From assembly GCA_963809895.1 (NCBI GenBank), contig CAWELD010000003.1, positions 3,392,001 through 3,456,000 of the forward strand: a stretch of DNA of 64,000 nt. Direction: 5' to 3'. The notes beneath the pieces were generated by a model. That model was not told the DNA's origin. It was given only the letters and a program-made list of their open reading frames with translations, and ran no database searches. The DNA is from an uncultured Gemmatimonadales bacterium. Its GTDB lineage: Bacteria > Gemmatimonadota > Gemmatimonadetes > Longimicrobiales > Gaopeijiaceae. Below, piece by piece: positions 1 to 64,000 of the stretch. Numbering within the stretch: the first letter of the stretch is position 1; each line of letters begins with the position of its first letter. The translations under genes were made by a program, and so were the position numbers.

Positions 1-1834
1 CGTCCCGGAGCATCTTCCCCACCGGGATCCCGGTCCAGCCCGAGATCACCTGCCCCACCAATTCGCCGTCCACGGTCACCGGCACCAGGGGATCCTCTCC
101 CTGGAGCGCGTCCAGCTCCTCGTCCAGCGCCACCAGCTCCCGTCGCAGCGCCTCGGGGTCGGCCTTCTCCGGGGCGGATTCGGGGGATTCCGGAGCGGCG
201 TCGGAGTCTCCGGCTCCGTCGGCTCCCGCCGCGGCCTCTTCGTCGCCTGCGGGGGCCGCCTCGGCCGTGGCCTCGGGGAGATCCTCGTCTCCCAGGTCGT
301 CGGCCGCAGCGCCGGCGGTGGCCTCCAGGGTCCGGCGGAGCTCCCGGATCTTGCCCACCAGCTCGGCTTCCTTCTCCCAGCGCTCCTTGAGCTGACGTAG
401 CTCCTCTTCGATGGTGTCGTGCTCCTCTTCCAGCCGCGCCAGGCGCTCGCCGTGGTCCAGCCCGAGCGCCTCCTCCCGGCGGAGCACCCGCATCTGCACC
501 TCGACGTCCTGCAGCCGGCGGGTCGCGGACTCCACCGGTGCCGGGGTCGAGCTCTGGCCCAGGGCCAGCCGCGCGCAGGCCGTGTCCAGCACGCTCACGG
601 CCTTGTCCGGGAGCTGCCGATCCGAGAGGTAGCGGGCCGACAGGTCGACGGCGGCTTCCATGCCGTCATCCAGGATGCGTACGCCGTGGTGCTTCTCGAG
701 GCGCGGCACCACGCCTCGCATCATGACCTTGCACAGCTTCTCGGCCGGCTCCTCGACCTTGACGAGCTGGAAGCGCCGCGTCAGCGCCGGGTCCTTCTCG
801 AAGTACTTCTTGTACTCGGACCAGGTCGTGGCGGCCAGCGTGCGCAGTTCACCCCGCGCCAGCGCCGGCTTGAGGAGATTGGCCGCATCGTTCTGCCCTG
901 CGGCGCCTCCGGCCCCGATCATGGTGTGGGCCTCGTCGATGAAGAGGATGATGGGCGTGGGCGACGACTTGACCTCGTTGATGAGGCCCTTGAGCCGGTT
1001 CTCGAACTCGCCCTTGACCCCCGCACCGGCCTGCAGGAGGGCCAGGTCCAGGCTCCGCACCGACACGTTGCGGAGCACGGGGGGCACCTCGCCCGCTGCT
1101 ACGCGCATGGCGAATCCCTCCACCACCGCGGTCTTTCCGACGCCTGCCTCACCCACCAGGATCGGGTTGTTCTGGCGACGTCGGGTCAGGATGTCCACCA
1201 CCTGGCGGATCTCGAAATCCCGGCCCAGCACCGGATCCATGCGGCCCTGACGCGCGTCTTCGGTCAGGTCGGTGGTGTACTTGTCCAGGTGCGTGGTCTT
1301 GCCACCTCCCGGACGCGCCGGAGCCTCTCCCGAGGCGCCCGTGGACTGGCGGGGGCCGTCCTCTTCCGACGACGCCCCCACGATGCTCTCGAAGTCCCGT
1401 CGCAGCTCGTCGCCGGAGATCTTGGCGAACTCGGAGCTGGAGGTGGTGAGCCGCTGCTGCAGGTCGCTGTCGGACAGCAGCGCCATGAGCGTGTGCCCCG
1501 TGCGGATGCGCGAGGCGCCGTAGTCCAGCGATCCGATGAGCCACGCCTCGCGCAGCATACTCACGATCTTGGGGCTCAGGGTGGGCCGGTCACCGCTCCC
1601 CGTCTTCATGCGGTCGAGGCGACTGGTGAGATCCGACGCCAGCCGTGCGCGGTCCACGCCGAAATGCTTGAGGATGAAGGCCACGTCCGAGTCGGTGTGG
1701 TCCAGCACCTTCATGAGATAGTGGTCGATCTCGACGTCGTAGTGCGTCAGGGACATGCAGTAGCCGGCGGCGGCGTCCAACGCGGCCCGGGTCTCGTCGT
1801 CGAGCTTGCCGATGAGGGCTTTGAGATTGATCAT
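1..1834 (-). CDS. tssH: T6SS AAA+ ATPase ClpV/TssH (3' end runs off the window)
   Basis: Not in the ORF track because there is no stop in the window. Manual translation from ATG at 1834 gives MINLKALIGKLDDETRAALDAAAGYCMSLTHYDVEIDHY..., then DPVLGRDFEIRQVVDILTRRRQNNPILVGEAGVGKT (Walker A), IILFIDEAH (Walker B) and YIEKDPALTRRF-type motifs. It lies directly downstream of tssG. Confidence 0.95.
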   Translation of the reverse strand, partial: MINLKALIGKLDDETRAALDAAAGYCMSLTHYDVEIDHYLMKVLDHTDSDVAFILKHFGVDRARLASDLTSRLDRMKTGSGDRPTLSPKIVSMLREAWLIGSLDYGASRIRTGHTLMALLSDSDLQQRLTTSSSEFAKISGDELRRDFESIVGASSEEDGPRQSTGASGEAPARPGGGKTTHLDKYTTDLTEDARQGRMDPVLGRDFEIRQVVDILTRRRQNNPILVGEAGVGKTAVVEGFAMRVAAGEVPPVLRNVSVRSLDLALLQAGAGVKGEFENRLKGLINEVKSSPTPIILFIDEAHTMIGAGGAAGQNDAANLLKPALARGELRTLAATTWSEYKKYFEKDPALTRRFQLVKVEEPAEKLCKVMMRGVVPRLEKHHGVRILDDGMEAAVDLSARYLSDRQLPDKAVSVLDTACARLALGQSSTPAPVESATRRLQDVEVQMRVLRREEALGLDHGERLARLEEEHDTIEEELRQLKERWEKEAELVGKIRELRRTLEATAGAAADDLGDEDLPEATAEAAPAGDEEAAAGADGAGDSDAAPESPESAPEKADPEALRRELVALDEELDALQGEDPLVPVTVDGELVGQVISGWTGIPVGKMLRD

Positions 1835-1843
1835 GGCGGCCCC

Positions 1844-2887
1844 TCAGAGGGTGAGGACGGTATCGTCGGCGTCTCGGGCCATGGGGGCCGAGCGGAGCCA
1901 GGTGGACCATCCCAGGGGAATATCGTCGTCTTCGCCGAGCTCGATGCGGGGCACATCGCCCCGTTCGAGGATCAGCTTGACCTCGAACTCGATCTCGTCG
2001 TTGGAAAAGAAGCGCGTGATGGCCCGCAGATCGCGGTATGCGGAGCCGGTGGGCAGGAACTCCCGGTACGTCTCCAGGGGCAGCGGGCCCAGCGTGAGGC
2101 GGACCCTGGAATTGGGATCCCAGACCTCGTCGCCGACCAGGGCGCCCAGGCCGAGCTGCGAGGAGTAGTCGTCGGACTCGTCGTCCACGCGGCACTGCAC
2201 GCTTTCGGACACGTCGTACCAGGCACCCACGAACTGCTCGACCTCGACAGGCACTTCGAAATAGTCCTCGAGGATCTGCTCGAGGGCGCCCGCGCTCCGT
2301 TGGCGGGTGGCCAGGAGCCCCACGTAGGGGAGGAGCAGGCGCGCATCCAACTCCAGCGCGTCGCGGGCACCGGCATCGCCCAGTCCCACCAGGTCGAACA
2401 GGTGCGTGGTGACGGGATCCTCTTCGCCACGCTCGAAGGGCGCGTAGAACCGGTAGCGCTCCCAGGCCCGATAGAAGAGGGAGACCAGCCGATGGTGGAA
2501 GAGGTCCAGGAAGTCCAGCAGCGCCGGGTGTCGGTTGCGCGCCCGCTCGGATACGAGGACGGAATAGTGCCGCGGGAGCACGCCCATGTGTCCCACCAGC
2601 CCCATGAAGTTCACCCGCATGCGCCAAGGCGCCTCGTCTCCGTCGTCGAAGAGCTCGTCGATCTCGCTGGCGGGAAAGGCCAGGTCGGGGTTGGAGCCGA
2701 AGCGAAGGATCTCGTTGGCGGGATCGCCGAAGTACCCCACCCGCTCGCGATCCGGGTGGAGCCGCTGGAGCAGGCGCACGGCCTGGAAGAACCGGAAGGA
2801 ATGGAGGTCCTCCACCAACTCCCGGTCCAGCGAGCGCATCTCGGCTCCGGTCAAAGGAGCGGCTTCAGTCCTGCCCTCGGTGGCCAT
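1844..2887 (-). CDS. tssG: T6SS baseplate subunit TssG
   Basis: C-terminal 347 aa of ORF 1844..4267, from MATEGR. Motifs FRFFQAVRLL, LAFPASEI, VNFMGLVGHMGVLPRHYS, FLDLFHHRLVSLFYRAW, LGWSTWL. Overlaps the tssF 3' end. Confidence 0.93.
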   Translation of the reverse strand: MATEGRTEAAPLTGAEMRSLDRELVEDLHSFRFFQAVRLLQRLHPDRERVGYFGDPANEILRFGSNPDLAFPASEIDELFDDGDEAPWRMRVNFMGLVGHMGVLPRHYSVLVSERARNRHPALLDFLDLFHHRLVSLFYRAWERYRFYAPFERGEEDPVTTHLFDLVGLGDAGARDALELDARLLLPYVGLLATRQRSAGALEQILEDYFEVPVEVEQFVGAWYDVSESVQCRVDDESDDYSSQLGLGALVGDEVWDPNSRVRLTLGPLPLETYREFLPTGSAYRDLRAITRFFSNDEIEFEVKLILERGDVPRIELGEDDDIPLGWSTWLRSAPMARDADDTVLTL

Positions 2888-4680
2888 GCCTTCAAAATCT
2901 CCGGACGCTGCCTGGTTCGTGCAACAAGGCGTGAAAAGCTGTTGAGCGACGCGTACTGTGCGAGGAAGCGCTCCAGCACCGAGGCGAACAGGAAGACGCT
3001 GTCCCCGGTGAAGGCCTCTTCGTCGAATTCGATCTCCACGCTCCGCCCCCGGGCGAAGCTCAGCCCGTGCGCCCCGTGCACCGGTGCCTGCATGGGTTCG
3101 CTGCGGATGCCCAGGATGCCGTCGATGTGGCGCTGCGCCAGCGGAGATCCGCCGAAATCGTAGAGCCGGAGCATCTCCTTGAAGGCGTCGGCTCCCCGCT
3201 CCACCAGCGACAGGTGATTCAGGGACAACATGGACACCAGACGCCAGAACTGCCGACCGCCCAGCGGCGGTCGGATCGCCCGCGTGGGCGTGATCAACGC
3301 CGAAATGGCCTTGAGCGGCGCGGCTTCCTCTTCCAGGTAGAAGTCCGAGGGCGCGGTGCCGAAGGGGAGCTCGTTGGGCAGATTGCCGTTGGAGCAGAGC
3401 ACCGTGGCCGCCACCGAGTGGAACTCGGGGTGCAGGGTCGTGCCTTCCACGTCGACGAAGGCGATCCAGACGTCCGAGGCGCCGTCCCGTGCCCAGCGTC
3501 GGGGCTCCCGACGCGAGTACCAGAACGCGGCGGGCTCCGAGTCGCCGGAGCGGTGCCGGAGGGCGTAGAAGGGCTCGAAGGGCACCTTCTCGGTGCTGCC
3601 CGCCGAGATGGCCGCCACGCTCTCGATGGAGAACACCTCGGCATCCCCCTGGATCGAGACCGGATACTCGACCTTGCGCTGGTCCAGGGTGATGGGCCGC
3701 GAAGTGGCGGAGAACAGGTTGACGACGGGCGTGCACCCGAAGCGGAACGTCTTTCTCCCGACCCCTTCCTGGAGGCGTGCGTGGCGCTCGGGAAGCTGGA
3801 AGCGCGAGATGTAGAACAGCACCTGCGCCGAGGTGCCCAGCTCGGTGGAGCGCAGGCGTTCGAGGCCGCCCAGATCCAGGAAGAAGTACTTGCGCGGAAA
3901 GGCGAAATACTCCTGGATCATGCGGAACGGCAGGAACGACCGGCGCGGCTGGGGGATCATGCCCTGGTTCGGCTCGAATCCCACCGGCCTGAGCTCGCGG
4001 GCCGGCAGCGTGAAGCGCCGCTCGGGAGTCTCGGGATCCCACACCACGATGTGGGTGCAGTTGTTCAGCAACAGCTCGTAGAGCCCACCGATGAGCCCCG
4101 GCTCGCCGTCCAGGAAGAAGCGCAGCTCGGAGATCGGCAGCTCGTTGAGCGGCAGCTGTCCCAGCGATTCCAGGTCGAGGCGCAGCACCGCGGCCGCGTC
4201 GGTGGGCGTGGGGTGCCCGATCTCCTGGGGCGAGTGCCAGCCCGCGTCGCGCACCCGCAGGGGCCACAGCGTCGTCTCGTAGCAGGTGCGGAAGCGCCAG
4301 CGGCTGCCGTCGGTGGCCGGAGGGGTCACCAGGCGCGCGTGCCGGGGAATCGTCCAGCCGCTGGCCAGCATGCTCTGATCCGGATCGAGCTCGAGCTCCA
4401 CCAACGACATGGAGGGCAGCGGCCGCAGGTAGTGGGGATAGACGACGTTCAGGAGCGCCTGGGCGATCTCCGGAAAGTCGTCGTCTACCTTCAGGTGCAC
4501 GCGCGCCGCGAGGAACGCAAAGCCCTGCAGGAGCCGCTCGACGTGCGGGTCCTCGGCTCGCGTGGCCTCCAGTCCCAGGCGTGACGCGACGGCCTTGTAA
4601 TCCTGGGCGAACTCGGCTCCCAGCTTGCGCAGGAACGTGAGCTCCCGCTCGTAGTAGTCGAGAAGCCGTTCGTCTCTCAT
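2851..4680 (-). CDS. tssF: T6SS baseplate subunit TssF
   Basis: LLDYYERELTFLR, EDPHVERLLQGFAFLAARVHLKVDDDFPE, YPHYLRPLPSMS, QEYFAFPRKYFF, CTPVVNLF, FASVLERFLAQYASLNSF. Confidence 0.96.
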   Translation of the reverse strand: MRDERLLDYYERELTFLRKLGAEFAQDYKAVASRLGLEATRAEDPHVERLLQGFAFLAARVHLKVDDDFPEIAQALLNVVYPHYLRPLPSMSLVELELDPDQSMLASGWTIPRHARLVTPPATDGSRWRFRTCYETTLWPLRVRDAGWHSPQEIGHPTPTDAAAVLRLDLESLGQLPLNELPISELRFFLDGEPGLIGGLYELLLNNCTHIVVWDPETPERRFTLPARELRPVGFEPNQGMIPQPRRSFLPFRMIQEYFAFPRKYFFLDLGGLERLRSTELGTSAQVLFYISRFQLPERHARLQEGVGRKTFRFGCTPVVNLFSATSRPITLDQRKVEYPVSIQGDAEVFSIESVAAISAGSTEKVPFEPFYALRHRSGDSEPAAFWYSRREPRRWARDGASDVWIAFVDVEGTTLHPEFHSVAATVLCSNGNLPNELPFGTAPSDFYLEEEAAPLKAISALITPTRAIRPPLGGRQFWRLVSMLSLNHLSLVERGADAFKEMLRLYDFGGSPLAQRHIDGILGIRSEPMQAPVHGAHGLSFARGRSVEIEFDEEAFTGDSVFLFASVLERFLAQYASLNSFSRLVARTRQRPEILKAWPPRAGLKPLL

Positions 4681-4714
4681 GCGGTCAGGCAGCCTGCCTC
4701 TGGATGGAGCGGTC

Positions 4715-5191
4715 TCATTCCGTCACGGTGAAGCGCCCGCTGTTCATCTCGAGCACCGTATCGAACTCCACGCGCTCGGGGTCCGGGTCCAGGCGCAGCG
4801 TCGCCTCGATGACGAACTTCAAGCTGCGCGTGGACTTGCTCTTGGCATCGTCGTCGGCGCGGTGGATGCGTACGTCCCTGAGGCGCGGCTCGAAGAGCTC
4901 GATCTCGCGCTCGATCATGCGCAGGAGCCGGGCCGGCGTCGTCGAGGCGTCGGCGCTCATCGACGCGAAGTCCGGCAGCCCGTAGTTGTAGATGGAGTTC
5001 TCCAGCTCCACCCGTGGAGCCGTGGCCGGCGAGCCGCTCTCGCGAGTGTTCAGGAGCCACTCCAGGTCCCGCAACAGGTTGTCCTTGAGCCGCTCCACCG
5101 AGCCGTCCCAGTCGCGGGGCTCCGGCTCCTCGCGGATGATACGGTCCAGGATCGACTGCCGGACCCTCGACGGGCGGTCACGCTGAGCCAT
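4715..5191 (-). CDS. tssE: T6SS baseplate subunit TssE (gp25-like)
   Basis: From MAQRDRP: SILDRI, RDLEWLLNTR, SIYNYGLPD, IELFEPRLRDVRI, FVIEATL. Confidence 0.92.
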   Translation of the reverse strand: MAQRDRPSRVRQSILDRIIREEPEPRDWDGSVERLKDNLLRDLEWLLNTRESGSPATAPRVELENSIYNYGLPDFASMSADASTTPARLLRMIEREIELFEPRLRDVRIHRADDDAKSKSTRSLKFVIEATLRLDPDPERVEFDTVLEMNSGRFTVTE

Positions 5192-7061
5192 CGCCTTCCT
5201 CCGTCGACTCGGCGCCGGCCTCCGCGGGCTGAGCCGGGGCCGCGGCCTTGCCCCCGGCGGCGGGCGCAGCCGTGGTGGCACTGCCCTCGAGCGAGATGGC
5301 CAGCACCGGGTCCAGACGGCAGATGTCGTCGTAGAGCTGCTGGCGCTTGCGATCGTTGGCCGGAAGGCACCTGTAGAGGAGCCCCAGGGGCCGGGCGATC
5401 ACGGCGGCCGGCTCCCACTGCTCCAGATTGCGCTTGCCGATCTGGTCGACGAGCTGCTCCAGGATGGGCCGCGCGACGCCGGTGCTGCCCATGTCCACCA
5501 GCACCGAGGCCGCCAACGACTCGGTGATGAAGCGGGCTCGGGGGCTCTCCTCGCGGTCGGCACGCTTCATGAGAAGCTCCACCCCCCGGCGCGGGTTGCC
5601 CGACGCCACCCACTCCAGGGCCTTCTCGTGGGTGGCCTCGCTGAGGACGCGGTCCCGGTCGTAGTCCGGGCTCGCGCTCGCCCCACCGTCGGCCTCGCCA
5701 TCCCCCCCCACCAGTCCCGACAGCCGCAGCCATTCCACCGTCTCGACGTTGGCGGTGGGCGTGTCGTCCATCAACGTCTTGTCGAGGATCTCCGGGAGAT
5801 CGCGCAGGAGTTGGGCGATCTCGCCCTGGATCGCCTCGGCTACCGGACGGTAGGTGGACCCGAGATTGTCCAGCGCAGTGAGCACGTAGCGCTGCAGATC
5901 GAGCCAGCCACGACCGCTGGGCGTCGCCATGACGTCTTCACAGGCGCTCAGGAGCGCCTCCCACTCTCCGTTGAGGAGGTGCATCTTGAGGCGCTTGCGC
6001 AGCTCCGTGGAGGGCGCGTCCAGCAGACGCACGTCCAGTCCGCTGCCGGTACGCAGCTCGCCCCAACGGAGCGCACGCAGGACCAGGTACGGGGCCGGAT
6101 TCGTGGGATCGGCCTTGCGCAGATAGCGGGCGGCCGAGGTGATGCGGCCCTGGGCATCGTCGGAGCTCGCCGGCTCTGCGGACAGCGAGCCTCCGCTCCG
6201 GGGCGCCGCAGCGGCTGCTGGCGCACTCGGGCCACCGGCGTCAGTCTCTGGACTCGCGCTCGCATCGTCCGCACCCGGTGTCGCGGCGGCCTCCGCTTCG
6301 GGGGGATCCGGGTCGGTCTCCAACTTCTTCTCGACGAGGACGCCCACGTAGGTCTGAGCCCGCTCCAGGCTCTCCCGGAGATGCGTGAAGCTCGGGCGAT
6401 GGCCCTTGCTGTCGGCGTAGCGCTGCCCGCACAGCTCCTGAAGCGCCGCCACCTCTTCGAGACAGCCCTTCACCTCCGCCTCGCGCTCCCGGTACCACGC
6501 CTTGGAGGTCTCGGCGAAGCCCTGCTCGAAGTTGTCGGACCGGGGCGCCCGCGGGTCGTCGTCCTCGTCCTTGCCCTTCTTGCGCGCGTCGCCTTCGCCG
6601 AAGGAGTCCTTCTTGATCCCCCTCCACGATTCGAAGTGGTGCAGGTGATGGCCCCACGAGGTGATGGAGACGAACTTCACCGGTTCGTAGCGTTCGTCCC
6701 TGGCCTTGAATCCGTCGCCCATGTAGTCGAGAACGAAGGCCCGGTCCTCGGGATGCTCCGGAAAGAGGTGATCCCAGAGCCCGTCCAGAAGCCCGTGGAC
6801 CAGTCGCAGGCCCTGGCGCAATCCCCCGAAGCCGTCCATGTGGAGTCGCGCCTCGGTGTACCACACGGCCACGGTGAGATCCTTGGACTCCCCGGTGAGG
6901 ATCTCGGTGGCGACCTCCACCACCTCGGCGAAATCGCCTTCACCGTCCCTGGCCTCTTCGCGCAGGTCGGTGAGCCGGGAGTAGATGGTCTCATAGCTGA
7001 CGTCGGTTCCCCCGGGGCGCTCCTCGTCGATGGGCGCCAGCAGCTCGTCCAGCCCGCTCAT
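5178..7061 (-). CDS. tssA: T6SS protein TssA (ImpA_N plus VasJ-like C-terminal region)
   Basis: From MSGLDELLAPIDEERPGG: ESKDLTVAVWYTEA, GLRQGLRLVHGLL..LWDHLFP, PAPYLVLRALRW, WLDLQRY, DDTPTANVETVEWL. Confidence 0.9.
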   Translation of the reverse strand: MSGLDELLAPIDEERPGGTDVSYETIYSRLTDLREEARDGEGDFAEVVEVATEILTGESKDLTVAVWYTEARLHMDGFGGLRQGLRLVHGLLDGLWDHLFPEHPEDRAFVLDYMGDGFKARDERYEPVKFVSITSWGHHLHHFESWRGIKKDSFGEGDARKKGKDEDDDPRAPRSDNFEQGFAETSKAWYREREAEVKGCLEEVAALQELCGQRYADSKGHRPSFTHLRESLERAQTYVGVLVEKKLETDPDPPEAEAAATPGADDASASPETDAGGPSAPAAAAAPRSGGSLSAEPASSDDAQGRITSAARYLRKADPTNPAPYLVLRALRWGELRTGSGLDVRLLDAPSTELRKRLKMHLLNGEWEALLSACEDVMATPSGRGWLDLQRYVLTALDNLGSTYRPVAEAIQGEIAQLLRDLPEILDKTLMDDTPTANVETVEWLRLSGLVGGDGEADGGASASPDYDRDRVLSEATHEKALEWVASGNPRRGVELLMKRADREESPRARFITESLAASVLVDMGSTGVARPILEQLVDQIGKRNLEQWEPAAVIARPLGLLYRCLPANDRKRQQLYDDICRLDPVLAISLEGSATTAAPAAGGKAAAPAQPAEAGAESTEEGDGSA

Positions 7062-7069
7062 GGCCGAGG

Positions 7070-7786
7070 TCAGGTCTCGGAGGGACCGTCGATGACGAGC
7101 TCGCGCAACTCGAGGATGGGAAACTCCTCGTCGTCGACCAGGAGCATCTTCTGGCCCACGGGAGCCTCGTCTCCGTCGGAGAGCTCCACCCACCGGGTGA
7201 CCCGCCCGAGACGGACCTCGTCGTCGGGGTCGGAGCTCGCGGACGCCGTGAGCGCCGGCACCAGGGCATCGCCGAGCTCCACGCCACCCAGGGGCTCGCC
7301 GCCCGTAATCTGCACGCGTGCCCACAGGAGGTCACGAAGTCGCTGCGGCGCCTCCATGCGAACCGATGCCAGGTGCTCCAGCGCGAACCAGCGATACTGG
7401 CCTTCGATGAATACCTCGAGGCGGGGGCCGATCCGGGGATCGGCGTCCTCGAGCCGCTCGAAAGGCTTGCCGTTGAGCGTGCCCCGCACCGGACGAGGCG
7501 CAGGATCGCCGGGCTCCGGGAACGCGCCGGATGCGAACATCTCGGCGCGTTCCCGTTCGCTCTCGATGACGTGCTTGTAGGCGATGATTCCCAGGGCCGC
7601 CTCCGGGTCCATGCGTGCGAGCACGTCCAGCTGCTTGCCCGCGCGCTCGTAGTCGCCGGCGAAGCTGAGCAGCTCGAACAGAAACGTGCGTCGCTGCACG
7701 TCGGTGGGGTCGTCCCGCACCTCGGCGTTCAGGGCCTCGATGGCCGCCGTCAGCCTGCCTTCCCGATAGAGGGCCCTGGGATCCAA
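7070..7786 (-). CDS. tagJ: T6SS accessory protein TagJ/ImpE/SciE
   Basis: GRLTAAIEAL..EVRDDPTD..RRTFLFELLSFAGDYERAGKQL, DADPRIGPRLE, RDLLW, VRLGRVTRW, GQKML. TTG start. Confidence 0.9.
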   Translation of the reverse strand: MDPRALYREGRLTAAIEALNAEVRDDPTDVQRRTFLFELLSFAGDYERAGKQLDVLARMDPEAALGIIAYKHVIESERERAEMFASGAFPEPGDPAPRPVRGTLNGKPFERLEDADPRIGPRLEVFIEGQYRWFALEHLASVRMEAPQRLRDLLWARVQITGGEPLGGVELGDALVPALTASASSDPDDEVRLGRVTRWVELSDGDEAPVGQKMLLVDDEEFPILELRELVIDGPSET

Positions 7787-7806
7787 GAGCGTCTCCCGCC
7801 CAGGAC

Positions 7807-8292
7807 CTACGCCACCCCGGTGCGGACGTCCCAGCTACCCACGTGGTCGCCACCGCGGGTGCCGTCGGGATTCTGCTCGGCGTAGGTGATCTCCACGCGG
7901 CCGAAGTCGAAGTTGACCACTTCCTGGGGGACCGGGTCACCCGAGTCGGCACCCGACCACTGGATGGCCGACACGTACAGCTCCTCGAAGTCGTACACGA
8001 GGTAGTCCAGGGCGGCGCTGCCCCCCGACTTGTACAGGGTCAGCTTGCCCGTGGGAAAATGCTCCCCGGTGCAGCACTTCATGAAGAGCTCGGCGCTGGC
8101 TGCATCGGTCTTCTTGACGACCGTGAAGGGGGACAGGCTCACCGTGCCGGTGCCGCCGCCGCCGCCGACGCCCACACTCGAGGGATTGGAGGCGCCGAAA
8201 TCGAAGGAGATGATCTCGATCTCCCCCTCGTGTCCGCTCCTCTGGGACTCGCCAGAGACTCCTTCGATGGTCAGATATGCATCCCACGCCAT
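7807..8292 (-). CDS. hcp: T6SS tube protein Hcp/TssD
   Basis: DAYLTIEGVSGESQ..HEGEIEIISF, VKKTDAASAELF, GEHF, EVVNFDFGRVEITY, WDV. RBS GAGGAGG upstream. Confidence 0.96.
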   Translation of the reverse strand: MAWDAYLTIEGVSGESQRSGHEGEIEIISFDFGASNPSSVGVGGGGGTGTVSLSPFTVVKKTDAASAELFMKCCTGEHFPTGKLTLYKSGGSAALDYLVYDFEELYVSAIQWSGADSGDPVPQEVVNFDFGRVEITYAEQNPDGTRGGDHVGSWDVRTGVA

Positions 8293-8342
8293 GGTGTCCT
8301 CCTCGGAGGGTTAGTTGGTGGCACTCACGTCAGATCCGGCGG

Positions 8343-9839
8343 CTACTCCGTCGGAACGTCCGCCACGAGGCGGAGCGAGAAGTCCACCGCGTCCAACTGG
8401 AAGTGCGGCCTCAGGTACGCCACCGCCTGGTAGGTTCCCGGGGCTCTGGGGTTCTCGATGACATCGATGCGCGCATCGGAGAGCGGCTTTTTCGCCTTGG
8501 CGTCTTCCGAGGCTCCTTCGCTCTTGAGCACGTACTCGCCGATCCAGTTCTGCAGGAACTTCTGCAGCTCGCTACGGCTCGTGTAGCGCCCGATCTGATC
8601 GCGCATCATCACCTTCAGGTAATGCGCGAAGCGCGATACCGCGAAGATGTAGGGAAGCTGCGCCGAGATGGCCGCGTTCGCCGTGGCCGCGTCGCCACCG
8701 GTGCCGACGTACTCCTTCGGCTTCTGAGCCGACTGCACGCTGAAGAACACCGCGTTGGGCGAGTTCTTCTCGTTGGCCAGCGGCGCGAAGCCGAGCTTGG
8801 CCATCTCCATCTCGTGGTCGTCGGGGATGACGACCTCGGTGGGACACTTCATGGCCACGTCACCGGCGTCCGTCTCGAAGGTGTGGACGGGCAGCCCCTC
8901 CACCTTTCCTCCGGACATGACGCCCCGGATCCTGGCGCACCATCCGTGGCGAGCGAAGGCCGAGGTCACGCGTCCGGCGAGCCCCCAGGCCGAGTTGCCC
9001 CACAGGTAACGGTCGTGCTCCTTGCCCGAGACGTCCTCCTCGAAGTCGAAGGTGTCCAGGGGATTCTGCTTGCCGTAGGGCTCGCGGAGGAGCATGCGCG
9101 GCGCCGTCAGCGCCACGTAGCGCGAGTCCTCGTTCTCCCGGAACGCCCGCCACTGGGCGTACTCCGAGCCCTCGAAGATCCCCGACAGCTCGTACATGTT
9201 GTCGAGCTCGGTGAAGCTCTCGAAGCCGAACATCTCCGCCGACGCCGACGTCAGGAACGGAGCGTGGGCCGTCGCGGCGATCTTGGACATGGCCTCCAGG
9301 AGCTTGATGTCCTGGCCGGTCTTGTCGAAGGCGAAATCGCCCACGATCGCGCCGTACGGCTGACCGCCCAGCACGTTGTACTCCTGCTGGTAGATCTTGT
9401 TGAAGAGCTGGCTCCGGTCCACGCCCATGGCCGCACGGCCCGCCGTGGTGTCGCGCAGGAGCTCCTTCTTCGTGATGGGAAAGACCTTCACCTTCAGCAT
9501 GGGGCCGGTCTCGGTGTTCGCCACCAGGTAGCGGAGCCCGGTCCAGGTCGCTTCCAGCTTCTGGAACTTCTCGTGGTGGATGATCTCGTTGAGCTGCTTC
9601 GACACGAGGCGATCGATCTCGGCGATCTGCTGGTTCAGCATCGCCTCGGTATCGGCGCTGAAGGTGACCGCGCCTTCGAGCACGTCCTTCACGAAGAGCT
9701 TGATCATCTCGCGGCCGCGGTCGGCCGCGTCGGGCTCCTTGCCCCACCTTCCTTCGTCTACGAGCTGGTCGAGGAGACTCTGCTCGGTGACCTCGGCTTC
9801 GGCAGCGGCCGGTGCCTTTTCCTGTTCAGGACTCGCCAT
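8343..9839 (-). CDS. tssC: T6SS contractile sheath large subunit TssC (VipB)
   Basis: IDRLVSKQLNEIIHHEKFQKLEATWTGLRYLV, AHAPF, WRAFRENEDSRYV, YLWGNSAW, MKCPTEVVI, QLPYIFAVSRFAHYLKVMMRD, YLRPHFQL. Confidence 0.97.
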   Translation of the reverse strand: MASPEQEKAPAAAEAEVTEQSLLDQLVDEGRWGKEPDAADRGREMIKLFVKDVLEGAVTFSADTEAMLNQQIAEIDRLVSKQLNEIIHHEKFQKLEATWTGLRYLVANTETGPMLKVKVFPITKKELLRDTTAGRAAMGVDRSQLFNKIYQQEYNVLGGQPYGAIVGDFAFDKTGQDIKLLEAMSKIAATAHAPFLTSASAEMFGFESFTELDNMYELSGIFEGSEYAQWRAFRENEDSRYVALTAPRMLLREPYGKQNPLDTFDFEEDVSGKEHDRYLWGNSAWGLAGRVTSAFARHGWCARIRGVMSGGKVEGLPVHTFETDAGDVAMKCPTEVVIPDDHEMEMAKLGFAPLANEKNSPNAVFFSVQSAQKPKEYVGTGGDAATANAAISAQLPYIFAVSRFAHYLKVMMRDQIGRYTSRSELQKFLQNWIGEYVLKSEGASEDAKAKKPLSDARIDVIENPRAPGTYQAVAYLRPHFQLDAVDFSLRLVADVPTE

Positions 9840-10338
9840 CGTCGCCTCCCTCCGTCTCGAGCTCGGCCTTCAGCCGGTCCTTCTCCTCGTCGCTGCCCAA
9901 CGCCTTCTGCAGCGCCTGATCCAGCTTGTAGTTGGTGGCGAGCTTCGACCGGAAGTCCGCGAGCTGCTTCCTCTTGTCCAGAAGCGCCTTGAGCGGCTCC
10001 ACCTGGTTCGCCACCCGGTCTGGCGAGAAGTCCTCGAAGCTCTCGAAGTTCAGATCCACGCCCAGCTTGCCACCGTCGTCGGACAGCTTGTTGTCGACGG
10101 AGAAGGTGAGGCGAGGATTCGAAGCCTTGAGGACCTTGTTGAAGTTGTCCGGATTGATCTCGGTGAATTCCCGATCTCTCACCTCCGGCAGCTCGCCGTC
10201 GCCGCTCAGGTCCGCCAGGACCCCCATGATGAACGGCAACTCCTTCTTGACGATGGCATCGCCGACCTCGACGTCGTACGAGATGTTGACCCTCGTCGGC
10301 CGCTGTCGATTGCGCCTTTTCTGGAAACTCTCCGCCAT
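9826..10338 (-). CDS. tssB: T6SS contractile sheath small subunit TssB (VipA)
   Basis: RPTRVNISYDVE, KELPFIMGVLADLSG, DNFNKVL, FESFEDFSPDRVANQVEPLKALLDKR. Confidence 0.97.
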   Translation of the reverse strand: MAESFQKRRNRQRPTRVNISYDVEVGDAIVKKELPFIMGVLADLSGDGELPEVRDREFTEINPDNFNKVLKASNPRLTFSVDNKLSDDGGKLGVDLNFESFEDFSPDRVANQVEPLKALLDKRKQLADFRSKLATNYKLDQALQKALGSDEEKDRLKAELETEGGDDGES

Positions 10339-10430
10339 GTTTCGGCTCCTGCGCGGGTGGGCCCGGGCGAGTGGGCGACTGCGCGACCTGTCCGCCTTGC
10401 GCGACGGTCCCGAGGAACAGGCCGGCCAAG

Positions 10431-10466
10431 AGTTGACAACTACATCGGCTCGCGGACGTCTGTCAA
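10431..10466. promoter_or_regulatory. Candidate promoter/operator upstream of tssB: TTGACA-N22-TGTCAA inverted pair plus palindrome AGTTGACAACT
   Basis: TTGACA at 10433-10438 (+) and at 10466-10461 (-), the latter pointing at tssB about 125 nt downstream. AGTTG-A-CAACT at 10431-10441. The -10 element is poor. Confidence 0.45.
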
Positions 10467-10527
10467 GCAGATCGACCGGTCGGCGGCCGTCGCGACCGGC
10501 CCGTGGCGAGCCGCGGCTTCGCGACGC

Positions 10528-12036
10528 TCAACCTGCACTCCACCATGCCGATAGCGGGGCTCCACCCACCTGCGTGGAGAAGAGCGTCGGCACGCGCAGC
10601 CGCGCCTCCTGCCTGTAGCCTGCCAGGGGGACGACGCCACGGTTGGCGATGCGGCGCAAGGCGTCGGCGTTCCAGACCGCTTCCACCGGGTGGGCCAGTA
10701 CCCTCCCGGCGGCGCCCACGTGGATCGGCAGGCCCGAGAGGTCGTGCGGCGCCGGTGACAAGGACCAGCCCCGCTCGAGAAAGGAGCGCGCCAGCGCCGC
10801 CGCCGCCGGGAACGCCGGGTTGCCCCACAGGTAGGCGTCGCCGGCCGCGACCTCCGCTTCCTCCACCGGAAAGGTCTCGCAGGGATCCGTGTCTTCGCCG
10901 TAGGGGAGCCGCACCAGGTATCGCGGTGCCACAAGTCCCACGGACGCCGCGGCCTCGGTCCGGCGGAAGGCGTCCCAGGCCGGCGTGTCGGGCTCGGGCC
11001 AATCGTAGTCGGCCGGAGGATCGGCCCAGCCCGCGAGTCCCAGCAAGCCGGCGCCGGCGCCGGCCAGCAGGGGGATCCCCGAGGCGTGTGCCAGCATGGC
11101 CAGGCGGTTGAGGAGAGCGACGTCTCGCGCCTCGCCACCGAACGCCTCCGCCAGCACCACCAGCGCCGGGGCACCCTCCCCAGGGCCCGGAAGCGGCTCC
11201 AGGAGCGCCCGCGCCAGGCGACTTCGCTCCAACGAGCCCGCATCGGGCCCGCCCACGTCGGCTGCGAGCTCCGCCCGCGACACGTCCAGCACGTAGCATC
11301 TGACCTCGGGCCACTCCACGCCGGCCAGCAGGAAGAGGAGCGAGCGCCAGAGCGCCTCGAGATCGCGCACCGCCGGCGCGTGCAGCACCTCGACGATCCT
11401 GCGGGCCGCCTCTCGCTCGAGGCGGGCGCGCAACTCCGACTGTGCGTCGCTCTCGTCGGGCACGCGGTGCTCCTCCACCACGTCGCGAACCCAGGCGCTC
11501 AGGTCACCCAGGGGCCCCGAGTCGGGCGGTGCCTCTACCCGGGGCGTCGCCTCCACGATGTCGTCGAGCAGGCTCTCCGAAGCGGCGGGGGCGTCGGCCG
11601 GCTCCCCGTCGTCGTCACCGCTCGGTCCGGCGCTGCCGCCGCGGCTGGCCGCGGTCTCGGCGGGCCCCGCGGCCGCTCCCTCCAGGGCAGAGGTGATGGA
11701 TGCGCGCAGGCTCTGCAACTGCGGCACGCGCTTCACCAGACGGTCCGGTCGGAAATCCGCGATCTCGCCGACGTCGAAGGTCACGGGGCCCGACCCGTCC
11801 AGCTGGAACTCCACCCGGGGCCGCAACTCGCCCAACAGCTCGTCGGGGTCGGTCACAGCCAGCACGCGGCGCTGGTCCAGGGGCGGAGCCGAGGGGCCGT
11901 CCCGGTGTCCGCGCCCGGAGAAGTCGCCCACCACCAGGATCCGGAACGGAGGCGTCTCGGCCGACTCCACGGGGCCTGTCGTACGGCCCGGGTTCGTGGA
12001 GAGGGCGATGCGAACGCGGTCGGAGTCCGGGTCCAT
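10528..12036 (-). CDS. Single-chain TssB-TssC sheath-like fusion protein lacking the TssC C-terminal domain
   Basis: N-half aligns by eye to the local TssB (RVRIA~RVNIS, PPFRILVVGDFSG~LPFIMGVLADLSG, IADFRPDRLVKRVPQLQSLR~FEDFSPDRVANQVEPLKALL). C-half aligns to the local TssC (SLLDDIVE~SLLDQLVD, EVLHAPAVRDLEALWRSL~EIIHHEKFQKLEATWTGL, WDAFRR..PRYLVRLPYG~WRAFRE..PRMLLREPYG, YLWGNPAF~YLWGNSAW). Confidence 0.88.
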   Translation of the reverse strand: MDPDSDRVRIALSTNPGRTTGPVESAETPPFRILVVGDFSGRGHRDGPSAPPLDQRRVLAVTDPDELLGELRPRVEFQLDGSGPVTFDVGEIADFRPDRLVKRVPQLQSLRASITSALEGAAAGPAETAASRGGSAGPSGDDDGEPADAPAASESLLDDIVEATPRVEAPPDSGPLGDLSAWVRDVVEEHRVPDESDAQSELRARLEREAARRIVEVLHAPAVRDLEALWRSLLFLLAGVEWPEVRCYVLDVSRAELAADVGGPDAGSLERSRLARALLEPLPGPGEGAPALVVLAEAFGGEARDVALLNRLAMLAHASGIPLLAGAGAGLLGLAGWADPPADYDWPEPDTPAWDAFRRTEAAASVGLVAPRYLVRLPYGEDTDPCETFPVEEAEVAAGDAYLWGNPAFPAAAALARSFLERGWSLSPAPHDLSGLPIHVGAAGRVLAHPVEAVWNADALRRIANRGVVPLAGYRQEARLRVPTLFSTQVGGAPLSAWWSAG

Positions 12037-12152
12037 GGCTGCTTCCGGGAGGGGAGCGTCGCGGGGCCGGACACAGGCTGGCCGAGGCCGGCGGCGGATG
12101 CTATAGGTCAGAGGTGGTCGCGCGGGCCACTCTCAGCCCATGGTAGGAGATC

Positions 12153-13556
12153 ATGAGACAGACGCAAGGCGTCCTGTGGACCAAGGGCGTGCTCCTGAAT
12201 CCCCAGCACCTGCAGCTGCAGGACCGGTACCTGGAAGACAAGCTGGCCTTCCACGTGTCGAGCCTGTCCTTCTGTCCGTGGGGATTCCTGGACTACGACA
12301 TCGACGCCGACGCGCTGTCGGGTGGCCAGTTCCGGCTCTCGCGGGCCTCCGGGCTCATGCCCGACGGGCTCGTCTTCGACATCCCCGCGGCCGACGGGCC
12401 GCCGCCGCCCCGCGACGTGGACGAGCACTGGAAGCCGGACCAGACCCGAATGGCCATCTATCTGGCCATCCCCGAGCTGGTCGACGGGGGCCGCAACGTG
12501 GGGTCGGAGGCCGGAGACACCAGCGCGCGCTTCTCACCCGAGATCCTGTCGGTGCGCGATGAGAACACCGGCCGCGCCGAGAAGGACATCCTCGTCGCCC
12601 GCAAGAACTTCCGCATTCTGTTCGAGAACGAGGCGATGGAGGGCTCCACCCTCATGCAGGTCGCGCGTCTCGTACGGACGCCTGCCGGTGAGACCACGCT
12701 GGACACGACCTACGTTCCCGAGATCCTGGACATCTCGGCCAGCGACCACCTCATGAGCATCACCCGCCGGCTCGTGGAGATCCTCACGGCCAAGGCCACC
12801 GAGTTGGGCGGCATCCGGCGCCAGCGCGGCCAGGTCGCCGACTTCGGCCGGCTCGACATCGCCCACTTCTGGCTGCTCTACACGGTCAACAGCCACCTGC
12901 CCGTCTTCCGCCACCTGCTGGCCGAGACGGGGCGGCCCCGGGCGGCCGGCGGGCCCGGTCCTCGCCGGGCGCATCCGGTGGAGCTCTTCCGCGCCATGGC
13001 GGAGATGGCCGCCACGCTCATGACCTTCGCCCCCGGACGGCACCCCAGGGACCTGCCCTCGTACGATCACGACCGGCTGTCCGAGTGCTTCACCGAGTTG
13101 GACGGCCTGCTGCGGGAGCTCCTCGAGACCGCCATCCCCACCAACTGCGTGACACTCCCGCTGGAGCGGATGGACACCTCGCTGTACGCGACCTCGCTGG
13201 ATGACGATCGCCACCTCTCGGCGGTGCAGGCCTATCTGGCCGTGACCACGGAGATGGATCAAGCACGCCTCATCAAGAAGGCCGCGGACTGGATCAAGGT
13301 GGGATCCCGGGATCAGATCCGGGACCTGCTGGGCCAGGCGGTGTCCGGCGTGGCGCTCCGCCACCAGCCCACTCCGCCCAACGAGGTGCCGCTCAAGACC
13401 GGCTGTCAGTACTTCCACCTGGAAACGTCGGGGCCCCGCTGGTCGGCGATCCTCAGGTCCCGGAGCCTGGCGGCGTGGGTGTCGTCCGAGATCCCGGATC
13501 CGCACCTGGAGCTCGTGCTGCTCCTGCCTTCCGGAAAGGACACCGGGGGCCGGTAG
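12153..13556 (+). CDS. tssK: T6SS baseplate subunit TssK (copy 1)
   Basis: VLWTKGVLLNPQHLQLQDRYLE, WGF, GLMPDGLVFD, FWLLYTVN, HPVELFR, YDHDRLSECF, YFHL. RBS TAGGAGA. Confidence 0.93.
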   Translation: MRQTQGVLWTKGVLLNPQHLQLQDRYLEDKLAFHVSSLSFCPWGFLDYDIDADALSGGQFRLSRASGLMPDGLVFDIPAADGPPPPRDVDEHWKPDQTRMAIYLAIPELVDGGRNVGSEAGDTSARFSPEILSVRDENTGRAEKDILVARKNFRILFENEAMEGSTLMQVARLVRTPAGETTLDTTYVPEILDISASDHLMSITRRLVEILTAKATELGGIRRQRGQVADFGRLDIAHFWLLYTVNSHLPVFRHLLAETGRPRAAGGPGPRRAHPVELFRAMAEMAATLMTFAPGRHPRDLPSYDHDRLSECFTELDGLLRELLETAIPTNCVTLPLERMDTSLYATSLDDDRHLSAVQAYLAVTTEMDQARLIKKAADWIKVGSRDQIRDLLGQAVSGVALRHQPTPPNEVPLKTGCQYFHLETSGPRWSAILRSRSLAAWVSSEIPDPHLELVLLLPSGKDTGGR

Positions 13557-13608
13557 CCGGCGGAGGGAGTGCCGCTCGCTCGAGAACGGCGGACGGCGGG
13601 CGCTACCC

Positions 13609-14730
<1,122 letters not shown>

Positions 14731-14848
14731 GGGCCGAAAACGTATCCCGCGCGACCCGGAACAAGCAACCGCCAGCCTTGCCAACCAGGGGGCCAGCCCG
14801 GAAGTTGCCAGAGTCGGAGAGTCACGTTTCCGCTACCCCGCAGGCCCC

Positions 14849-16204
14849 GTGGGAATTCCCTCGCTTTCCCGGGTGGTCTGGAGCGAGGGCATGCACCTCG
14901 CCCAGCATCACTTCCAGGCTCAGTGCCGCTATCTCGAGAGCGCGATGCACTTCGCGCTCTCGTCGGCCTTTCACGGGATCTACGGGTTCCTCTCGCTCGA
15001 ACTGGACGACGAGGCGCTCTGGAACGGGACGGTGTCGCTGGTGCGCGCCGCCGGCGTGGCCCCTGACGGGCTGGCCTTCGACCTGAGCGATGCGGATCAC
15101 CTGCCCGAGACGCGCAAGGTCGCCGACCTGCTGGCCGCCGACCAGGACGCGGTCGTGCTCCACCTGGCCGTGCCCGCCTACCGGCGTGACCGCGCCAACT
15201 GCGCCGACGACGACGGGACCGACGGCGAGCGCCGCCGCTTCCGCGCCGAGACCGTCACCCTCTTCGACGAGACCACCGGCACCGACGCACGCCAGGTCCG
15301 CGTGGGCCGAGGCAACCTGGAGATCCTGACGGATTCCGAGCTGGACGACCACATCGTGAGCCTGCCCATGGCCAGGGTACGCGCGGAGGGGTCGGGACAC
15401 TTCGTCTACGATCCTCTCTTCGTGCCCCCGGTGCTCCGGGTCGGCGCCAGCGCGCGCATCACGGCGCTGCTCGAGGGTCTCGTGGAGATGCTGGAAGCCA
15501 AGGGAGAGGCGCTGGCGTCGCGACTGCCCGGCGCGGACTCCATGTCGGGGACCACGGCCCGGGAGCTCATCGGTCTGTGGCTCACCCACACCGTGTACAC
15601 GGGCCTGGCGCCGCTCAGGAGCCAGCTCGAGCACGGCCGCGCTCATCCCCGCGAGGTGTACGAGAACCTCGCCCGCCTCGCCGGCGCCCTGTGCACCTTC
15701 TCGCTGGAATCCGAGGCCCGGGATCTCCCGCTCTACGACCACGACCAGCCCGGCGAGGCCTTCGCCGCGCTGGACCGCCGCATCCGCAGGCACCTCGAGG
15801 TCATCGTGCCCGAGAGCCACCTGACGGTGCGGCTCACGCGAACCGAGCCCAACGTCCACACGGCCACGCTGGAGGACAAGCGGGCACTGGAACGCTCCGA
15901 ATGGGTGCTGGGCGTGCGCTCCGCCGCCTCCGCGGCCGCGGTGATCGCCGAGGTGCCGCGCACGGTGAAGGTGTGCTCGGCCGAAGACGTGATGCGGCTC
16001 GTGCAGGACGCCAACCCGGCCCTGCCGCTGGAGCACCTGGCGGCACCTCCCGGCACCATCGCTCCCCGGGTCGGCAGCCACTACTTCCGCATCCGGCACC
16101 AGGGCCGGAGCTGGGATCTGATCCGGGCCCGCTCCTCCGTGGGCGTGTACGTCCCCGACGCCTTGCCGGAGGCGGAGCTGGAGCTGTTGATCATTCCCGA
16201 ATGA
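14849..16204 (+). CDS. tssK: T6SS baseplate subunit TssK (copy 2)
   Basis: RVVWSEGMHLAQHHFQAQCRYLE, YGF, GVAPDG, FVPPVL, LWLTHTV, HPREVYENLARLAGALCTF, YDHDQP, YFRI. The GTG start at 14849 is inferred from the homology start. Confidence 0.92.
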   Translation: MGIPSLSRVVWSEGMHLAQHHFQAQCRYLESAMHFALSSAFHGIYGFLSLELDDEALWNGTVSLVRAAGVAPDGLAFDLSDADHLPETRKVADLLAADQDAVVLHLAVPAYRRDRANCADDDGTDGERRRFRAETVTLFDETTGTDARQVRVGRGNLEILTDSELDDHIVSLPMARVRAEGSGHFVYDPLFVPPVLRVGASARITALLEGLVEMLEAKGEALASRLPGADSMSGTTARELIGLWLTHTVYTGLAPLRSQLEHGRAHPREVYENLARLAGALCTFSLESEARDLPLYDHDQPGEAFAALDRRIRRHLEVIVPESHLTVRLTRTEPNVHTATLEDKRALERSEWVLGVRSAASAAAVIAEVPRTVKVCSAEDVMRLVQDANPALPLEHLAAPPGTIAPRVGSHYFRIRHQGRSWDLIRARSSVGVYVPDALPEAELELLIIPE

Positions 16205-16217
16205 GGGGCACCGCGTC

Positions 16218-16940
16218 ATGATGCACGACACGCGACTCGCCACGGCCACCAACCCGGGCGCCAACCCCCGGGGGCGTCTCGCCCTGGCCTTCCAGGAGGC
16301 GCTCACCGTCATCGTGCGCCTGCGGGAGAAGCGCCAGGTACCGAGCGATCCGTCGGCCTTCCGGGCCCGCATGCGGGACATGCTCCTGGGGGCGGACCAG
16401 GAGGCGCGGCGCATGGGCTATCCCGCGGAGTTCGTGCGCATCTCGGTCTACTGCGTCATCGCCTACCTGGACGAGACGGTGCTGGCCACCCCCGGCCCTC
16501 TGTCCAGCGCATGGGTGGGCAGGCCCATGCAGGAGGAGGTCTTCGGCGACGCGGTCGCCGGCGAGAACTTCTTCCGGCACCTGGACGAGCTGTTGGCGCG
16601 GCAGGACTCGGCGTTCGTCGCCGACGTCCTGGAGGTCATGCTCCTGTGCATGCTTCTGGGATTCAAGGGCCGCTACGCGTCGTCCGACGGAAGCGAGCTC
16701 GCCATCCGCATCCGGTCGACCCGTGACAAGGTCGAGCGCATCCGCGGAGGTGCCGGCCCGCTGTCGCCCCGGGCCTATCCTCCGGCCGACGAGGGCGTGG
16801 TGCGCGGGGGCGACCCGTGGCTGCGCAGGCTCTCGCTGGTCTTCCTCGGCACCGCCGTGACGGTATTCCTGCTCTTCCTCCTGCTCCGGTTCCTCTCGCT
16901 CCCCGCCGGGGTCGACAGGATCCACGAGCTCGCCGGCTAG
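16218..16940 (+). CDS. tssL: T6SS membrane protein TssL (DotU), no OmpA domain
   Basis: YCVIAYLDETVL, W..RPMQEEVFGDAVAGENFF, DVLEVMLLCMLLGFKGRY, single C-terminal TM. Confidence 0.94.
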   Translation: MMHDTRLATATNPGANPRGRLALAFQEALTVIVRLREKRQVPSDPSAFRARMRDMLLGADQEARRMGYPAEFVRISVYCVIAYLDETVLATPGPLSSAWVGRPMQEEVFGDAVAGENFFRHLDELLARQDSAFVADVLEVMLLCMLLGFKGRYASSDGSELAIRIRSTRDKVERIRGGAGPLSPRAYPPADEGVVRGGDPWLRRLSLVFLGTAVTVFLLFLLLRFLSLPAGVDRIHELAG

Positions 16941-16979
16941 CCGCACCCCCGAGCCCTCCGCACCGGAGTCCCGATTTCC

Positions 16980-19900
16980 ATGCCCAGACCACGGATGCCC
17001 AGACCACGCTCCCTCCTCGTGGGCGCACCCGTCCTCATGGTCGTGGCGGTCCTGGGGTTCATGGCCGGCTCGGGATTGGACAACCGCTGGCTGCGGTGGG
17101 GCGTGCGGGCGGCCATCTGGATGCTGGGGGCGATGATCGTCTACTTCATCCTCCAGCTCATGCGCCGGGCCGGAGGCCCCCGCAAGAAGGCTGCCCCGGA
17201 CCCCGTCGACGGCATCCTCAGCGAGGCGCGCAAGCGGCTCAAGGCGGCGGGGGTCAAGGGGCGCGGAGCCATGGACCGGCTGCCCATGGTGCTGGTCATG
17301 GGGCCCCGGGGCTCGGCCAAGACCACGCTGGTGCTGCAGTCGGACCTGGACGCCGAGCACCTGGCCGGCAACCTGCGCTCCGACGGCCTGGTGGCGCCCA
17401 CCGAGGCCCTCAACCTCTGGTACGACGACGGACGGGTGGTGGTGGAGGCCGCCGGCGCGCTGGCGGTGGAGCCCACGCGCTGGTCGACCCTGGTCTCGAA
17501 GCTACGCCCCCGGCGCTGGCTGCCGGCGCTGCTCGGGCGTCCACAAGCTCCCCGGGTGGCCGTGGTCTGCTTCAGCGTCGAGGACCTCATGGAGCTGAGC
17601 GCGGGCGACGGAGCCGGGAGCGCGGCCCGCAACCTGCGGGACCGCCTGACCGAGCTCTCCGAGGCCATCGGCATCCGACTCCCCGTCTACGTGGTCTTCA
17701 CCAAGGCCGACCGCATTCCCCACTTCGAGGAGTTCGTCGAGAACCTCACGGACCCGGAAGTCCAGGAGATCCTGGGCACCACGCTGCGCGCCCTGGGCGA
17801 GTCGACGGCGGGAACCTGGGCCGAGCGTGAGAAGGACCGCCTGGCCGGGTCCTTCGAGGAGATGTTCCAGAGCCTGGCAGAGCGCCGGCTCGAGGTCCTC
17901 GATCGCGCGGGCTCCACGGAGGGGAACGGCGCCGCGTACGAGTTCCCGCGGGAGTTCCGCAAGCTCGCGCCCACGGCCATCGACTTCCTGGTGGAGCTGT
18001 GCCGGCCCAGCCAGCTGCGCGTGAGCCCGTTCCTCCGGGGATTCTACTTCACCGGCGTGCGCCCCGTGGTGGTCGAGGAGGGCGCACCGCGCTACGAGGC
18101 GCCTCCGGCCCTCGAGGAGGCCGCGCCGGCCGGAGCCACGCAGGTGTTCAACCTCCAGGCGGCCCAGGCCAGGGCGGCGCAGGCCTCCTCCGGCTCCCGG
18201 GAGGGCCGTCAGCGCCGCGTGCCCCAGTGGGTCTTCCTGCAACGCATCCTGCGCAAGGTGGTCCTGCAGGACCGGGTGGCCATGGGGATCACCACCAGCG
18301 GCATCGGGTTGTCGGCGCTGCGTCGGATCTACTGGGCGGCCGGCATCGGCCTGTTTCTGGTCCTGGGCCTCTCGCTGATGGTGTCCTACAACAGGGAGCG
18401 AGGCCTGCAGGACGAGGTGGCGACCGCCATGGCGGCCCTTCCCCGGTCCGTGCCCGGTGGGCGCGGCGTGGCGTCCATGGACGACATCCGGCGGCTGGAC
18501 GCCCTGCGCGCGGTCACCGACAAGCTGTCACGCTACGAGAACGGCCACCGGCCGCTCCGCAACCTCCTCTTCATGTACACGGGTGGAGACCTCTACCCCA
18601 CCGCTCGCGAACGCTACTTCCAGGTGTTCCGGCCCCTGCTCTTCAACCGCGCCTTCGACGGCATCCAGAGCGATCTGCGCAGCCCCCCCGAGCCTCCCAC
18701 CTTCGCCGACTACGACCGCACCTACCGCGCGCTCAAGGCCTACATCGAGATGACCGACGAGCCAGGGCACGCCGAGGCGGGCTTCTTCGGCGACGTGCTC
18801 ACGGACTACTGGGCCGGGAGCGAGGACCTGGGCGACGACCGCCAGGAGCTGGCGCGGGCGCAGTTCGCCTTCTACGGCTCGGAGCTGCCCTACGGCAATC
18901 CCTACACGCTCAACGCCGACCCCTCGCTGGTGGGCCCGACGCGTCAGTTCCTCGTGCGCAACACCAACGAGGAGTCCTTCTACCGGAGCCTCGTCGGTCA
19001 ATGGAGCAGCCGCTTGCCCGCGGCACGCCTGGCGACCGACCGCCCCGAGACGGCGCCTTTCGTGGCATCGGAGGCCGAGGTTCCGGGAGCCTTCACCCGG
19101 ATGGCCTGGGACTCGGTGCACACAAGCCTCGCCCGATCGGATCAGGCCCTGAGCCTCGATCGCTGGGTGGTGGGTGAGGGATTCTTCGCGTCGGTGCTGC
19201 AGCAGGGCTTCGACACGGATTCGCTGGCCCCACGCCTCCGCAGCCGTTACGAGACCGACTACAGGGACGCCTGGGTGAGCTTCCTGAGCGACACCCAGCT
19301 GCAGACGCGCAGCCTGGGCGGCGCACGCAACTGGTTGGCCGACCTGGGCGGGAACCGGTCGGCGGTCTTCCAGATCCTGGAGTACGTGGATTCCCAGACC
19401 GCCGTGAACGCGCCGGCGGTGCGGAACACGTTCGCCGCCCTCGATGCCCTGGTGCCACCGGACAGCGTGCGCGGAACCAAGCTGTACAGCGACGAGGCGG
19501 GCAGCGCCTACCTGGTCCAGCTCCAGACGCTGGGGCAGGCGGTGGGACGGCTGGCCGACAGCCCCGGCGATCCGACGGCGGGCGATCAGGTGCGGACCGC
19601 CGCCGCCACCGGGCTCCAGTTCGTGAGCCAGACCAGCCTGGGCTTTCCCGGCGAGCCCGCCGAGGCCCGCACCGCCAGCGGCGCCGTCACGGCCCTGCTG
19701 TCCCGCCCCTTCCGCTGGGCCGAGGCCCAGGCGGGCCAGGGCCCGCAAATGGCGGCCAACGGAATCGCACAGGAGTTCTGCCAGCGCCAGGAGGGGCGCG
19801 TGCTGGGTCGCTACCCCTTCGAGCCGAACCGACCCGAAGCGGCAGTGGAGGACGTGGCCGCCTTCCTGGCGCCCGACGGCGGTGAGCTGCGAGCGTTCAT

Positions 19901-20393
19901 GGACGAGGTCGACGCCACCGGCGCCAACCTCACCTCCGCCTACGACCGTTTCCGCACCCGGGCGCTGGAGGTCTCCAGGGCCTTCTACCAGCGCGGCGGC
20001 GACATGGGCTTCGACTTCACCTTCCAGGTCACCAACTTCCAGGGCGTGGACCGGGTGGAGCTGCGCGTGGACGGCCAGGTGGGCGTCTTCACCCCGTCGC
20101 TGTCCAACAGCGAGCGCTTCGTGTGGGATCCCGCGTCGGCGGAGCAGGCCATTCTGGAGGTGCGATCGGGGCAGAATCCCCCGGTGTCACTGGACTTCGC
20201 CGGACCGTGGGCGGTGTTCCGCCTCTTCCATCAGGGCGAGTGGCAGGGCGGCAGCAGCGGCGAGTTCTCCGTCACCTGGGCGCTCCCCGACGGCGGCAGC
20301 GTGACGGGCCTGCTGGCGCCCCGGGGCGGCGTTCCCATCCTGCGTCGGGGCTACCTCGACGCCCTCGATTGCCCCCGGGTCGTGGCGCGATGA
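16980..20393 (+). CDS. tssM: T6SS membrane core protein TssM (IcmF/ImcF)
   Basis: Two N-terminal TMs, LPMVLVMGPRGSAKTT (Walker-A-like), IRLPVYVVFTKADRI..FEEF, YEFPREF, FLRGFYFTG, third TM, YRALKAY, VPGAFTR, GRYPF, GPWAVFRLF. Confidence 0.95.
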   Translation: MPRPRMPRPRSLLVGAPVLMVVAVLGFMAGSGLDNRWLRWGVRAAIWMLGAMIVYFILQLMRRAGGPRKKAAPDPVDGILSEARKRLKAAGVKGRGAMDRLPMVLVMGPRGSAKTTLVLQSDLDAEHLAGNLRSDGLVAPTEALNLWYDDGRVVVEAAGALAVEPTRWSTLVSKLRPRRWLPALLGRPQAPRVAVVCFSVEDLMELSAGDGAGSAARNLRDRLTELSEAIGIRLPVYVVFTKADRIPHFEEFVENLTDPEVQEILGTTLRALGESTAGTWAEREKDRLAGSFEEMFQSLAERRLEVLDRAGSTEGNGAAYEFPREFRKLAPTAIDFLVELCRPSQLRVSPFLRGFYFTGVRPVVVEEGAPRYEAPPALEEAAPAGATQVFNLQAAQARAAQASSGSREGRQRRVPQWVFLQRILRKVVLQDRVAMGITTSGIGLSALRRIYWAAGIGLFLVLGLSLMVSYNRERGLQDEVATAMAALPRSVPGGRGVASMDDIRRLDALRAVTDKLSRYENGHRPLRNLLFMYTGGDLYPTARERYFQVFRPLLFNRAFDGIQSDLRSPPEPPTFADYDRTYRALKAYIEMTDEPGHAEAGFFGDVLTDYWAGSEDLGDDRQELARAQFAFYGSELPYGNPYTLNADPSLVGPTRQFLVRNTNEESFYRSLVGQWSSRLPAARLATDRPETAPFVASEAEVPGAFTRMAWDSVHTSLARSDQALSLDRWVVGEGFFASVLQQGFDTDSLAPRLRSRYETDYRDAWVSFLSDTQLQTRSLGGARNWLADLGGNRSAVFQILEYVDSQTAVNAPAVRNTFAALDALVPPDSVRGTKLYSDEAGSAYLVQLQTLGQAVGRLADSPGDPTAGDQVRTAAATGLQFVSQTSLGFPGEPAEARTASGAVTALLSRPFRWAEAQAGQGPQMAANGIAQEFCQRQEGRVLGRYPFEPNRPEAAVEDVAAFLAPDGGELRAFMDEVDATGANLTSAYDRFRTRALEVSRAFYQRGGDMGFDFTFQVTNFQGVDRVELRVDGQVGVFTPSLSNSERFVWDPASAEQAILEVRSGQNPPVSLDFAGPWAVFRLFHQGEWQGGSSGEFSVTWALPDGGSVTGLLAPRGGVPILRRGYLDALDCPRVVAR

Positions 20394-20464
20394 GCCCTCG
20401 CCCGCCCTATGTTGGTGCCCCTGCGCCGTTCCCGATGACGCACACACCGAGTCCATGGAGACCC

Positions 20465-20989
20465 ATGAGACGCTTGTCCCCACTCCGGATCCTGCCCTGT
20501 CTGGTCGCCGTGCTCCCGCTGGCGGCGTGCGGTGGCGGGAATGCGCCTCCGCCTCCGACGCCAGGCCGCCGGGTCGAAGCCGTGCCCGACGCCGATCGCC
20601 TCTACCGCGGTGACCGCACCGCCATGGACTCGGTCATGGTGGTCATCAACGATCCCCAGACGCTACAGCTCTGGTGGCAGCGCGCCACGGCCGAGGCCCC
20701 GGAGCCGCGCCCCGGCGTACCCACCGTGGACTTCGATCAGCACACGGTGCTCATGGTGTCGGCGGGTCGCATGAACAACGGCGACCGCATCCGCGTGGAC
20801 AGCCTGGGCTTCGAGGTGCAGGCGGAACCCGGGGGAGGGCGCAGCGAGGTGTGGTTCGCCATCGTGCGCACCACCCGCGACTGCAATCCCCTGCCCGGCG
20901 TTCGCTACCCCCTGGAGTTCGTACGCATCTCCAAGGTGCAGGAAGTGCGCTTCGATCCGCGGCTCACCGCGTGCCCGGGAGGCGCTTGA
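20465..20989 (+). CDS. Small lipoprotein, PrcB C-terminal-like domain
   Basis: MRRLSPLRILPCLVAVLPLAAC lipobox. PTVDFDQHTVLMVSAG..GDRIRVDSL resembles the PrcB_C pattern (recognised by eye). The start is inferred. Confidence 0.65.
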   Translation: MRRLSPLRILPCLVAVLPLAACGGGNAPPPPTPGRRVEAVPDADRLYRGDRTAMDSVMVVINDPQTLQLWWQRATAEAPEPRPGVPTVDFDQHTVLMVSAGRMNNGDRIRVDSLGFEVQAEPGGGRSEVWFAIVRTTRDCNPLPGVRYPLEFVRISKVQEVRFDPRLTACPGGA

Positions 20990-23006
20990 CCCTGGCAGGC
21001 CCCCCGTTCGCCACCTCGCCCCCCGGGGGCATGGCGAGGCCATCGAATTCCAGCGTGTCGAAGGGTCGGGGGATCCGGAGCGCCGGAGCCGAGGTGCCGC
21101 CGCCTCGGATCTCGGGAGCAGGCACCGACATTGCCGGAGCGCCGGGCGCCGACGTCTCCAGGGCCGGATAGCCACAGTTGCCGTCGGTGGTGGTGGCGGC
21201 GAACGTGACGTTGGTGTAGTCGGCGAAGGCGTAGATGCCGATCCACACCACTCCGTCCGCAGGTGCGGTCCACACGATCGATTCGTCGAAGCCGCTCGTC
21301 AGGCTCGACGCGTCGGAGACGGCAATGGTGGGCTTGTCGGTCATGCGGATGTAGAGGTCCGGATCGCCGGTGGCGGTGGAGCCGGCCGTCTGCGCCAGGG
21401 TGAACTGATACTCGCGGCCTGCGAAGACCCTCATCTTCAGGTAGATGAAGTTGCCGGCCGTGCGCCCCAGGCCCGTGAAGCTCCAGCATGGGGCCCACCA
21501 CGAATCCTGGTTGCCGGCGCCGGGGCCGAGCATGCCGATGTCACTCCAGGCGGCGCCGGCCCGCGCGAAGATCCTGTCGACCCCGCTGGCCCCGCCGGTG
21601 AGCGTGTAGAGCCCGTCGGCGTCGATCGATCCCAGGCCGGAGCCGACGTAGCTTCCCCAGTTGATGGGATCCCCGGGCACCTGATCGCCACTCGCATCGT
21701 AGGCCACGGCCTGCACCAGCCCTGCTCCCTGCGCGCTCAGGTCGAGCGTATTCATGGGCTGGAGCACCACGGTGGCGGGGAGCATCAGACGAGACTCGAA
21801 CCACTCGCTCCACGCGCCGGTTCCGTCCTGGATGCGAATCCGGAAATCGATGAAGGTGAGGTCACCGGGATCGCCGTAGCACAGGGTGCTCTGCTCCACC
21901 AGCGTGCCGGAGCCGCCGTCGGATGCCGGCGTGAAGGCCCAGGAACGGCCATCCAGGGCGACCCAGTCCGCCTGATCCTCGAAGCGGAACTCCGACTGGA
22001 CGCCTGTCGGCTCGGTGAGGGGACCGCTCGTGGAGACGTTGCCGTCGGCGTCCGAATAGTCGGCCTCTCCGGCGACCCTGAAGCCCAGCGCACCGGGCCC
22101 ACATCCGGTGATGAACGGCCGGAACTCGGTGTCGAAGCGCGTGATCATGGGGGGATTCACCACGTCCACCGTGGCCATCCCCTGCACGCCCTCGGTCTCG
22201 GCGGTGATGATGGCGCGTCCCTCGGCCTTGGCCTCCACCAGCCCCGTCGCCGACACGGTGGCCACGCTTTCGTCGTCGCTGGACCAGGTGACGGTCTTGC
22301 CGGTGAGCTCGTTGCCGCCGGTGTCACGGACCGTGGCCTGGAGCTGGACGGTCTGGCCCACCAGCAGCTGGTTGCTGGCCGGGGCGACCTCCACGGAGCC
22401 GACCCCGGCGTTCACCTGCACGGTGGCAGGCGCTGACGCCAGCCCCAGCGTGCCGAAGGGACTGCGCGCGCTGGCCCGGACGTAGTGCACGCCGGGCTCG
22501 TTGATGGTGAGCGTGGCGCCGGTCGTGGACACCTCGGCGGACTGCGGGCTCCCGAAGCCCGAATCGTCGTCCCACTCGACGCGGTACCCGTTCGCGTTGG
22601 AGACCGGGTCGATCTGGATGCTGAACGAGGCGCCCTGGGTGACCTGGTTCGGCGCGTTCACGAAGTCGGGCACGAAACTGGCGAGATTGAGGACCGCCGT
22701 AGAGGTCTGGCCCGCCACCACGCCCACCGTCGTGCGTGCGAACTCCACCAGGGCGCCGGATGCCCGGGCCTCCAGCGAAACCGTGTAGCTCCCCGGTTGC
22801 AGGTTCTTGACCTCTACCGTCTCACCGGGTGACAACGAGCGCGTGCTCGGCGTGGGCCCCTCGACGTGGAGTGTACCCCCGTCCACCACCTGAGCGGTGG
22901 TCTGCGTGATCTGGAGCGAGAGGACCGCGGCCACCTTCGGGTCCGTGCTGGACTCACAGGCCGCCAACGCCAGGAGCGCGCACAGCGCCGCCGCGCGCGC
23001 CCTCAC
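20964..23006 (-). CDS. Surface lipoprotein with Ig-like (Big_2/FN3-like) domains and a C-terminal PPC-like domain
   Basis: Lipobox LALAAC. Big_2 repeat VEVAP..LLVGQTVQLQATVRD..VTWSSDDESVATVSATGLV. PPC-like TGDPDLYIR...DESI..PADGVVWIGIYAF. Confidence 0.8.
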   Translation of the reverse strand: MRARAAALCALLALAACESSTDPKVAAVLSLQITQTTAQVVDGGTLHVEGPTPSTRSLSPGETVEVKNLQPGSYTVSLEARASGALVEFARTTVGVVAGQTSTAVLNLASFVPDFVNAPNQVTQGASFSIQIDPVSNANGYRVEWDDDSGFGSPQSAEVSTTGATLTINEPGVHYVRASARSPFGTLGLASAPATVQVNAGVGSVEVAPASNQLLVGQTVQLQATVRDTGGNELTGKTVTWSSDDESVATVSATGLVEAKAEGRAIITAETEGVQGMATVDVVNPPMITRFDTEFRPFITGCGPGALGFRVAGEADYSDADGNVSTSGPLTEPTGVQSEFRFEDQADWVALDGRSWAFTPASDGGSGTLVEQSTLCYGDPGDLTFIDFRIRIQDGTGAWSEWFESRLMLPATVVLQPMNTLDLSAQGAGLVQAVAYDASGDQVPGDPINWGSYVGSGLGSIDADGLYTLTGGASGVDRIFARAGAAWSDIGMLGPGAGNQDSWWAPCWSFTGLGRTAGNFIYLKMRVFAGREYQFTLAQTAGSTATGDPDLYIRMTDKPTIAVSDASSLTSGFDESIVWTAPADGVVWIGIYAFADYTNVTFAATTTDGNCGYPALETSAPGAPAMSVPAPEIRGGGTSAPALRIPRPFDTLEFDGLAMPPGGEVANGGPARVKRLPGTR

Positions 23007-24360
23007 TGCTGGCCTCCGGGAAACGTCACCCTGATGATGCCGGTGGTGGGCGGTGGTGGCTCCTCACCCCCACCGCCACCACCGCCGCCGAGGACCGCGG
23101 CGGCCACGCCCACCACGGCGGCGCCGGCGCCGATCCACTTCCATGGCGGCCCGCCACCTCCGCTCGGGGCGCCGGCAGCCTCCGGAGTCGTCTGCGCCAC
23201 CTGCTCCGCCAACGCCCGCTCCAGAAGCCGGGCCGCCAGGCTCATGGGGGCGACCTGGTCGGGTCCAACCACCACCCCGAGGAGGGCGCCGCTGCGGTCC
23301 ACGAGCGGCGCGCCCTGAGCGTCCTGGGGCAGCGCCGAGGCCAACGTCACCAGGCCCTGCGGGCTGGACGGCCAGTCACCGAGCCGCGCGCGGCCGCTGG
23401 CCGCCGGCTGGCAGCCCGGATGGAAGACGGACCACACGTACGCGCCGCTCGACGGCCGCGCTCCGCTGGAGAGCGTCGGTTGCCCCGAAGCGCCCAAACG
23501 CAGCACGGCGAGGTCCAGATCCTGATCGCTGGCCGCCACCGAGATGTCGCTGTAGACCCCGCCCGGCGTCGTGACCGTGAGTCCCGAGCTCTGGGGAAGG
23601 CCGCTCCTGGAGGTCAGGACCACGCCGTCCGAGCGTGCCAGGAAGCCGGTGGTGCAGAACTGCTGACCACCCTGGTCGTAGCGGATGCTCACCAGCGTCG
23701 AGGCCACCCGGCTCTCCACGTCGGCGGCGAGCAGGGGCGCCAGGGCGAAGCCCACCTCCGTGGTGACACCAGGCAGGATCTCGCGGGTGATCTGCGCCGG
23801 CTCGTAGCCGTCGGCGGAGGCGGACAGACGGTACGTGCCCGGCGGGAGCGTGAGCTCGCCCCCGGCCGATACCGCGCCCTGGCCCTCGACGTTCACGGTC
23901 ACCGGCACTCCGGCGCCGCTCACGGCCAGCGTGCCCTGGGCGTCGGCGTCGAAGGTGCCGGGCCAGCGCCAGTCGGTGGTGGTCACGTCCTCGTCGCCGG
24001 CCCCCTCACCCTGCACCGCCGCCAGCGCCCGGTCGTATGCGTCCACCACGCGGGGCGGGAGCGTGCGGTCCACGGGCCACTGGCGGCCCTCGCGGGCGGA
24101 CCAGCGGAGCCACACGCCGGCCAGGTCCTGGTCGCCGAGGCCCAGGAGGGTGAGCGCCATCTCGTGCACGCTCACCGCCCACAGACTGTCCCGAGGCGCG
24201 GCGTCGGGGTCGGCGGCGCGCATGAGGAGATCCAGAGCGGCCGAATCACTCAACTGGCTGCGGGCCTGCTCCACGAGCCGGGCCCGATCCTGGGCTACGG
24301 CCGGACGAGCGCCGAAGGCCACGACCGCGAGCGTCACCATCGAGACCGTCGCGAGCTTCT

Positions 24361-24364
<4 letters not shown>
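23003..24364 (-). CDS. Exported protein: PEGA-like domain, degenerate trypsin-like domain, C-terminal TM/Gly-rich tail
   Basis: Signal peptide (AVA|Q), LPPGTYRLSASADGY. Trypsin-like TGFLARSDGVVLTS, DQDLDLAVL, DAQGAPLVDRSGALLGVV, with no catalytic His or Ser. WKWIGAGAAVVGVAAAVL TM. Confidence 0.75.
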
Positions 24365-27411
<3,047 letters not shown>

Positions 27412-27465
27412 GCTCGCGGGGAGGGCCAGGAGCCGCGATCACTTGGCTTCTTCACCGGGACGCTG

Positions 27466-27495
27466 AGAATAGGCCGGGGTCATCGGCGAGGTCAA
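27466..27495 (-). promoter_or_regulatory. Sigma70-type promoter for the minus-strand kinase operon
   Basis: TTGACC (27495-27490), 18-nt spacer, TATTCT (27471-27466), about 55 nt upstream of the 27411 start. Confidence 0.6.
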
Positions 27496-27639
27496 GGATT
27501 CGAGCGCGCCGTGGGCCACGGCCGGGAAGCACCGCCAGACTTGCCGATCCGACCCACCGGCGCCACCGTGGACATGACAGGTCGCTGACCTGGCGAGCGC
27601 TGCCCTTCCGAGCTCTCCACCCGCGAGGACCAGGCCTTC

Positions 27640-29430
27640 ATGACGCCCACCGCCGGAGACCCCGACGGCCCCAGGGATCCCCGCGATCGCATCGGTACGA
27701 TCCTCGCCGGGCGCTACGAACTGGTGGAGTATCTAGGGGGAGGGGCGCAGGGCGAGGTGTACGCGGGCATCCACCGCAAGATCGGCCGCCGGGACGCCAT
27801 CAAGATCCTCAAGAACCGGTTCCGGCACGACTCCGACGCCGTGGCGCGCTTCACGCGGGGCGCCGCCAACGCCTCCAGGATCTCGCACCCCAACGTGTGC
27901 ACGGTCTACGACTTCGGCGAGACCGACGAGGGCCTGCCCTTCCTGGCCTCCGAGTTCGTTTCGGGCGAAACCCTGGGCGATATCCTGGAGCGCGACGGGG
28001 TCCTGACGCCGGAGCGGGTCGTGGAGATCGCCCGCCAGGTGGCCTCGGCGCTGGAAGCGGCACACCAGCTTGGCATCGTGCATCGCGACCTGAAGCCGGA
28101 CAACATCATGCTCACCACCGACGCGGCCGGACGCGAGCGCGTGAAGGTGGTGGATTTCGACATCGCCAAGGGATCCAAGGAGGGCCTGGAGGGCGGGATC
28201 ACCCGTGGCGGCTGGGTGGTGGGCACCCCCCAGTACATGAGCCCGGAGCAGCTCAGCGAGGACGCACTCGACGGCCGAAGCGACATCTACTCGCTGGCCG
28301 TGGTCCTCTTCAAAGCGCTCACCGGGCGGCTGCCCACCCGCAGCTCCTCCACGCAGGACCTCATGGTCGAGCGGCTGACCCAGGACGCGTTGCTCCTCTC
28401 GGAGGCGGTGCCCGATGCGGGGTTCCCGCCGGCGCTCGAGCAGGCTCTGGCGGCCGGGCTGGCCCGCAAGCGCGAGGACCGTCCGCCCCGCGCCATGGAC
28501 TTCGCGCACCGGCTCGCGGCGTCGCTCACGGCCGGGGGGGCGTCGGCGGGGCTGCCCGCTACGGAGTTGCAGCCGGTACGGACCGAGGTGCCACCCACCA
28601 CGGCCGGCCCGTCGCCCGGAGCCGGCTCCCGAGACGCGCCGCCCCCTGGGGTCGGCTCCGGGAATACCCGCCGTTGGGTGCAGGTGGCCATCGGCGGCGT
28701 GCTGGTGGTGGTGGTCCTCTTCGGCGGATGGTCCCTGGTGTCCGGCGGGAGAGGCGACGCGCCCCCCGTCGACGACGTCGAAACCCCGCCCCGGGCCGCG
28801 ACTCCCGACCGGCTGCAGACGACCCCCGCCGAACTCCGTTTTTCCGCCACGGTCGGCCAGGCACCGGACCCAGCCAGCGTCGCGGTTCGCGCCGCGTCGG
28901 GCGGCTCCGCTCCGGTGGAGGTCCGTGCCGAGTACGACGGCGATGCAGGCGGCTGGCTCGATGCCGCCCTGGATGGCGCGCAGACGCCCACCACGCTGCG
29001 CGTCACGCCCCGAGGCGACGGACTCGCCGCCGGCACCTACAGCGGCCGGGTCGTGCTCCGCCTCGGAGCGGACGGCCCCGAGCAGGCGATCCCCGTGCGC
29101 ATGGAGCTGGCCGAAGCTCCCGGACCGTCGCCCGGCCCGCAGCCGAGCGCCGCCGACCTCGCCGCCCGAGCCCGCCGCATGCTGGTGTTGGTGAGCAGCG
29201 CCGGGAGCGACCGGGAGCTCCGCGCGGTGCGGGACTCCACGGCCCCGCTCTGGGAGAACCGCTCCCTGCCCGACCGCACCCGGGCCCTGGCCGCCTACGT
29301 ACACGGCCTGGCCCTGTCACGCCTGGGCGAGGGGGGAGCCGAGGCGTGCCGCCTGTGGGCCGGGCGAGCCCTGGACCTGGCGCCCGACGACGAGAGCTAT
29401 CAGCGGCAGCTCGAGGGATGCGGCTCCTGA
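27640..29430 (+). CDS. Atypical Ser/Thr kinase: kinase, TM, BACON-like domain, helical C-terminus
   Basis: LGGGAQG, DAIK, HRDLKPDN, GTPQYMSPE, SDIYSL are present. RFTRGA has no alphaC Glu and DFD replaces DFG. TM VAIGGVLVVVVLFGGWSLV. Confidence 0.92.
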   Translation: MTPTAGDPDGPRDPRDRIGTILAGRYELVEYLGGGAQGEVYAGIHRKIGRRDAIKILKNRFRHDSDAVARFTRGAANASRISHPNVCTVYDFGETDEGLPFLASEFVSGETLGDILERDGVLTPERVVEIARQVASALEAAHQLGIVHRDLKPDNIMLTTDAAGRERVKVVDFDIAKGSKEGLEGGITRGGWVVGTPQYMSPEQLSEDALDGRSDIYSLAVVLFKALTGRLPTRSSSTQDLMVERLTQDALLLSEAVPDAGFPPALEQALAAGLARKREDRPPRAMDFAHRLAASLTAGGASAGLPATELQPVRTEVPPTTAGPSPGAGSRDAPPPGVGSGNTRRWVQVAIGGVLVVVVLFGGWSLVSGGRGDAPPVDDVETPPRAATPDRLQTTPAELRFSATVGQAPDPASVAVRAASGGSAPVEVRAEYDGDAGGWLDAALDGAQTPTTLRVTPRGDGLAAGTYSGRVVLRLGADGPEQAIPVRMELAEAPGPSPGPQPSAADLAARARRMLVLVSSAGSDRELRAVRDSTAPLWENRSLPDRTRALAAYVHGLALSRLGEGGAEACRLWAGRALDLAPDDESYQRQLEGCGS

Positions 29431-29453
29431 GCTGCGCCGCGGACTGATCCGCC

Positions 29454-30863
29454 GTGTCCCGGATACGCGTGGAGCGTGGAGCCCGGGCCGGGTGGTCCGT
29501 CGAGCTCGCCGACGACGAGGTGCTCGTCGGCCGAGCCCCCGGCGCCGGCGTGCGCATGGACCCCGAAGCCGACCGGGGCGTGTCGGCGCGGCACGCCCTC
29601 CTGGTGCGATCCCCCGAAGGCTGGACCGTCCGGGACCTCGGAAGTCGCAACGGCACGCGCCTCAACGGCGAGCCGCTCACCTCGGTCGCGCTGCTGAGGC
29701 CTGGGGATCGCATCGAGCTGGGAGACGGCGGACCTCGCCTCGTCTACGAAGAAGGGCGGCCGGCACGTTCGGCGCCTTCGCACGCAGACCCGCCGCGCAC
29801 GGTCGCCGCTCCGCGGCCGAAACAGGGCGGGGGCCGGGTGGTGGGACTCACCGTGGCCGTGGCGGCCGTGGGCGCCCTCGCCCTCGCCGCGGTGTTCACC
29901 CGACGCTCCGCTCCCGGCGCCTCGACGAGCGAGGCGGAGCGGGCGAGCCCCGCCCTGCCCGTCCCGGACACGACTGCGGCAGACCCGGACTCCACCGCCC
30001 GCGAGCTCGAGGCTCTGCGTTCACGGGTGGCGGGGCTGGCCGAGGAGCTGCGACGCTCCCGCGACCAGGCCGATTCGCTTCAGGCGGCGCTGGACCAGGC
30101 CGAGGAACGGGGCGCCGACGACGGCGAGGTCCAGGAGCTCCGGCGCAGGCTCCAGTCGGCCAGCGCCGCCCTGCTGCGCCAACAGGCGGCCGCCACCCTC
30201 GACTTCGCCGATCTGGAGGCGAGCACCCGCGCCGCCACCGCCCAGGTCTACGTGGAGTTTCCCGGCGGGCGCGTGATCGCCGCCACCGCCTTCGCCGTGG
30301 ACTCCGCCGGTTGGCTCGTCACCAATCGGCACGTGGTGCGGGACTCCGCGGGCGCCCGTCCCGAGCGCATCGGCGTCCAGCTCGCCGGCCGCTCCGGCGT
30401 GCTTCCGGCCCAGGTGCTGGCGGTGGCCAACCTCGACGACGTGGCGTTGCTGCAGGTGCGGGCGCCCGGTGCGCTGCCGGTGATCCGGGGCTTCAACGAG
30501 CGGCTCGACACGATCCGCTCAGGGGCGGCGGTGGCGTCGTTCGGCTTTCCGCTGGGCGGCGACGCGGCGGCGCTGGAGGGCCGTGGCGGCACCATCGCCG
30601 AGCCGTTGGTGACCGCCGGCATCCTCACCGACCACGGCGGCGAGCTGCTCGAGGTGCAGGGCTACGGCGCCCGGGGCGCCAGCGGCAGCCCTCTGGTGGA
30701 CGGCCGCGGTCACGTGCTGGGGATGATCGTCGGTGGCCGCATCGAAGGCGAGACCCAGACGCTCTTCGCCGTGCGGGCGGACCGCATCCGCGAGTTCCTG
30801 GACCGGCGGCGGGTGGGTCCGGGGGGGCGACCGCGTGAGCCGGGGCGGCGCCCCCGGACCTAG
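29454..30863 (+). CDS. FHA domain, TM, coiled coil, trypsin-like serine protease
   Basis: FHA motifs LVGR, VSARHA, RDLGSRNGTRLNG. TM VVGLTVAVAAVGALALAAVF. Intact triad VTNRHVV / DDVALL / GASGSPL. Confidence 0.92.
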   Translation: MSRIRVERGARAGWSVELADDEVLVGRAPGAGVRMDPEADRGVSARHALLVRSPEGWTVRDLGSRNGTRLNGEPLTSVALLRPGDRIELGDGGPRLVYEEGRPARSAPSHADPPRTVAAPRPKQGGGRVVGLTVAVAAVGALALAAVFTRRSAPGASTSEAERASPALPVPDTTAADPDSTARELEALRSRVAGLAEELRRSRDQADSLQAALDQAEERGADDGEVQELRRRLQSASAALLRQQAAATLDFADLEASTRAATAQVYVEFPGGRVIAATAFAVDSAGWLVTNRHVVRDSAGARPERIGVQLAGRSGVLPAQVLAVANLDDVALLQVRAPGALPVIRGFNERLDTIRSGAAVASFGFPLGGDAAALEGRGGTIAEPLVTAGILTDHGGELLEVQGYGARGASGSPLVDGRGHVLGMIVGGRIEGETQTLFAVRADRIREFLDRRRVGPGGRPREPGRRPRT

Positions 30864-30897
30864 CAGAGGCCGGGCCTCGTCGGCAGCGACGGGTGCG

Positions 30898-31629
30898 TCA
30901 GACGCCGGAGCGCTCCTTCTCCAGCGTCTGCCGGGGCTCCTCCCAGTCGGGGAACTTGTCCACGACCCGGTCGAGCTGCTCCATGCCCTCGTCGCGGAAT
31001 CCCTCGTCCAGGAGCTTGAGCGCCAGCGAGTACTCGGTGAACGCCTCGGGCGGCACCTGCTTCGACTGCTCCTCCCGCTCCTCCTTCACCTGCTGCGGCA
31101 GCGGCGGCAGGTCCACGGAGCGCGTGAGCTGATCGGCCAGGTCGACGATGAGCGTGAGGATCTCGGTCCTCGGTCCCTGCTCCTTGGCGCCGGTCTCCCA
31201 TTCCCCGGTCTCCACGTCGACGATGCGGGCGTCGATGCGCACCTGGCCGAAGATGTCGGCGAAACTGCCGAGCACCACGTAGTGGGCCTGGACCAGGCGA
31301 CCGACCTGCAGCGCGGTGGCGGGATCCACCAACCGGTCGTTCTCCTGCAGATTCAGCTCCTGGATCAGGTCCGCGATGCGTCCACGCTCGACGATGCGGA
31401 GCCCGGAGTTCTGGCCCAGTTCGGTGAGAAGCATCTGCTGGAGGCCGACACCCAGCGCGTCGAAGTTCTCGGCCTCGGCGCCGGGCCCGTGCGAACCGCC
31501 GTTGTCGAAACGCAAGACGGCGACTCCGGGCCGCGTATCGGCGGCGGCCGAATCCTGGGCGGCGAGGCCCGGCGCGGAAACGAAGGCTGCGGTGGCGACA
31601 GCGATGGCGAAACGGACCGGACTTGCCAT
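30898..31629 (-). CDS. Exported CsgG/HfaB/TolB-N-like protein
   Basis: Signal peptide (LAA|Q), VAVLRFDN, LRIVERGRIADLIQELNL, VDPATALQVGRLVQAHYVVLGSF, RIDARIVDVETGE. Confidence 0.85.
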   Translation of the reverse strand: MASPVRFAIAVATAAFVSAPGLAAQDSAAADTRPGVAVLRFDNGGSHGPGAEAENFDALGVGLQQMLLTELGQNSGLRIVERGRIADLIQELNLQENDRLVDPATALQVGRLVQAHYVVLGSFADIFGQVRIDARIVDVETGEWETGAKEQGPRTEILTLIVDLADQLTRSVDLPPLPQQVKEEREEQSKQVPPEAFTEYSLALKLLDEGFRDEGMEQLDRVVDKFPDWEEPRQTLEKERSGV

Positions 31630-31698
31630 AAGATTCTCCAGAAGCCGGATACCCAAGCCAGGACATGCGCGGCCATGTCCCTCTCTGGATGGTTAGTC

Positions 31699-33015
31699 AT
31701 GAACGGAACGCCGCGCCAGCCTCTACGACGTGGTCGGAACTGGTGCCTGCCCTGGATCGTGGCCGCGCTCGGCGCGTGCGCCACCGCCCCTCCGCAGGCG
31801 CCCGGACCGTCGGAGCTCCCCGCCCTCGAAGCCCGGTTGCGCGCCGACTCCACCGACGTAGCCACGCTGGTGGCGCTGGGCGCCGGTTATCAGGCGGCGA
31901 ACGATCCGGAGCGGGCTCGACCGCTGCTGGAGAAGGCGGTGGCCCTGGCTCCCGACGATCAGGCGGCTATCCTGTTTCTGGGGGCGACCTACGAGGACCT
32001 GGAGCTGCTGGACCAGGCGCTGGCCACCTACACGAGCTACCTCGAAGGCAATCCCTCCGACGACGATCGTGACCGGGTGCAGGACCGCGTCGCCCTCCTG
32101 CGCAGGAGGTTGGTGGAGCGGAGGGTGCGGGCCATCGTGCAGGGTGAGGCGACCCGGACCGTGGCCCCCTCGACGGTGGCCGTCTTCCCGTTCGTGTACG
32201 CCGGCACCAGTGAGGACTACGCGCCGCTGGGCCGGGCGCTGGCCGCGATGCTGGCCACGGACCTCTCCCTCACCGACCGACTCACGGTGGTGGAACGCCT
32301 GGAGCTCCAGCTCCTCCTCGACGAGACCGCCCTGGGACAATCGGCGCTGGTAGATCCCGCCACCGCGGTGCAGCCGGGCCGGCTGGTGGGAGCCGGCGAG
32401 GTCGTGCAGGGCGCCCTGGGCGGCGACGACCAGACCGTGACGCTGGAAGCGGCCGTGGTAGGCGTCTCGGACCAGACCGGTGAGGTGCGCTTCAACGTGT
32501 CGAACCAGGGCGCGGCCTCGGACCTGTTCGACCTGGAGAAGGACATGGCGTTCTCGCTGTACGACGCCCTGGGCGTGGAGCTCACGCCGGCCGAGCGTGA
32601 GCGCATCAGCGAACGCTGGACCGACAACGTCCAGGCGTTGCTGCAGTTCGGCATGGGGCTCGAGGCGGAGGACCGCGGCGACTACGCCGAAGCCCGAGCC
32701 CGTTACCAGCAGGCGGTGCGGCTGGATCCCGGGTTCGATCAGGCGCAATCCAGAGCCGGGAGCGCCGACGAGATCTTCCGGGCCGCCAGCGTCGGGGTCG
32801 CCGAGATCGCCGACATCGCCCGGGCGCAGCTGTCGGTGAACCTGTCCGACTTCCAGGACCTGGTCACGCTCGAGGGCCTGCTGAACGGCACGCTGGACCT
32901 GGTGAACCTGCCCGGGGTGCGGGACGTCGCCACCGAGCTGCTGGGTGTGGAGGGATTCCGGCCGGCCACGCTGCACATCGTCCTGGGCCCGCCGAAGGGC
33001 GGGAGTGACCGATGA
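31699..33015 (+). CDS. TPR plus CsgG-like lipoprotein
   Basis: Lipobox ALGAC. TPRs (LVALGAGYQ..ARPLLEKAVALAPDD). VAVFPF, LTVVERLELQLLLDE, VDPATAVQPGRLVGA. C-terminal TPR YQQAVRLDPGF. Confidence 0.85.
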   Translation: MNGTPRQPLRRGRNWCLPWIVAALGACATAPPQAPGPSELPALEARLRADSTDVATLVALGAGYQAANDPERARPLLEKAVALAPDDQAAILFLGATYEDLELLDQALATYTSYLEGNPSDDDRDRVQDRVALLRRRLVERRVRAIVQGEATRTVAPSTVAVFPFVYAGTSEDYAPLGRALAAMLATDLSLTDRLTVVERLELQLLLDETALGQSALVDPATAVQPGRLVGAGEVVQGALGGDDQTVTLEAAVVGVSDQTGEVRFNVSNQGAASDLFDLEKDMAFSLYDALGVELTPAERERISERWTDNVQALLQFGMGLEAEDRGDYAEARARYQQAVRLDPGFDQAQSRAGSADEIFRAASVGVAEIADIARAQLSVNLSDFQDLVTLEGLLNGTLDLVNLPGVRDVATELLGVEGFRPATLHIVLGPPKGGSDR

Positions 33016-34175
33016 GCCGCCGGTGCGGGGCGACGACCCGGGCGCGGCGCTCGTCGCCGACCCCGCTGACCCGGTTCCTCGGGGGACTGCCGGCGGCGGC
33101 GCTGCTCGCCGTGGTCGCGCCCGTGCACGCCGCGGCACAGAGTCGGACGGTGGTGGCGGCCGGCGTGGAATTCCAGCGCATGGGCTTCTCCGACGCCGGC
33201 GCCGTGGGCACGGACGCGCTCACGCTGCTCACGACCTCGTGGGCCGCGCGCTTCGCCGCCAGCCCCACCGTGGACGTCTCGGTATCGGGGAACTGGGCTC
33301 GCGCCGAAGAGACGAACCCGGCCGGCGGCACGCGCTCGCTGGCGGGTCTCACCGACACGCAGCTCGAGGCCACCCTGCGCCTGGCGGGAGGCGATGTCGC
33401 CCTCACCGGGATGCTGGCGCTTCCCACCGGAAGCCCGGCCCTGGAGCTCGGCGAGATCGAGGTGGCGGCACGGATCGCGTCGGACCTGCTGCCCTTCCGG
33501 ATCAGCAACTGGGGCTCGGGGGGCGGGGCGGGCGCCCGGGTGGCGCTGGCCCGCCGCTTCGGTGGCGTCGGAGCCGGCGTGAGCGCCGGCTACTTCGTGG
33601 GCCGGGAGTTCACGCCGCTGGGATTCACCGACACCGAGTACCGGCCCGGGAGCTCACTGGTGATCCGCGGCGTGCTGGACGGCAACGTGGGGCGCGCCGG
33701 CAAGGCATCGCTCCAGCTCACCGTTCGCACCTACGGGCACGACCAGCAGGACGGGGGCGACGCCTTCCAGGCCGGCGCCCGCACCCAGGCGCTGGCCTCG
33801 TACGCCTTCCGCGTCGGCACCCGATCCAGCGCCGTGCTCTACGCCGGCGCGCTGCACCGCGCCGAAGGCACGTCGGAGAGCAGCATCATCGGCATCGGCG
33901 CCCGCACCCTGGTCACCGCGGGGGGTAGCGGGCGCTTCCAGGTAGGCGGCGTTCGCCTCATCCCCGCCGCCGACGTCCGCCTGGTCACCGCCTCCGACGG
34001 CATCGACCAGGGCTACGAACTCGGCTTCGGCGGGCGGGCGGAGGTGACACGAGGCAGCGTGGTCCTGGTCCCTGAGGCTCGCCTCCACCTGGGCCGTCTC
34101 GCGCTTCTGCGCGACGTGGCCGAGTCGAGCTATCTGGGCCTCGATGTGGGATTCACCGTGAGGCTCCGGCCATGA
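33012..34175 (+). CDS. Putative outer-membrane beta-barrel protein
   Basis: Signal peptide (AAA|Q), alternating amphipathic beta strands, C-terminus YLGLDVGFTVRLRP. ATGA-coupled to both neighbours. Confidence 0.7.
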   Translation: MSRRCGATTRARRSSPTPLTRFLGGLPAAALLAVVAPVHAAAQSRTVVAAGVEFQRMGFSDAGAVGTDALTLLTTSWAARFAASPTVDVSVSGNWARAEETNPAGGTRSLAGLTDTQLEATLRLAGGDVALTGMLALPTGSPALELGEIEVAARIASDLLPFRISNWGSGGGAGARVALARRFGGVGAGVSAGYFVGREFTPLGFTDTEYRPGSSLVIRGVLDGNVGRAGKASLQLTVRTYGHDQQDGGDAFQAGARTQALASYAFRVGTRSSAVLYAGALHRAEGTSESSIIGIGARTLVTAGGSGRFQVGGVRLIPAADVRLVTASDGIDQGYELGFGGRAEVTRGSVVLVPEARLHLGRLALLRDVAESSYLGLDVGFTVRLRP

Positions 34176-35674
34176 CCGCCCCCACGGCTGTGCCGGCACG
34201 ACGTTGGCTCGCGCTTCTGGGGTTGGGCCTCGCGGCCTCGCTCCAGGGGTGTGACGCCCTCCTTACCGATCCCACCTCCGCCCCGGCCGCCCAGTTGCAC
34301 CTCTCGGTGTCCCCCGTGCGGGCGGAGCAGACCCAGGGCACCCTGCTGCAGGCCTTCGCGCAGGTGGACGAGGTGCGGATCCGGCTGGAGGACGGCGGGG
34401 GGGCACCGGTGCTGGACCGGACCGTGCCCTTCCGGTTCGTGGCCGGGCTCGCCGTCCTCGACCCGGTCACGCTCACCCCCGACGAGGCCGCGGGGGTGGC
34501 GAGACTGATCGTCACCCTGCGCTCCCAGTCCCGAACGCTCTTCACGGCCGCCACGCCCCTGTCCCTCTCCGGCCAGGACGCCAGTGGCGCCGTGGTCCTG
34601 ACCGTGACCCCGGTGCCGGGCGAGATCGAGGTCACGCAGGTTCCCACCTTCGACGCCCTGGGGGCCACGGGTCAGCTGACCGCCCGCGTGACGCTGGCCA
34701 CCGGCCAGGAAATCCCCGGAACTCCGGTGACCTGGACCAGCCTGGACCCCCAGATCGTTTCCGTGACGCCTCAAGGGCTCGCCACGGCGGAAGCCGAGGG
34801 ACAGGCTCGCCTGGTGGCCCGGGCCGGAACCGGAAGCGCCGCGGTCACCGCCATGACCACGGTGGTGGTGGATGCGACGGTGGACCAGGTGATGGTGGAC
34901 CCCTCCTCGCTGGAGATCATGGTGGAGGACGAGGGCAGCCTCACCGCCACGGCGCTGGACCGGAACGGCAACGCGCTTCAGCGCACGGTGAGCTGGAGCT
35001 CCAAGGACGAGTCGGTGGCGAGAGTGGCCTCGGATGGTCCCGCGACGGGCATCGTGACCGGCGAGGGGCTGGGAAGCACCAAGGTGATCGCCACTGCCGA
35101 CGGGGTGAGCGGCTCCGCCTCGGTTCAGGTGGTCCGCCAGCTCGCCATCGTCACCGGCACCCTCGCCCAGGGCACCGTGGGCGAGTCCTACTTCACCGCG
35201 CTCGCCGCCGTGGGCGGCACCGGGAGCTATCAGTGGCGGGTCGCGTCAGGTGCGCTGCCGCCGGGGATCGGGCTCTCCCAGAGCGGTCAGCTGTCGGGCA
35301 CACCCACCGCCGAGGGTGACTGGGTCTTCACTGCGGCGGTGCAGTCGGGCTCGCAGGAGGCGACGCGTACGCTGACGCTGTCCACGCGCTACGACCGCAC
35401 CTCGTCCATCCTCGTGACCGTGGTCCTGTTCAACCAGCCCTACTCCGGGGTGCGGGTCGACCTCTCGGGGCCCGACGCCGCCTCCACCGTCACCGACTCC
35501 AACGGGCAGGCGTCCTTCGGCAACCTGCGCCCGGGTGAGTACACGGTCTCGTTCGACCCGGGCGCGTACGCGGCCTACTTCCCCTCCACCAGCCAGACCG
35601 TGACGCTCACGGGCTCCGGCTCGCAGGCGACCATCACCTTCAGCAGCGTGGGCGGGCAGGCCATGGGCAACTAG
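34172..35674 (+). CDS. Ig-like repeat lipoprotein (Big_2 x2, putative Ig, carboxypeptidase-regulatory-like domain)
   Basis: Lipobox LQGC. VTWTSLDPQIVSV and VSWSSKDESVARV repeats. GALPPGIGLSQSGQLSGTPT. TDSNGQASFGNLRPGEYTV. Confidence 0.82.
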   Translation: MTAPTAVPARRWLALLGLGLAASLQGCDALLTDPTSAPAAQLHLSVSPVRAEQTQGTLLQAFAQVDEVRIRLEDGGGAPVLDRTVPFRFVAGLAVLDPVTLTPDEAAGVARLIVTLRSQSRTLFTAATPLSLSGQDASGAVVLTVTPVPGEIEVTQVPTFDALGATGQLTARVTLATGQEIPGTPVTWTSLDPQIVSVTPQGLATAEAEGQARLVARAGTGSAAVTAMTTVVVDATVDQVMVDPSSLEIMVEDEGSLTATALDRNGNALQRTVSWSSKDESVARVASDGPATGIVTGEGLGSTKVIATADGVSGSASVQVVRQLAIVTGTLAQGTVGESYFTALAAVGGTGSYQWRVASGALPPGIGLSQSGQLSGTPTAEGDWVFTAAVQSGSQEATRTLTLSTRYDRTSSILVTVVLFNQPYSGVRVDLSGPDAASTVTDSNGQASFGNLRPGEYTVSFDPGAYAAYFPSTSQTVTLTGSGSQATITFSSVGGQAMGN

Positions 35675-35685
35675 CAGCCCGGCTG

Positions 35686-38160
<2,475 letters not shown>

Positions 38161-38251
38161 GTCTCCTCGCTTCGCATCGTGGTCCGGCTCGGGCCGCACC
38201 ACGGGGGATTCTTCTTCGTTGCCCGCGAGCCTCGCGGAATCCGTCATTGAA

Positions 38252-38267
38252 TGCACGTTCCTTGCCA
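38252..38267 (-). promoter_or_regulatory. Sigma54 (-24/-12) promoter upstream of lon
   Basis: The minus strand reads TGGCAAGGAACGTGCA, with GG-N10-GC spacing matching TGGCAC-N5-TTGCW. Confidence 0.6.
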
Positions 38268-38312
38268 CGCTGAAATGCCCGAATTCGTGCCGCTACTGCA
38301 GCTTCCACTGCC

Positions 38313-38349
38313 AATGTGACGTGAACCGGGACGCGGCGCACGTCACATT
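38313..38349. promoter_or_regulatory. Perfect 11-bp inverted repeat, candidate activator/operator site
   Basis: AATGTGACGTG (38313-38323), 15-nt spacer, CACGTCACATT (38339-38349), in the divergent lon/MBL intergenic region. Confidence 0.6.
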
Positions 38350-38455
38350 CGTCTCACGGCGGCCTTTTTCGCGCCCGCGGCGCACGGTAGTTTCGGATCC
38401 CGGGCCCCGAGCCCGGGTTCGCTCGCTCCACACCCGGAGAACCGGGAGAGCACGC

Positions 38456-39079
38456 ATGGAGTCCGACCTGCTGCAGGGCGTCACGTGGTTTCGTGGCTCG
38501 TCCATCCGGATCCGCCGGGCGGGCCTGGAAGTTCTCGTCGACCCCCTGGCGCTGGATGGCGAGGGAGAGGCGGACTACATCCTCCTCACGCATCCGCACT
38601 ACGACAACTTCTCCGAAGACGACATCGCCCGGGTGCGCACCCCGGACACCATCGTCATCGCGCCGGCCACCATGAAGAAGCTCCTGGCCGACGCCGACCA
38701 CTTCTTGCGTCCCGGAGACATGCTGCAGCTCGAGGGCCTCGACGTCCTCGCCGTACCCGCCTACAACACCGACAAGAAGTTCCACCCGCCGGAGAGCGGC
38801 TGGCTGGGCTACGTCTTCACGCTGGGCGGCGTCACCTACTACCACGCCGGCGATACCGACTTCATCGAAGAGATGAACTCGGTGCGCTGCGACGTGGCGT
38901 TCCTGCCCGTCGACGGCCACTACACCATGGACGCCGACGAAGCGGCGCGGGCGGCGGAGGCGTGCGACGCGGCCGTGGTGGTGCCCATTCGCTGGGGCGA
39001 GGGCGCCTCGGCCGAGGAGGCGAGCCGCCTGGCCGCCCGCGAAGACCTGAACGTGCACCTGCTGACGCGTAGCGGATGA
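38456..39079 (+). CDS. MBL-fold metallo-hydrolase
   Basis: VLVDP, ILLTHPHYDN, VPAYN, YHAGDT, DVAFLP, VVVPI. Confidence 0.85.
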   Translation: MESDLLQGVTWFRGSSIRIRRAGLEVLVDPLALDGEGEADYILLTHPHYDNFSEDDIARVRTPDTIVIAPATMKKLLADADHFLRPGDMLQLEGLDVLAVPAYNTDKKFHPPESGWLGYVFTLGGVTYYHAGDTDFIEEMNSVRCDVAFLPVDGHYTMDADEAARAAEACDAAVVVPIRWGEGASAEEASRLAAREDLNVHLLTRSG

Positions 39080-40782
39080 GCGTGCAGGCGGTGTTGCCGC
39101 GCTGGACCGGCGGAGCGCTCCGGACCGCCGGGGTGAGCCTGACGTTCGCCCTGGGAGTCTCTCTCGCTGCGGTCCCCGCCGCGGCCCAGGACAGTGCCCT
39201 GCCGTCCATGGCAGGGCGCTCCACCGTCTACGTGCCCCACGGCGTGGTGGCCACGAGCCAGCCGCTGGCCTCGTCCGCAGCCCTCGCCGTGCTGGAACGC
39301 GGGGGCAATGCCGTGGACGCGGCGGTGACGGCAGCGGCCGTGCTGGCGCTGGTGGAACCTCACATGAACGGCCCCGGCGGCGACCTGTGGGCGCTCCTGT
39401 GGGATCCCGAGCAGGGCCGCCTGGTGGGCCTGGACTCCAGCGGCCGGGCCGGCAGCCTCATGACCCCGGAGCGGATCCGCGCCGACGGCTTCGACCGGGT
39501 CCCGTACCAGGGGCCCGGCTCGGTCACGGTCCCGGGGGTCGTGGCTGGATGGGCAGCGCTCCTCGAGCGCTATGGCACCATGTCGCTGGCCGACGTGCTG
39601 GCCCCCGCCATCGCCCTGGCCGAGGGGGGATTCCCGGTCTCGCCCATCATCGCCCGGCAGTGGCAGGCCCAGGTGGAGCTGCTGCAGGCCGACTCCGGCG
39701 CCGCCGCCACCTATCTGGTCGACGGCGGGCGGGCGCCCCGCGCCGGCGAGTGGTTCCGGAACCCCGACCTGGCGGCAACGTACCGGCTGCTCGCCGACGA
39801 GGGGCCGGGTGCGCTTTACGGGGGATCGCTGGGCCGGCGCATCGTGGACGGCCTGTCGGACATGGGAGGCTATCTGACGCTGGAGGACATGGCGGCCATG
39901 GAGCCCGAGTGGGTGGATCCCCTCTCGGTGGACTTCAAGGGCTACACCGTGTGGGAGCTCCCGCCGGCGGGCCAGGGCGTGGCGGCACTGGAGATGCTGA
40001 AGATCCTGGAGCCCTTCGACCTGGCGTCCATGGGCCACGACTCGGCGCCCTACCTGCACCACCTCATCGAGGCCAAGAAGCTCGCCTTCGCCGACCTGGG
40101 CGCGTACGTGGCCGATCGGGACTACATGGAGGTGGACCCCCGAGCGCTGCTCGACCCCGACTTCGTGGCCGGGCGTCGCGCGCTCCTGGATCCCGACAGC
40201 GCTGCCGACCGCCCCGACCCCGGCGAGATCGCGTCCCGGAGCGAGACCATCTACCTGACCGTGGCCGACGCCGACGGCATGATGGTGTCCTTCATCCAGT
40301 CCGTGTACGAGTACTTCGGCTCGGGCATCGTCATTCCAGGCACCGGCTTCGTGCTCCAGAACCGGGGCGCGGGCTTCACGCTGGAAGACGGTCACCCGAA
40401 CCAGGTCGCCCCCGGAAAGCACCCCTTCCACACGCTGATCCCCGGGTTCGTCACGCGCGATGGCCGGCCCTGGATGTCTTTCGGCGTCATGGGCGGCTCC
40501 ATGCAGCCCCAGGGTCACGTGCAGCTCCTGCTCAACCTGCTGGAATTCGGCATGGACCCCCAGCAGGCGGTGGACGCAGCGCGCTTCCGCCACCTGAGCG
40601 GCCGCCGGGTCGCGGTGGAGCACGTCACGCCCGAGGTGAAGGCCGCCCTCGAGGCCATGGGGCACCAGGTCGTGCCCTGGGAGTCGGTAGCTTTCGGAGG
40701 CGCTCAGGTGATCATCCGGCTGGACCGCGGGTGGGCTGCGGCGTCGGATCCCCGCAAAGACGGACTGGCCATCGGGTACTGA
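39076..40782 (+). CDS. ggt: Gamma-glutamyltransferase family protein (exported)
   Basis: VATSQPLAS, GGNAVDAAV, VEPHMNGPGGD, nucleophile site ETIYLTVAD..MVSFIQS, LQNRG, FHTLIP, GVMGGSMQPQGH, SDPRKDG. Confidence 0.93.
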   Translation: MSVQAVLPRWTGGALRTAGVSLTFALGVSLAAVPAAAQDSALPSMAGRSTVYVPHGVVATSQPLASSAALAVLERGGNAVDAAVTAAAVLALVEPHMNGPGGDLWALLWDPEQGRLVGLDSSGRAGSLMTPERIRADGFDRVPYQGPGSVTVPGVVAGWAALLERYGTMSLADVLAPAIALAEGGFPVSPIIARQWQAQVELLQADSGAAATYLVDGGRAPRAGEWFRNPDLAATYRLLADEGPGALYGGSLGRRIVDGLSDMGGYLTLEDMAAMEPEWVDPLSVDFKGYTVWELPPAGQGVAALEMLKILEPFDLASMGHDSAPYLHHLIEAKKLAFADLGAYVADRDYMEVDPRALLDPDFVAGRRALLDPDSAADRPDPGEIASRSETIYLTVADADGMMVSFIQSVYEYFGSGIVIPGTGFVLQNRGAGFTLEDGHPNQVAPGKHPFHTLIPGFVTRDGRPWMSFGVMGGSMQPQGHVQLLLNLLEFGMDPQQAVDAARFRHLSGRRVAVEHVTPEVKAALEAMGHQVVPWESVAFGGAQVIIRLDRGWAAASDPRKDGLAIGY

Positions 40783-40898
40783 CGGGCCCCGGGGTCGGTC
40801 ACCCCCGCCACCCACCGCGCGTACGAGTGAATGGAGGCCGCCGCGGCATCCGGAGGCCGAACCCCAGCCGCGAACGACGCCGGTTTGGACGACCGACC

Positions 40899-42680
40899 AT
40901 GGACCATCATCGATTTCTCAGCCTGCTGACCCCCACCTGGGTGGCGCTGGCGATGTGCGTGTCCGGGGCGGGCGCCGCCGCCCAGACGCCGGTCTTGGGG
41001 GTGGTGCGGGACGAAGGGTCGGGCCAGCCCGTGGAGACGGCCTTCGTGGCGCTGCTCGGCGCGGGAGGTGAGGTCGTCACCGCCACGCTGACCACCCCCG
41101 CGGGCGCCTTCCGCCTGGGCGCGCCGGCGCCCGGCGAGTATCGGGTACGGGTGGAGCGCATCGGGTATCGGACCACCGTCTCCGATCCCTTCTCGGTCGT
41201 AGCCGGTGCCGAGCTGCCGTTCCTGGCGCTCGCTGTTCCCGAAGAGGCGTTGTCTCTGGAGGGGATCGAGGTCGAAGGCGCAAGCCGCTGCCGCGTCCGG
41301 CCAGACGAGGGCGAGGCCACGGCGCGGGTCTGGGATCAGGTGAAGAAGGTCCTCACCGTGGCGTCGTGGGCCCAGGGCGAGGGCGTGCTCCAGTACCGCA
41401 TGGTGCGCTTCGACCGCCGCCTCGACCCTGCCCGGCTGCGCGTGAAGGAGGAGCACCGCGAGCGCCTGGCCGGATTCCACGGTGGCAGCCCCTTCGTGTC
41501 CTCGCCCGTGGAGGAGCTCCAGGCCGACGGCTTCGTGCAGGAGCTTCGGGACGGCAGCTATCGCTACCTCGCCCCCGACGCCGACGTCCTCCTGTCGGAT
41601 CGCTTCCTGGACACGCACTGCTTTCGGCTTCGTCGTGACGACGCGCCCGACGACGGCTGGATCGGTCTCGCCTTCGAGCCCGTACGTCGAGGGGGGATCG
41701 CAGACATCGAGGGCGTGCTGTGGGTCGACGCCGCCACCGCTCGGCTTCAGCGGTTGGACTACGGCTATACCTGGCTGCCCGAGGGGCTGGAAACCGACAA
41801 GGTCGGTGGCCGCATCGAGTTCGAGCAGGTGCCCCAGGGGCCCTGGATCGTACACGACTGGTGGATCCGCATGCCCGTCATCGGCCTGCGCCGGGAATAC
41901 CCGGCGCCGGGGCTCCCGGCGCAGAACGTCGCGGTCCTCATGGAGGTCGCCGAGACCGGAGGCGAGGTGACCGAGGTGCGGGCGCCGGACGGCTCACCGC
42001 TGCTCCAGGCGCAGACCGCCGCCGTCGCCGGCGTGGTCTTCGACAGCGCCGCGGCGCAGCCTCTGAGAGGGGCCCACGTCGTGCTGGTGGGCACGGCCTT
42101 CCAGACCACCACCGACGCCGACGGCGGCTTCGCGCTGGGCGGCCTGCCCCGTGGTCGCTACGAGATCACCTTCGAATCGCCTCGCCTGGACGACCTCGGG
42201 TGGACCGCCGACCCCGTGCCCGTGGAGCTGGCGCTCGGGGAGACATCCTCCGTCAGCCTCGCCATTCCCCCCATGGAGCGCATCCTCGGGGAGCGTTGCG
42301 GGGACCCGGTCACCGACGAGCAGGGCTCGGCGGTCCTGACCGGGCGCGTGATCGGGGGAACAGGAAGCACCGCGGTGCCGGAGGGGTTGGAGGTCGTGAT
42401 GACCTGGGAGACCGGATCCATCGGGCCCGGCGCTCGCCGAGGCAGCGTGGTGGTCTCGCAGGGCTCACGCACGGTCCGTACACCCGTCGGCGACAGCGGA
42501 CGTTACTTCGTGTGCGGGCTTCCGCCGGAGCGGCAAATCCGGATCTGGACCGAGCTCGCACAGCGGGCGACGGCCGACACCGCGTCGGTGCGCCTGGCTC
42601 GGGGTGAGCTGCGCCGGCAAGACGTCCCGGTGCCACCTCCTGTGCCCCGGCCGGGTGCGAGCCCCGGATCCCCCCGCTAG
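40899..42680 (+). CDS. Exported protein with carboxypeptidase-regulatory-like domains
   Basis: Signal peptide, GVVRDEGSGQPV..GAFRL..PGEYRVRVERIGY, APDADVLLSDRFLDTHCF, second repeat GVVFDS..TTDADGGF. Confidence 0.8.
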   Translation: MDHHRFLSLLTPTWVALAMCVSGAGAAAQTPVLGVVRDEGSGQPVETAFVALLGAGGEVVTATLTTPAGAFRLGAPAPGEYRVRVERIGYRTTVSDPFSVVAGAELPFLALAVPEEALSLEGIEVEGASRCRVRPDEGEATARVWDQVKKVLTVASWAQGEGVLQYRMVRFDRRLDPARLRVKEEHRERLAGFHGGSPFVSSPVEELQADGFVQELRDGSYRYLAPDADVLLSDRFLDTHCFRLRRDDAPDDGWIGLAFEPVRRGGIADIEGVLWVDAATARLQRLDYGYTWLPEGLETDKVGGRIEFEQVPQGPWIVHDWWIRMPVIGLRREYPAPGLPAQNVAVLMEVAETGGEVTEVRAPDGSPLLQAQTAAVAGVVFDSAAAQPLRGAHVVLVGTAFQTTTDADGGFALGGLPRGRYEITFESPRLDDLGWTADPVPVELALGETSSVSLAIPPMERILGERCGDPVTDEQGSAVLTGRVIGGTGSTAVPEGLEVVMTWETGSIGPGARRGSVVVSQGSRTVRTPVGDSGRYFVCGLPPERQIRIWTELAQRATADTASVRLARGELRRQDVPVPPPVPRPGASPGSPR

Positions 42681-42689
42681 CTTTTCTCC

Positions 42690-43544
42690 ATGCCCGATCC
42701 CGACTCCATCCTGCCCTACGAGCGCCTACCGGAGGGGTTCGCCCGCACGCTGGACGAGCCCCCGGAGTCCCCGGCGCCGGCGCGGCCCGCGGCGACGATC
42801 GTACTCCTGCGCGAGGGCATCTCGGACCTCGAAGTGCTCCTCCTCAAGCGCGTGCGCAGCTCAGGCTTCGTGCCCGGAGCGTACGTGTTTCCCGGCGGCC
42901 GCGTCGACGCCGACGACGCGGAGCCGGCACTGGTGGAGCGTCTGGCCGGACTGGATCCCGCCGGGGCGGCCCGACGACTGGGACTCGCCGCCGACGCCGA
43001 GCCGGCGGCCGTGGCCTACGTGATCGCCGCCCTGCGCGAGGCCTTCGAAGAGACGGGGCTGCTGGTGGGACGCCGCGAGGGCGGCGGGCCGGTGCCCGCG
43101 GCGGCGGACGATCCGGTCGTGGCCGAGCACCGCGACCGCCTGCTCGCCGACGAGGGCGTGTTCCCCCAGGTGCTCGACGCGCTGGGCGCCCGCATGGACG
43201 GGGCCGCCGTGGCCTACGTGGCCCACTGGATCACGCCGGAGGTGGAGCCCCGTCGCTACGACACGCGCTTCTTCGCGGCGGCGCTGGAGGGAGAAGGCCG
43301 GGTGTCGCTCAATCCCGCCGAGATGACCGACGCCCTCTGGGTCTCGCCCGCCGAAGCGTTGGAGCGGAACCGCGCGGGGCGTCTGCCCATGGTCTTCCCG
43401 ACCCTGAAGACGCTGGCGTCGCTCACGGAATTCTCGTCACCCGCCGACGCGCTGGCGGCCTTCGCCGAGCGCGACATCCCGGCCATCCTGCCCCGTCTCG
43501 TGCGCACGCCCACCGGTGTGGGGCTGGAGATCGACGAGGAGTAG
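42690..43544 (+). CDS. NUDIX hydrolase (Nudt19-like)
   Basis: ARPAATIVLLR, YVFPGGRVD, AALREAFEETG, AHWITP..RRYDTRFF. Confidence 0.9.
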   Translation: MPDPDSILPYERLPEGFARTLDEPPESPAPARPAATIVLLREGISDLEVLLLKRVRSSGFVPGAYVFPGGRVDADDAEPALVERLAGLDPAGAARRLGLAADAEPAAVAYVIAALREAFEETGLLVGRREGGGPVPAAADDPVVAEHRDRLLADEGVFPQVLDALGARMDGAAVAYVAHWITPEVEPRRYDTRFFAAALEGEGRVSLNPAEMTDALWVSPAEALERNRAGRLPMVFPTLKTLASLTEFSSPADALAAFAERDIPAILPRLVRTPTGVGLEIDEE

Positions 43545-43617
43545 CGGGAACGGTAGGAGCGGCGGGCCGCCCGGGGCCCCGCGCGGACGATCGCAGCGGC
43601 AGGGCCACCAGGATCGC

Positions 43618-43797
43618 TCGCCGTCAATCCCGCAAGCGAGCGATTCCGTGCCTCAGCTGCAGGGTTGCAGGCGATAATCGCCGCAAACGCCACGCGCGTC
43701 TCCCCGCCCCCGAGGCCGCGCTCGATCGGCCGGAATAATCGCCGTCAATCCGGCATTCGCCGCAATTCCGGCGGCCGTTGCGGGGTTTACGGCAATC
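43618..43797. repeat. Structured intergenic element with terminal inverted arms and internal hairpins
   Basis: Arm TCGCCGTCAATCCCGCAA (43618-43635) pairs imperfectly with TTGCGGGGTTTACGGCAA (43778-43795). Internal palindromes at 43665-43686, 43741-43754 and 43758-43773. Confidence 0.55.
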
Positions 43798-43873
43798 GAA
43801 GTGTGCAGTGCGGCGGGCATCGCTGGTGCGCTACCACGCGCCCGCCGCCGACCCGCCCTCCCGTCCTTGCCCC

Positions 43874-45556
43874 TCACATCCTCCGGTACCCGGGTCCGCT
43901 CCCGCCCTCGCGGGGCGTCCAGCGGGGGCCCAGCACGTCGGTGGCTTTGCAGTCGATGCAGTTGGGAGCGTTGACCACCAGCTTGTCACCGTCGCGCTCG
44001 TAGACGCCGGCGGGGCAGACGTGCTCGTACATCTCGGCCACCTCGGGCGGGATGTCCTCGCCCACGATGAGGTGACCGGGGATGTCGTCGCGGGTCTGGT
44101 TCCCGCTCTTGAAGACGGCGTCCACCTTGCTGAAGGTGAGCGTTCCGTCGGGGGCGAAGGGCCGGGGATCGGCCGCCAGCACCTTGGGCTCGGCGGCGTC
44201 CTCCTCGACCGTGATCCTACCCCCGGGAAACGCGCCCCCGGTGATGCTCATGAGCCCGGCCTTGAAGCCGCCACCGAAGAAGCCGCTCTTGAAGGCCAGG
44301 CGCATGTTCCGCGTCTTCTTCATGTCGGCCACGATGTAGCTGGCGTCCACCGACTCGCTGTAGCTCGCCAGCCCGGCCTGGGAGGTGTCGTCGGCCTTGA
44401 GGGCGCGGAAGATGGCGCGCGCCGCCAGGATCCCGGACTGCATGGCGTAGTGGATCCCCTTGAGCGAGGGCACGTCGACGTAGCCGGCGGCGTCACCCAC
44501 GATGCAGATGCCGTCGCCGTGCCGGCGCTCGGGCAGGCTGTAATAGCCGCCCTCGGGGATGGTCTTGGCGCCCCATTCCACCATCTCGCCGCCCTCCAGG
44601 TACTCCCGGAAGAGCGGGTGGAGCTTCATGCGCTGCAGCAACTCGTGCACGTCCAGGCGCGCATCGTGGTAGTCCAGGCCCACCACCAGTCCCAACGACA
44701 CCAGGTTGTCTTCCATGGGATACATCCACGAGCCGCCGAAGGCGTCCTTCGGGAGCGGCCAGCCCAGGGTGTGGATGACCCGGTCCAGCGGCTTCTTCGT
44801 CTCCCACAGCTCCTTCACCCCCAGGGCGTAGATCTGGGGATTCTCGGACGTCACGCCCTGCCAACGGTACCAGGCCTGCGACAGCGTGCCCCGGGTGCCT
44901 TCGCTGAGCACGGTGACCCGCCCCGTGACGTCCATGGGCGGCATGGCATCGGCGCCGGAGGGCTGGCCGTCACGGTCCAGCCCCGACGGCGTGGTTCGCA
45001 CGCCCAGCACCCTGGACCCTTCCACCAGCAGCGCGTCGGCGGGGAATCCCGGAAAGACGTTCACCCCGAGCCCCTCGGCCTTCTCACCCAGCCAGCGCAC
45101 GATCTCCGAGATGGAGGCCACGAAATTGCCGTGATTCTTCATGGTGGGCGGCGTGGGAAGCTTGGTGGCGCCGCCCTCGCGCAGGAGGTAGACCGCCTCA
45201 CCCGTCACCGGCCGGCTGAACGGAAAGTCCTCGTCGGAGAGCTCCGGAAAAAGCTCCCGGAAGGCCCGGGGATTCACCACGGCGCCCGACAGATTGTGCT
45301 CGCCGAGCCCGGCGGCCTTCTCCAGCACGCCGATCTCCACCTCGCCCAGCTCGCCGCCGGCTTCGGCATCGGCCTGCACCAGCCGGGCCAACTCGATGGC
45401 GCCGGCGAGGCCCGCGGGACCACCACCGACGAAGACCACGTCCATGGGCACGGCTTCCTCGTCGGGCGTCTCCTCCAGCACGAGGCGATCCACGGGGAGG
45501 GCGGGCTGGTACTCCAGGGGACGGATCGTCCCCGTCAGGGGCTCGTCGGACATCAC
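43874..45556 (-). CDS. Electron transfer flavoprotein-ubiquinone oxidoreductase
   Basis: DVVFVGGGPAGLAGA, LSGAV, YALGVKELW, WGAKTIPEGGYYS, KGIHYAMQSG, CPAGVYE..NCIDCKATD. Confidence 0.92.
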   Translation of the reverse strand: MMSDEPLTGTIRPLEYQPALPVDRLVLEETPDEEAVPMDVVFVGGGPAGLAGAIELARLVQADAEAGGELGEVEIGVLEKAAGLGEHNLSGAVVNPRAFRELFPELSDEDFPFSRPVTGEAVYLLREGGATKLPTPPTMKNHGNFVASISEIVRWLGEKAEGLGVNVFPGFPADALLVEGSRVLGVRTTPSGLDRDGQPSGADAMPPMDVTGRVTVLSEGTRGTLSQAWYRWQGVTSENPQIYALGVKELWETKKPLDRVIHTLGWPLPKDAFGGSWMYPMEDNLVSLGLVVGLDYHDARLDVHELLQRMKLHPLFREYLEGGEMVEWGAKTIPEGGYYSLPERRHGDGICIVGDAAGYVDVPSLKGIHYAMQSGILAARAIFRALKADDTSQAGLASYSESVDASYIVADMKKTRNMRLAFKSGFFGGGFKAGLMSITGGAFPGGRITVEEDAAEPKVLAADPRPFAPDGTLTFSKVDAVFKSGNQTRDDIPGHLIVGEDIPPEVAEMYEHVCPAGVYERDGDKLVVNAPNCIDCKATDVLGPRWTPREGGSGPGYRRM

Positions 45557-45696
45557 GGCTCCAGCGGTCTGTGCGGCGTGTGGGAGGATCGGCGGAATGG
45601 AGGACCCTGCTCCTGGCGCCGGGGTAACCCGAGCGCCCTGAAAGGTACCCCATCCGCGGGGCTCGTGCAGGTCCCGCGGCGACGCCAGGACGCACC

Positions 45697-47172
45697 ATGA
45701 ACGACTCCCGTCCCCGCACCGTCGGCGAGCTCCGAGCCGCCGGCTATCGACCCCGCACCGTCAAAGAGGAGATGCGCGCCAACCTGCGGCGCAAGATCGC
45801 CGCGGGTGACACCCTCTTTCCCGGGGTTTTGGGCTACGAGGAAACGGTGCTGCCCCAGCTCGTGAACGCCGTCCTGGCGAAGCACGACTTCATCCTCCTG
45901 GGACTCCGGGGACAGGCCAAGAGCCGCATCCTGCGCCAGCTGGTCTCGCTCCTGGACGAGGAAATCCCCGTGCTCGAGGGGAGCGAGGTCAACGACGATC
46001 CGCTGGCGCCCATCTCCAAGTTCGGCCGGGAGCTGCTGCGGGAGCACGGGGACGACGCCCCGGTGGCGTGGCTCCCCCGCGAGCAGCGCTACGTGGAGAA
46101 GCTCGCCACCCCCGACGTCACCATCGCCGACATCATCGGCGACGTGGATCCCATCAAGGCGGCGCGGGGCGGCCACATCCTGGCCGACGAGCTCACCATC
46201 CACTTCGGCCTCCTGCCCCGGGCCAACCGCGGGGTGTTCGCCATCAACGAGCTGCCGGACCTGTCGGGCAAGATCCAGGTGGGGCTGTTCAACGTCCTCC
46301 AGGAGGGCGACGTGCAGATCAAGGGCTACCCGGTGCGGCTGGCGCTGGACGTGCTCATGGTCTTCACCGCGAATCCCGAAGACTACACGGCGCGGGGCAA
46401 GATCATCACGCCGCTCAAGGACCGCATCGGCGCCGAGATCCGCACCCACTACCCACTGGACATCGCTACCGGCGTGGACGTGACGCTCCAGGAGGCGTGG
46501 GTCGAGCGGGCCGACGCCGAGGTGGAGATCCCCGACCTGGTCACCGAGCTCGTGGAGCGCGTGGCCTTCCTGGCCCGCGAAGACAAGCGCGTGGACCAGC
46601 GCTCCGGCGTGAGCCAGCGGCTCCCCATCACGGTGCTGGAGACGGTGGTGTCCAACGCCGAGCGCCGGGCGCTGGCGCTGGGCGAGGAGCGGGCCGTGCC
46701 GCGGGTGGTGGACGTGTACGCGGCGCTCCCCTCCATCACCGGCAAGATGGAGCTGGAGTACGAGGGCGAGATGCACGGCCACGACAAGATCGCCCGGGAG
46801 CTCATCGCCGAGGCCGCGCATCAGGTCTTCGAGGACCGGGCCGGTGGCGCCGACGTGGAGGACATCGTGGCCTACTTCGAGGAGGGCGGGGCGCTCCAGG
46901 TGGGCGAGGAATCGTCGTCTTCCGCCTGCGTGAAGGGATTCGAGACCGTGCCCGGTCTCCTGGAGCTGGCGGAGAACGTGGGATTGGCCCCGGCCGCGGC
47001 ATCCGACGGCGTCCGGGCCGCGGCCTGCGAGCTCGTGCTGGAGGCGCTGGTGGCCGAGAAGCGCATCAGCCGCACCAGCTCCGGCGGCTACCGCCGCGCC
47101 CGCCACGAGCGCGAGGGCCCCAAAGGCAAGGGCATGCAGGGCTTCGATCCCTTCGGCGGGATGGAAGCATAG
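45697..47172 (+). CDS. AAA+ ATPase, Mg-chelatase/MoxR-like (partner of a VWA protein)
   Basis: LLGLRGQAKS, EKLATPD, DVDPIKA, RANRGVFAINELPDL, TANPEDYTARGKIITPLKDR. Confidence 0.88.
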   Translation: MNDSRPRTVGELRAAGYRPRTVKEEMRANLRRKIAAGDTLFPGVLGYEETVLPQLVNAVLAKHDFILLGLRGQAKSRILRQLVSLLDEEIPVLEGSEVNDDPLAPISKFGRELLREHGDDAPVAWLPREQRYVEKLATPDVTIADIIGDVDPIKAARGGHILADELTIHFGLLPRANRGVFAINELPDLSGKIQVGLFNVLQEGDVQIKGYPVRLALDVLMVFTANPEDYTARGKIITPLKDRIGAEIRTHYPLDIATGVDVTLQEAWVERADAEVEIPDLVTELVERVAFLAREDKRVDQRSGVSQRLPITVLETVVSNAERRALALGEERAVPRVVDVYAALPSITGKMELEYEGEMHGHDKIARELIAEAAHQVFEDRAGGADVEDIVAYFEEGGALQVGEESSSSACVKGFETVPGLLELAENVGLAPAAASDGVRAAACELVLEALVAEKRISRTSSGGYRRARHEREGPKGKGMQGFDPFGGMEA

Positions 47173-47175
47173 GGC

Positions 47176-48865
47176 TCAGCCCCCGTTCTCGGGCCAGCCC
47201 GTCCAGCCGGGTCCCCGCACCACGCGTCCCGGCGTAGCACCGGTGTGGACGCCGTCACGGACCACCTGGACGCCGTTGACGAAGACGTCCTTCACGCCCA
47301 CCGCGAGCTGGTGCGGCTCCTCGAAGGTGGCTCGGTCGGCGACGGTCTCCGGATCGAAGACCACCACGTCGGCGAAGTAGCCGGGGGTGAGCCGTCCACG
47401 GCGGCGCAACGAGAGGTTCTCGGCCGGAAGCGCCGACAGCCGACGCACGGCCTCCTGGAGGGGGATCAGCTCCTCGTCCCGCACGTAGCGTCCCAGCAGG
47501 CGGGCGACGTTGCCGTAGGCCCGGGGATGGGGATTGGATTTCAGGAACACGCCCTCCGGAGCCGGGGCCCCCGCGTCGCTCCCGAAGCTCACCCACGGAA
47601 GCTGGAGTTGCCGCCGCACGTTGTCCTCGGACATGAGAAAGTAGACCGTGCCCACCCGCGACCCGTCGCGGATGACCAGCTCCATGGCGGTCTCCTCGGG
47701 GCTCATCCCCATCTCGTCGGCCACCTGCGCCAGCGTCTTGCCGGTGTGGCGCTTCAGGGAGTCGGCCTTGAATCCCACGAGAAGCACCCGATCGGGAGAG
47801 CCCGCCAGGAGCATGAGGTTCTCCCACTCGTCGGTGGGCGTGGTCATCTCGCGAATCACCCGCCGGCGGACGGCCGGGTCCTTCAGCCTCTCGGCCCACG
47901 CCTCGTAGCCACCTTCCTGCACCCAGGGGGGCATGGCGGCGTCCAGACCGGTGGCGCCGGCGGTATAGGTGTACATGTCGGCGGTGATGCGCACGCCCCG
48001 GGCCCGGGCCTCTTCGATGCGGTCCACAACCGCATCCAGCTTGCCCCAGTTGTCCTCGCCGGCGGCCTTCAGGTGATACACCTCGGCGGGAGCCGCTGAC
48101 CTCTCGGCCACGTGGATGAGCTCGTCCAGCGCCTCCAGGAGCTGGTTGGCCTCGCTCCGCATGTGGCTGATGTACATGCCGTCGTACTCGTGCGCCGCCT
48201 GCATGAGCGCCACCAACTCGTCGGTGTCTGCGTAGAAGGCCGGGGCGTAGATGAGCGACGAGCCCACACCCAGCGCGCCCTCCCGCATGGCGTCGCGCAC
48301 CAGATCCTGCATGCGCGCCAGCTCGTCGGGGGTCGGCGCCCGGTCCGCGTAGCCCAGCTCGTGCACGCGCACCGTGGTGGCTCCCACGAAGGACGCCACG
48401 TTGGGCGAGATCCCACGGGACACCATGTAGTCCAGATATTCGCCCAGCGTGGTCCAGGCGACGTCGTAGGTGATGTCGCCCTGACGGCGGATCGCTCTCG
48501 GCCTTCATGCTGTCGGTGAGCGGGCCCATGGACTCGCCCTCGCCCATGACCTCCAGCGTTACGCCCTGCATGAGGTCCGACAGGCCGCGGGGATCCTCGA
48601 TCAGGCTTTCGTTGGCCCAGGACAGCATGTTGATGAAGCCCGGGGCCACGGCCATGCCGGTGACGTCCAGCTCGGTGGCACCGGTCAGGTCGCCCACGTC
48701 GCCCACCGCCACCAGGGAATCCCCCTGGATCGCCACATCGCCGACCACGGGAGCGTCGCCGCTGCCGTCGTAGATGGTTCCGCCCCGGAGAACGAGGTCG
48801 ACATCGGGGGCGCGGTCGCACGCGACGAAGGTGAGGAGAGCGGCGAGGGCCAGGAGAGTCTTCAC
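47176..48865 (-). CDS. N-acyl-D-amino-acid deacylase (D-aminoacylase) lipoprotein, split by a 1-nt frameshift near 48497
   Basis: N-part: lipobox FVAC, GGTIYDGSG, VAPGFINMLS. C-part: SSLIYAP, YISHMRSE, YHLKAAG, FGSDA, HPRAYG. Removing one base in GAGAGCG restores MKAEAIRRQGDITY. Confidence 0.88.
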
Positions 48866-48866
48866 G

Positions 48867-49622
48867 TCACGTGCCTCCGTCGACGGGCAGCACCTGCCCG
48901 GTGATCCACGATGCCCGCTCCGACGCCAGAAAGAGCACCGCCTCGGCGATGTCGCCGGGGGTGCCCAGGCGCCGCAGCGCGATGCCTTCCACCAACTCTC
49001 TCTGCCCCTCCTGGCCGTAGCGCTCCCACTGGCGCTCGGTGTCGGGGTTGGAACGCACGAAGCCCGGCGCCACGGCGTTCACGGTGATCCCGTACGGGCC
49101 CAGCTCGTGGGCGAGCTGCCGGGTGAGGCCGATCTGGCCGGCCTTGGCGGCGGCGTAGGCCTGGATGCCCGTCTTGCTCACTCCCAGACCCGCGCCCGAC
49201 GACACGTTGACGATGCGGCCGCGGTGGGCGCGCTTCATGGCGGGAACGGCGGCACGGGCCGTAAGGAAGGAGGCCGTGAGATTCACGGCCACGATGGCCT
49301 CGAAATCGCCGAGCCGAACCTCCTCCACCGGCCGACCCGCCTGGCCCAGGACGCCGCCGGCGTCGTTCACCAGAACGTGTACCTGGCCGTGCTCGGCCTC
49401 GGCCACGGCCATGCCCGCCGCCACGTCGTCGGCACGGGTGACGTCGACGACGCGGCCGTGGATGCGGCCGCCGCCCAGACGGACGGTTTCGGCGACCTCG
49501 TCGGTGAGGACGTCCCAGGCCCACACGCTTGCGTCCAGGGCCGCGAAGCGGAGCGCGATCTCGCGACCGAGGCCGTGTGCGGCCCCGGTGACCACCACCG
49601 TCTGACCGGCGAACTCACTCAT
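48867..49622 (-). CDS. SDR family oxidoreductase
   Basis: VVVTGAAHGLG, LVNDAG, IVNVSS, YAAAK, NAVAPG, ITGQVLPVDGG. Confidence 0.92.
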   Translation of the reverse strand: MSEFAGQTVVVTGAAHGLGREIALRFAALDASVWAWDVLTDEVAETVRLGGGRIHGRVVDVTRADDVAAGMAVAEAEHGQVHVLVNDAGGVLGQAGRPVEEVRLGDFEAIVAVNLTASFLTARAAVPAMKRAHRGRIVNVSSGAGLGVSKTGIQAYAAAKAGQIGLTRQLAHELGPYGITVNAVAPGFVRSNPDTERQWERYGQEGQRELVEGIALRRLGTPGDIAEAVLFLASERASWITGQVLPVDGGT

Positions 49623-50650
49623 GGCGTCTCCCGCGTGCCCAGCGCCGACAACGTCTCCCAGGACTGGGAGCGGCGCCCCTCCTCGATGTCGTGGACGAGC
49701 TCCACGAGCCGGGTCGTGAGCGGCGTGGGGACCGCCGCCTCGCCGCCGCGCTCCACGATGGGGCCGAGTTGTGCGTCCACCTCGGTCTTGCGCTCGCGGA
49801 CCGCCAGATCCCGCCATACGCCGCTGTGGGATTTGGCGGAGCGGCGGTTGAAGGCCACCAGCTCGTCGAGGGTGGCGTCCACGGCACCGGCAGGTGCGGT
49901 GAGAGCGAAGGCCGAGGGATCGAATCCGTCGAATCCCCGGGGACGGATGCCCCGGGCCTCGGCCACCCCCACCACCTCGCGCACCAACGCCACCAACAGC
50001 GGCCGGTGGGGCTCGGACGCCAGGACGTCGGCGATGGAGGCGTCGGCCAGCGCCGTGGCGAAGAGGAGCGCCCCGTAGGCGAGCTTGCCCCACAGATAGC
50101 CGAAGATGTCGTCGGTTGTCTCCGCGCCCGGCTCGTAGATGCGGAACAACTCCAGGAGTCGATGGAGCCGGGGGGTGTCGGAGCCGTCCAGCTCACCCAG
50201 GACCAGGGCGCCGTGGTTGCCGCGCATGATGACGCCGGGCTCCACGACGTCGGCGCCCACGTTGATGAAGCAACCGACGGTGCGCTCGCCGCCCACGGCT
50301 GCGGCGATGGCCCGCTCGTTGAGCCCGTTCTGCAGCGACACCACGCAGCCGTCGGGCGAGAGATGGGGCGCGAGCTGGCCGACGGCCGCATCGGTGTCGT
50401 GGGCCTTGACCGCCAGCAGGATCGTGGGGTAGGTGCCCTCCACCTCGTCGGGCAGGCTCGCCGGGATCTGGACCGTGAACTCGTCGACGGGCCCGGTGAT
50501 TCGCAAACCGTGCTCGCGGATGGCCGAAACATGATTCGCATCCGCGTCCACCAGGCGCACGTCGTGGCCGGCCCGGCAGAGCCACGCCCCCACCGATCCT
50601 CCCATGGCGCCGGCGCCCCACACCAGGATCGGGCCGTCGCCGGCGGTCAC
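49619..50650 (-). CDS. Ketopantoate reductase (PanE/ApbA) family oxidoreductase
   Basis: VWGAGAMGG, LLAVKA, SLQNGL, YLWGKL, RKTEVD. Confidence 0.88.
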   Translation of the reverse strand: MTAGDGPILVWGAGAMGGSVGAWLCRAGHDVRLVDADANHVSAIREHGLRITGPVDEFTVQIPASLPDEVEGTYPTILLAVKAHDTDAAVGQLAPHLSPDGCVVSLQNGLNERAIAAAVGGERTVGCFINVGADVVEPGVIMRGNHGALVLGELDGSDTPRLHRLLELFRIYEPGAETTDDIFGYLWGKLAYGALLFATALADASIADVLASEPHRPLLVALVREVVGVAEARGIRPRGFDGFDPSAFALTAPAGAVDATLDELVAFNRRSAKSHSGVWRDLAVRERKTEVDAQLGPIVERGGEAAVPTPLTTRLVELVHDIEEGRRSQSWETLSALGTRETP

Positions 50651-51372
50651 GACTCCTCTCCCCAGTCACTGAGCAGTGCCCGGGTCTCATCCACCGCCAC
50701 CCCCCAGATCTCCAGCATGGTGACGTCGTCCAGGCCGTAGCGGCCGCCGAAGCTCCCGTCTCCCAGGAGCTGCCGAAAGGCCACCGGGTCACCACGCAGC
50801 CCGTCGCCGATCTCCACCGGTGGTTTCTCGGCGCCGGGGGGCGTGGCGCCCGCGATCCGGGTCCACGGAAAGCTCTCCATCCAGTTGGCGTGGCTCCCGT
50901 GGGAGGCCGCCGCCCTCACCGCGGCCTTCGTGCGGGGCGCCTTCCACCAATCGTGGAAGCGGACGCGCACGGTCTGGCCTGCTCGCGCGCGGTCGGCGGC
51001 CGCGGCCCACTCCCGGGCCACGTCCGCTGCGGCGGAATTGCCACCGTGCCCATTGACCAGGAGGATGCGCCGGAAGCCGTGCGAGGCCAGCGAGTCCAGC
51101 ACGTCGGTGACGACGGCAGCGTGGGTCTCGGGCCTGAGGGTCACGGTCCCGGGGAAGGCCATGAAATACGGCGCGCATCCGAAGGGCAGCGCGGGATAGA
51201 CGGGCACGCCCAGAGGCTCGGCGGCGTCCAGCGCCACGCGCTCGGCCAGGATGGCGTCGGTGGCCAGACTCAGGTAGGCGTGCTGCTCGACGCTCCCCAG
51301 GGGCACGGCCACCCGGTCGTCGGAGCGCAGGTATTCCTCGACCTGCATCCAGTTCATGGCGGTGATGCGCAC
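50647..51372 (-). CDS. Creatininase family amidohydrolase
   Basis: NWMQVEEYL, PLGSVEQH, TD, FPGTVTL, LVNGHGGN, HANWME. Confidence 0.9.
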   Translation of the reverse strand: MRITAMNWMQVEEYLRSDDRVAVPLGSVEQHAYLSLATDAILAERVALDAAEPLGVPVYPALPFGCAPYFMAFPGTVTLRPETHAAVVTDVLDSLASHGFRRILLVNGHGGNSAAADVAREWAAAADRARAGQTVRVRFHDWWKAPRTKAAVRAAASHGSHANWMESFPWTRIAGATPPGAEKPPVEIGDGLRGDPVAFRQLLGDGSFGGRYGLDDVTMLEIWGVAVDETRALLSDWGEES

Positions 51373-51542
51373 GGATCTCTCACTCCGGGGCTCTCGGCGA
51401 CTGCTCGCTGACCGTGGAGGGCGACGGAGAAGGTGAGCCGCGCCTCGGCCCGACGCCAGCGATCGGCCTGAGGCCGGTCGGACGCGGGCGCCGGGGCGAC
51501 GGGCCCACCAGACGACACCGGCGGCCAGCGGGCCCCCCGGTG

Positions 51543-52682
51543 TCAATCGATGCCCAGCGCCGCCAGAGCCAGCGCCGCGATGCGCTGCATGGCGACGGGC
51601 AGCGCCAACTCCTCGAGCTCGTGGGGCGCGACCCAACGGCGCTCCGGAGGCATGGGCCGGCGCTCGCCCCCGGCTGCGTGGATCACATACGGCCGGTACG
51701 TCACGTGCAGGTGCGAGAAGGCGTGACGCACCTCGTCCAGCGGGCGAGCGGCGGCGAGGGCGGCACCGCCCGGATCGTCGGGGACACCCTCGAAGGTCGC
51801 TCCGGCGAGAGTCTCCCCCAGCAGCCGACGCACCGCCCGCTCCTCGGTCTCTCCCGCCGCTTGGTCCAGCAGGCGCCCGGGGAACTCCCACAGGCCCGCC
51901 AGCAGCCCTTCGGCCGGCCGTTGGCGCACCAGCAGCCGAAGTGCGTCGGCGGGTCCGCTCACCAGCACGGCCACCGCGTGCACTTCACGGGGCACCGGTG
52001 CTCGCTTGCGGGCAGGAGGACGCTCCGCCACGGTGCCCCGCCCCAGCGCGAGGCAGGACGAAGCTACCGGGCATGCACCACACTCCGGCGCCCGCGGCGT
52101 GCACACCGTCGCACCCAGCTCCATGAGGGCCTGATTGAAATCCCCGGGCCGGTCCGGGTCCACCAGTGCTCCGGCCAACTGCCGCAGCTCGGTGTCGGAG
52201 GGCGCCGGCAGATCGAAGAGGCGGCTCAGCACCCGGCGCACGTTGCCGTCCACCGCGGGCGCGGCCTCCCCGAAGGCGATGCTCGCCACGGCTCCCGCCG
52301 TATAGGGGCCGATCCCGGGGATCTCCCGCAGCGCCGCGGAGTCCCCCGGAAGACGCCCCTGGAAACGCTCCCGCACGACGCGGGCCCCGCGGTGGAGATT
52401 GCGGGCCCGGCGGTAGTATCCCAGCCCCTCCCACGCCTTGAGAACCTCCGACTCGTCGGCCTCGGCCAACGCCTCGACGGTGGGAAAGCGCCGCAGCCAA
52501 TCCCGGTAGTAGGGGATCACCGTCTCCACCCGGGTCTGCTGGAGCATGATCTCCGAGACCCAGATGGCGTAGGGATCCCCGGTCCGGCGCCACGGCAGGT
52601 CCCGGGCGCTCCGGTCGAAGAACGCCAGGAGCGCGCGGCGCAGCGCGGTCGGTGAGGTGGGCAGCGGGTCGGCGGAATCCAT
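51543..52682 (-). CDS. mutY: A/G-specific adenine glycosylase
   Basis: RDLPWR, DPYAIWVSEIMLQQT, WEGLGYYRRARNL, PGIGPYTAGA, VDGNVRRV, CTPRAPECGACP, WEFPG. Confidence 0.96.
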   Translation of the reverse strand: MDSADPLPTSPTALRRALLAFFDRSARDLPWRRTGDPYAIWVSEIMLQQTRVETVIPYYRDWLRRFPTVEALAEADESEVLKAWEGLGYYRRARNLHRGARVVRERFQGRLPGDSAALREIPGIGPYTAGAVASIAFGEAAPAVDGNVRRVLSRLFDLPAPSDTELRQLAGALVDPDRPGDFNQALMELGATVCTPRAPECGACPVASSCLALGRGTVAERPPARKRAPVPREVHAVAVLVSGPADALRLLVRQRPAEGLLAGLWEFPGRLLDQAAGETEERAVRRLLGETLAGATFEGVPDDPGGAALAAARPLDEVRHAFSHLHVTYRPYVIHAAGGERRPMPPERRWVAPHELEELALPVAMQRIAALALAALGID

Positions 52683-52781
52683 GGGGACGGGAATGTAGCA
52701 CGGAAGGGGCGAGGGAACCCCCACCCCGGCCCGGGGGTGAGGAGTGATGCGGGACGACCCTCCAGCGCGGGAGCGTGACCG

Positions 52782-54074
52782 GTGCGCTTCACCACCTACA
52801 CGAAGTACAAGGGCGGATGGCTCGACGCCCTCAACCTCGAGTCCCTCCTGGAGCACCTGTCCGACTTTCTCCTGAACGGCGGCTTCGCCGGCGGCCCGCA
52901 CTATCATCCGTACTGGGGCTGGTCCGGCGTGGAGGACACGTCGACGGTGGACGCCCTCAAGCAGGCGCTCCTGGAGGCGCTTCTGAAGAGCGGTCAGCTC
53001 ACCCCGGAGATGCTGGAGGAGCTCCGCGGCGAGGGCGAAGGCGACGAGGCGGTGCGCGCCGAGATCGCACAGCTCCTGGACGACCTGATCCAGAAGCTCG
53101 TCGAGGAGGGATATCTGACGATGGAGGGTGGCACGCCGCAGATGCCGGGTCCCATGCAGGACGTGACCGGCCAGGGCCAGATCGACGAGGCCAAGGAAGC
53201 GGCTCAGCACGTCCAGTTCGACCTGACCCAGAAGGGGATGGACTTTCTGGGCTACCGCGCTCTCAAGAACCTGCTGTCGGCGCTGGGCAAGTCCAACATG
53301 GGCGTCCACGACACGGCGCATCTGGCCACGGGCGTGGAGGCCGAGGCCGCCAGCCGGCCGTACCAGTTCGGCGACACGCTCAACCTGGACATCCCGGCAA
53401 CGCTCAAGAACGCCATCGAGCGCGAAGGACTGCAGGTCCCGCTCATGCTGGACTACTCGGACCTCATGGTGCACCAGGCCGAGTACCGCTCGTCGTGCGC
53501 CACGGTCCTGATGCTGGACATCTCCCACTCCATGATCCTCTACGGCGAGGATCGCTTCACCCCGGCCAAGCGGGTGGCTCTGGCACTCTCGCACCTCATC
53601 CGCACACAGTTTCCCGGGGATACCCTGCGGGTGGTGGCGTTCGGGGACCGGGCCAAGGAGATCCCTCTGTCGCAGCTCGCCAAGGCGCAGGTCGGGCCCT
53701 TCCACACCAACACGGCCGAGGGACTGGAGCTGGCGCGGCGCATCCTCACGTCGCAGAAGCAGGAGATGCGCCAGATCATCATGATCACCGACGGCAAGCC
53801 ATCGGCGGTGACGCTCCCGGACGGCCGCGTCTACACCAACTCCGGCGGGTTGGACGCCCACATCCTGAAGCAGACCTTCAAAGAGGTCGCGGCCTGCCGG
53901 AAGAGCGGGATCCTCATCAACACCTTCATGCTGGCGCGGGATCCCTATCTGGTGAGCTTCGTGAAGAAGGTGTCGGAGATCGCCCGCGGCAAGGCCTATT
54001 TCACGACCACCATGTCGCTGGGCCAGTACATCATGATGGACTTCATGAAGCGGAAGCGTCGCCGGGTGGGGTGA
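52782..54074 (+). CDS. VWA domain protein
   Basis: [15 protein letters not shown]-type [19 protein letters not shown]. Confidence 0.9.
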
Positions 54075-54146
54075 GGTCGTCGCGCTCCACCATCTCGGTG
54101 CGCTCCCGGCGCAGTAGCTGCGCCAGCGGCGTGCCTTCCCCCACGC

Positions 54147-54929
54147 TCAGAAGGCGCTCAGCACGCTGAAGAACACCTGGCCGTCGTTGTTGGTGCTGGC
54201 GCCCCGGTCCAGCGCCTCCGAGTCGTAGTTGTCCACGAAGGTCAGCTTGAGGCTCAGGACCTCGGTGACGCGGAACGCGACGCTGGAGGTGCTGCTCATG
54301 GTGAAGTCGTCGATGCGGTCGAAGCGGGGCTGATAGTGCGTCTCGGTCTGGAGCGTCACCCGACCTTCGGAGAGGTCGTGGCGGGCCCGGAGCCGAGTGG
54401 ACCAGCGCGCGTCCAGCCGGTCGTCGGCCGTCGCAGAGGCATCTTCCGACGGCAGGGTTCGCTCGGCCAGAACCGCCACGCTCAGGTCGAGGCGGCCGTC
54501 GGAGTCGTCGCCGGCCACGGTGAGCTTGCCACCGGCGCCCACGTTGTAGCGCAGGTCGATGCGCTTCTCGTAGCTGCCCTCGGCCTTGGCCGACAGGAAG
54601 GGCGAGAGGCGCGCGTTCGGCACCGGGTCCAGATCCACCCCCAACTTCCACGAGCGCCGATTCACGGCACTGCCACCGTCGTCGGTGGACGCCTCGCCGT
54701 AGTTGAAGGCGCCGTTCACGGAGAACTCCCTGGCCAGGCCCCGGGTGGCCGTGGACGCGCGAGCCAGAAAGGCGGTCTGGTCCTTATTGCCGAAGAAGAC
54801 GCTACCGCCGACCTCGCCCTCGGTCTTCCAGTGGTCTTCGTTGACGCGGGGCGCCTGAGCGCGGGCGGGGACGGCGACGGAGAGGACCAGGAGGACGGCG
54901 ACGAACAGCAGGGTGGAGAGGGTCCGCAT
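54147..54929 (-). CDS. DUF481 outer-membrane beta-barrel protein
   Basis: Signal peptide (ARA|Q), FFGNKDQ, IDLRYNVGAG, C-terminal Phe (VLSAF). Confidence 0.78.
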   Translation of the reverse strand: MRTLSTLLFVAVLLVLSVAVPARAQAPRVNEDHWKTEGEVGGSVFFGNKDQTAFLARASTATRGLAREFSVNGAFNYGEASTDDGGSAVNRRSWKLGVDLDPVPNARLSPFLSAKAEGSYEKRIDLRYNVGAGGKLTVAGDDSDGRLDLSVAVLAERTLPSEDASATADDRLDARWSTRLRARHDLSEGRVTLQTETHYQPRFDRIDDFTMSSTSSVAFRVTEVLSLKLTFVDNYDSEALDRGASTNNDGQVFFSVLSAF

Positions 54930-55103
54930 CACGACGATGGTGCAGGGTCCGCGAGATCGATGAACCCGGAAGATTTCACCTCGGCGGCGTGGTGCCAACC
55001 CCGCAAGCGCCAGGCGAGATACACACCGCCCGCCTTGGAACTCCGGAGGCACTCCCGGCTATTCGAAGAGTGTAACCATTGAAGCCTGAAAGGAGGGCCC
55101 ACC

Positions 55104-56060
55104 ATGTCGGATGCTCGCATCGTGCCGCGCGGAGTCATCGCAGGAGTCGTGGGAGCCACCGTCATGGCGGCGTGGTTCCTGGCGGTGGACTGGCTTCAGG
55201 GAACGCCGCTCCAGACCCCGGCCTTCGTGGCCGGAGCCCTCCTGGGCGGCAGCGGTGCCGTGGCCGCCGGCCCGGTGATCATCTACAGCCTGATCCACTA
55301 CGCGGCCTTCGTCCTCGTGGGGATCGGGATCTCCGCCATGCTGAGCCGCATCCGCATCTCGGCCCCTTCCCTCCTGGGCGCCGTGGTGGGCTTCCTCCTC
55401 TTCGACGCCGTGTTCTACGGCAGCGTGGTCGTCACCGGTGTGGACGTCGTGGCGGCCCTGGGTTGGCCCGCAGTGCTGGTGGGCAACCTCCTGGCCGGCC
55501 TGGCGCTCATGGCGGTCCTGCACTGGAGCGGCGCCACTTCGCCCGAGCCCACGCTCTTCCGGCGCCTGTCGCGACGGCCGGTGATCCGCGAGGGCGTCAT
55601 GGTCGGGCTCGTAGGCGCCGTGGTGGTGGCGCTCTGGTTCCTGGTGCTGGACGGAGCGCAGGGTCAGCTCTTCCGCACGCCGGCCACGCTGGGATCGGCC
55701 CTGTTCCTGGGCGCCGAGTCTCCAGCCGAGGTGCAATACGGCTTCGGGGTGATCGCGGGCTACACCCTCGTCCACGGCGCACTGTGGATCATCGCCGGGC
55801 TGGTGGTGGCCGCTCTGGCTTCGGCCGCCGAGCGCACACCGCCGATCCTCCTCGCCGCCGGACTCCTGTTCGTGTCCTTCGAGGCGTTCTTCATGGGGAT
55901 CGTGGCGGTGGCTGCACAGGTCTTCCTGGGGCCCGACGCCTGGTGGGCCATCGGCGCGGGCAACATCCTGGCGGCCCTGGTCATGGGGCGCATGCTGTGG
56001 GCGGGACATCCGCGGCTGGCGCAGGAGCTCCGGAACAAGGAATTCCTGACCGCGAGTTGA
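55104..56060 (+). CDS. Multi-TM membrane protein with two internal repeats
   Basis: Duplicated unit G..G..GA..A.WFL..D..QG...TPA / Y.L.H / GN.LA. RBS GGAGGG. Confidence 0.8.
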   Translation: MSDARIVPRGVIAGVVGATVMAAWFLAVDWLQGTPLQTPAFVAGALLGGSGAVAAGPVIIYSLIHYAAFVLVGIGISAMLSRIRISAPSLLGAVVGFLLFDAVFYGSVVVTGVDVVAALGWPAVLVGNLLAGLALMAVLHWSGATSPEPTLFRRLSRRPVIREGVMVGLVGAVVVALWFLVLDGAQGQLFRTPATLGSALFLGAESPAEVQYGFGVIAGYTLVHGALWIIAGLVVAALASAAERTPPILLAAGLLFVSFEAFFMGIVAVAAQVFLGPDAWWAIGAGNILAALVMGRMLWAGHPRLAQELRNKEFLTAS

Positions 56061-56275
56061 GGACGCCGATCGGGCCGGGCGCGGCCCGCCGCGGCAGGCT
56101 TTCCCTCAATCCCCGGAGAAGGCCTGGTAGAGCATCCAGGTGGCCACCGTGGCCAGCCCGAGCAGGAGCGCGGGAATGACCACGGTCCACAGCGGTCCGC
56201 CGATGGGCGGTTCGGCCGGCAGCGGCTGAAGCGCCTCCTGGGCGGAAAACACGGCCCGAACCAGGGCGAGCGGGC

Positions 56276-56395
56276 TCACGATTCCTCCTCGTCACGGTGG
56301 CGTCGCCTCCAGGCGTACCAGGCCAGGCCCATGCCGATGAACGACGCCACGTAGGCCATGCTCATCCCGATGACGGTCACGAACGCCTGTTCCAT
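56276..56395 (-). CDS. 39-aa single-TM small protein
   Basis: MEQAFVTVIGMSMAYVASFIGMGLAWYAWRRRHRDEEES. GAGGAGG RBS. Starts 2 nt after the transporter stop. Confidence 0.7.
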   Translation of the reverse strand: MEQAFVTVIGMSMAYVASFIGMGLAWYAWRRRHRDEEES

Positions 56396-56397
56396 GG

Positions 56398-58324
56398 TCA
56401 GCCCTCCTCGGAAGTCGGATGGGGCGTTTCCGCACGCTCCTGCCAGCGGACCTGACGCTCCAGGTCCACGAGGTCGGCGGCCTGCCGGGCCTCGTACTCC
56501 GCCGACACGGCGCGCAGCTTCGGGTCGATGACCCAGTAGAGGAGCAACGCTCCACTCACGCCGGCCACGGTCAGCACGATACCTCCGGGGCGCAGCAGGA
56601 GGATCGAAGCCACCCCGATCATGAGACAGCCCAGCACCACCGGTGACAGCACGATGGCGATCCAGTCCTCGCGGCTCCACTCAGCGGCTTCCTCGGCGGT
56701 CCACGTGCGCCGGATGAGCGGGCGGGGTCCCGACGCCGCAGTGCTCTTCGGGGTCTCGCGCACCAGTCCGCGGCGAACCGCCTCACGGTGCACCGGCCCC
56801 CACCAGCCGATGGGCCGGGTCTGCACGTAGAAGCGCACCAGGTGGTCCATGGACGCGGCCGGCGTCAGGAGCGTGGCCGGCAGGAAGACCGACCGCTCCG
56901 AGTCCCATGAGCAGCCAGAACTGCAGGTAGTCGGGGAGCGGCGGAAAGACGCCCAGCGCCGGGAGCACCCACACCACCAGCCAGGCGGCGCCCAGGTTCG
57001 CCATCCAGCCCGCCAGGTATCCCCAGGCATTGAAACGCCACCACACCACCTGGAGGATGTTGGGCAGCCACACGCCGGCCATCATGAGCCATAGCGCGAA
57101 GATCAGCCATTGCGTGATCTCCTGCATCATGAGCCCGTAGAAGAACGAGCCGATCAGCAGGATGGCGGTGGCCCAACGCCCGACCCACACCAGCTGCTTC
57201 TCGCTGGCGTCGGGCTTGAGGTAGCGTTGGTAGAGGTCCCGGGTGACGTAGAGCGCGCCCAGGTTGAGGTGGCTGGAGATGGTGGACAGGTGGATCGCCA
57301 GGATGGCGGCGAAGAAGACGCCGATGAGCCCCGCCGGCAGGAGCTCGAAGCCCAGGCGGAACCATCCCATCTCGTAGTCGGCGGTGTTGGCGATGCCCGG
57401 AGCCAGCGCGAAAAAGGCCAGGATGCTGGCGGCCCAGAAGCCGTTGCGGATGAGGGTGAGGGCGCCGCCGGCCCAGATGCCGTAGCTGGCGTCACGCACC
57501 GTGGCTGCCGACTGGATGCGCTGCGCCTCGGCGTACCAGTCGATACTGGTGCCCATGCCGAAGCCGCCCACCACGGCGATGACCAGCATGGTCAGGAACC
57601 AGGCGATGGGGAAATCCCCACTCATCCACCCGGTGAAGGCGAAGGCGTTCATGCGCCATCCCTCGCCCATGTCCACCAGGCGCGCCGCCAGCTCCGTGGG
57701 TCCTCCCACCGCGGCGATGCCCACCAGCGACACCAGGATGATGGCGAAGATGGCCACGATCCCCTGGAGAAAGTCCCCCATGACCACGCCCCAGTACCCG
57801 GCGGCCAGGGTGTAGACGGCCGTCACCAGGGTCGGGATGATGAGACCCACCCACACGGGCCAGCCGAAGACCAGCGCGCCCACCTTGCCCATGGCCATGC
57901 CCACCCATCCCAGGATGAACATGTTCATGAAGACCTGCCATCCGGCCATCCAGCCCCGGAGCAGCTCGGCGCCCAACCCCTCGAAGCGGATCACCTGCCA
58001 CTCGGCCTGGGTGTAGGCCAGGGAGCGCCGGAAGATGCGGGCGCTGACGAAGGCGCCGATGGCCGTCCAGGCGGTGAAGAAGCTGTACCACAGCCCCCGG
58101 AAGCCGTTGGCGTACACCACCCCGGTGATCCACATGGGGGTGTCGGTGGCGGTGTGGGTGCTGAACACCGACGAGGCGGGAAGCCACCAGGGCAGGCGCC
58201 GGCCGGCCAGGAAGAAGTCGGATTCGGAGCGCCGGGCCAGGCGGAAGAAGAAGAGCGCGCCCCCTACCATGAGGAGGAGGAACGCGCCGGCCCAGAACCA
58301 GTCCAGCGGCGTGAAGTGGATCAT
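56398..58324 (-). CDS. Sodium:solute symporter (SSS), split by a 1-nt frameshift near 56890
   Basis: DFFLAGRRLPWW, TDTP, AQRI, LPAGLIG, STISSHLN, WWRFNAWG. Continues in the other frame as VFLPATLLTP..LVRFY..RP.GWWGPV. Confidence 0.88.
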
Positions 58325-58473
58325 GGCGGCCCGGGTTGGAGGAAGACCGCGCCCAAGGTAGGACGGGACCGGTCCGCGCGACAGCGACGGTTTGCCAACG
58401 GGCGCCCGCAGCCGGAGGTTGTCCCTTCCCTGCGCGAGTCGTCCGTATGCGAACCGTCCCCGGAGGGAGACGC

Positions 58474-59982
58474 GTGCCTTCGAAGAAGCCCAGCCGCCGC
58501 GAGTTCCTGCGCACCGCCACCGCCGCCGCCGGCCTGCCCCTGCTCGGGGTGGATGCGACGAGGGCCGGCGCGGCAGGCCCCGACGCCCTGGAGTCGGCAC
58601 GCACCGGCGGGCAACCGGGCCGCGCGGCCCGCGTGGCGCGGCCCGTCCAGGAGCTGACCTCGCGCCGGCCCCCTCCCGACGAGCGGCGCTTCACCAGCGA
58701 AGCCGTGGAGCGCACCATCACCGAGGTGAAGGGCCGCCTGCGGGACCCCGCGCTCGGCTGGCTCTTCGAGAACTGCTTTCCCAACACACTGGACACCACC
58801 GTCGACCACACGGTGGTGGACGGCGTGCCCGACACCTTCGTCATCACCGGCGACATCGAGGCCATGTGGCTCAGGGACTCCACCGCCCAGGTGTGGCCCT
58901 ACCTTCCCCTGGCGCGCGACGACGAGGGGCTCCGGGGATTGCTGGCCGGTGTCATCCGCCGGCAGAGCTGGTGCATCGGTATCGACCCCTACGCCAACGC
59001 CTTCAACAAGGGCCCCGGCGAGAGTCCGTGGAAGGACGACCTCACGGACATGAAGCCCGAGCTGCACGAGCGGAAGTGGGAGGTGGACTCGCTCTGCTAT
59101 CCCATCCGCCTGGCCCACGGCTACTGGACCGTCACCGGCGACACCTCGCCCTTCGACGCCTCGTGGCGCCACGCCATGCACCTGGTGCTCCGGACCTTCC
59201 GCGAGCAGCAACGCAAGGAGGGCCGCGGGCCGTATCACTTCCAGCGGGTCACCGGCTGGCAGACCGACACGGTGGCCGGCAGCGGGTACGGGAATCCCAT
59301 GCGCCCGGTGGGTCTGATCGTGTCCATCTTCAGGCCCTCCGACGACGCCACCATCTTCCCCTTCCTGGTGCCGTCGAACCACTTCGCCGTCGTGAGCCTC
59401 CGGCAGCTCGCCGAGCTGTGGACGGCTCTGGGAGAGGACGCGTCGTTCGCCGGCGAGTGCCGGGCCCTGGCCGACGAGGTGGAAGCGGCGCTGGCCGAGT
59501 GGGCCGTGGTGGAGCATCCAGTGCACGGCCGCGTGTGGGCGTACGAGGTGGACGGGTTCGGCAACCGCCACCACATGGACGACGCCAACGTGCCCAGCCT
59601 GCTGTCGCTGCCCTACCTGGGGTGTTGCGCCCCCGACGATCCCCTCTACCGGCGCACCCGCGGCTTCGTGCTCAGCGGCGAGGATCCCTACTTCTTCCAG
59701 GGGACGGCGGGCGAGGGGGTGGGCGGTCCCCACGCCGGACTGGGCCGCATCTGGCACCTGGGCCTCGTCATGCGAGCGCTGACCAGCACCGACGACGCGG
59801 AGATCGCCACGGTGCTGGACACGCTGAAGAGCACCCACGCCGACACGGGATTCATGCACGAATCCTTCGACAAGGACGATCCCACCGACTTCACCCGGAG
59901 CTGGTTCGCATGGGCCAACACGCTATTCGGCGAGCTGATCCTCACCGTGCTGCAGGAACGGCCACACCTGGTGGCGAAGTGA
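58474..59982 (+). CDS. GH125 exo-alpha-1,6-mannosidase with Tat signal
   Basis: SRREFL Tat motif, FENCFPNTLDTT, TFVITGDIEAMWLRDS, ERKWEVDSL, FRPSDDA, MDDANVPSLLS, FTRSWFAWAN. Confidence 0.93.
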   Translation: MPSKKPSRREFLRTATAAAGLPLLGVDATRAGAAGPDALESARTGGQPGRAARVARPVQELTSRRPPPDERRFTSEAVERTITEVKGRLRDPALGWLFENCFPNTLDTTVDHTVVDGVPDTFVITGDIEAMWLRDSTAQVWPYLPLARDDEGLRGLLAGVIRRQSWCIGIDPYANAFNKGPGESPWKDDLTDMKPELHERKWEVDSLCYPIRLAHGYWTVTGDTSPFDASWRHAMHLVLRTFREQQRKEGRGPYHFQRVTGWQTDTVAGSGYGNPMRPVGLIVSIFRPSDDATIFPFLVPSNHFAVVSLRQLAELWTALGEDASFAGECRALADEVEAALAEWAVVEHPVHGRVWAYEVDGFGNRHHMDDANVPSLLSLPYLGCCAPDDPLYRRTRGFVLSGEDPYFFQGTAGEGVGGPHAGLGRIWHLGLVMRALTSTDDAEIATVLDTLKSTHADTGFMHESFDKDDPTDFTRSWFAWANTLFGELILTVLQERPHLVAK

Positions 59983-62900
59983 TGGGCAGGGGGTCGGTGA
60001 CCGCGCTGGCGGCGGCGCTGGCGCTGGCCGCGCTGGCCGGCTGTCACGCGCCCGACACACCTCCCCGGTCCGGGGCGCCCGATCCGCTGGCGTTGGTGGA
60101 TCCCTTTCTGGGCACCGGCGGCCACGGACACGTCTACCCCGGCGCCACCGTGCCTTTCGGCATGGTCCAGCCCAGCCCGGACAACGGCCAGGGCGGATGG
60201 GACTGGGTGTCGGGTTACAACTGGTCCGACAGCGTCATCGTGGGATTCAGCCAGACCCACCTGAGCGGGACGGGCATCGGCGACCTGCTGGACGTGTTGG
60301 TGCAGCCCGTGAAGAGCCCGGTGCCGGTGGCGGGACGATATCCGAACCGGCTGGCGCGTCCCTACGCCGCCGCCTTCAGCCACGACGACGAGACGGCCCG
60401 CCCGGGCTACTACGCCGTGACGCTGGGCGGCCCGGCGGGAGCGCACGCCGACGTGACCTCGGGCATCCGGGTGGAGCTCACCGCCACCGACCGGGTGGCG
60501 CTCCACCGCTGGACGTACCCCGCCGGCGCCGCCGCTGCCGGGGCCGTGGTGGACCTGGGCTACGCCATGAACTGGGACCGCACCACCGACGCCGCCCTGG
60601 CGCTGCACGGGGACTCGCTGGTGACGGGGCTGCGCTTCTCCAGCGGCTGGGCCGACGATGAGCGCGTCTTCTTCGCGCTGCGCGCCGACCGGCCCATCCT
60701 GGGCGTGCGCATGGCCGACGGGGGCACACCGCTGCCCGAAGACCAGACCAGCGGCCAGGGCACGCGGCTGCGAGCGCTACTGGACTTCGGCCCCCTGGCT
60801 CCCGGCACCCGGGTGACGGTGGCCGTGGCTCTCTCGTACGTGGACGGCGAGGGCGCGCTGGAGAACCTGCGCGCCGAGGCCCCGGAGTTGTCCTTCGACG
60901 AGGCGCGGGGCGCGGCGGCCCTCCGGTGGCGCCGGCAGCTGGACAAGGTCCGGGTGCGGGGGGGCACGCCCGAGCAGCGCACGCTCCTGGCCACCTCGTT
61001 CTACCGCACGCGCCTGGCACCGGTGCTCTTCCAGGACGTGGACGGTCGCTACCGCGGCGGGGACGGGCAGGTGCACACCGCCCGGGACTTCACCAACTAC
61101 ACCATCTTCTCGCTGTGGGACACCTTCCGGGCCGCCCACCCGCTCTACACCGTCACCGACGCCGACCGGGTATCCGATCTGGTGGGCTCCATGCTGGCCT
61201 TCTCCCGCGAGTACGGCTACCTGCCGGTGTGGTCGCTGGTGGGCAACGAGACCAACACCATGACCGGCCACCACGGGGTCCCGGTGGTGGTCGACGCCGT
61301 GCTCAAGGGCGAGGCCGGCGGCCACGGCGAGGCGGCGTTGGCCGCCGTGCTCAATTCCTCGTACGCCGATCACCGCGGGCTCGAGTTCTACAAGGAGTAC
61401 GGCTTCATCCCTTCGGATCTGGAGACCGAATCGGTCACCAAGACCCTGGAGTACGCCTACGACGACTGGTCGGCCGCTCGCCTGGCCAGGGCCATGGGCG
61501 ACAGCGGCCGCGGCCCGAGCGCCTCATGGCTCGCAGCCACTCCTGGCGCGCCTTGCTGGATCCCGCCACGGGCTTCATGCGGGGCCGCCACGCCGACTCC
61601 ACCTGGGTCCAGGACTTCGACCCGCGCCGTTCTTCCGGCGGAGAGAGCCACGACTACACCGAGGGCAACGCGTGGCAGCACTCCTGGTTCGTGCCCCACG
61701 ACCCGGCGGGGCTGGTGGCGGCCCTGGGCGGTGACGCCGCCTTCAGCGCGCGGCTGGACCGCCTCTTCAGCGAGAGCTCCGAAGTCACCGGTGACAACGT
61801 CGCGCCGGACATCTCGGGCCTCATCGGCCAGTACGCCCACGGCAACGAGCCCAGCCACCACATCGCCTACATGTACACCTTCGCCGGCCGGGCGGACCGC
61901 ACGGCGGACCGGGTGCGGGAGATCCTCGCCAGCCAGTACCACGCGGCCCCCGACGGACTGAGCGGGAACGAAGACTGCGGCCAGATGTCCGCCTGGTACG
62001 TGTGGAGCGCCCTGGGACTCTATCCCGAGAACCCGGTGGGTGGTGTCTACGTCATCGGCAGCCCGCTCTTCGAGGAGGCCTCCATCGACGTGGGCGGCGG
62101 ACGACGCTTCCGCATCGAGGCCCCCGGCGCTTCGGAGCAGCGGCGCTACGTGCGCTCGGCGACGCTCAACGGCCGACCCTGGCCCCTCACCTACCTGCGC
62201 CACGAGGACCTCATGGCCGGCGGCACCCTGCATCTGGAGATGGCCGCCACGCCCTCCGGAGACTGGGGCCGGCGTCCCGAGACCCGTCCGCCGTCGGCCT
62301 CGGATCCGGAGACGGTACGCGCCGCCCGCGCCGCGCTCGAGCACGCCTGGCGTGACGGCACCAGCCCGGACCAGGTGGCCGATCGGGACATGCAGGAGCG
62401 GCGCTATCTGCGGGCGGTCGACGGGCTCCCTACGGACACGGCCTTCGCCCGCCAGGTGCGGGCCGCGCTCAGCCACGCCTGGGACGGCTACATGGAGTAC
62501 GCCCGGGGCCACGACGACCTGCGGCCGCTGAGTCGTTCGTATCACGACTGGCACGACGTGCCGCTCCTGATGACCCCCGTCGACGGCTTCGACACCTTCG
62601 TCCTGGCCGGACTGGGCGACGAGGCCGGTGAGGCCAAGGAGTTGATTCTCGACGGGCTCTCGTTCGATCTGGACCTCACCGTCCAGGTCTTCGAGATCAC
62701 CATCCGGCAGCTCGGCGGGCTGCTGTCGGCGTACCAGCTCGACGGCGACCCCCGTTTCCTGGCGCAGGCCCGGGACCTGGCCGACCGCCTCATGCCCGCC
62801 TTCGACACCCCCACGGGGATCCCCTGGGTGCGCGTGAACCTCCAGACCGGCGACAAGCGCGAGCCGGTGAACAATCCCGCCGAGGTGGGCACACTCCTGC

Positions 62901-63718
62901 TGGAGTTCGGCACGCTGTCGCGCATCACCGGTGACCCCTCGTACTACGAGGTCGCCAAGCGGGCCATCCGGGCCGTCTTCGAGCGGCGCTCGGACATCGG
63001 GTTGGTCGGCACGCAACTGGACGCCGAGACCGGGGAGTGGACCAACCGGTCCAGCCACGTGGGCGGCCGCATCGACTCCTACTACGAATACCTGCTCAAG
63101 GGATGGATCCTCTTCGGCGACGAGGATCTGAAGGACATGTGGGAGACCAGCATCGCCGCCGTGAACCGGTACGTGGCCGACGACGTGGACGGCCGTCTCT
63201 GGTATGGACGGGTGGACATGGACACCGGAGAGCGCACCGCCACCCGCTTCGGCGCACTGGAGGCCTTCCTGCCGGGGGTGCTGGCGCTAGGGGGTGATCT
63301 GGAACGGGCCGAACGCCTCATGGAATCCGTGTATTCCATGTGGACCACCTTCGACGTGGAGCCGGAGCAGCTCGACTACTCCACCATGGAGATCACCTCG
63401 CCGGGCTACATCCTCCGGCCCGAGGCCCTGGAGTCGGCCTATATCCTGTTCGTCCTCACCGGCGACGAGCGCTGGCGCGACATGGGCCGGGACATCTTCC
63501 AGCGCATCGACCGCTACACCCGCTACGACGTGGGCTACACGCACCTCGCCGACGTGCGCACCAAGGAGCGGAGCGACGGCATGCAGTCGTTCTTCCTGGC
63601 CGAGACGCTCAAGTACGCCTACCTGCTGGCGGACCCCGGCGCCCTGGATTACGACGCCATCGTCTTCAACACCGAGGCGCACCCGTTGCGGCCGGTGGGA
63701 GGGACCGAGGAGCCGTAG
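59982..63718 (+). CDS. GH92 alpha-mannosidase fused to GH47 alpha-1,2-mannosidase (lipoprotein), frameshifted near 61505-61517
   Basis: Lipobox LAGC. GH92 motifs VDPFLGTGGHGHVYPGA, FSQTHLSGTG, FSLWDTFR, KTLEYAYDD, YTEGNAWQ, HGNEPSHH, GNEDCGQMSAWY. GH47 motifs HAWDGY..HDDLRP, VFEITIR.LGGLLS, AEVGTL.LEF, DSYYEYL.K, LRPEALES, SFFLAETLKY, FNTEAHP. Confidence 0.9.
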
Positions 63719-63731
63719 CGTGAAGGCGCCT

Positions 63732-64000
63732 TCAGTTCCCTGGCTCCCTCGCCCAGCGCAACACGCCACCCGCGTCGGCGGCGCGGAGCTGGAACGCCCA
63801 GCCGCCGTCCAGGTCCGCCACCTTCAGCAACACCCGGTTCCAGCCCGCCCGCAGGTGCACCGGCACCGCCAGGTCGTCGACCACGGCGATGTTGCGGCCC
63901 TGACGTTCCGACACCGGCTCTCCGTTGACCCACAGCCGGTGGGCGTCGTCGGCGCCCAGCAGCAGCACGGCATCGCGCTCGTCCGGTGAGTAGAGCCAGC
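63732..64000 (-). CDS. 3' end of a gene entering from the right edge, beta-sandwich (PA14/glycosidase-associated-like) domain
   Basis: WLYSPDERDAVLLLGADDAHRLWVNG..LRAGWNRVLLKV..GGWAF, open to the window end. Confidence 0.65.
   Translation of the reverse strand, partial: WLYSPDERDAVLLLGADDAHRLWVNGEPVSERQGRNIAVVDDLAVPVHLRAGWNRVLLKVADLDGGWAFQLRAADAGGVLRWAREPGN

Follow-up and report, generated by a model that had tools for sequence, protein, structure and literature searches.

How is a type VI secretion system (T6SS) switched on in a locus whose proteins, scanned with Pfam and NCBIfam, include no member of the TagQRST families? The locus in question opens the 64,000-nucleotide stretch of DNA that we analysed (the window), which its best named matches place in the Gemmatimonadota, bearing out a first-pass annotation that had suspected a poorly studied phylum. 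To our knowledge, nearly all known T6SS regulation comes from Proteobacteria. Soils and sediments are rich in Gemmatimonadota and Acidobacteriota, and TssC is carried by 28 of the 300 Gemmatimonadota genomes that we sampled; we found no description of the accessory genes of their T6SS in the open-licence literature, supplements aside, and the available portion of a 2026 review (PMC13584744) makes no mention of CsgG, Gemmatimonad or Acidobacter.

Positions 1..35674 form the near gap-free block that the annotation had described, with 34,595 of 35,674 bases (97%) coding under the chosen starts, a largest gap of 258 bases and Lon at the right edge. Pfam searches and inspection of the sequences confirmed its gene list, including the core T6SS, a TssB-TssC fusion, two TssK, kinases, an FHA-trypsin protein, a pseudo-protease and Big_2 lipoproteins; what it had missed was tssA, a PrcB_C-like lipoprotein and a leftward extension of about 10.5 kb beyond the window, which carries vgrG, a PAAR-like nuclease toxin and a PP2C phosphatase. 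On the reverse strand lie the 5' part of clpV/tssH (1..1834; Pfam AAA, Clp_N and AAA_lid; the 932-aa gene runs on to the left of the window, with its full ORF in the genome), tssG (1844..2887; PF06996, E 2e-104), tssF (2851..4680; PF05947, E 1e-206), tssE (4715..5191; PF04965), tssA (5178..7061; PF06812, PF16989, TIGR03363 over cut-off), placed between tssE and tagJ/impE (7070..7786; PF07024), hcp (7807..8292; PF05638), tssC (8343..9839; PF05943, PF18945), tssB (9826..10338; PF05591) and the TssB-TssC fusion, an extra sheath-like protein (10528..12036; Pfam) that adjoins tssB in G029 and G032 and lies elsewhere in the genome in other relatives. The forward strand carries tssK copy 1 (12153..13556; PF05936), tssK copy 2 (ORF limits 14711..16204; PF05936; its true start is probably near 14855), a short tssL with DotU only (16218..16940; PF09850) and tssM (16980..20393; Pfam). 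Apart from tssJ, the window and its left flank hold every core gene of T6SS type i over Pfam cut-offs (TssA, TssB, TssC, Hcp, TssE, TssF, TssG, ClpV, VgrG, TssK, TssL and TssM, with the Tox-PAAR-like PF13665 as a PAAR-type tip), and RNA-library contigs cover the core genes.

Between the two tssK genes, on the reverse strand, sits a scaffold protein (13609..14730) with a folded N-domain, a Pro-rich tether, four G/S-x-F/Y-T-x-x-F/I/M repeats and a C-terminal membrane helix. As the annotation had noticed, it is a Thr-motif protein, and it alone among the 11,122 ORFs of the genome has at least two T-x-x-hydrophobic repeats. The scaffold was present in 26 of 28 TssC-positive and 2 of 272 TssC-negative Gemmatimonadota genomes, and in 16/21 versus 0/39 relatives from the window's taxonomic order; because the genomes are kin, these counts, like those for TssC and the orthologues below, overstate independence. 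In one genome (G179) the scaffold is present and neither tssC nor tssK was found. The order tssK-scaffold-tssK-tssL-tssM is complete in 21 Gemmatimonadota loci and recurs in Granulicella with one extra gene, and it is the hallmark core of this T6SS type. TssM carries a conserved T-x-x-F motif of its own in a cytoplasmic Ala/Pro-rich loop, found in 25 of 26 anchored sequences (from a tally of 30, the four without an anchor being left out) against a background of 59 in 356 windows. A reading of the scaffold N-domain as a kinase N-lobe found no confirmation: the resemblance is by eye, Pfam gave no match, and hhalign with shallow profiles returned a probability of 1.9% (E 0.027).

Directly after tssM, in the tssJ position, comes the PrcB_C-like lipoprotein (20465..20989, forward strand; Atlas PrcB_C 0.90), with orthologues in 16 of 21 TssC-positive and none of 39 TssC-negative relatives. 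TssJ itself (PF12790) had no match over the cut-off in the window's genome (best E 0.14; the E. coli control was positive). The lipoprotein model (pLDDT 84) had no Foldseek match at E ≤ 0.001 and a best VIA Z of 2.9 with TssJ unlisted, and homology to TssJ drew no support from sequence or solved-fold matches, an absence that does not prove a new fold. We regard the protein as a candidate outer-membrane anchor.

Further downstream lies kinase 2 (27640..29430, forward), a predicted PpkA-like receptor kinase with an atypical DFD for DFG, one membrane helix and a helical periplasmic end domain. It is followed by a protein joining FHA, a membrane helix, a coiled coil and a trypsin-like protease (29454..30863, forward; Pfam, alignment), whose full triad (H293, D329 and the S413 region) is invariant in 7/7 aligned sequences. 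The PP2C at the left end of the locus (NF033484, 218.5 bits against a cut-off of 230) adjoins kinase 2 in relatives, and a membrane Ser/Thr kinase and a PP2C phosphatase both lie within the T6SS locus. The FHA-protease did not match Fha1/TagH (TIGR03354), and the sole other FHA protein in the genome, 2.8 Mb distant, scores 28 against a cut-off of 120. As the genome encodes 33 kinases, a kinase neighbour is cheap evidence. In the window's order, kinase 2, PP2C, the FHA-protease and CsgG/LpoB-like protein 1 (described below) are T6SS-linked (14/21 TssC-positive versus 0/39 TssC-negative relatives), and the 14 relatives with an FHA-protease orthologue, every one of them T6SS-positive, are also those with a CsgG-like 1 orthologue. 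Three taxonomic families show synteny of kinase 2, the FHA-protease, CsgG-like 1 and the PrcB_C-like lipoprotein with the T6SS. Neither an FHA-protease nor a CsgG-like 1 orthologue was found in the two genomes whose TssC is nearest to the window's (G029, G032), and G321 has PP2C, FHA-protease and CsgG-like 1, with no tssC or tssK found.

The same families recur widely without a T6SS. Of 300 Gemmatimonadota genomes, 110 encode a homologue of the FHA-protease, and 99 of these are TssC-negative; 17 of 28 TssC-positive genomes had no FHA-protease match, with other FHA proteins in 5/5 tested. Other taxonomic orders commonly have the kinase-PP2C-FHA-protease operon with no T6SS, amid genes that, from names read off their sequences, are presumably of cell-wall recycling type. 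Because paralogues and homologues occur in TssC-negative genomes and the own-order orthologues are T6SS-linked, the annotation's link between accessory genes and T6SS dissolved at the level of families and stood for orthologues in the window's own order. A quick kinase tree groups the DFD kinases linked to the T6SS in one clade (SH-aLRT 99), with the housekeeping kinases as its sister group, and nests the T6SS-linked kinases of Gemmatimonadaceae and G227 in the housekeeping clade (99), which suggests that T6SSs recruited this kinase family separately, at least twice. A collection scan with the kinase alignment spanned 2 of 64 parts, and of the 80 loci that it returned about 65 held unrelated kinases.

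The right end of the block encodes CsgG/LpoB-like periplasmic protein 1, with a TPR-like end (30898..31656, reverse), a predicted kinase 2 partner; a TPR and CsgG/LpoB-like lipoprotein 2 with a conserved C-terminal strand (31699..33015, forward); a predicted 16-strand outer-membrane beta-barrel of no known family (33012..34175, forward); and an adhesin-like Ig lipoprotein whose N-domain is shared and whose C-terminal part is variable (34172..35674, forward). Both proteins annotated as CsgG-like do match CsgG, only over profile positions 4–97 and 35–98 of 210; PF03783, PF13036 and TIGR02722 fall below or near their cut-offs, LpoB is the best solved relative (E 0.03), and the locus holds no curli genes. 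We rejected curli-type pores because the profile match is partial and LpoB also matches. A predicted complex of CsgG-like 1 with kinase 2 scored 0.44 against 0.00 for the best control, with at least 88% of contacts agreeing between runs and partner pLDDT of at least 87. This is weak support: the mark was reached by 116/157 solved complexes and 2/215 mismatches, and those passing it at ≤ 0.60 were only 18 of the 157 and both mismatches. The barrel that the annotation had called is modelled with 16 long strands (pLDDT 83.6); it has no Pfam, NCBIfam or PDB sequence match, and the Atlas returned unnamed Gemmatimonadota clusters plus a single cluster in which 11% of the members carry PF13557. The C-terminal strand is common to CsgG-like 2 and the pseudo-protease, and one idea is that it might dock either in the barrel or in the lipoprotein that follows; a genome scan gave 90 loose matches and was uninformative.

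Between the PrcB_C-like lipoprotein and kinase 2, at 21.0–27.4 kb on the reverse strand, lies a trio of kinase 1 (24361..27411; double zinc ribbon, kinase, cytoplasmic Big_2, one membrane helix, outer Big_2), an exported trypsin-like pseudo-protease lacking the catalytic His and Ser (23003..24364) and an Ig (Big_2, PKD, PPC) lipoprotein (20964..23006). It was found intact in TssC-negative G022 and is probably a later passenger. The annotation's proposal that the 20.4–35.7-kb genes are a lineage-specific sensing replacement is partly supported, in that the locus lacks TagQRST and Fha1/TagH and keeps the syntenic genes named above; as one T6SS-specific unit the block failed, because of the G022 trio and the T6SS-free housekeeping operon with its FHA-protease. 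The 35.7-kb block is instead a mosaic of hallmark core, recruited layer and passenger.

On balance, we lean towards a model in which T6SS assembly is switched on by threonine phosphorylation, via parts unrelated to Pseudomonas TagQRST/Fha1. Periplasmic CsgG/LpoB-like 1 would bind the outer domain of kinase 2 and activate it; the kinase would phosphorylate scaffold and TssM at their T-x-x-F threonines; FHA domains, of the FHA-protease or of proteins encoded elsewhere, would recognise the marked sites and bring scaffold, TssM and baseplate together; and PP2C would reset the sites. The PrcB_C-like lipoprotein may substitute for TssJ, and the TPR lipoprotein, barrel and Ig lipoprotein, in the least certain step, may be the surface end of the chain. 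A far-reaching version, which we consider speculative and rather unlikely as a whole, has a Gemmatimonadota/Acidobacteriota lineage substituting a trans-envelope trigger of its own for TssJ, Fha and TagQRST: an exchangeable Ig adhesin on the TPR lipoprotein and 16-strand barrel would signal through an LpoB-like relay to the DFD receptor kinase and on to a multi-site T-x-x-F code on the tethered scaffold and TssM, whereupon an FHA-gated periplasmic protease would clear or mature the firing site.

The motifs could also act independently of phosphorylation, as docking peptides for the duplicated TssK or another baseplate part, with the scaffold a structural adaptor and the kinase layer merely tuning. 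Two tssK genes always flank or adjoin the scaffold, a TssM-TssK contact is known in E. coli, and scaffold and TssM motif are kept in four loci (G125, G256, G181, G029) that stop after the PrcB_C-like lipoprotein, with no adjacent kinase or FHA gene; Granulicella has nine repeats and a PP2C, with no kinase within the 41 kb read. However, kinases or PP2C are repeatedly placed beside tssM, and an invariant Thr with a large hydrophobic residue at +3 is the pattern that FHA domains read (pT+3; excerpt of PMC3953482); we hold docking to be improbable.

Slightly less probable still is that a general kit for envelope signalling and adhesion, made up of the kinase, FHA-protease, CsgG-like, barrel and Ig genes, accompanies the T6SS and does not control it. 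The passenger trio in G022 fits such a kit, as do a second Ig/FHA/phosphatase-like/kinase cluster in the window's genome, far from the T6SS, the CsgG-like and barrel paralogues in 10/39 and 8/39 TssC-negative relatives, and an operon of double-FHA, kinase, PP2C and FHA-protease genes in other orders, where TssC was not found in 8/9 genomes tested. Against it stand the own-order orthologues, confined as above to TssC-positive relatives and placed immediately after tssM in the same orientation, and the separate recruitment of the same kinase family. If phosphorylation control is true, it offers a route to T6SS assembly without TssJ and Fha, a concrete motif to mutate (T-x-x-F on TssM and scaffold) and a case in which a housekeeping operon with an envelope kinase was repeatedly co-opted to control a weapon; with cultured carriers named (Gemmatirosa kalamazoonensis, Granulicella tundricola), it is testable.

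Among known systems, the H1-T6SS of Pseudomonas aeruginosa has a gene order like the tssB-C-hcp-tagJ-E-F-G-clpV-vgrG of our locus, and both have a membrane kinase, a PP2C phosphatase, an FHA protein and tagJ. The likeness that the first-pass annotation had drawn is one of gene order and logic, and descent is not implied; the window's TssC scores 533 bits against PDB 9N4V and 442 against 5N8N, which we take to be the H1 sheath. In H1, TagQ/R have been modelled on PpkA and a periplasmic protein proposed as kinase activator (excerpt of PMC13713981), whereas our locus has no TagQ/R/S/T or Fha1/TagH family and no TssJ, fuses FHA to a membrane helix and periplasmic protease, and adds a second TssK and a separate multi-motif scaffold. 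With Agrobacterium, the window shares an extra sheath-like gene and tagJ, and we saw two tssC on a Rhizobium plasmid. Agrobacterium tumefaciens PpkA phosphorylates TssL at T14, which Fha binds, and there, too, a membrane-complex subunit has a Thr motif with a hydrophobic residue at +3 (excerpt of PMC3953482); in the window the candidate site lies in TssM, with multiple copies on the scaffold, and the locus has no soluble Fha. In Acidovorax citrulli the outer-membrane protein TssW, part of a TssW-PpkA-Fha axis, binds both the kinase and TssM and determines where the machine sits (excerpt of PMC12607579); this likeness of an outer-membrane protein linked to kinase and TssM is by description, one protein there being set beside a multi-gene CsgG-like/barrel/Ig set here. 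The CsgG-like proteins share an alpha/beta domain with CsgG and LpoB; unlike the curli pore, they cover less than half of the CsgG profile, have added TPR parts and lack curli neighbours.

The best named matches are on plasmids. A quick TssC tree of 30 rows, with no H1 sequence included, gathers 19 Gemmatimonadota into one clade (SH-aLRT 83) apart from five proteobacterial references, and the best named matches for TssB, TssK and TssC are Granulicella tundricola pACIX901 and a Gemmatirosa kalamazoonensis plasmid, then Ralstonia among plasmids. The Granulicella/Gemmatirosa plasmid T6SS has been placed, by TssB only, as a branch of subtype i4b in an excerpt of PMC9113992 that does not describe the accessory genes. 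Granulicella differs in a scaffold without the N-domain and in having no adjacent kinase, and the plasmid systems share with the window the gene order, two tssK, the repeat protein, the TssM motif and the lack of an annotated tssJ.

The 35.7-kb block is a three-layer mosaic of a hallmark core, recruited signalling genes and a probable passenger trio, a description that we present as an addition to existing knowledge. Pfam and NCBIfam scans recovered every gene that the first-pass annotation had listed at 1–35674, of which 97% is coding with the start codons chosen in this analysis. The left arm carries, in order, the 5′ part of clpV, tssG, tssF, tssE, tssA, tagJ, hcp, tssC, tssB and a TssB-TssC fusion; the divergent core comprises tssK, a reverse-strand repeat protein (the scaffold, 13609–14730), a second tssK, tssL, tssM and a lipoprotein; and the right arm holds a reverse-strand trio (Ig lipoprotein, pseudo-protease, kinase 1), kinase 2, an FHA-protease, two CsgG-like proteins, a barrel, an Ig lipoprotein and lon. 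The locus reaches about 10.5 kb beyond the left edge of the window (G000:C3:3392001-3456000), where the flanking stretch L001:9523-20000 (G000:C3:3381523-3392000) contains the rest of clpV, vgrG, DUF6484, DUF2169, a ketoacyl-synthase-like gene, a PAAR-like/Tox-GHH2 nuclease, a probable immunity gene, TIGR02270 and a PP2C phosphatase. The DUF2169 adaptor gene is divided between two reading frames (L001:15228-16329), through an assembly error or a real break, and between it and the next gene a short palindrome-like element occurs twice, about 60 bases apart (L001:15120-15200). Judged by sequence, the 12 core genes and PAAR-like tip make this a type i T6SS lacking TssJ, which a genome-wide sequence search did not find; the best named matches come from Gemmatimonadota.

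The order tssK-scaffold-tssK-tssL-tssM is intact in 21 Gemmatimonadota loci among those read; in G301 the tssK genes are adjacent and the scaffold lies elsewhere, and in G336 the stretch is interrupted. Granulicella keeps the order with one extra gene, and its repeat protein, which lacks the N-domain, has nine repeats and a membrane helix at the C-terminus. Among 60 relatives, a profile of the scaffold N-domain matched 16 of the 21 with a TssC match (G019 being counted by its fusion only, yet having both tssK genes) and none of the other 39; in a phylum sample of 300 genomes, each at least 90% complete, it matched 26 of 28 TssC-positive genomes against 2 of the remaining 272. Of these two, G183 has both tssK genes, and no tssK was found in G179; G305 has both tssK genes and no scaffold match. 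Among the five TssC-positive relatives that gave no scaffold match, three (G017, G025, G055) form a separate sheath clade with Azospirillum in a quick TssC tree, and the other two (G036, G007) give partial TssC matches only. For the lipoprotein after tssM (20465–20989, forward strand), the relatives with strong orthologues (E below 1e-30) are the 16 that also carry the scaffold; it is PrcB_C-like in appearance, and its structure model matched nothing among solved folds.

Across 24 scaffolds, the repeats number 2–9, with Phe at +3 in 83 of the 106 motifs collected by a search pattern in which Thr was fixed and any of five residues could stand at +3. A T-x-x-F motif, which is an addition of this analysis, also lies in a variable cytoplasmic loop of TssM, in 25 of 26 anchored sequences (from 30, four being left out for want of an anchor); among background windows, it occurs in 59 of 356.

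In eight genomes of the window's order (G015, G003, G012, G047, G046, G031, G023, G296), tssM is followed by the lipoprotein, kinase 2, PP2C, FHA-protease and CsgG-like 1; G041 has this series without PP2C, which in G000 lies at the opposite end of the locus. The proposal that the accessory genes are tied to the T6SS held within the order, where the FHA-protease occurs in 14 of 21 TssC-positive and 0 of 39 TssC-negative relatives and CsgG-like 1 (E below 1e-40) in the same 14, but not phylum-wide: with five candidates scored per genome, 110 of the 300 genomes (G220 and G241, both unpublished, among them) gave a match to the FHA-protease profile, and the 28 TssC-positive genomes supplied only 11 of these. 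A widespread T6SS-free operon in named Gemmatimonadales loci (L061, L062, L064, L065, L068, L074, L167) encodes a zinc-ribbon double-FHA protein, a DFG kinase, PP2C and the FHA-protease, beside what we take to be cell-wall recycling-type genes (amidase, anhydro-MurNAc kinase, etherase-like genes) and ribonucleotide reductase. TssC had no match in eight of nine tested genomes bearing this operon, which is possibly a cell-wall-sensing module of Gemmatimonadales. In G321, which belongs to the same family as the window, a 5.6-kb contig carries PP2C, FHA-protease and CsgG-like 1, and neither tssC nor tssK was found in this genome.

In a quick, midpoint-rooted kinase tree of 41 rows, nine T6SS-linked kinases of the window's order form one clade, sister to housekeeping kinases, while six from other orders fall inside the housekeeping clade and that of G301 stands apart. 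We read this as one kinase family placed beside tssM at least twice; a probable housekeeping origin and repeated recruitment of the kinase operon are additions of this analysis. Of the 33 kinases in G000, kinase 2 (27640–29430) alone has DFD, and this replacement of DFG is kept in its T6SS-linked orthologues of the order; eukaryotic MNK kinases also have DFD.

CsgG-like 2, the barrel (16 long strands in its structure model) and the Ig lipoprotein come next in line in G015, G003, G012, G019, G016, G014 and G052, and outside the order in locus L073. The barrel has homologues in 20 of 21 TssC-positive and 8 of 39 TssC-negative relatives, and CsgG-like 1 has homologues in 10 of the latter; the TssC-negative copies belong to paralogous modules of a CsgG-like pair and barrel (L051, L053, L055, L056; mostly TssC-negative genomes) with different neighbours, presumably a caspase-like domain protein and a phosphofructokinase-like gene. 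The Ig lipoproteins share an N-domain and range from about 500 to 1260 residues, and a similar C-terminal strand is present in all 19 CsgG-like 2 homologues listed and in the pseudo-protease. In G012, a CsgG-like gene directly precedes an orphan vgrG (L057:10158-13196), and in Myxococcota (L079, L091) a kinase also adjoins a CsgG-like pair.

None of the other loci read from the order contains the trio (20964–27411, reverse strand). The trio is matched best (59% over kinase and Ig domains) by a complete one that lies close to insertion sequences in the TssC-negative G022, in a tally that includes the unpublished G241 and G123. One T6SS locus, in G339, has a kinase-1-like gene nearby. Kinase 1 (24361–27411) has one clear membrane helix and carries Ig (Big_2) domains on the side facing the cytoplasm, and kinases of similar design occur in many Gemmatimonadota. 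Far from the T6SS, G000 has a second cluster (L174:305-14289; G000:C3:579-593 kb) with a TPR-like protein, Ig proteins (one of 2115 aa), an FHA protein, a phosphatase-like gene and a kinase.

Predicted topologies give kinase 2 and the FHA-protease one membrane helix each, with the kinase and FHA domains inside and a helical domain and the protease, respectively, outside; CsgG-like 1 carries a signal peptide and is as similar to LpoB as it is to CsgG. When CsgG-like 1 was modelled together with the outer domain of kinase 2, the prediction (score 0.44 against 0.00 for the best control, with runs agreeing on 88% or more of contacts and partner pLDDT of 87 or above) weakly supported binding: of 157 solved complexes, 116 reached the calibration mark, as did 2 of 215 mismatches, and scores at 0.60 or under comprised only 18 of the solved complexes but both mismatches. 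On balance, we lean towards a periplasmic relay that, on a signal such as contact, damage or cell-wall state, would activate kinase 2, which would phosphorylate T-x-x-F on the scaffold and TssM and so drive FHA-mediated clustering, with PP2C as the reset. The main rival, in which T-x-x-F would dock to the two TssK proteins independently of phosphorylation, draws on the persistence of the scaffold and TssM motif where no kinase or FHA gene adjoins, including in G029, whose TssC is closest to that of G000; we consider it unlikely. That an envelope kit is hitch-hiking with the T6SS seems rather improbable to us. The phosphorylation relay is favoured because known systems work alike: PpkA phosphorylates TssL, which is then bound by Fha (PMC3953482), TagQ/R has been modelled on PpkA (PMC13713981) and TssW binds PpkA and TssM (PMC12607579).

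One sediment RNA library contained near-identical contigs over clpV, tssF, tssE, tssA, hcp, tssC, tssL and tssM, a weak indication that the core is transcribed there, since the contigs give neither strand nor level and DNA may be present; near-identical pieces also occur in one salt-marsh and one wetland DNA run.

The TssC of G000 groups with those of G029 and G032, from other genera, on a long branch (L003 versus L004, L005), whereas its signalling genes look like those of other members of its genus, which suggests a recombined locus. According to the quick tree, at least two further T6SS types occur in the phylum, one with Azospirillum (G017, G025, G055) and one with Campylobacter (G082); loci of other types are L017, L018, L019, L038-L039, L059 and L158-L159. 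Our TssC tree does not discriminate between T6SS subtypes; the best hits agree with the Gemmatimonadetes and Acidobacteria plasmid T6SS, placed in a branch of i4b by PMC9113992. The main texts of the open literature, and the accessible part of a 2026 accessory-factor review (PMC13584744), yielded no account of the accessory genes. Compared with the H1 set, the locus would work like a threonine phosphorylation pathway, yet it is not a member of that set.

Follow-up and report, generated by a model that had tools for sequence, protein, structure and literature searches.

Why should a T6SS gene cluster that encodes an intact TssB and an intact TssC also carry a third sheath gene, the product of which joins TssB-like and TssC-like parts in one chain and ends before the domain through which sheath subunits polymerise? 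The question is posed by a 64,000-nucleotide stretch of DNA (the window) from an uncultured Gemmatimonadales bacterium (GenBank assembly GCA_963809895.1, contig CAWELD010000003.1), in which an earlier note, made from the sequence alone, had described a natural TssB-TssC fusion that keeps the ClpV-tag helix and lacks the polymerisation domain. Pfam matches and profile alignment confirm that description, and our analyses show that the fusion is a real, conserved, accessory sheath paralog, unable to polymerise by the known mechanism.

Table 1. Features of the T6SS cluster in the window, numbered from its first nucleotide.
Feature	Position	Strand	Basis or remark
clpV, 5' part (932 aa in genome); aliphatic-groove-type N-terminus	2..1834	-	Class by comparison with PMC4239648
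tssE (gp25-like)	4715..5281	-	Domain match
Long tssA (ImpA_N + VasJ); true start probably inside ORF	5178..7325	-	Pfam
tagJ (ImpE)	7070..7786	-	Domain match
hcp	7807..8292	-	Pfam
Canonical tssC, VipB + VipB_2, N-terminal LLDQLV helix	8343..9839	-	Pfam/NCBIfam
Canonical tssB	9826..10338	-	Pfam/NCBIfam
Compact TssCL-like gene (single-chain TssB-TssC paralog without VipB_2 handshake domain)	10528..12036	-	502 aa
Family C-terminal motif, consensus RFQS-x-A-x-P-xxx-LAG-x-W; chain end at domain boundary	10540..10590	-	Family alignment
TssC/VipB N-terminal domain, residues 204-472	10621..11427	-	Pfam PF05943 and structure match
ClpV-tag-like helix, residues 155-162, within variable linker	11551..11574	-	Profile alignment; motif from PMC4239648
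TssB/VipA-like part, residues 6-110	11707..12021	-	Pfam PF05591
Putative donor strand, residues 7-13, equivalent of TssB beta1	11998..12018	-	Sequence; low pLDDT in monomer model
tssK (first of two), divergent from fusion gene	12153..13556	+	Pfam/NCBIfam

The fusion gene lies upstream of intact tssB and tssC on the same strand (Table 1), and the minus-strand genes comprise the fusion, tssB, tssC, hcp, tagJ, long tssA, tssE, tssF, tssG, clpV, vgrG and PAAR-type genes, the last three kinds being named by eye from their motifs. The divergent arm holds tssK, which begins 117 bp upstream of the fusion gene, a proline-rich ORF, a second tssK, tssL and tssM. The long tssA is the sole ImpA_N match in the genome, in which TssJ (PF12790) found no match. 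The order tssK / fusion-tssB-tssC is kept in four metagenome loci, three of which extend into hcp-tagJ-tssA; identity to the window proteins in these four loci is 39-44% for the fusion and 77-84% for TssC. A promoter and terminator scan of positions 9700-12400 returned nothing exceeding shuffled sequence, and no RNA run was among the listed public sequencing runs that match the gene. The two tssK paralogs (12153-13556 and 14711-16204) are about 30% identical, and the pair is conserved in related loci. Between them, the proline-rich ORF (13609-14784, minus strand) has no Pfam match; together with its relatives (L179, L182, L032, L034, L036), which share a conserved N-terminal region of about 110 aa, it bears two to four copies of a (Y/F)-T-R-(I/M)-F-G/R-like motif, possibly threonine phosphosites for a kinase/FHA pair. 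After tssM, genes of Ig-like (Big_2), trypsin-like, FHA, TPR and Ser/Thr kinase type (Pfam) cluster at 20964-35674.

The fusion matched T6SS_VipA at residues 6-110 (36.7 bits, cut-off 24) and VipB at residues 204-472 (117.7 bits), as the earlier note had predicted for an HMM scan, and VipB_2 was absent from its Pfam scan, while the adjoining TssC scores both VipB and VipB_2. Over the aligned parts it is 29% identical to the neighbouring TssB and likewise to the neighbouring TssC, and it falls below the cut-offs of the canonical TssC model (TIGR03355; 122.4 bits, cut-off 271.5) and the canonical TssB model (TIGR03358; 36.2 bits, cut-off 97.25). Along the chain the TssB-like part is followed by the TssC-like tag helix and then by TssC domains 3 and 2. 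In a profile-profile alignment SESLLDDIVE of the fusion pairs with EQSLLDQLVD of TssC, which places the helix at 11551-11574, opposite SLLDQLVD, where the earlier note had put it. The alignment extends only to TssC residue 376, so that 122 residues of TssC are missing from the fusion; the C-terminal loss thus stands, with the estimate of roughly 125 aa corrected to 122. The lost domain includes the C-terminal donor strand of TssC itself, hence one of the two donor arms is gone too.

Structure prediction agrees with this architecture. An AF2 monomer model (pLDDT 87, pTM 0.83) finds its best structural matches in TssC/VipB chains; residues 194-502 overlay TssC1 64-400 (5N8N; Z 31.5, rmsd 2.7, 304 aligned) and the model overlays residues 6-292 of the 382 in the R2 pyocin sheath (Z 17.8). 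The whole chain matches single-chain sheath proteins up to their C-terminal domain and stops short of it, which makes the fusion a sheath protomer without domain 1. It is predicted to fold as a one-chain TssB/TssC heterodimer, the two halves of which satisfy each other in the model, and its own tail seems to lie where TssC has its segment near residue 400. Sequence and structure alignment together show that the fusion lacks the inner domain, which takes up linker strands and contacts the Hcp tube. By comparison with canonical TssB/TssC (VipA/VipB; 5N8N, 3J9G, 5URW), it retains the predicted fold of domains 2 and 3, the tag helix and the N-terminal strand, but differs in being one chain, of 26-29% identity, with no domain 1 and no C-terminal donor strand, and in forming a separate clade.

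The fusion gene is neither a pseudogene nor an assembly error. The earlier note had allowed that the C-terminal domain might lie in another frame, but when the TssC C-terminus was searched by permissive tblastn against 9901-12200, only pieces at chance level turned up, whatever the frame (best E 0.012), no second tssC was found anywhere in the genome, and the missing domain is not encoded elsewhere. Two public runs yield contigs that span both the stop codon and the interval before tssB, with no indel in either; one contig has a 1-base deletion at 10801 and another has three near 11410, and both are tentatively read as short foreign pieces. GC3 of the gene (0.88) is similar to that of its neighbours. 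Contigs carry 14 synonymous and 7 non-synonymous variants within it, a pN/pS of 0.19 (n=21), to which low-depth contigs may contribute errors. In ten close homologue pairs dN/dS is 0.10-0.36, indicating purifying selection, and in distant pairs, with dS near saturation, it is 0.38-0.50; full-length relatives reach 40-85% identity. Homologues are therefore not sporadic and decaying, as the earlier note had also feared, and conservation extends to the chain end: this lies within six residues of the family C-terminus in 79 of the best 80 loci, the remaining one (L067) diverging at its end.

Those loci come from a genome scan with a 27-row sub-alignment. Among 100 homologue matches, 88 have VipA and VipB without VipB_2, eight have VipB alone and four are canonical TssC. 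Our family alignment contains the query and 86 of the 100 homologues; a new Pfam scan found VipB_2 in 0/87 of its rows, which is partly circular because the rows were picked by that architecture, and the full alignment is too diverged for pattern searching. A phmmer search (E up to 1e-30) gave 689 representatives at 50% identity, a number that may count some canonical TssC as well. In metagenomes, a scan with the window protein alone found no relative, and one with the alignment as query found 72 loci. The best 80 loci belong to Acidobacteriota, Gamma- and Betaproteobacteria, Planctomycetota, Desulfobacterota, Gemmatimonadota, Verrucomicrobia/Kiritimatiellae, Myxococcota, Binatia and Eisenbacteria; roseobacter plasmids add Alphaproteobacteria, giving a range of about nine phyla. 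In a quick tree of the shared domain (a sequence subset of 36 fusions and 45 TssC, second-TssC or full-fusion rows, with long branches and no external root), a long branch (SH-aLRT 100, length 1.34) separates all 36 fusions from the other rows, and the nearest named rows to the window fusion are from Gemmatimonadota. Fusions show about 2.3 times the patristic distances of their cognate TssCs. A second kind of natural fusion was encountered, complete TssB-TssC chains of 539-639 aa that retain VipB_2 (L164:4305-5924, L165:5939-7858, L166:5965-7602); these have no T6SS core gene in the fetched stretch and group inside canonical TssC, apart from the handshake-less family.

The family accompanies the canonical sheath as an optional companion. 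A canonical TssC with VipB_2 occurs in 47 of 50 fusion genomes examined (50 of 79, mostly those without tssC in the fetched DNA), and the other three, all small assemblies, carry vgrG or clpV close to the fusion. In a set made up of the window's own genome and 40 relatives, tssC occurs in 14; eight of these have an intact fusion, one a remnant and five none that we found, and only one of the 27 relatives without tssC has a fusion, in a 460-contig assembly. A single-contig, 97% complete relative (G015) has the same T6SS and no fusion that we could find, which makes the fusion accessory. The position of the gene varies (beside tssB, tssK, vgrG, clpV or tssM, or unlinked), in 36 of the best 80 loci, some of which are short contigs, the fetched DNA shows no T6SS gene besides the fusion, and no conserved non-T6SS partner gene was found within 6 kb of 87 fusion genes. 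In Pyrinomonadaceae-type genomes (L069, L090, L098, L101, L105, L111) the fusion lies away from the T6SS, among genes that by eye resemble mnmE, mnmG and parA/parB. A link between the fusion and TssA type was rejected, as long and short TssA both occur.

One relative has been described. TssCL was named in roseobacters as a protein with two VipA domains and one VipB domain and of unknown function (Suria et al. 2022, PMC9515649), and the available part of that paper reports it as not detected outside Alphaproteobacteria and contains no mention of a missing handshake domain or a tag helix. Like the window fusion, TssCL has a short divergent VipA followed by VipB, at about 26-31% identity to the cognate TssB/TssC, and is present besides canonical tssB and tssC. 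Aligned to the family profile, TssCL of Leisingera methylohalidivorans matches across 470 columns (probability 100, E 1e-69), the core aligning end to end, and VipB_2 has no match in its annotated 1370-aa part. Its ORF is 1,654 aa long, with an N-terminal TssB copy 81% identical to the TssB of its cluster and, between that copy and the core, a 907-aa acidic linker with 12 LDxLLxxL-like repeats. The plasmid gene table begins this gene (L176:16803-21767) 284 codons late, whereby the TssB copy is dropped from the annotation. TssCL thus differs in size (about 1,650-1,680 aa) and in its near-identical TssB copy and acidic linker; the window protein, with one VipA match and no second TssB-like one (Pfam), is the 500-aa core alone. 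On sequence evidence the core sits at the C-terminus of TssCL, and the window protein would work like that core. Across the open literature searched, TssCL was the only described relative, and no account turned up of the compact form or its range, of the absence of the handshake domain, or of a function; no other T6SS paper was among the matches listed for the term TssCL, which is also absent from the available part of a 2026 review of T6SS accessory factors. Members bear the NCBI label 'type VI secretion system contractile sheath domain-containing protein', an automatic architecture label with no function attached.

The tag helix is a conservation island, scoring 0.99 at residues 156-161 against 0.40 and 0.50 in the flanks (16-row local subfamily). 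The window fusion has an LLDEII-like helix, LLDDIV, and the window ClpV an N-terminus of aliphatic type. Classes of TssC helix and ClpV N-terminus split together (PMC4239648), and in 63 fusion-TssC pairs the helix class of the fusion follows that of its cognate TssC. Of the fusions in the 45 genomes with an LLDxI-type TssC, 34 fit LLDxI and 11 match neither pattern, while none fits xxRLLG alone; where TssC is of EFASLL type (16), 15 fusions fit xxRLLG, five of them also the loose LLDxI pattern, and the sole exception comes from a genome with two T6SSs. A third type of TssC is present in two pairs. The fusion helix also tracks the class of the ClpV N-terminus in 8/8 further loci. This class match needs only one or two changes on the trees, and is therefore suggestive rather than statistically independent; a Fisher test on the motif classes (p 4e-10) was set aside, since related sequences are not independent samples. 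Distances among the fusions are correlated with those among the TssCs (Mantel 0.44, 0/2000 permutations), which shared ancestry alone could give. From motif and class matching we infer that the helix may be recognised and pulled by the cognate ClpV. At 7070-9839 the window combines tagJ with an LLDxI-type TssC, as do many Acidobacteriota-type clusters (L117-L139), a pairing described in PMC4239648 as nearly exclusive, Solibacter being the exception. Six variants (P0084, P0085, P0088, P0091, P0095, P0100) have no internal linker or tag helix and end in at least one acidic amphipathic helix like the EFASLL-type TssC helix.

The direction of the handshake bears on where such a protein might sit. 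In solved sheaths domain 1 receives beta1 of TssB and the C-terminal strand of TssC (PMC5807055), and both linkers run to the ring nearer the baseplate (PMC5813253, PMC8195476), so that a fusion subunit would fit only at the growing, distal end. Linker length matters: three extra residues in the VipA linker block contraction (PMC5797969, PMC5813253), and with the Vibrio cholerae linker three residues longer binding is within the same ring and not to the ring below (PMC5813253). The window fusion has a donor-like N-terminal strand by sequence, which it may donate, as the earlier note suggested; the other half of that suggestion, that it could not accept further subunits, is supported by the domain loss. 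Before beta2, 41 of 60 fusions have a strict alternating hydrophobic pattern (19.5% in shuffles), and the other 19 lack it. The spacer is 17-28 residues long (mode 19), against 16 in 59/59 TssBs, and conservation of the arm is 0.56 against 0.87 for beta2. Of 81 near-invariant TssC positions, the family keeps 36 and loses 45, the lost ones forming surface-looking clusters that are partly explained by the greater divergence of the family. The contraction residue D333 of VipB, which maps to D340 of TssC, is D in 41/41 TssCs, and in fusions is D in 14/87 and E in 47/87. A complex prediction of fusion residues 1-31 with TssC 372-498, both entered as alignments, scored 0.02 against a mark of 0.32, controls not being folded, and counts neither for nor against strand donation.

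We tentatively favour the reading that the fusion is a terminal, donor-only protomer that stalls sheath growth and is removable by ClpV. As an accessory protomer that has the TssB-like strand and lacks the acceptor domain, it would sit at the distal end, insert that strand into the last canonical TssC and present nothing to the next ring, so that polymerisation would stall or end; the cognate ClpV would then pull off or recycle it through the TssC-type helix. The fusion would tune the T6SS and not be essential to it, and a role in capping the sheath or measuring its length is suggested by geometry. The fixed architecture and chain end, the fold of the model, the direction of the linkers, the beta1-like strand and the co-occurrence with canonical TssC all speak for this reading. 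Against it stand the poorly conserved arm with its longer spacer, the fusions without the strict strand pattern, the lost TssC positions and unfixed D333 equivalent, anchoring through one arm only, the fusion-less T6SS of G015 and the loci where the fusion is the only T6SS gene seen in the fetched DNA. The eCIS caps Alg16A/B, Pvc16 and Afp16 end the sheath by a mimicked, strand-donating handshake, according to the available text of PMC8894135, but the analogy is one of working only: their fold is unrelated and they also plug the tube, whereas the fusion has no tube-binding domain. TagA/TsmA may have an analogous role in stopping sheath growth, but is an ImpA_N protein at the membrane, without homology to the fusion (available parts of PMC6745524 and PMC13584744). 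Exactly one ImpA_N match was found in 25 of 26 T6SS or fusion genomes and a second, TagA-like one in none, which speaks for a terminator; this lack is common to genomes without the fusion too, which counts against one. In TssCL, a core joined to an 81%-identical TssB copy would be tethered to the sheath. The wider proposal, that the family is a ClpV-removable terminator built from the sheath fold in about nine phyla without a separate TagA, TssCL being a tethered ruler whose acidic linker of about 900 residues sets sheath length, is possible but rather doubtful.

The main rival holds that the fusion is directed at ClpV, as a soluble sheath-shaped protein that buffers, recruits or positions the enzyme or seeds disassembly, and is no structural end piece. 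We think this unlikely, if still to be reckoned with: the conservation island, the class match with TssC and ClpV, the similar C-terminal helices of variants without the internal one, the 12 repeats in the TssCL linker and the many lost lattice motifs all point its way, but the class match carries the phylogenetic limit given above, and a peptide would suffice as a decoy, yet the whole 500-aa fold is under purifying selection. The donor-only protomer and this regulator are not mutually exclusive. Improbable is a baseplate-end subunit in which TssE replaces the lost domain (a special first ring), or a TssA/baseplate assembly factor. The eCIS baseplates employ dedicated sheath paralogs (PDB titles), and the fusion gene often adjoins vgrG, tssK or clpV. 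TssE is structurally homologous to sheath domain 1 (PMC5813253), but below TssE the donor arm that the fusion keeps would find no acceptor, the tail of the fusion seems to take the place of the TssC segment near residue 400, and most T6SSs function without the fusion. A TagJ decoy, as the earlier note had proposed, is very unlikely, as is an inhibitor or chaperone sequestering free TssB or TssC; tagJ is present in the window and many cognate clusters, but HsiE1 binds residues 8-30 of HsiB1 (PMC4239648), a segment that the fusions mostly lack, R-x-R-x-P before the strand being kept in 61/63 cognate TssBs and 0/64 fusions, the window one included, no tagJ was seen in the fetched stretch of Blastocatellia and other cognate clusters, and the halves of the fusion satisfy each other. 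A decaying duplicate or assembly artefact, for which one could cite the long branches (1.45-2.5) of the window protein and its family-level relatives, the 65-codon remnant in G029 and the five T6SS-bearing relatives with none, is largely refuted and most improbable, given the pN/pS and dN/dS values, the 40-85% identical full-length relatives, the gene order of the four metagenome loci and the independent contigs across the stop codon.

Members of the family are often annotated as a second TssC, and T6SS counts and typing can be confused as a result. TssCL is recast from a recent roseobacter oddity to one form of an old and widespread accessory, the cultured, harmless carriers of which include Leisingera, Rubrivivax, Methylobacter, Massilia and Pseudoduganella. 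In V. cholerae, density at the sheath's distal end was left unassigned, according to the available text of PMC5813253. For the make-up of that end, and for the way in which sheath growth stops without TagA, the family offers a candidate part: the fusion may stop sheath growth, or link the sheath to the recycling enzyme ClpV.
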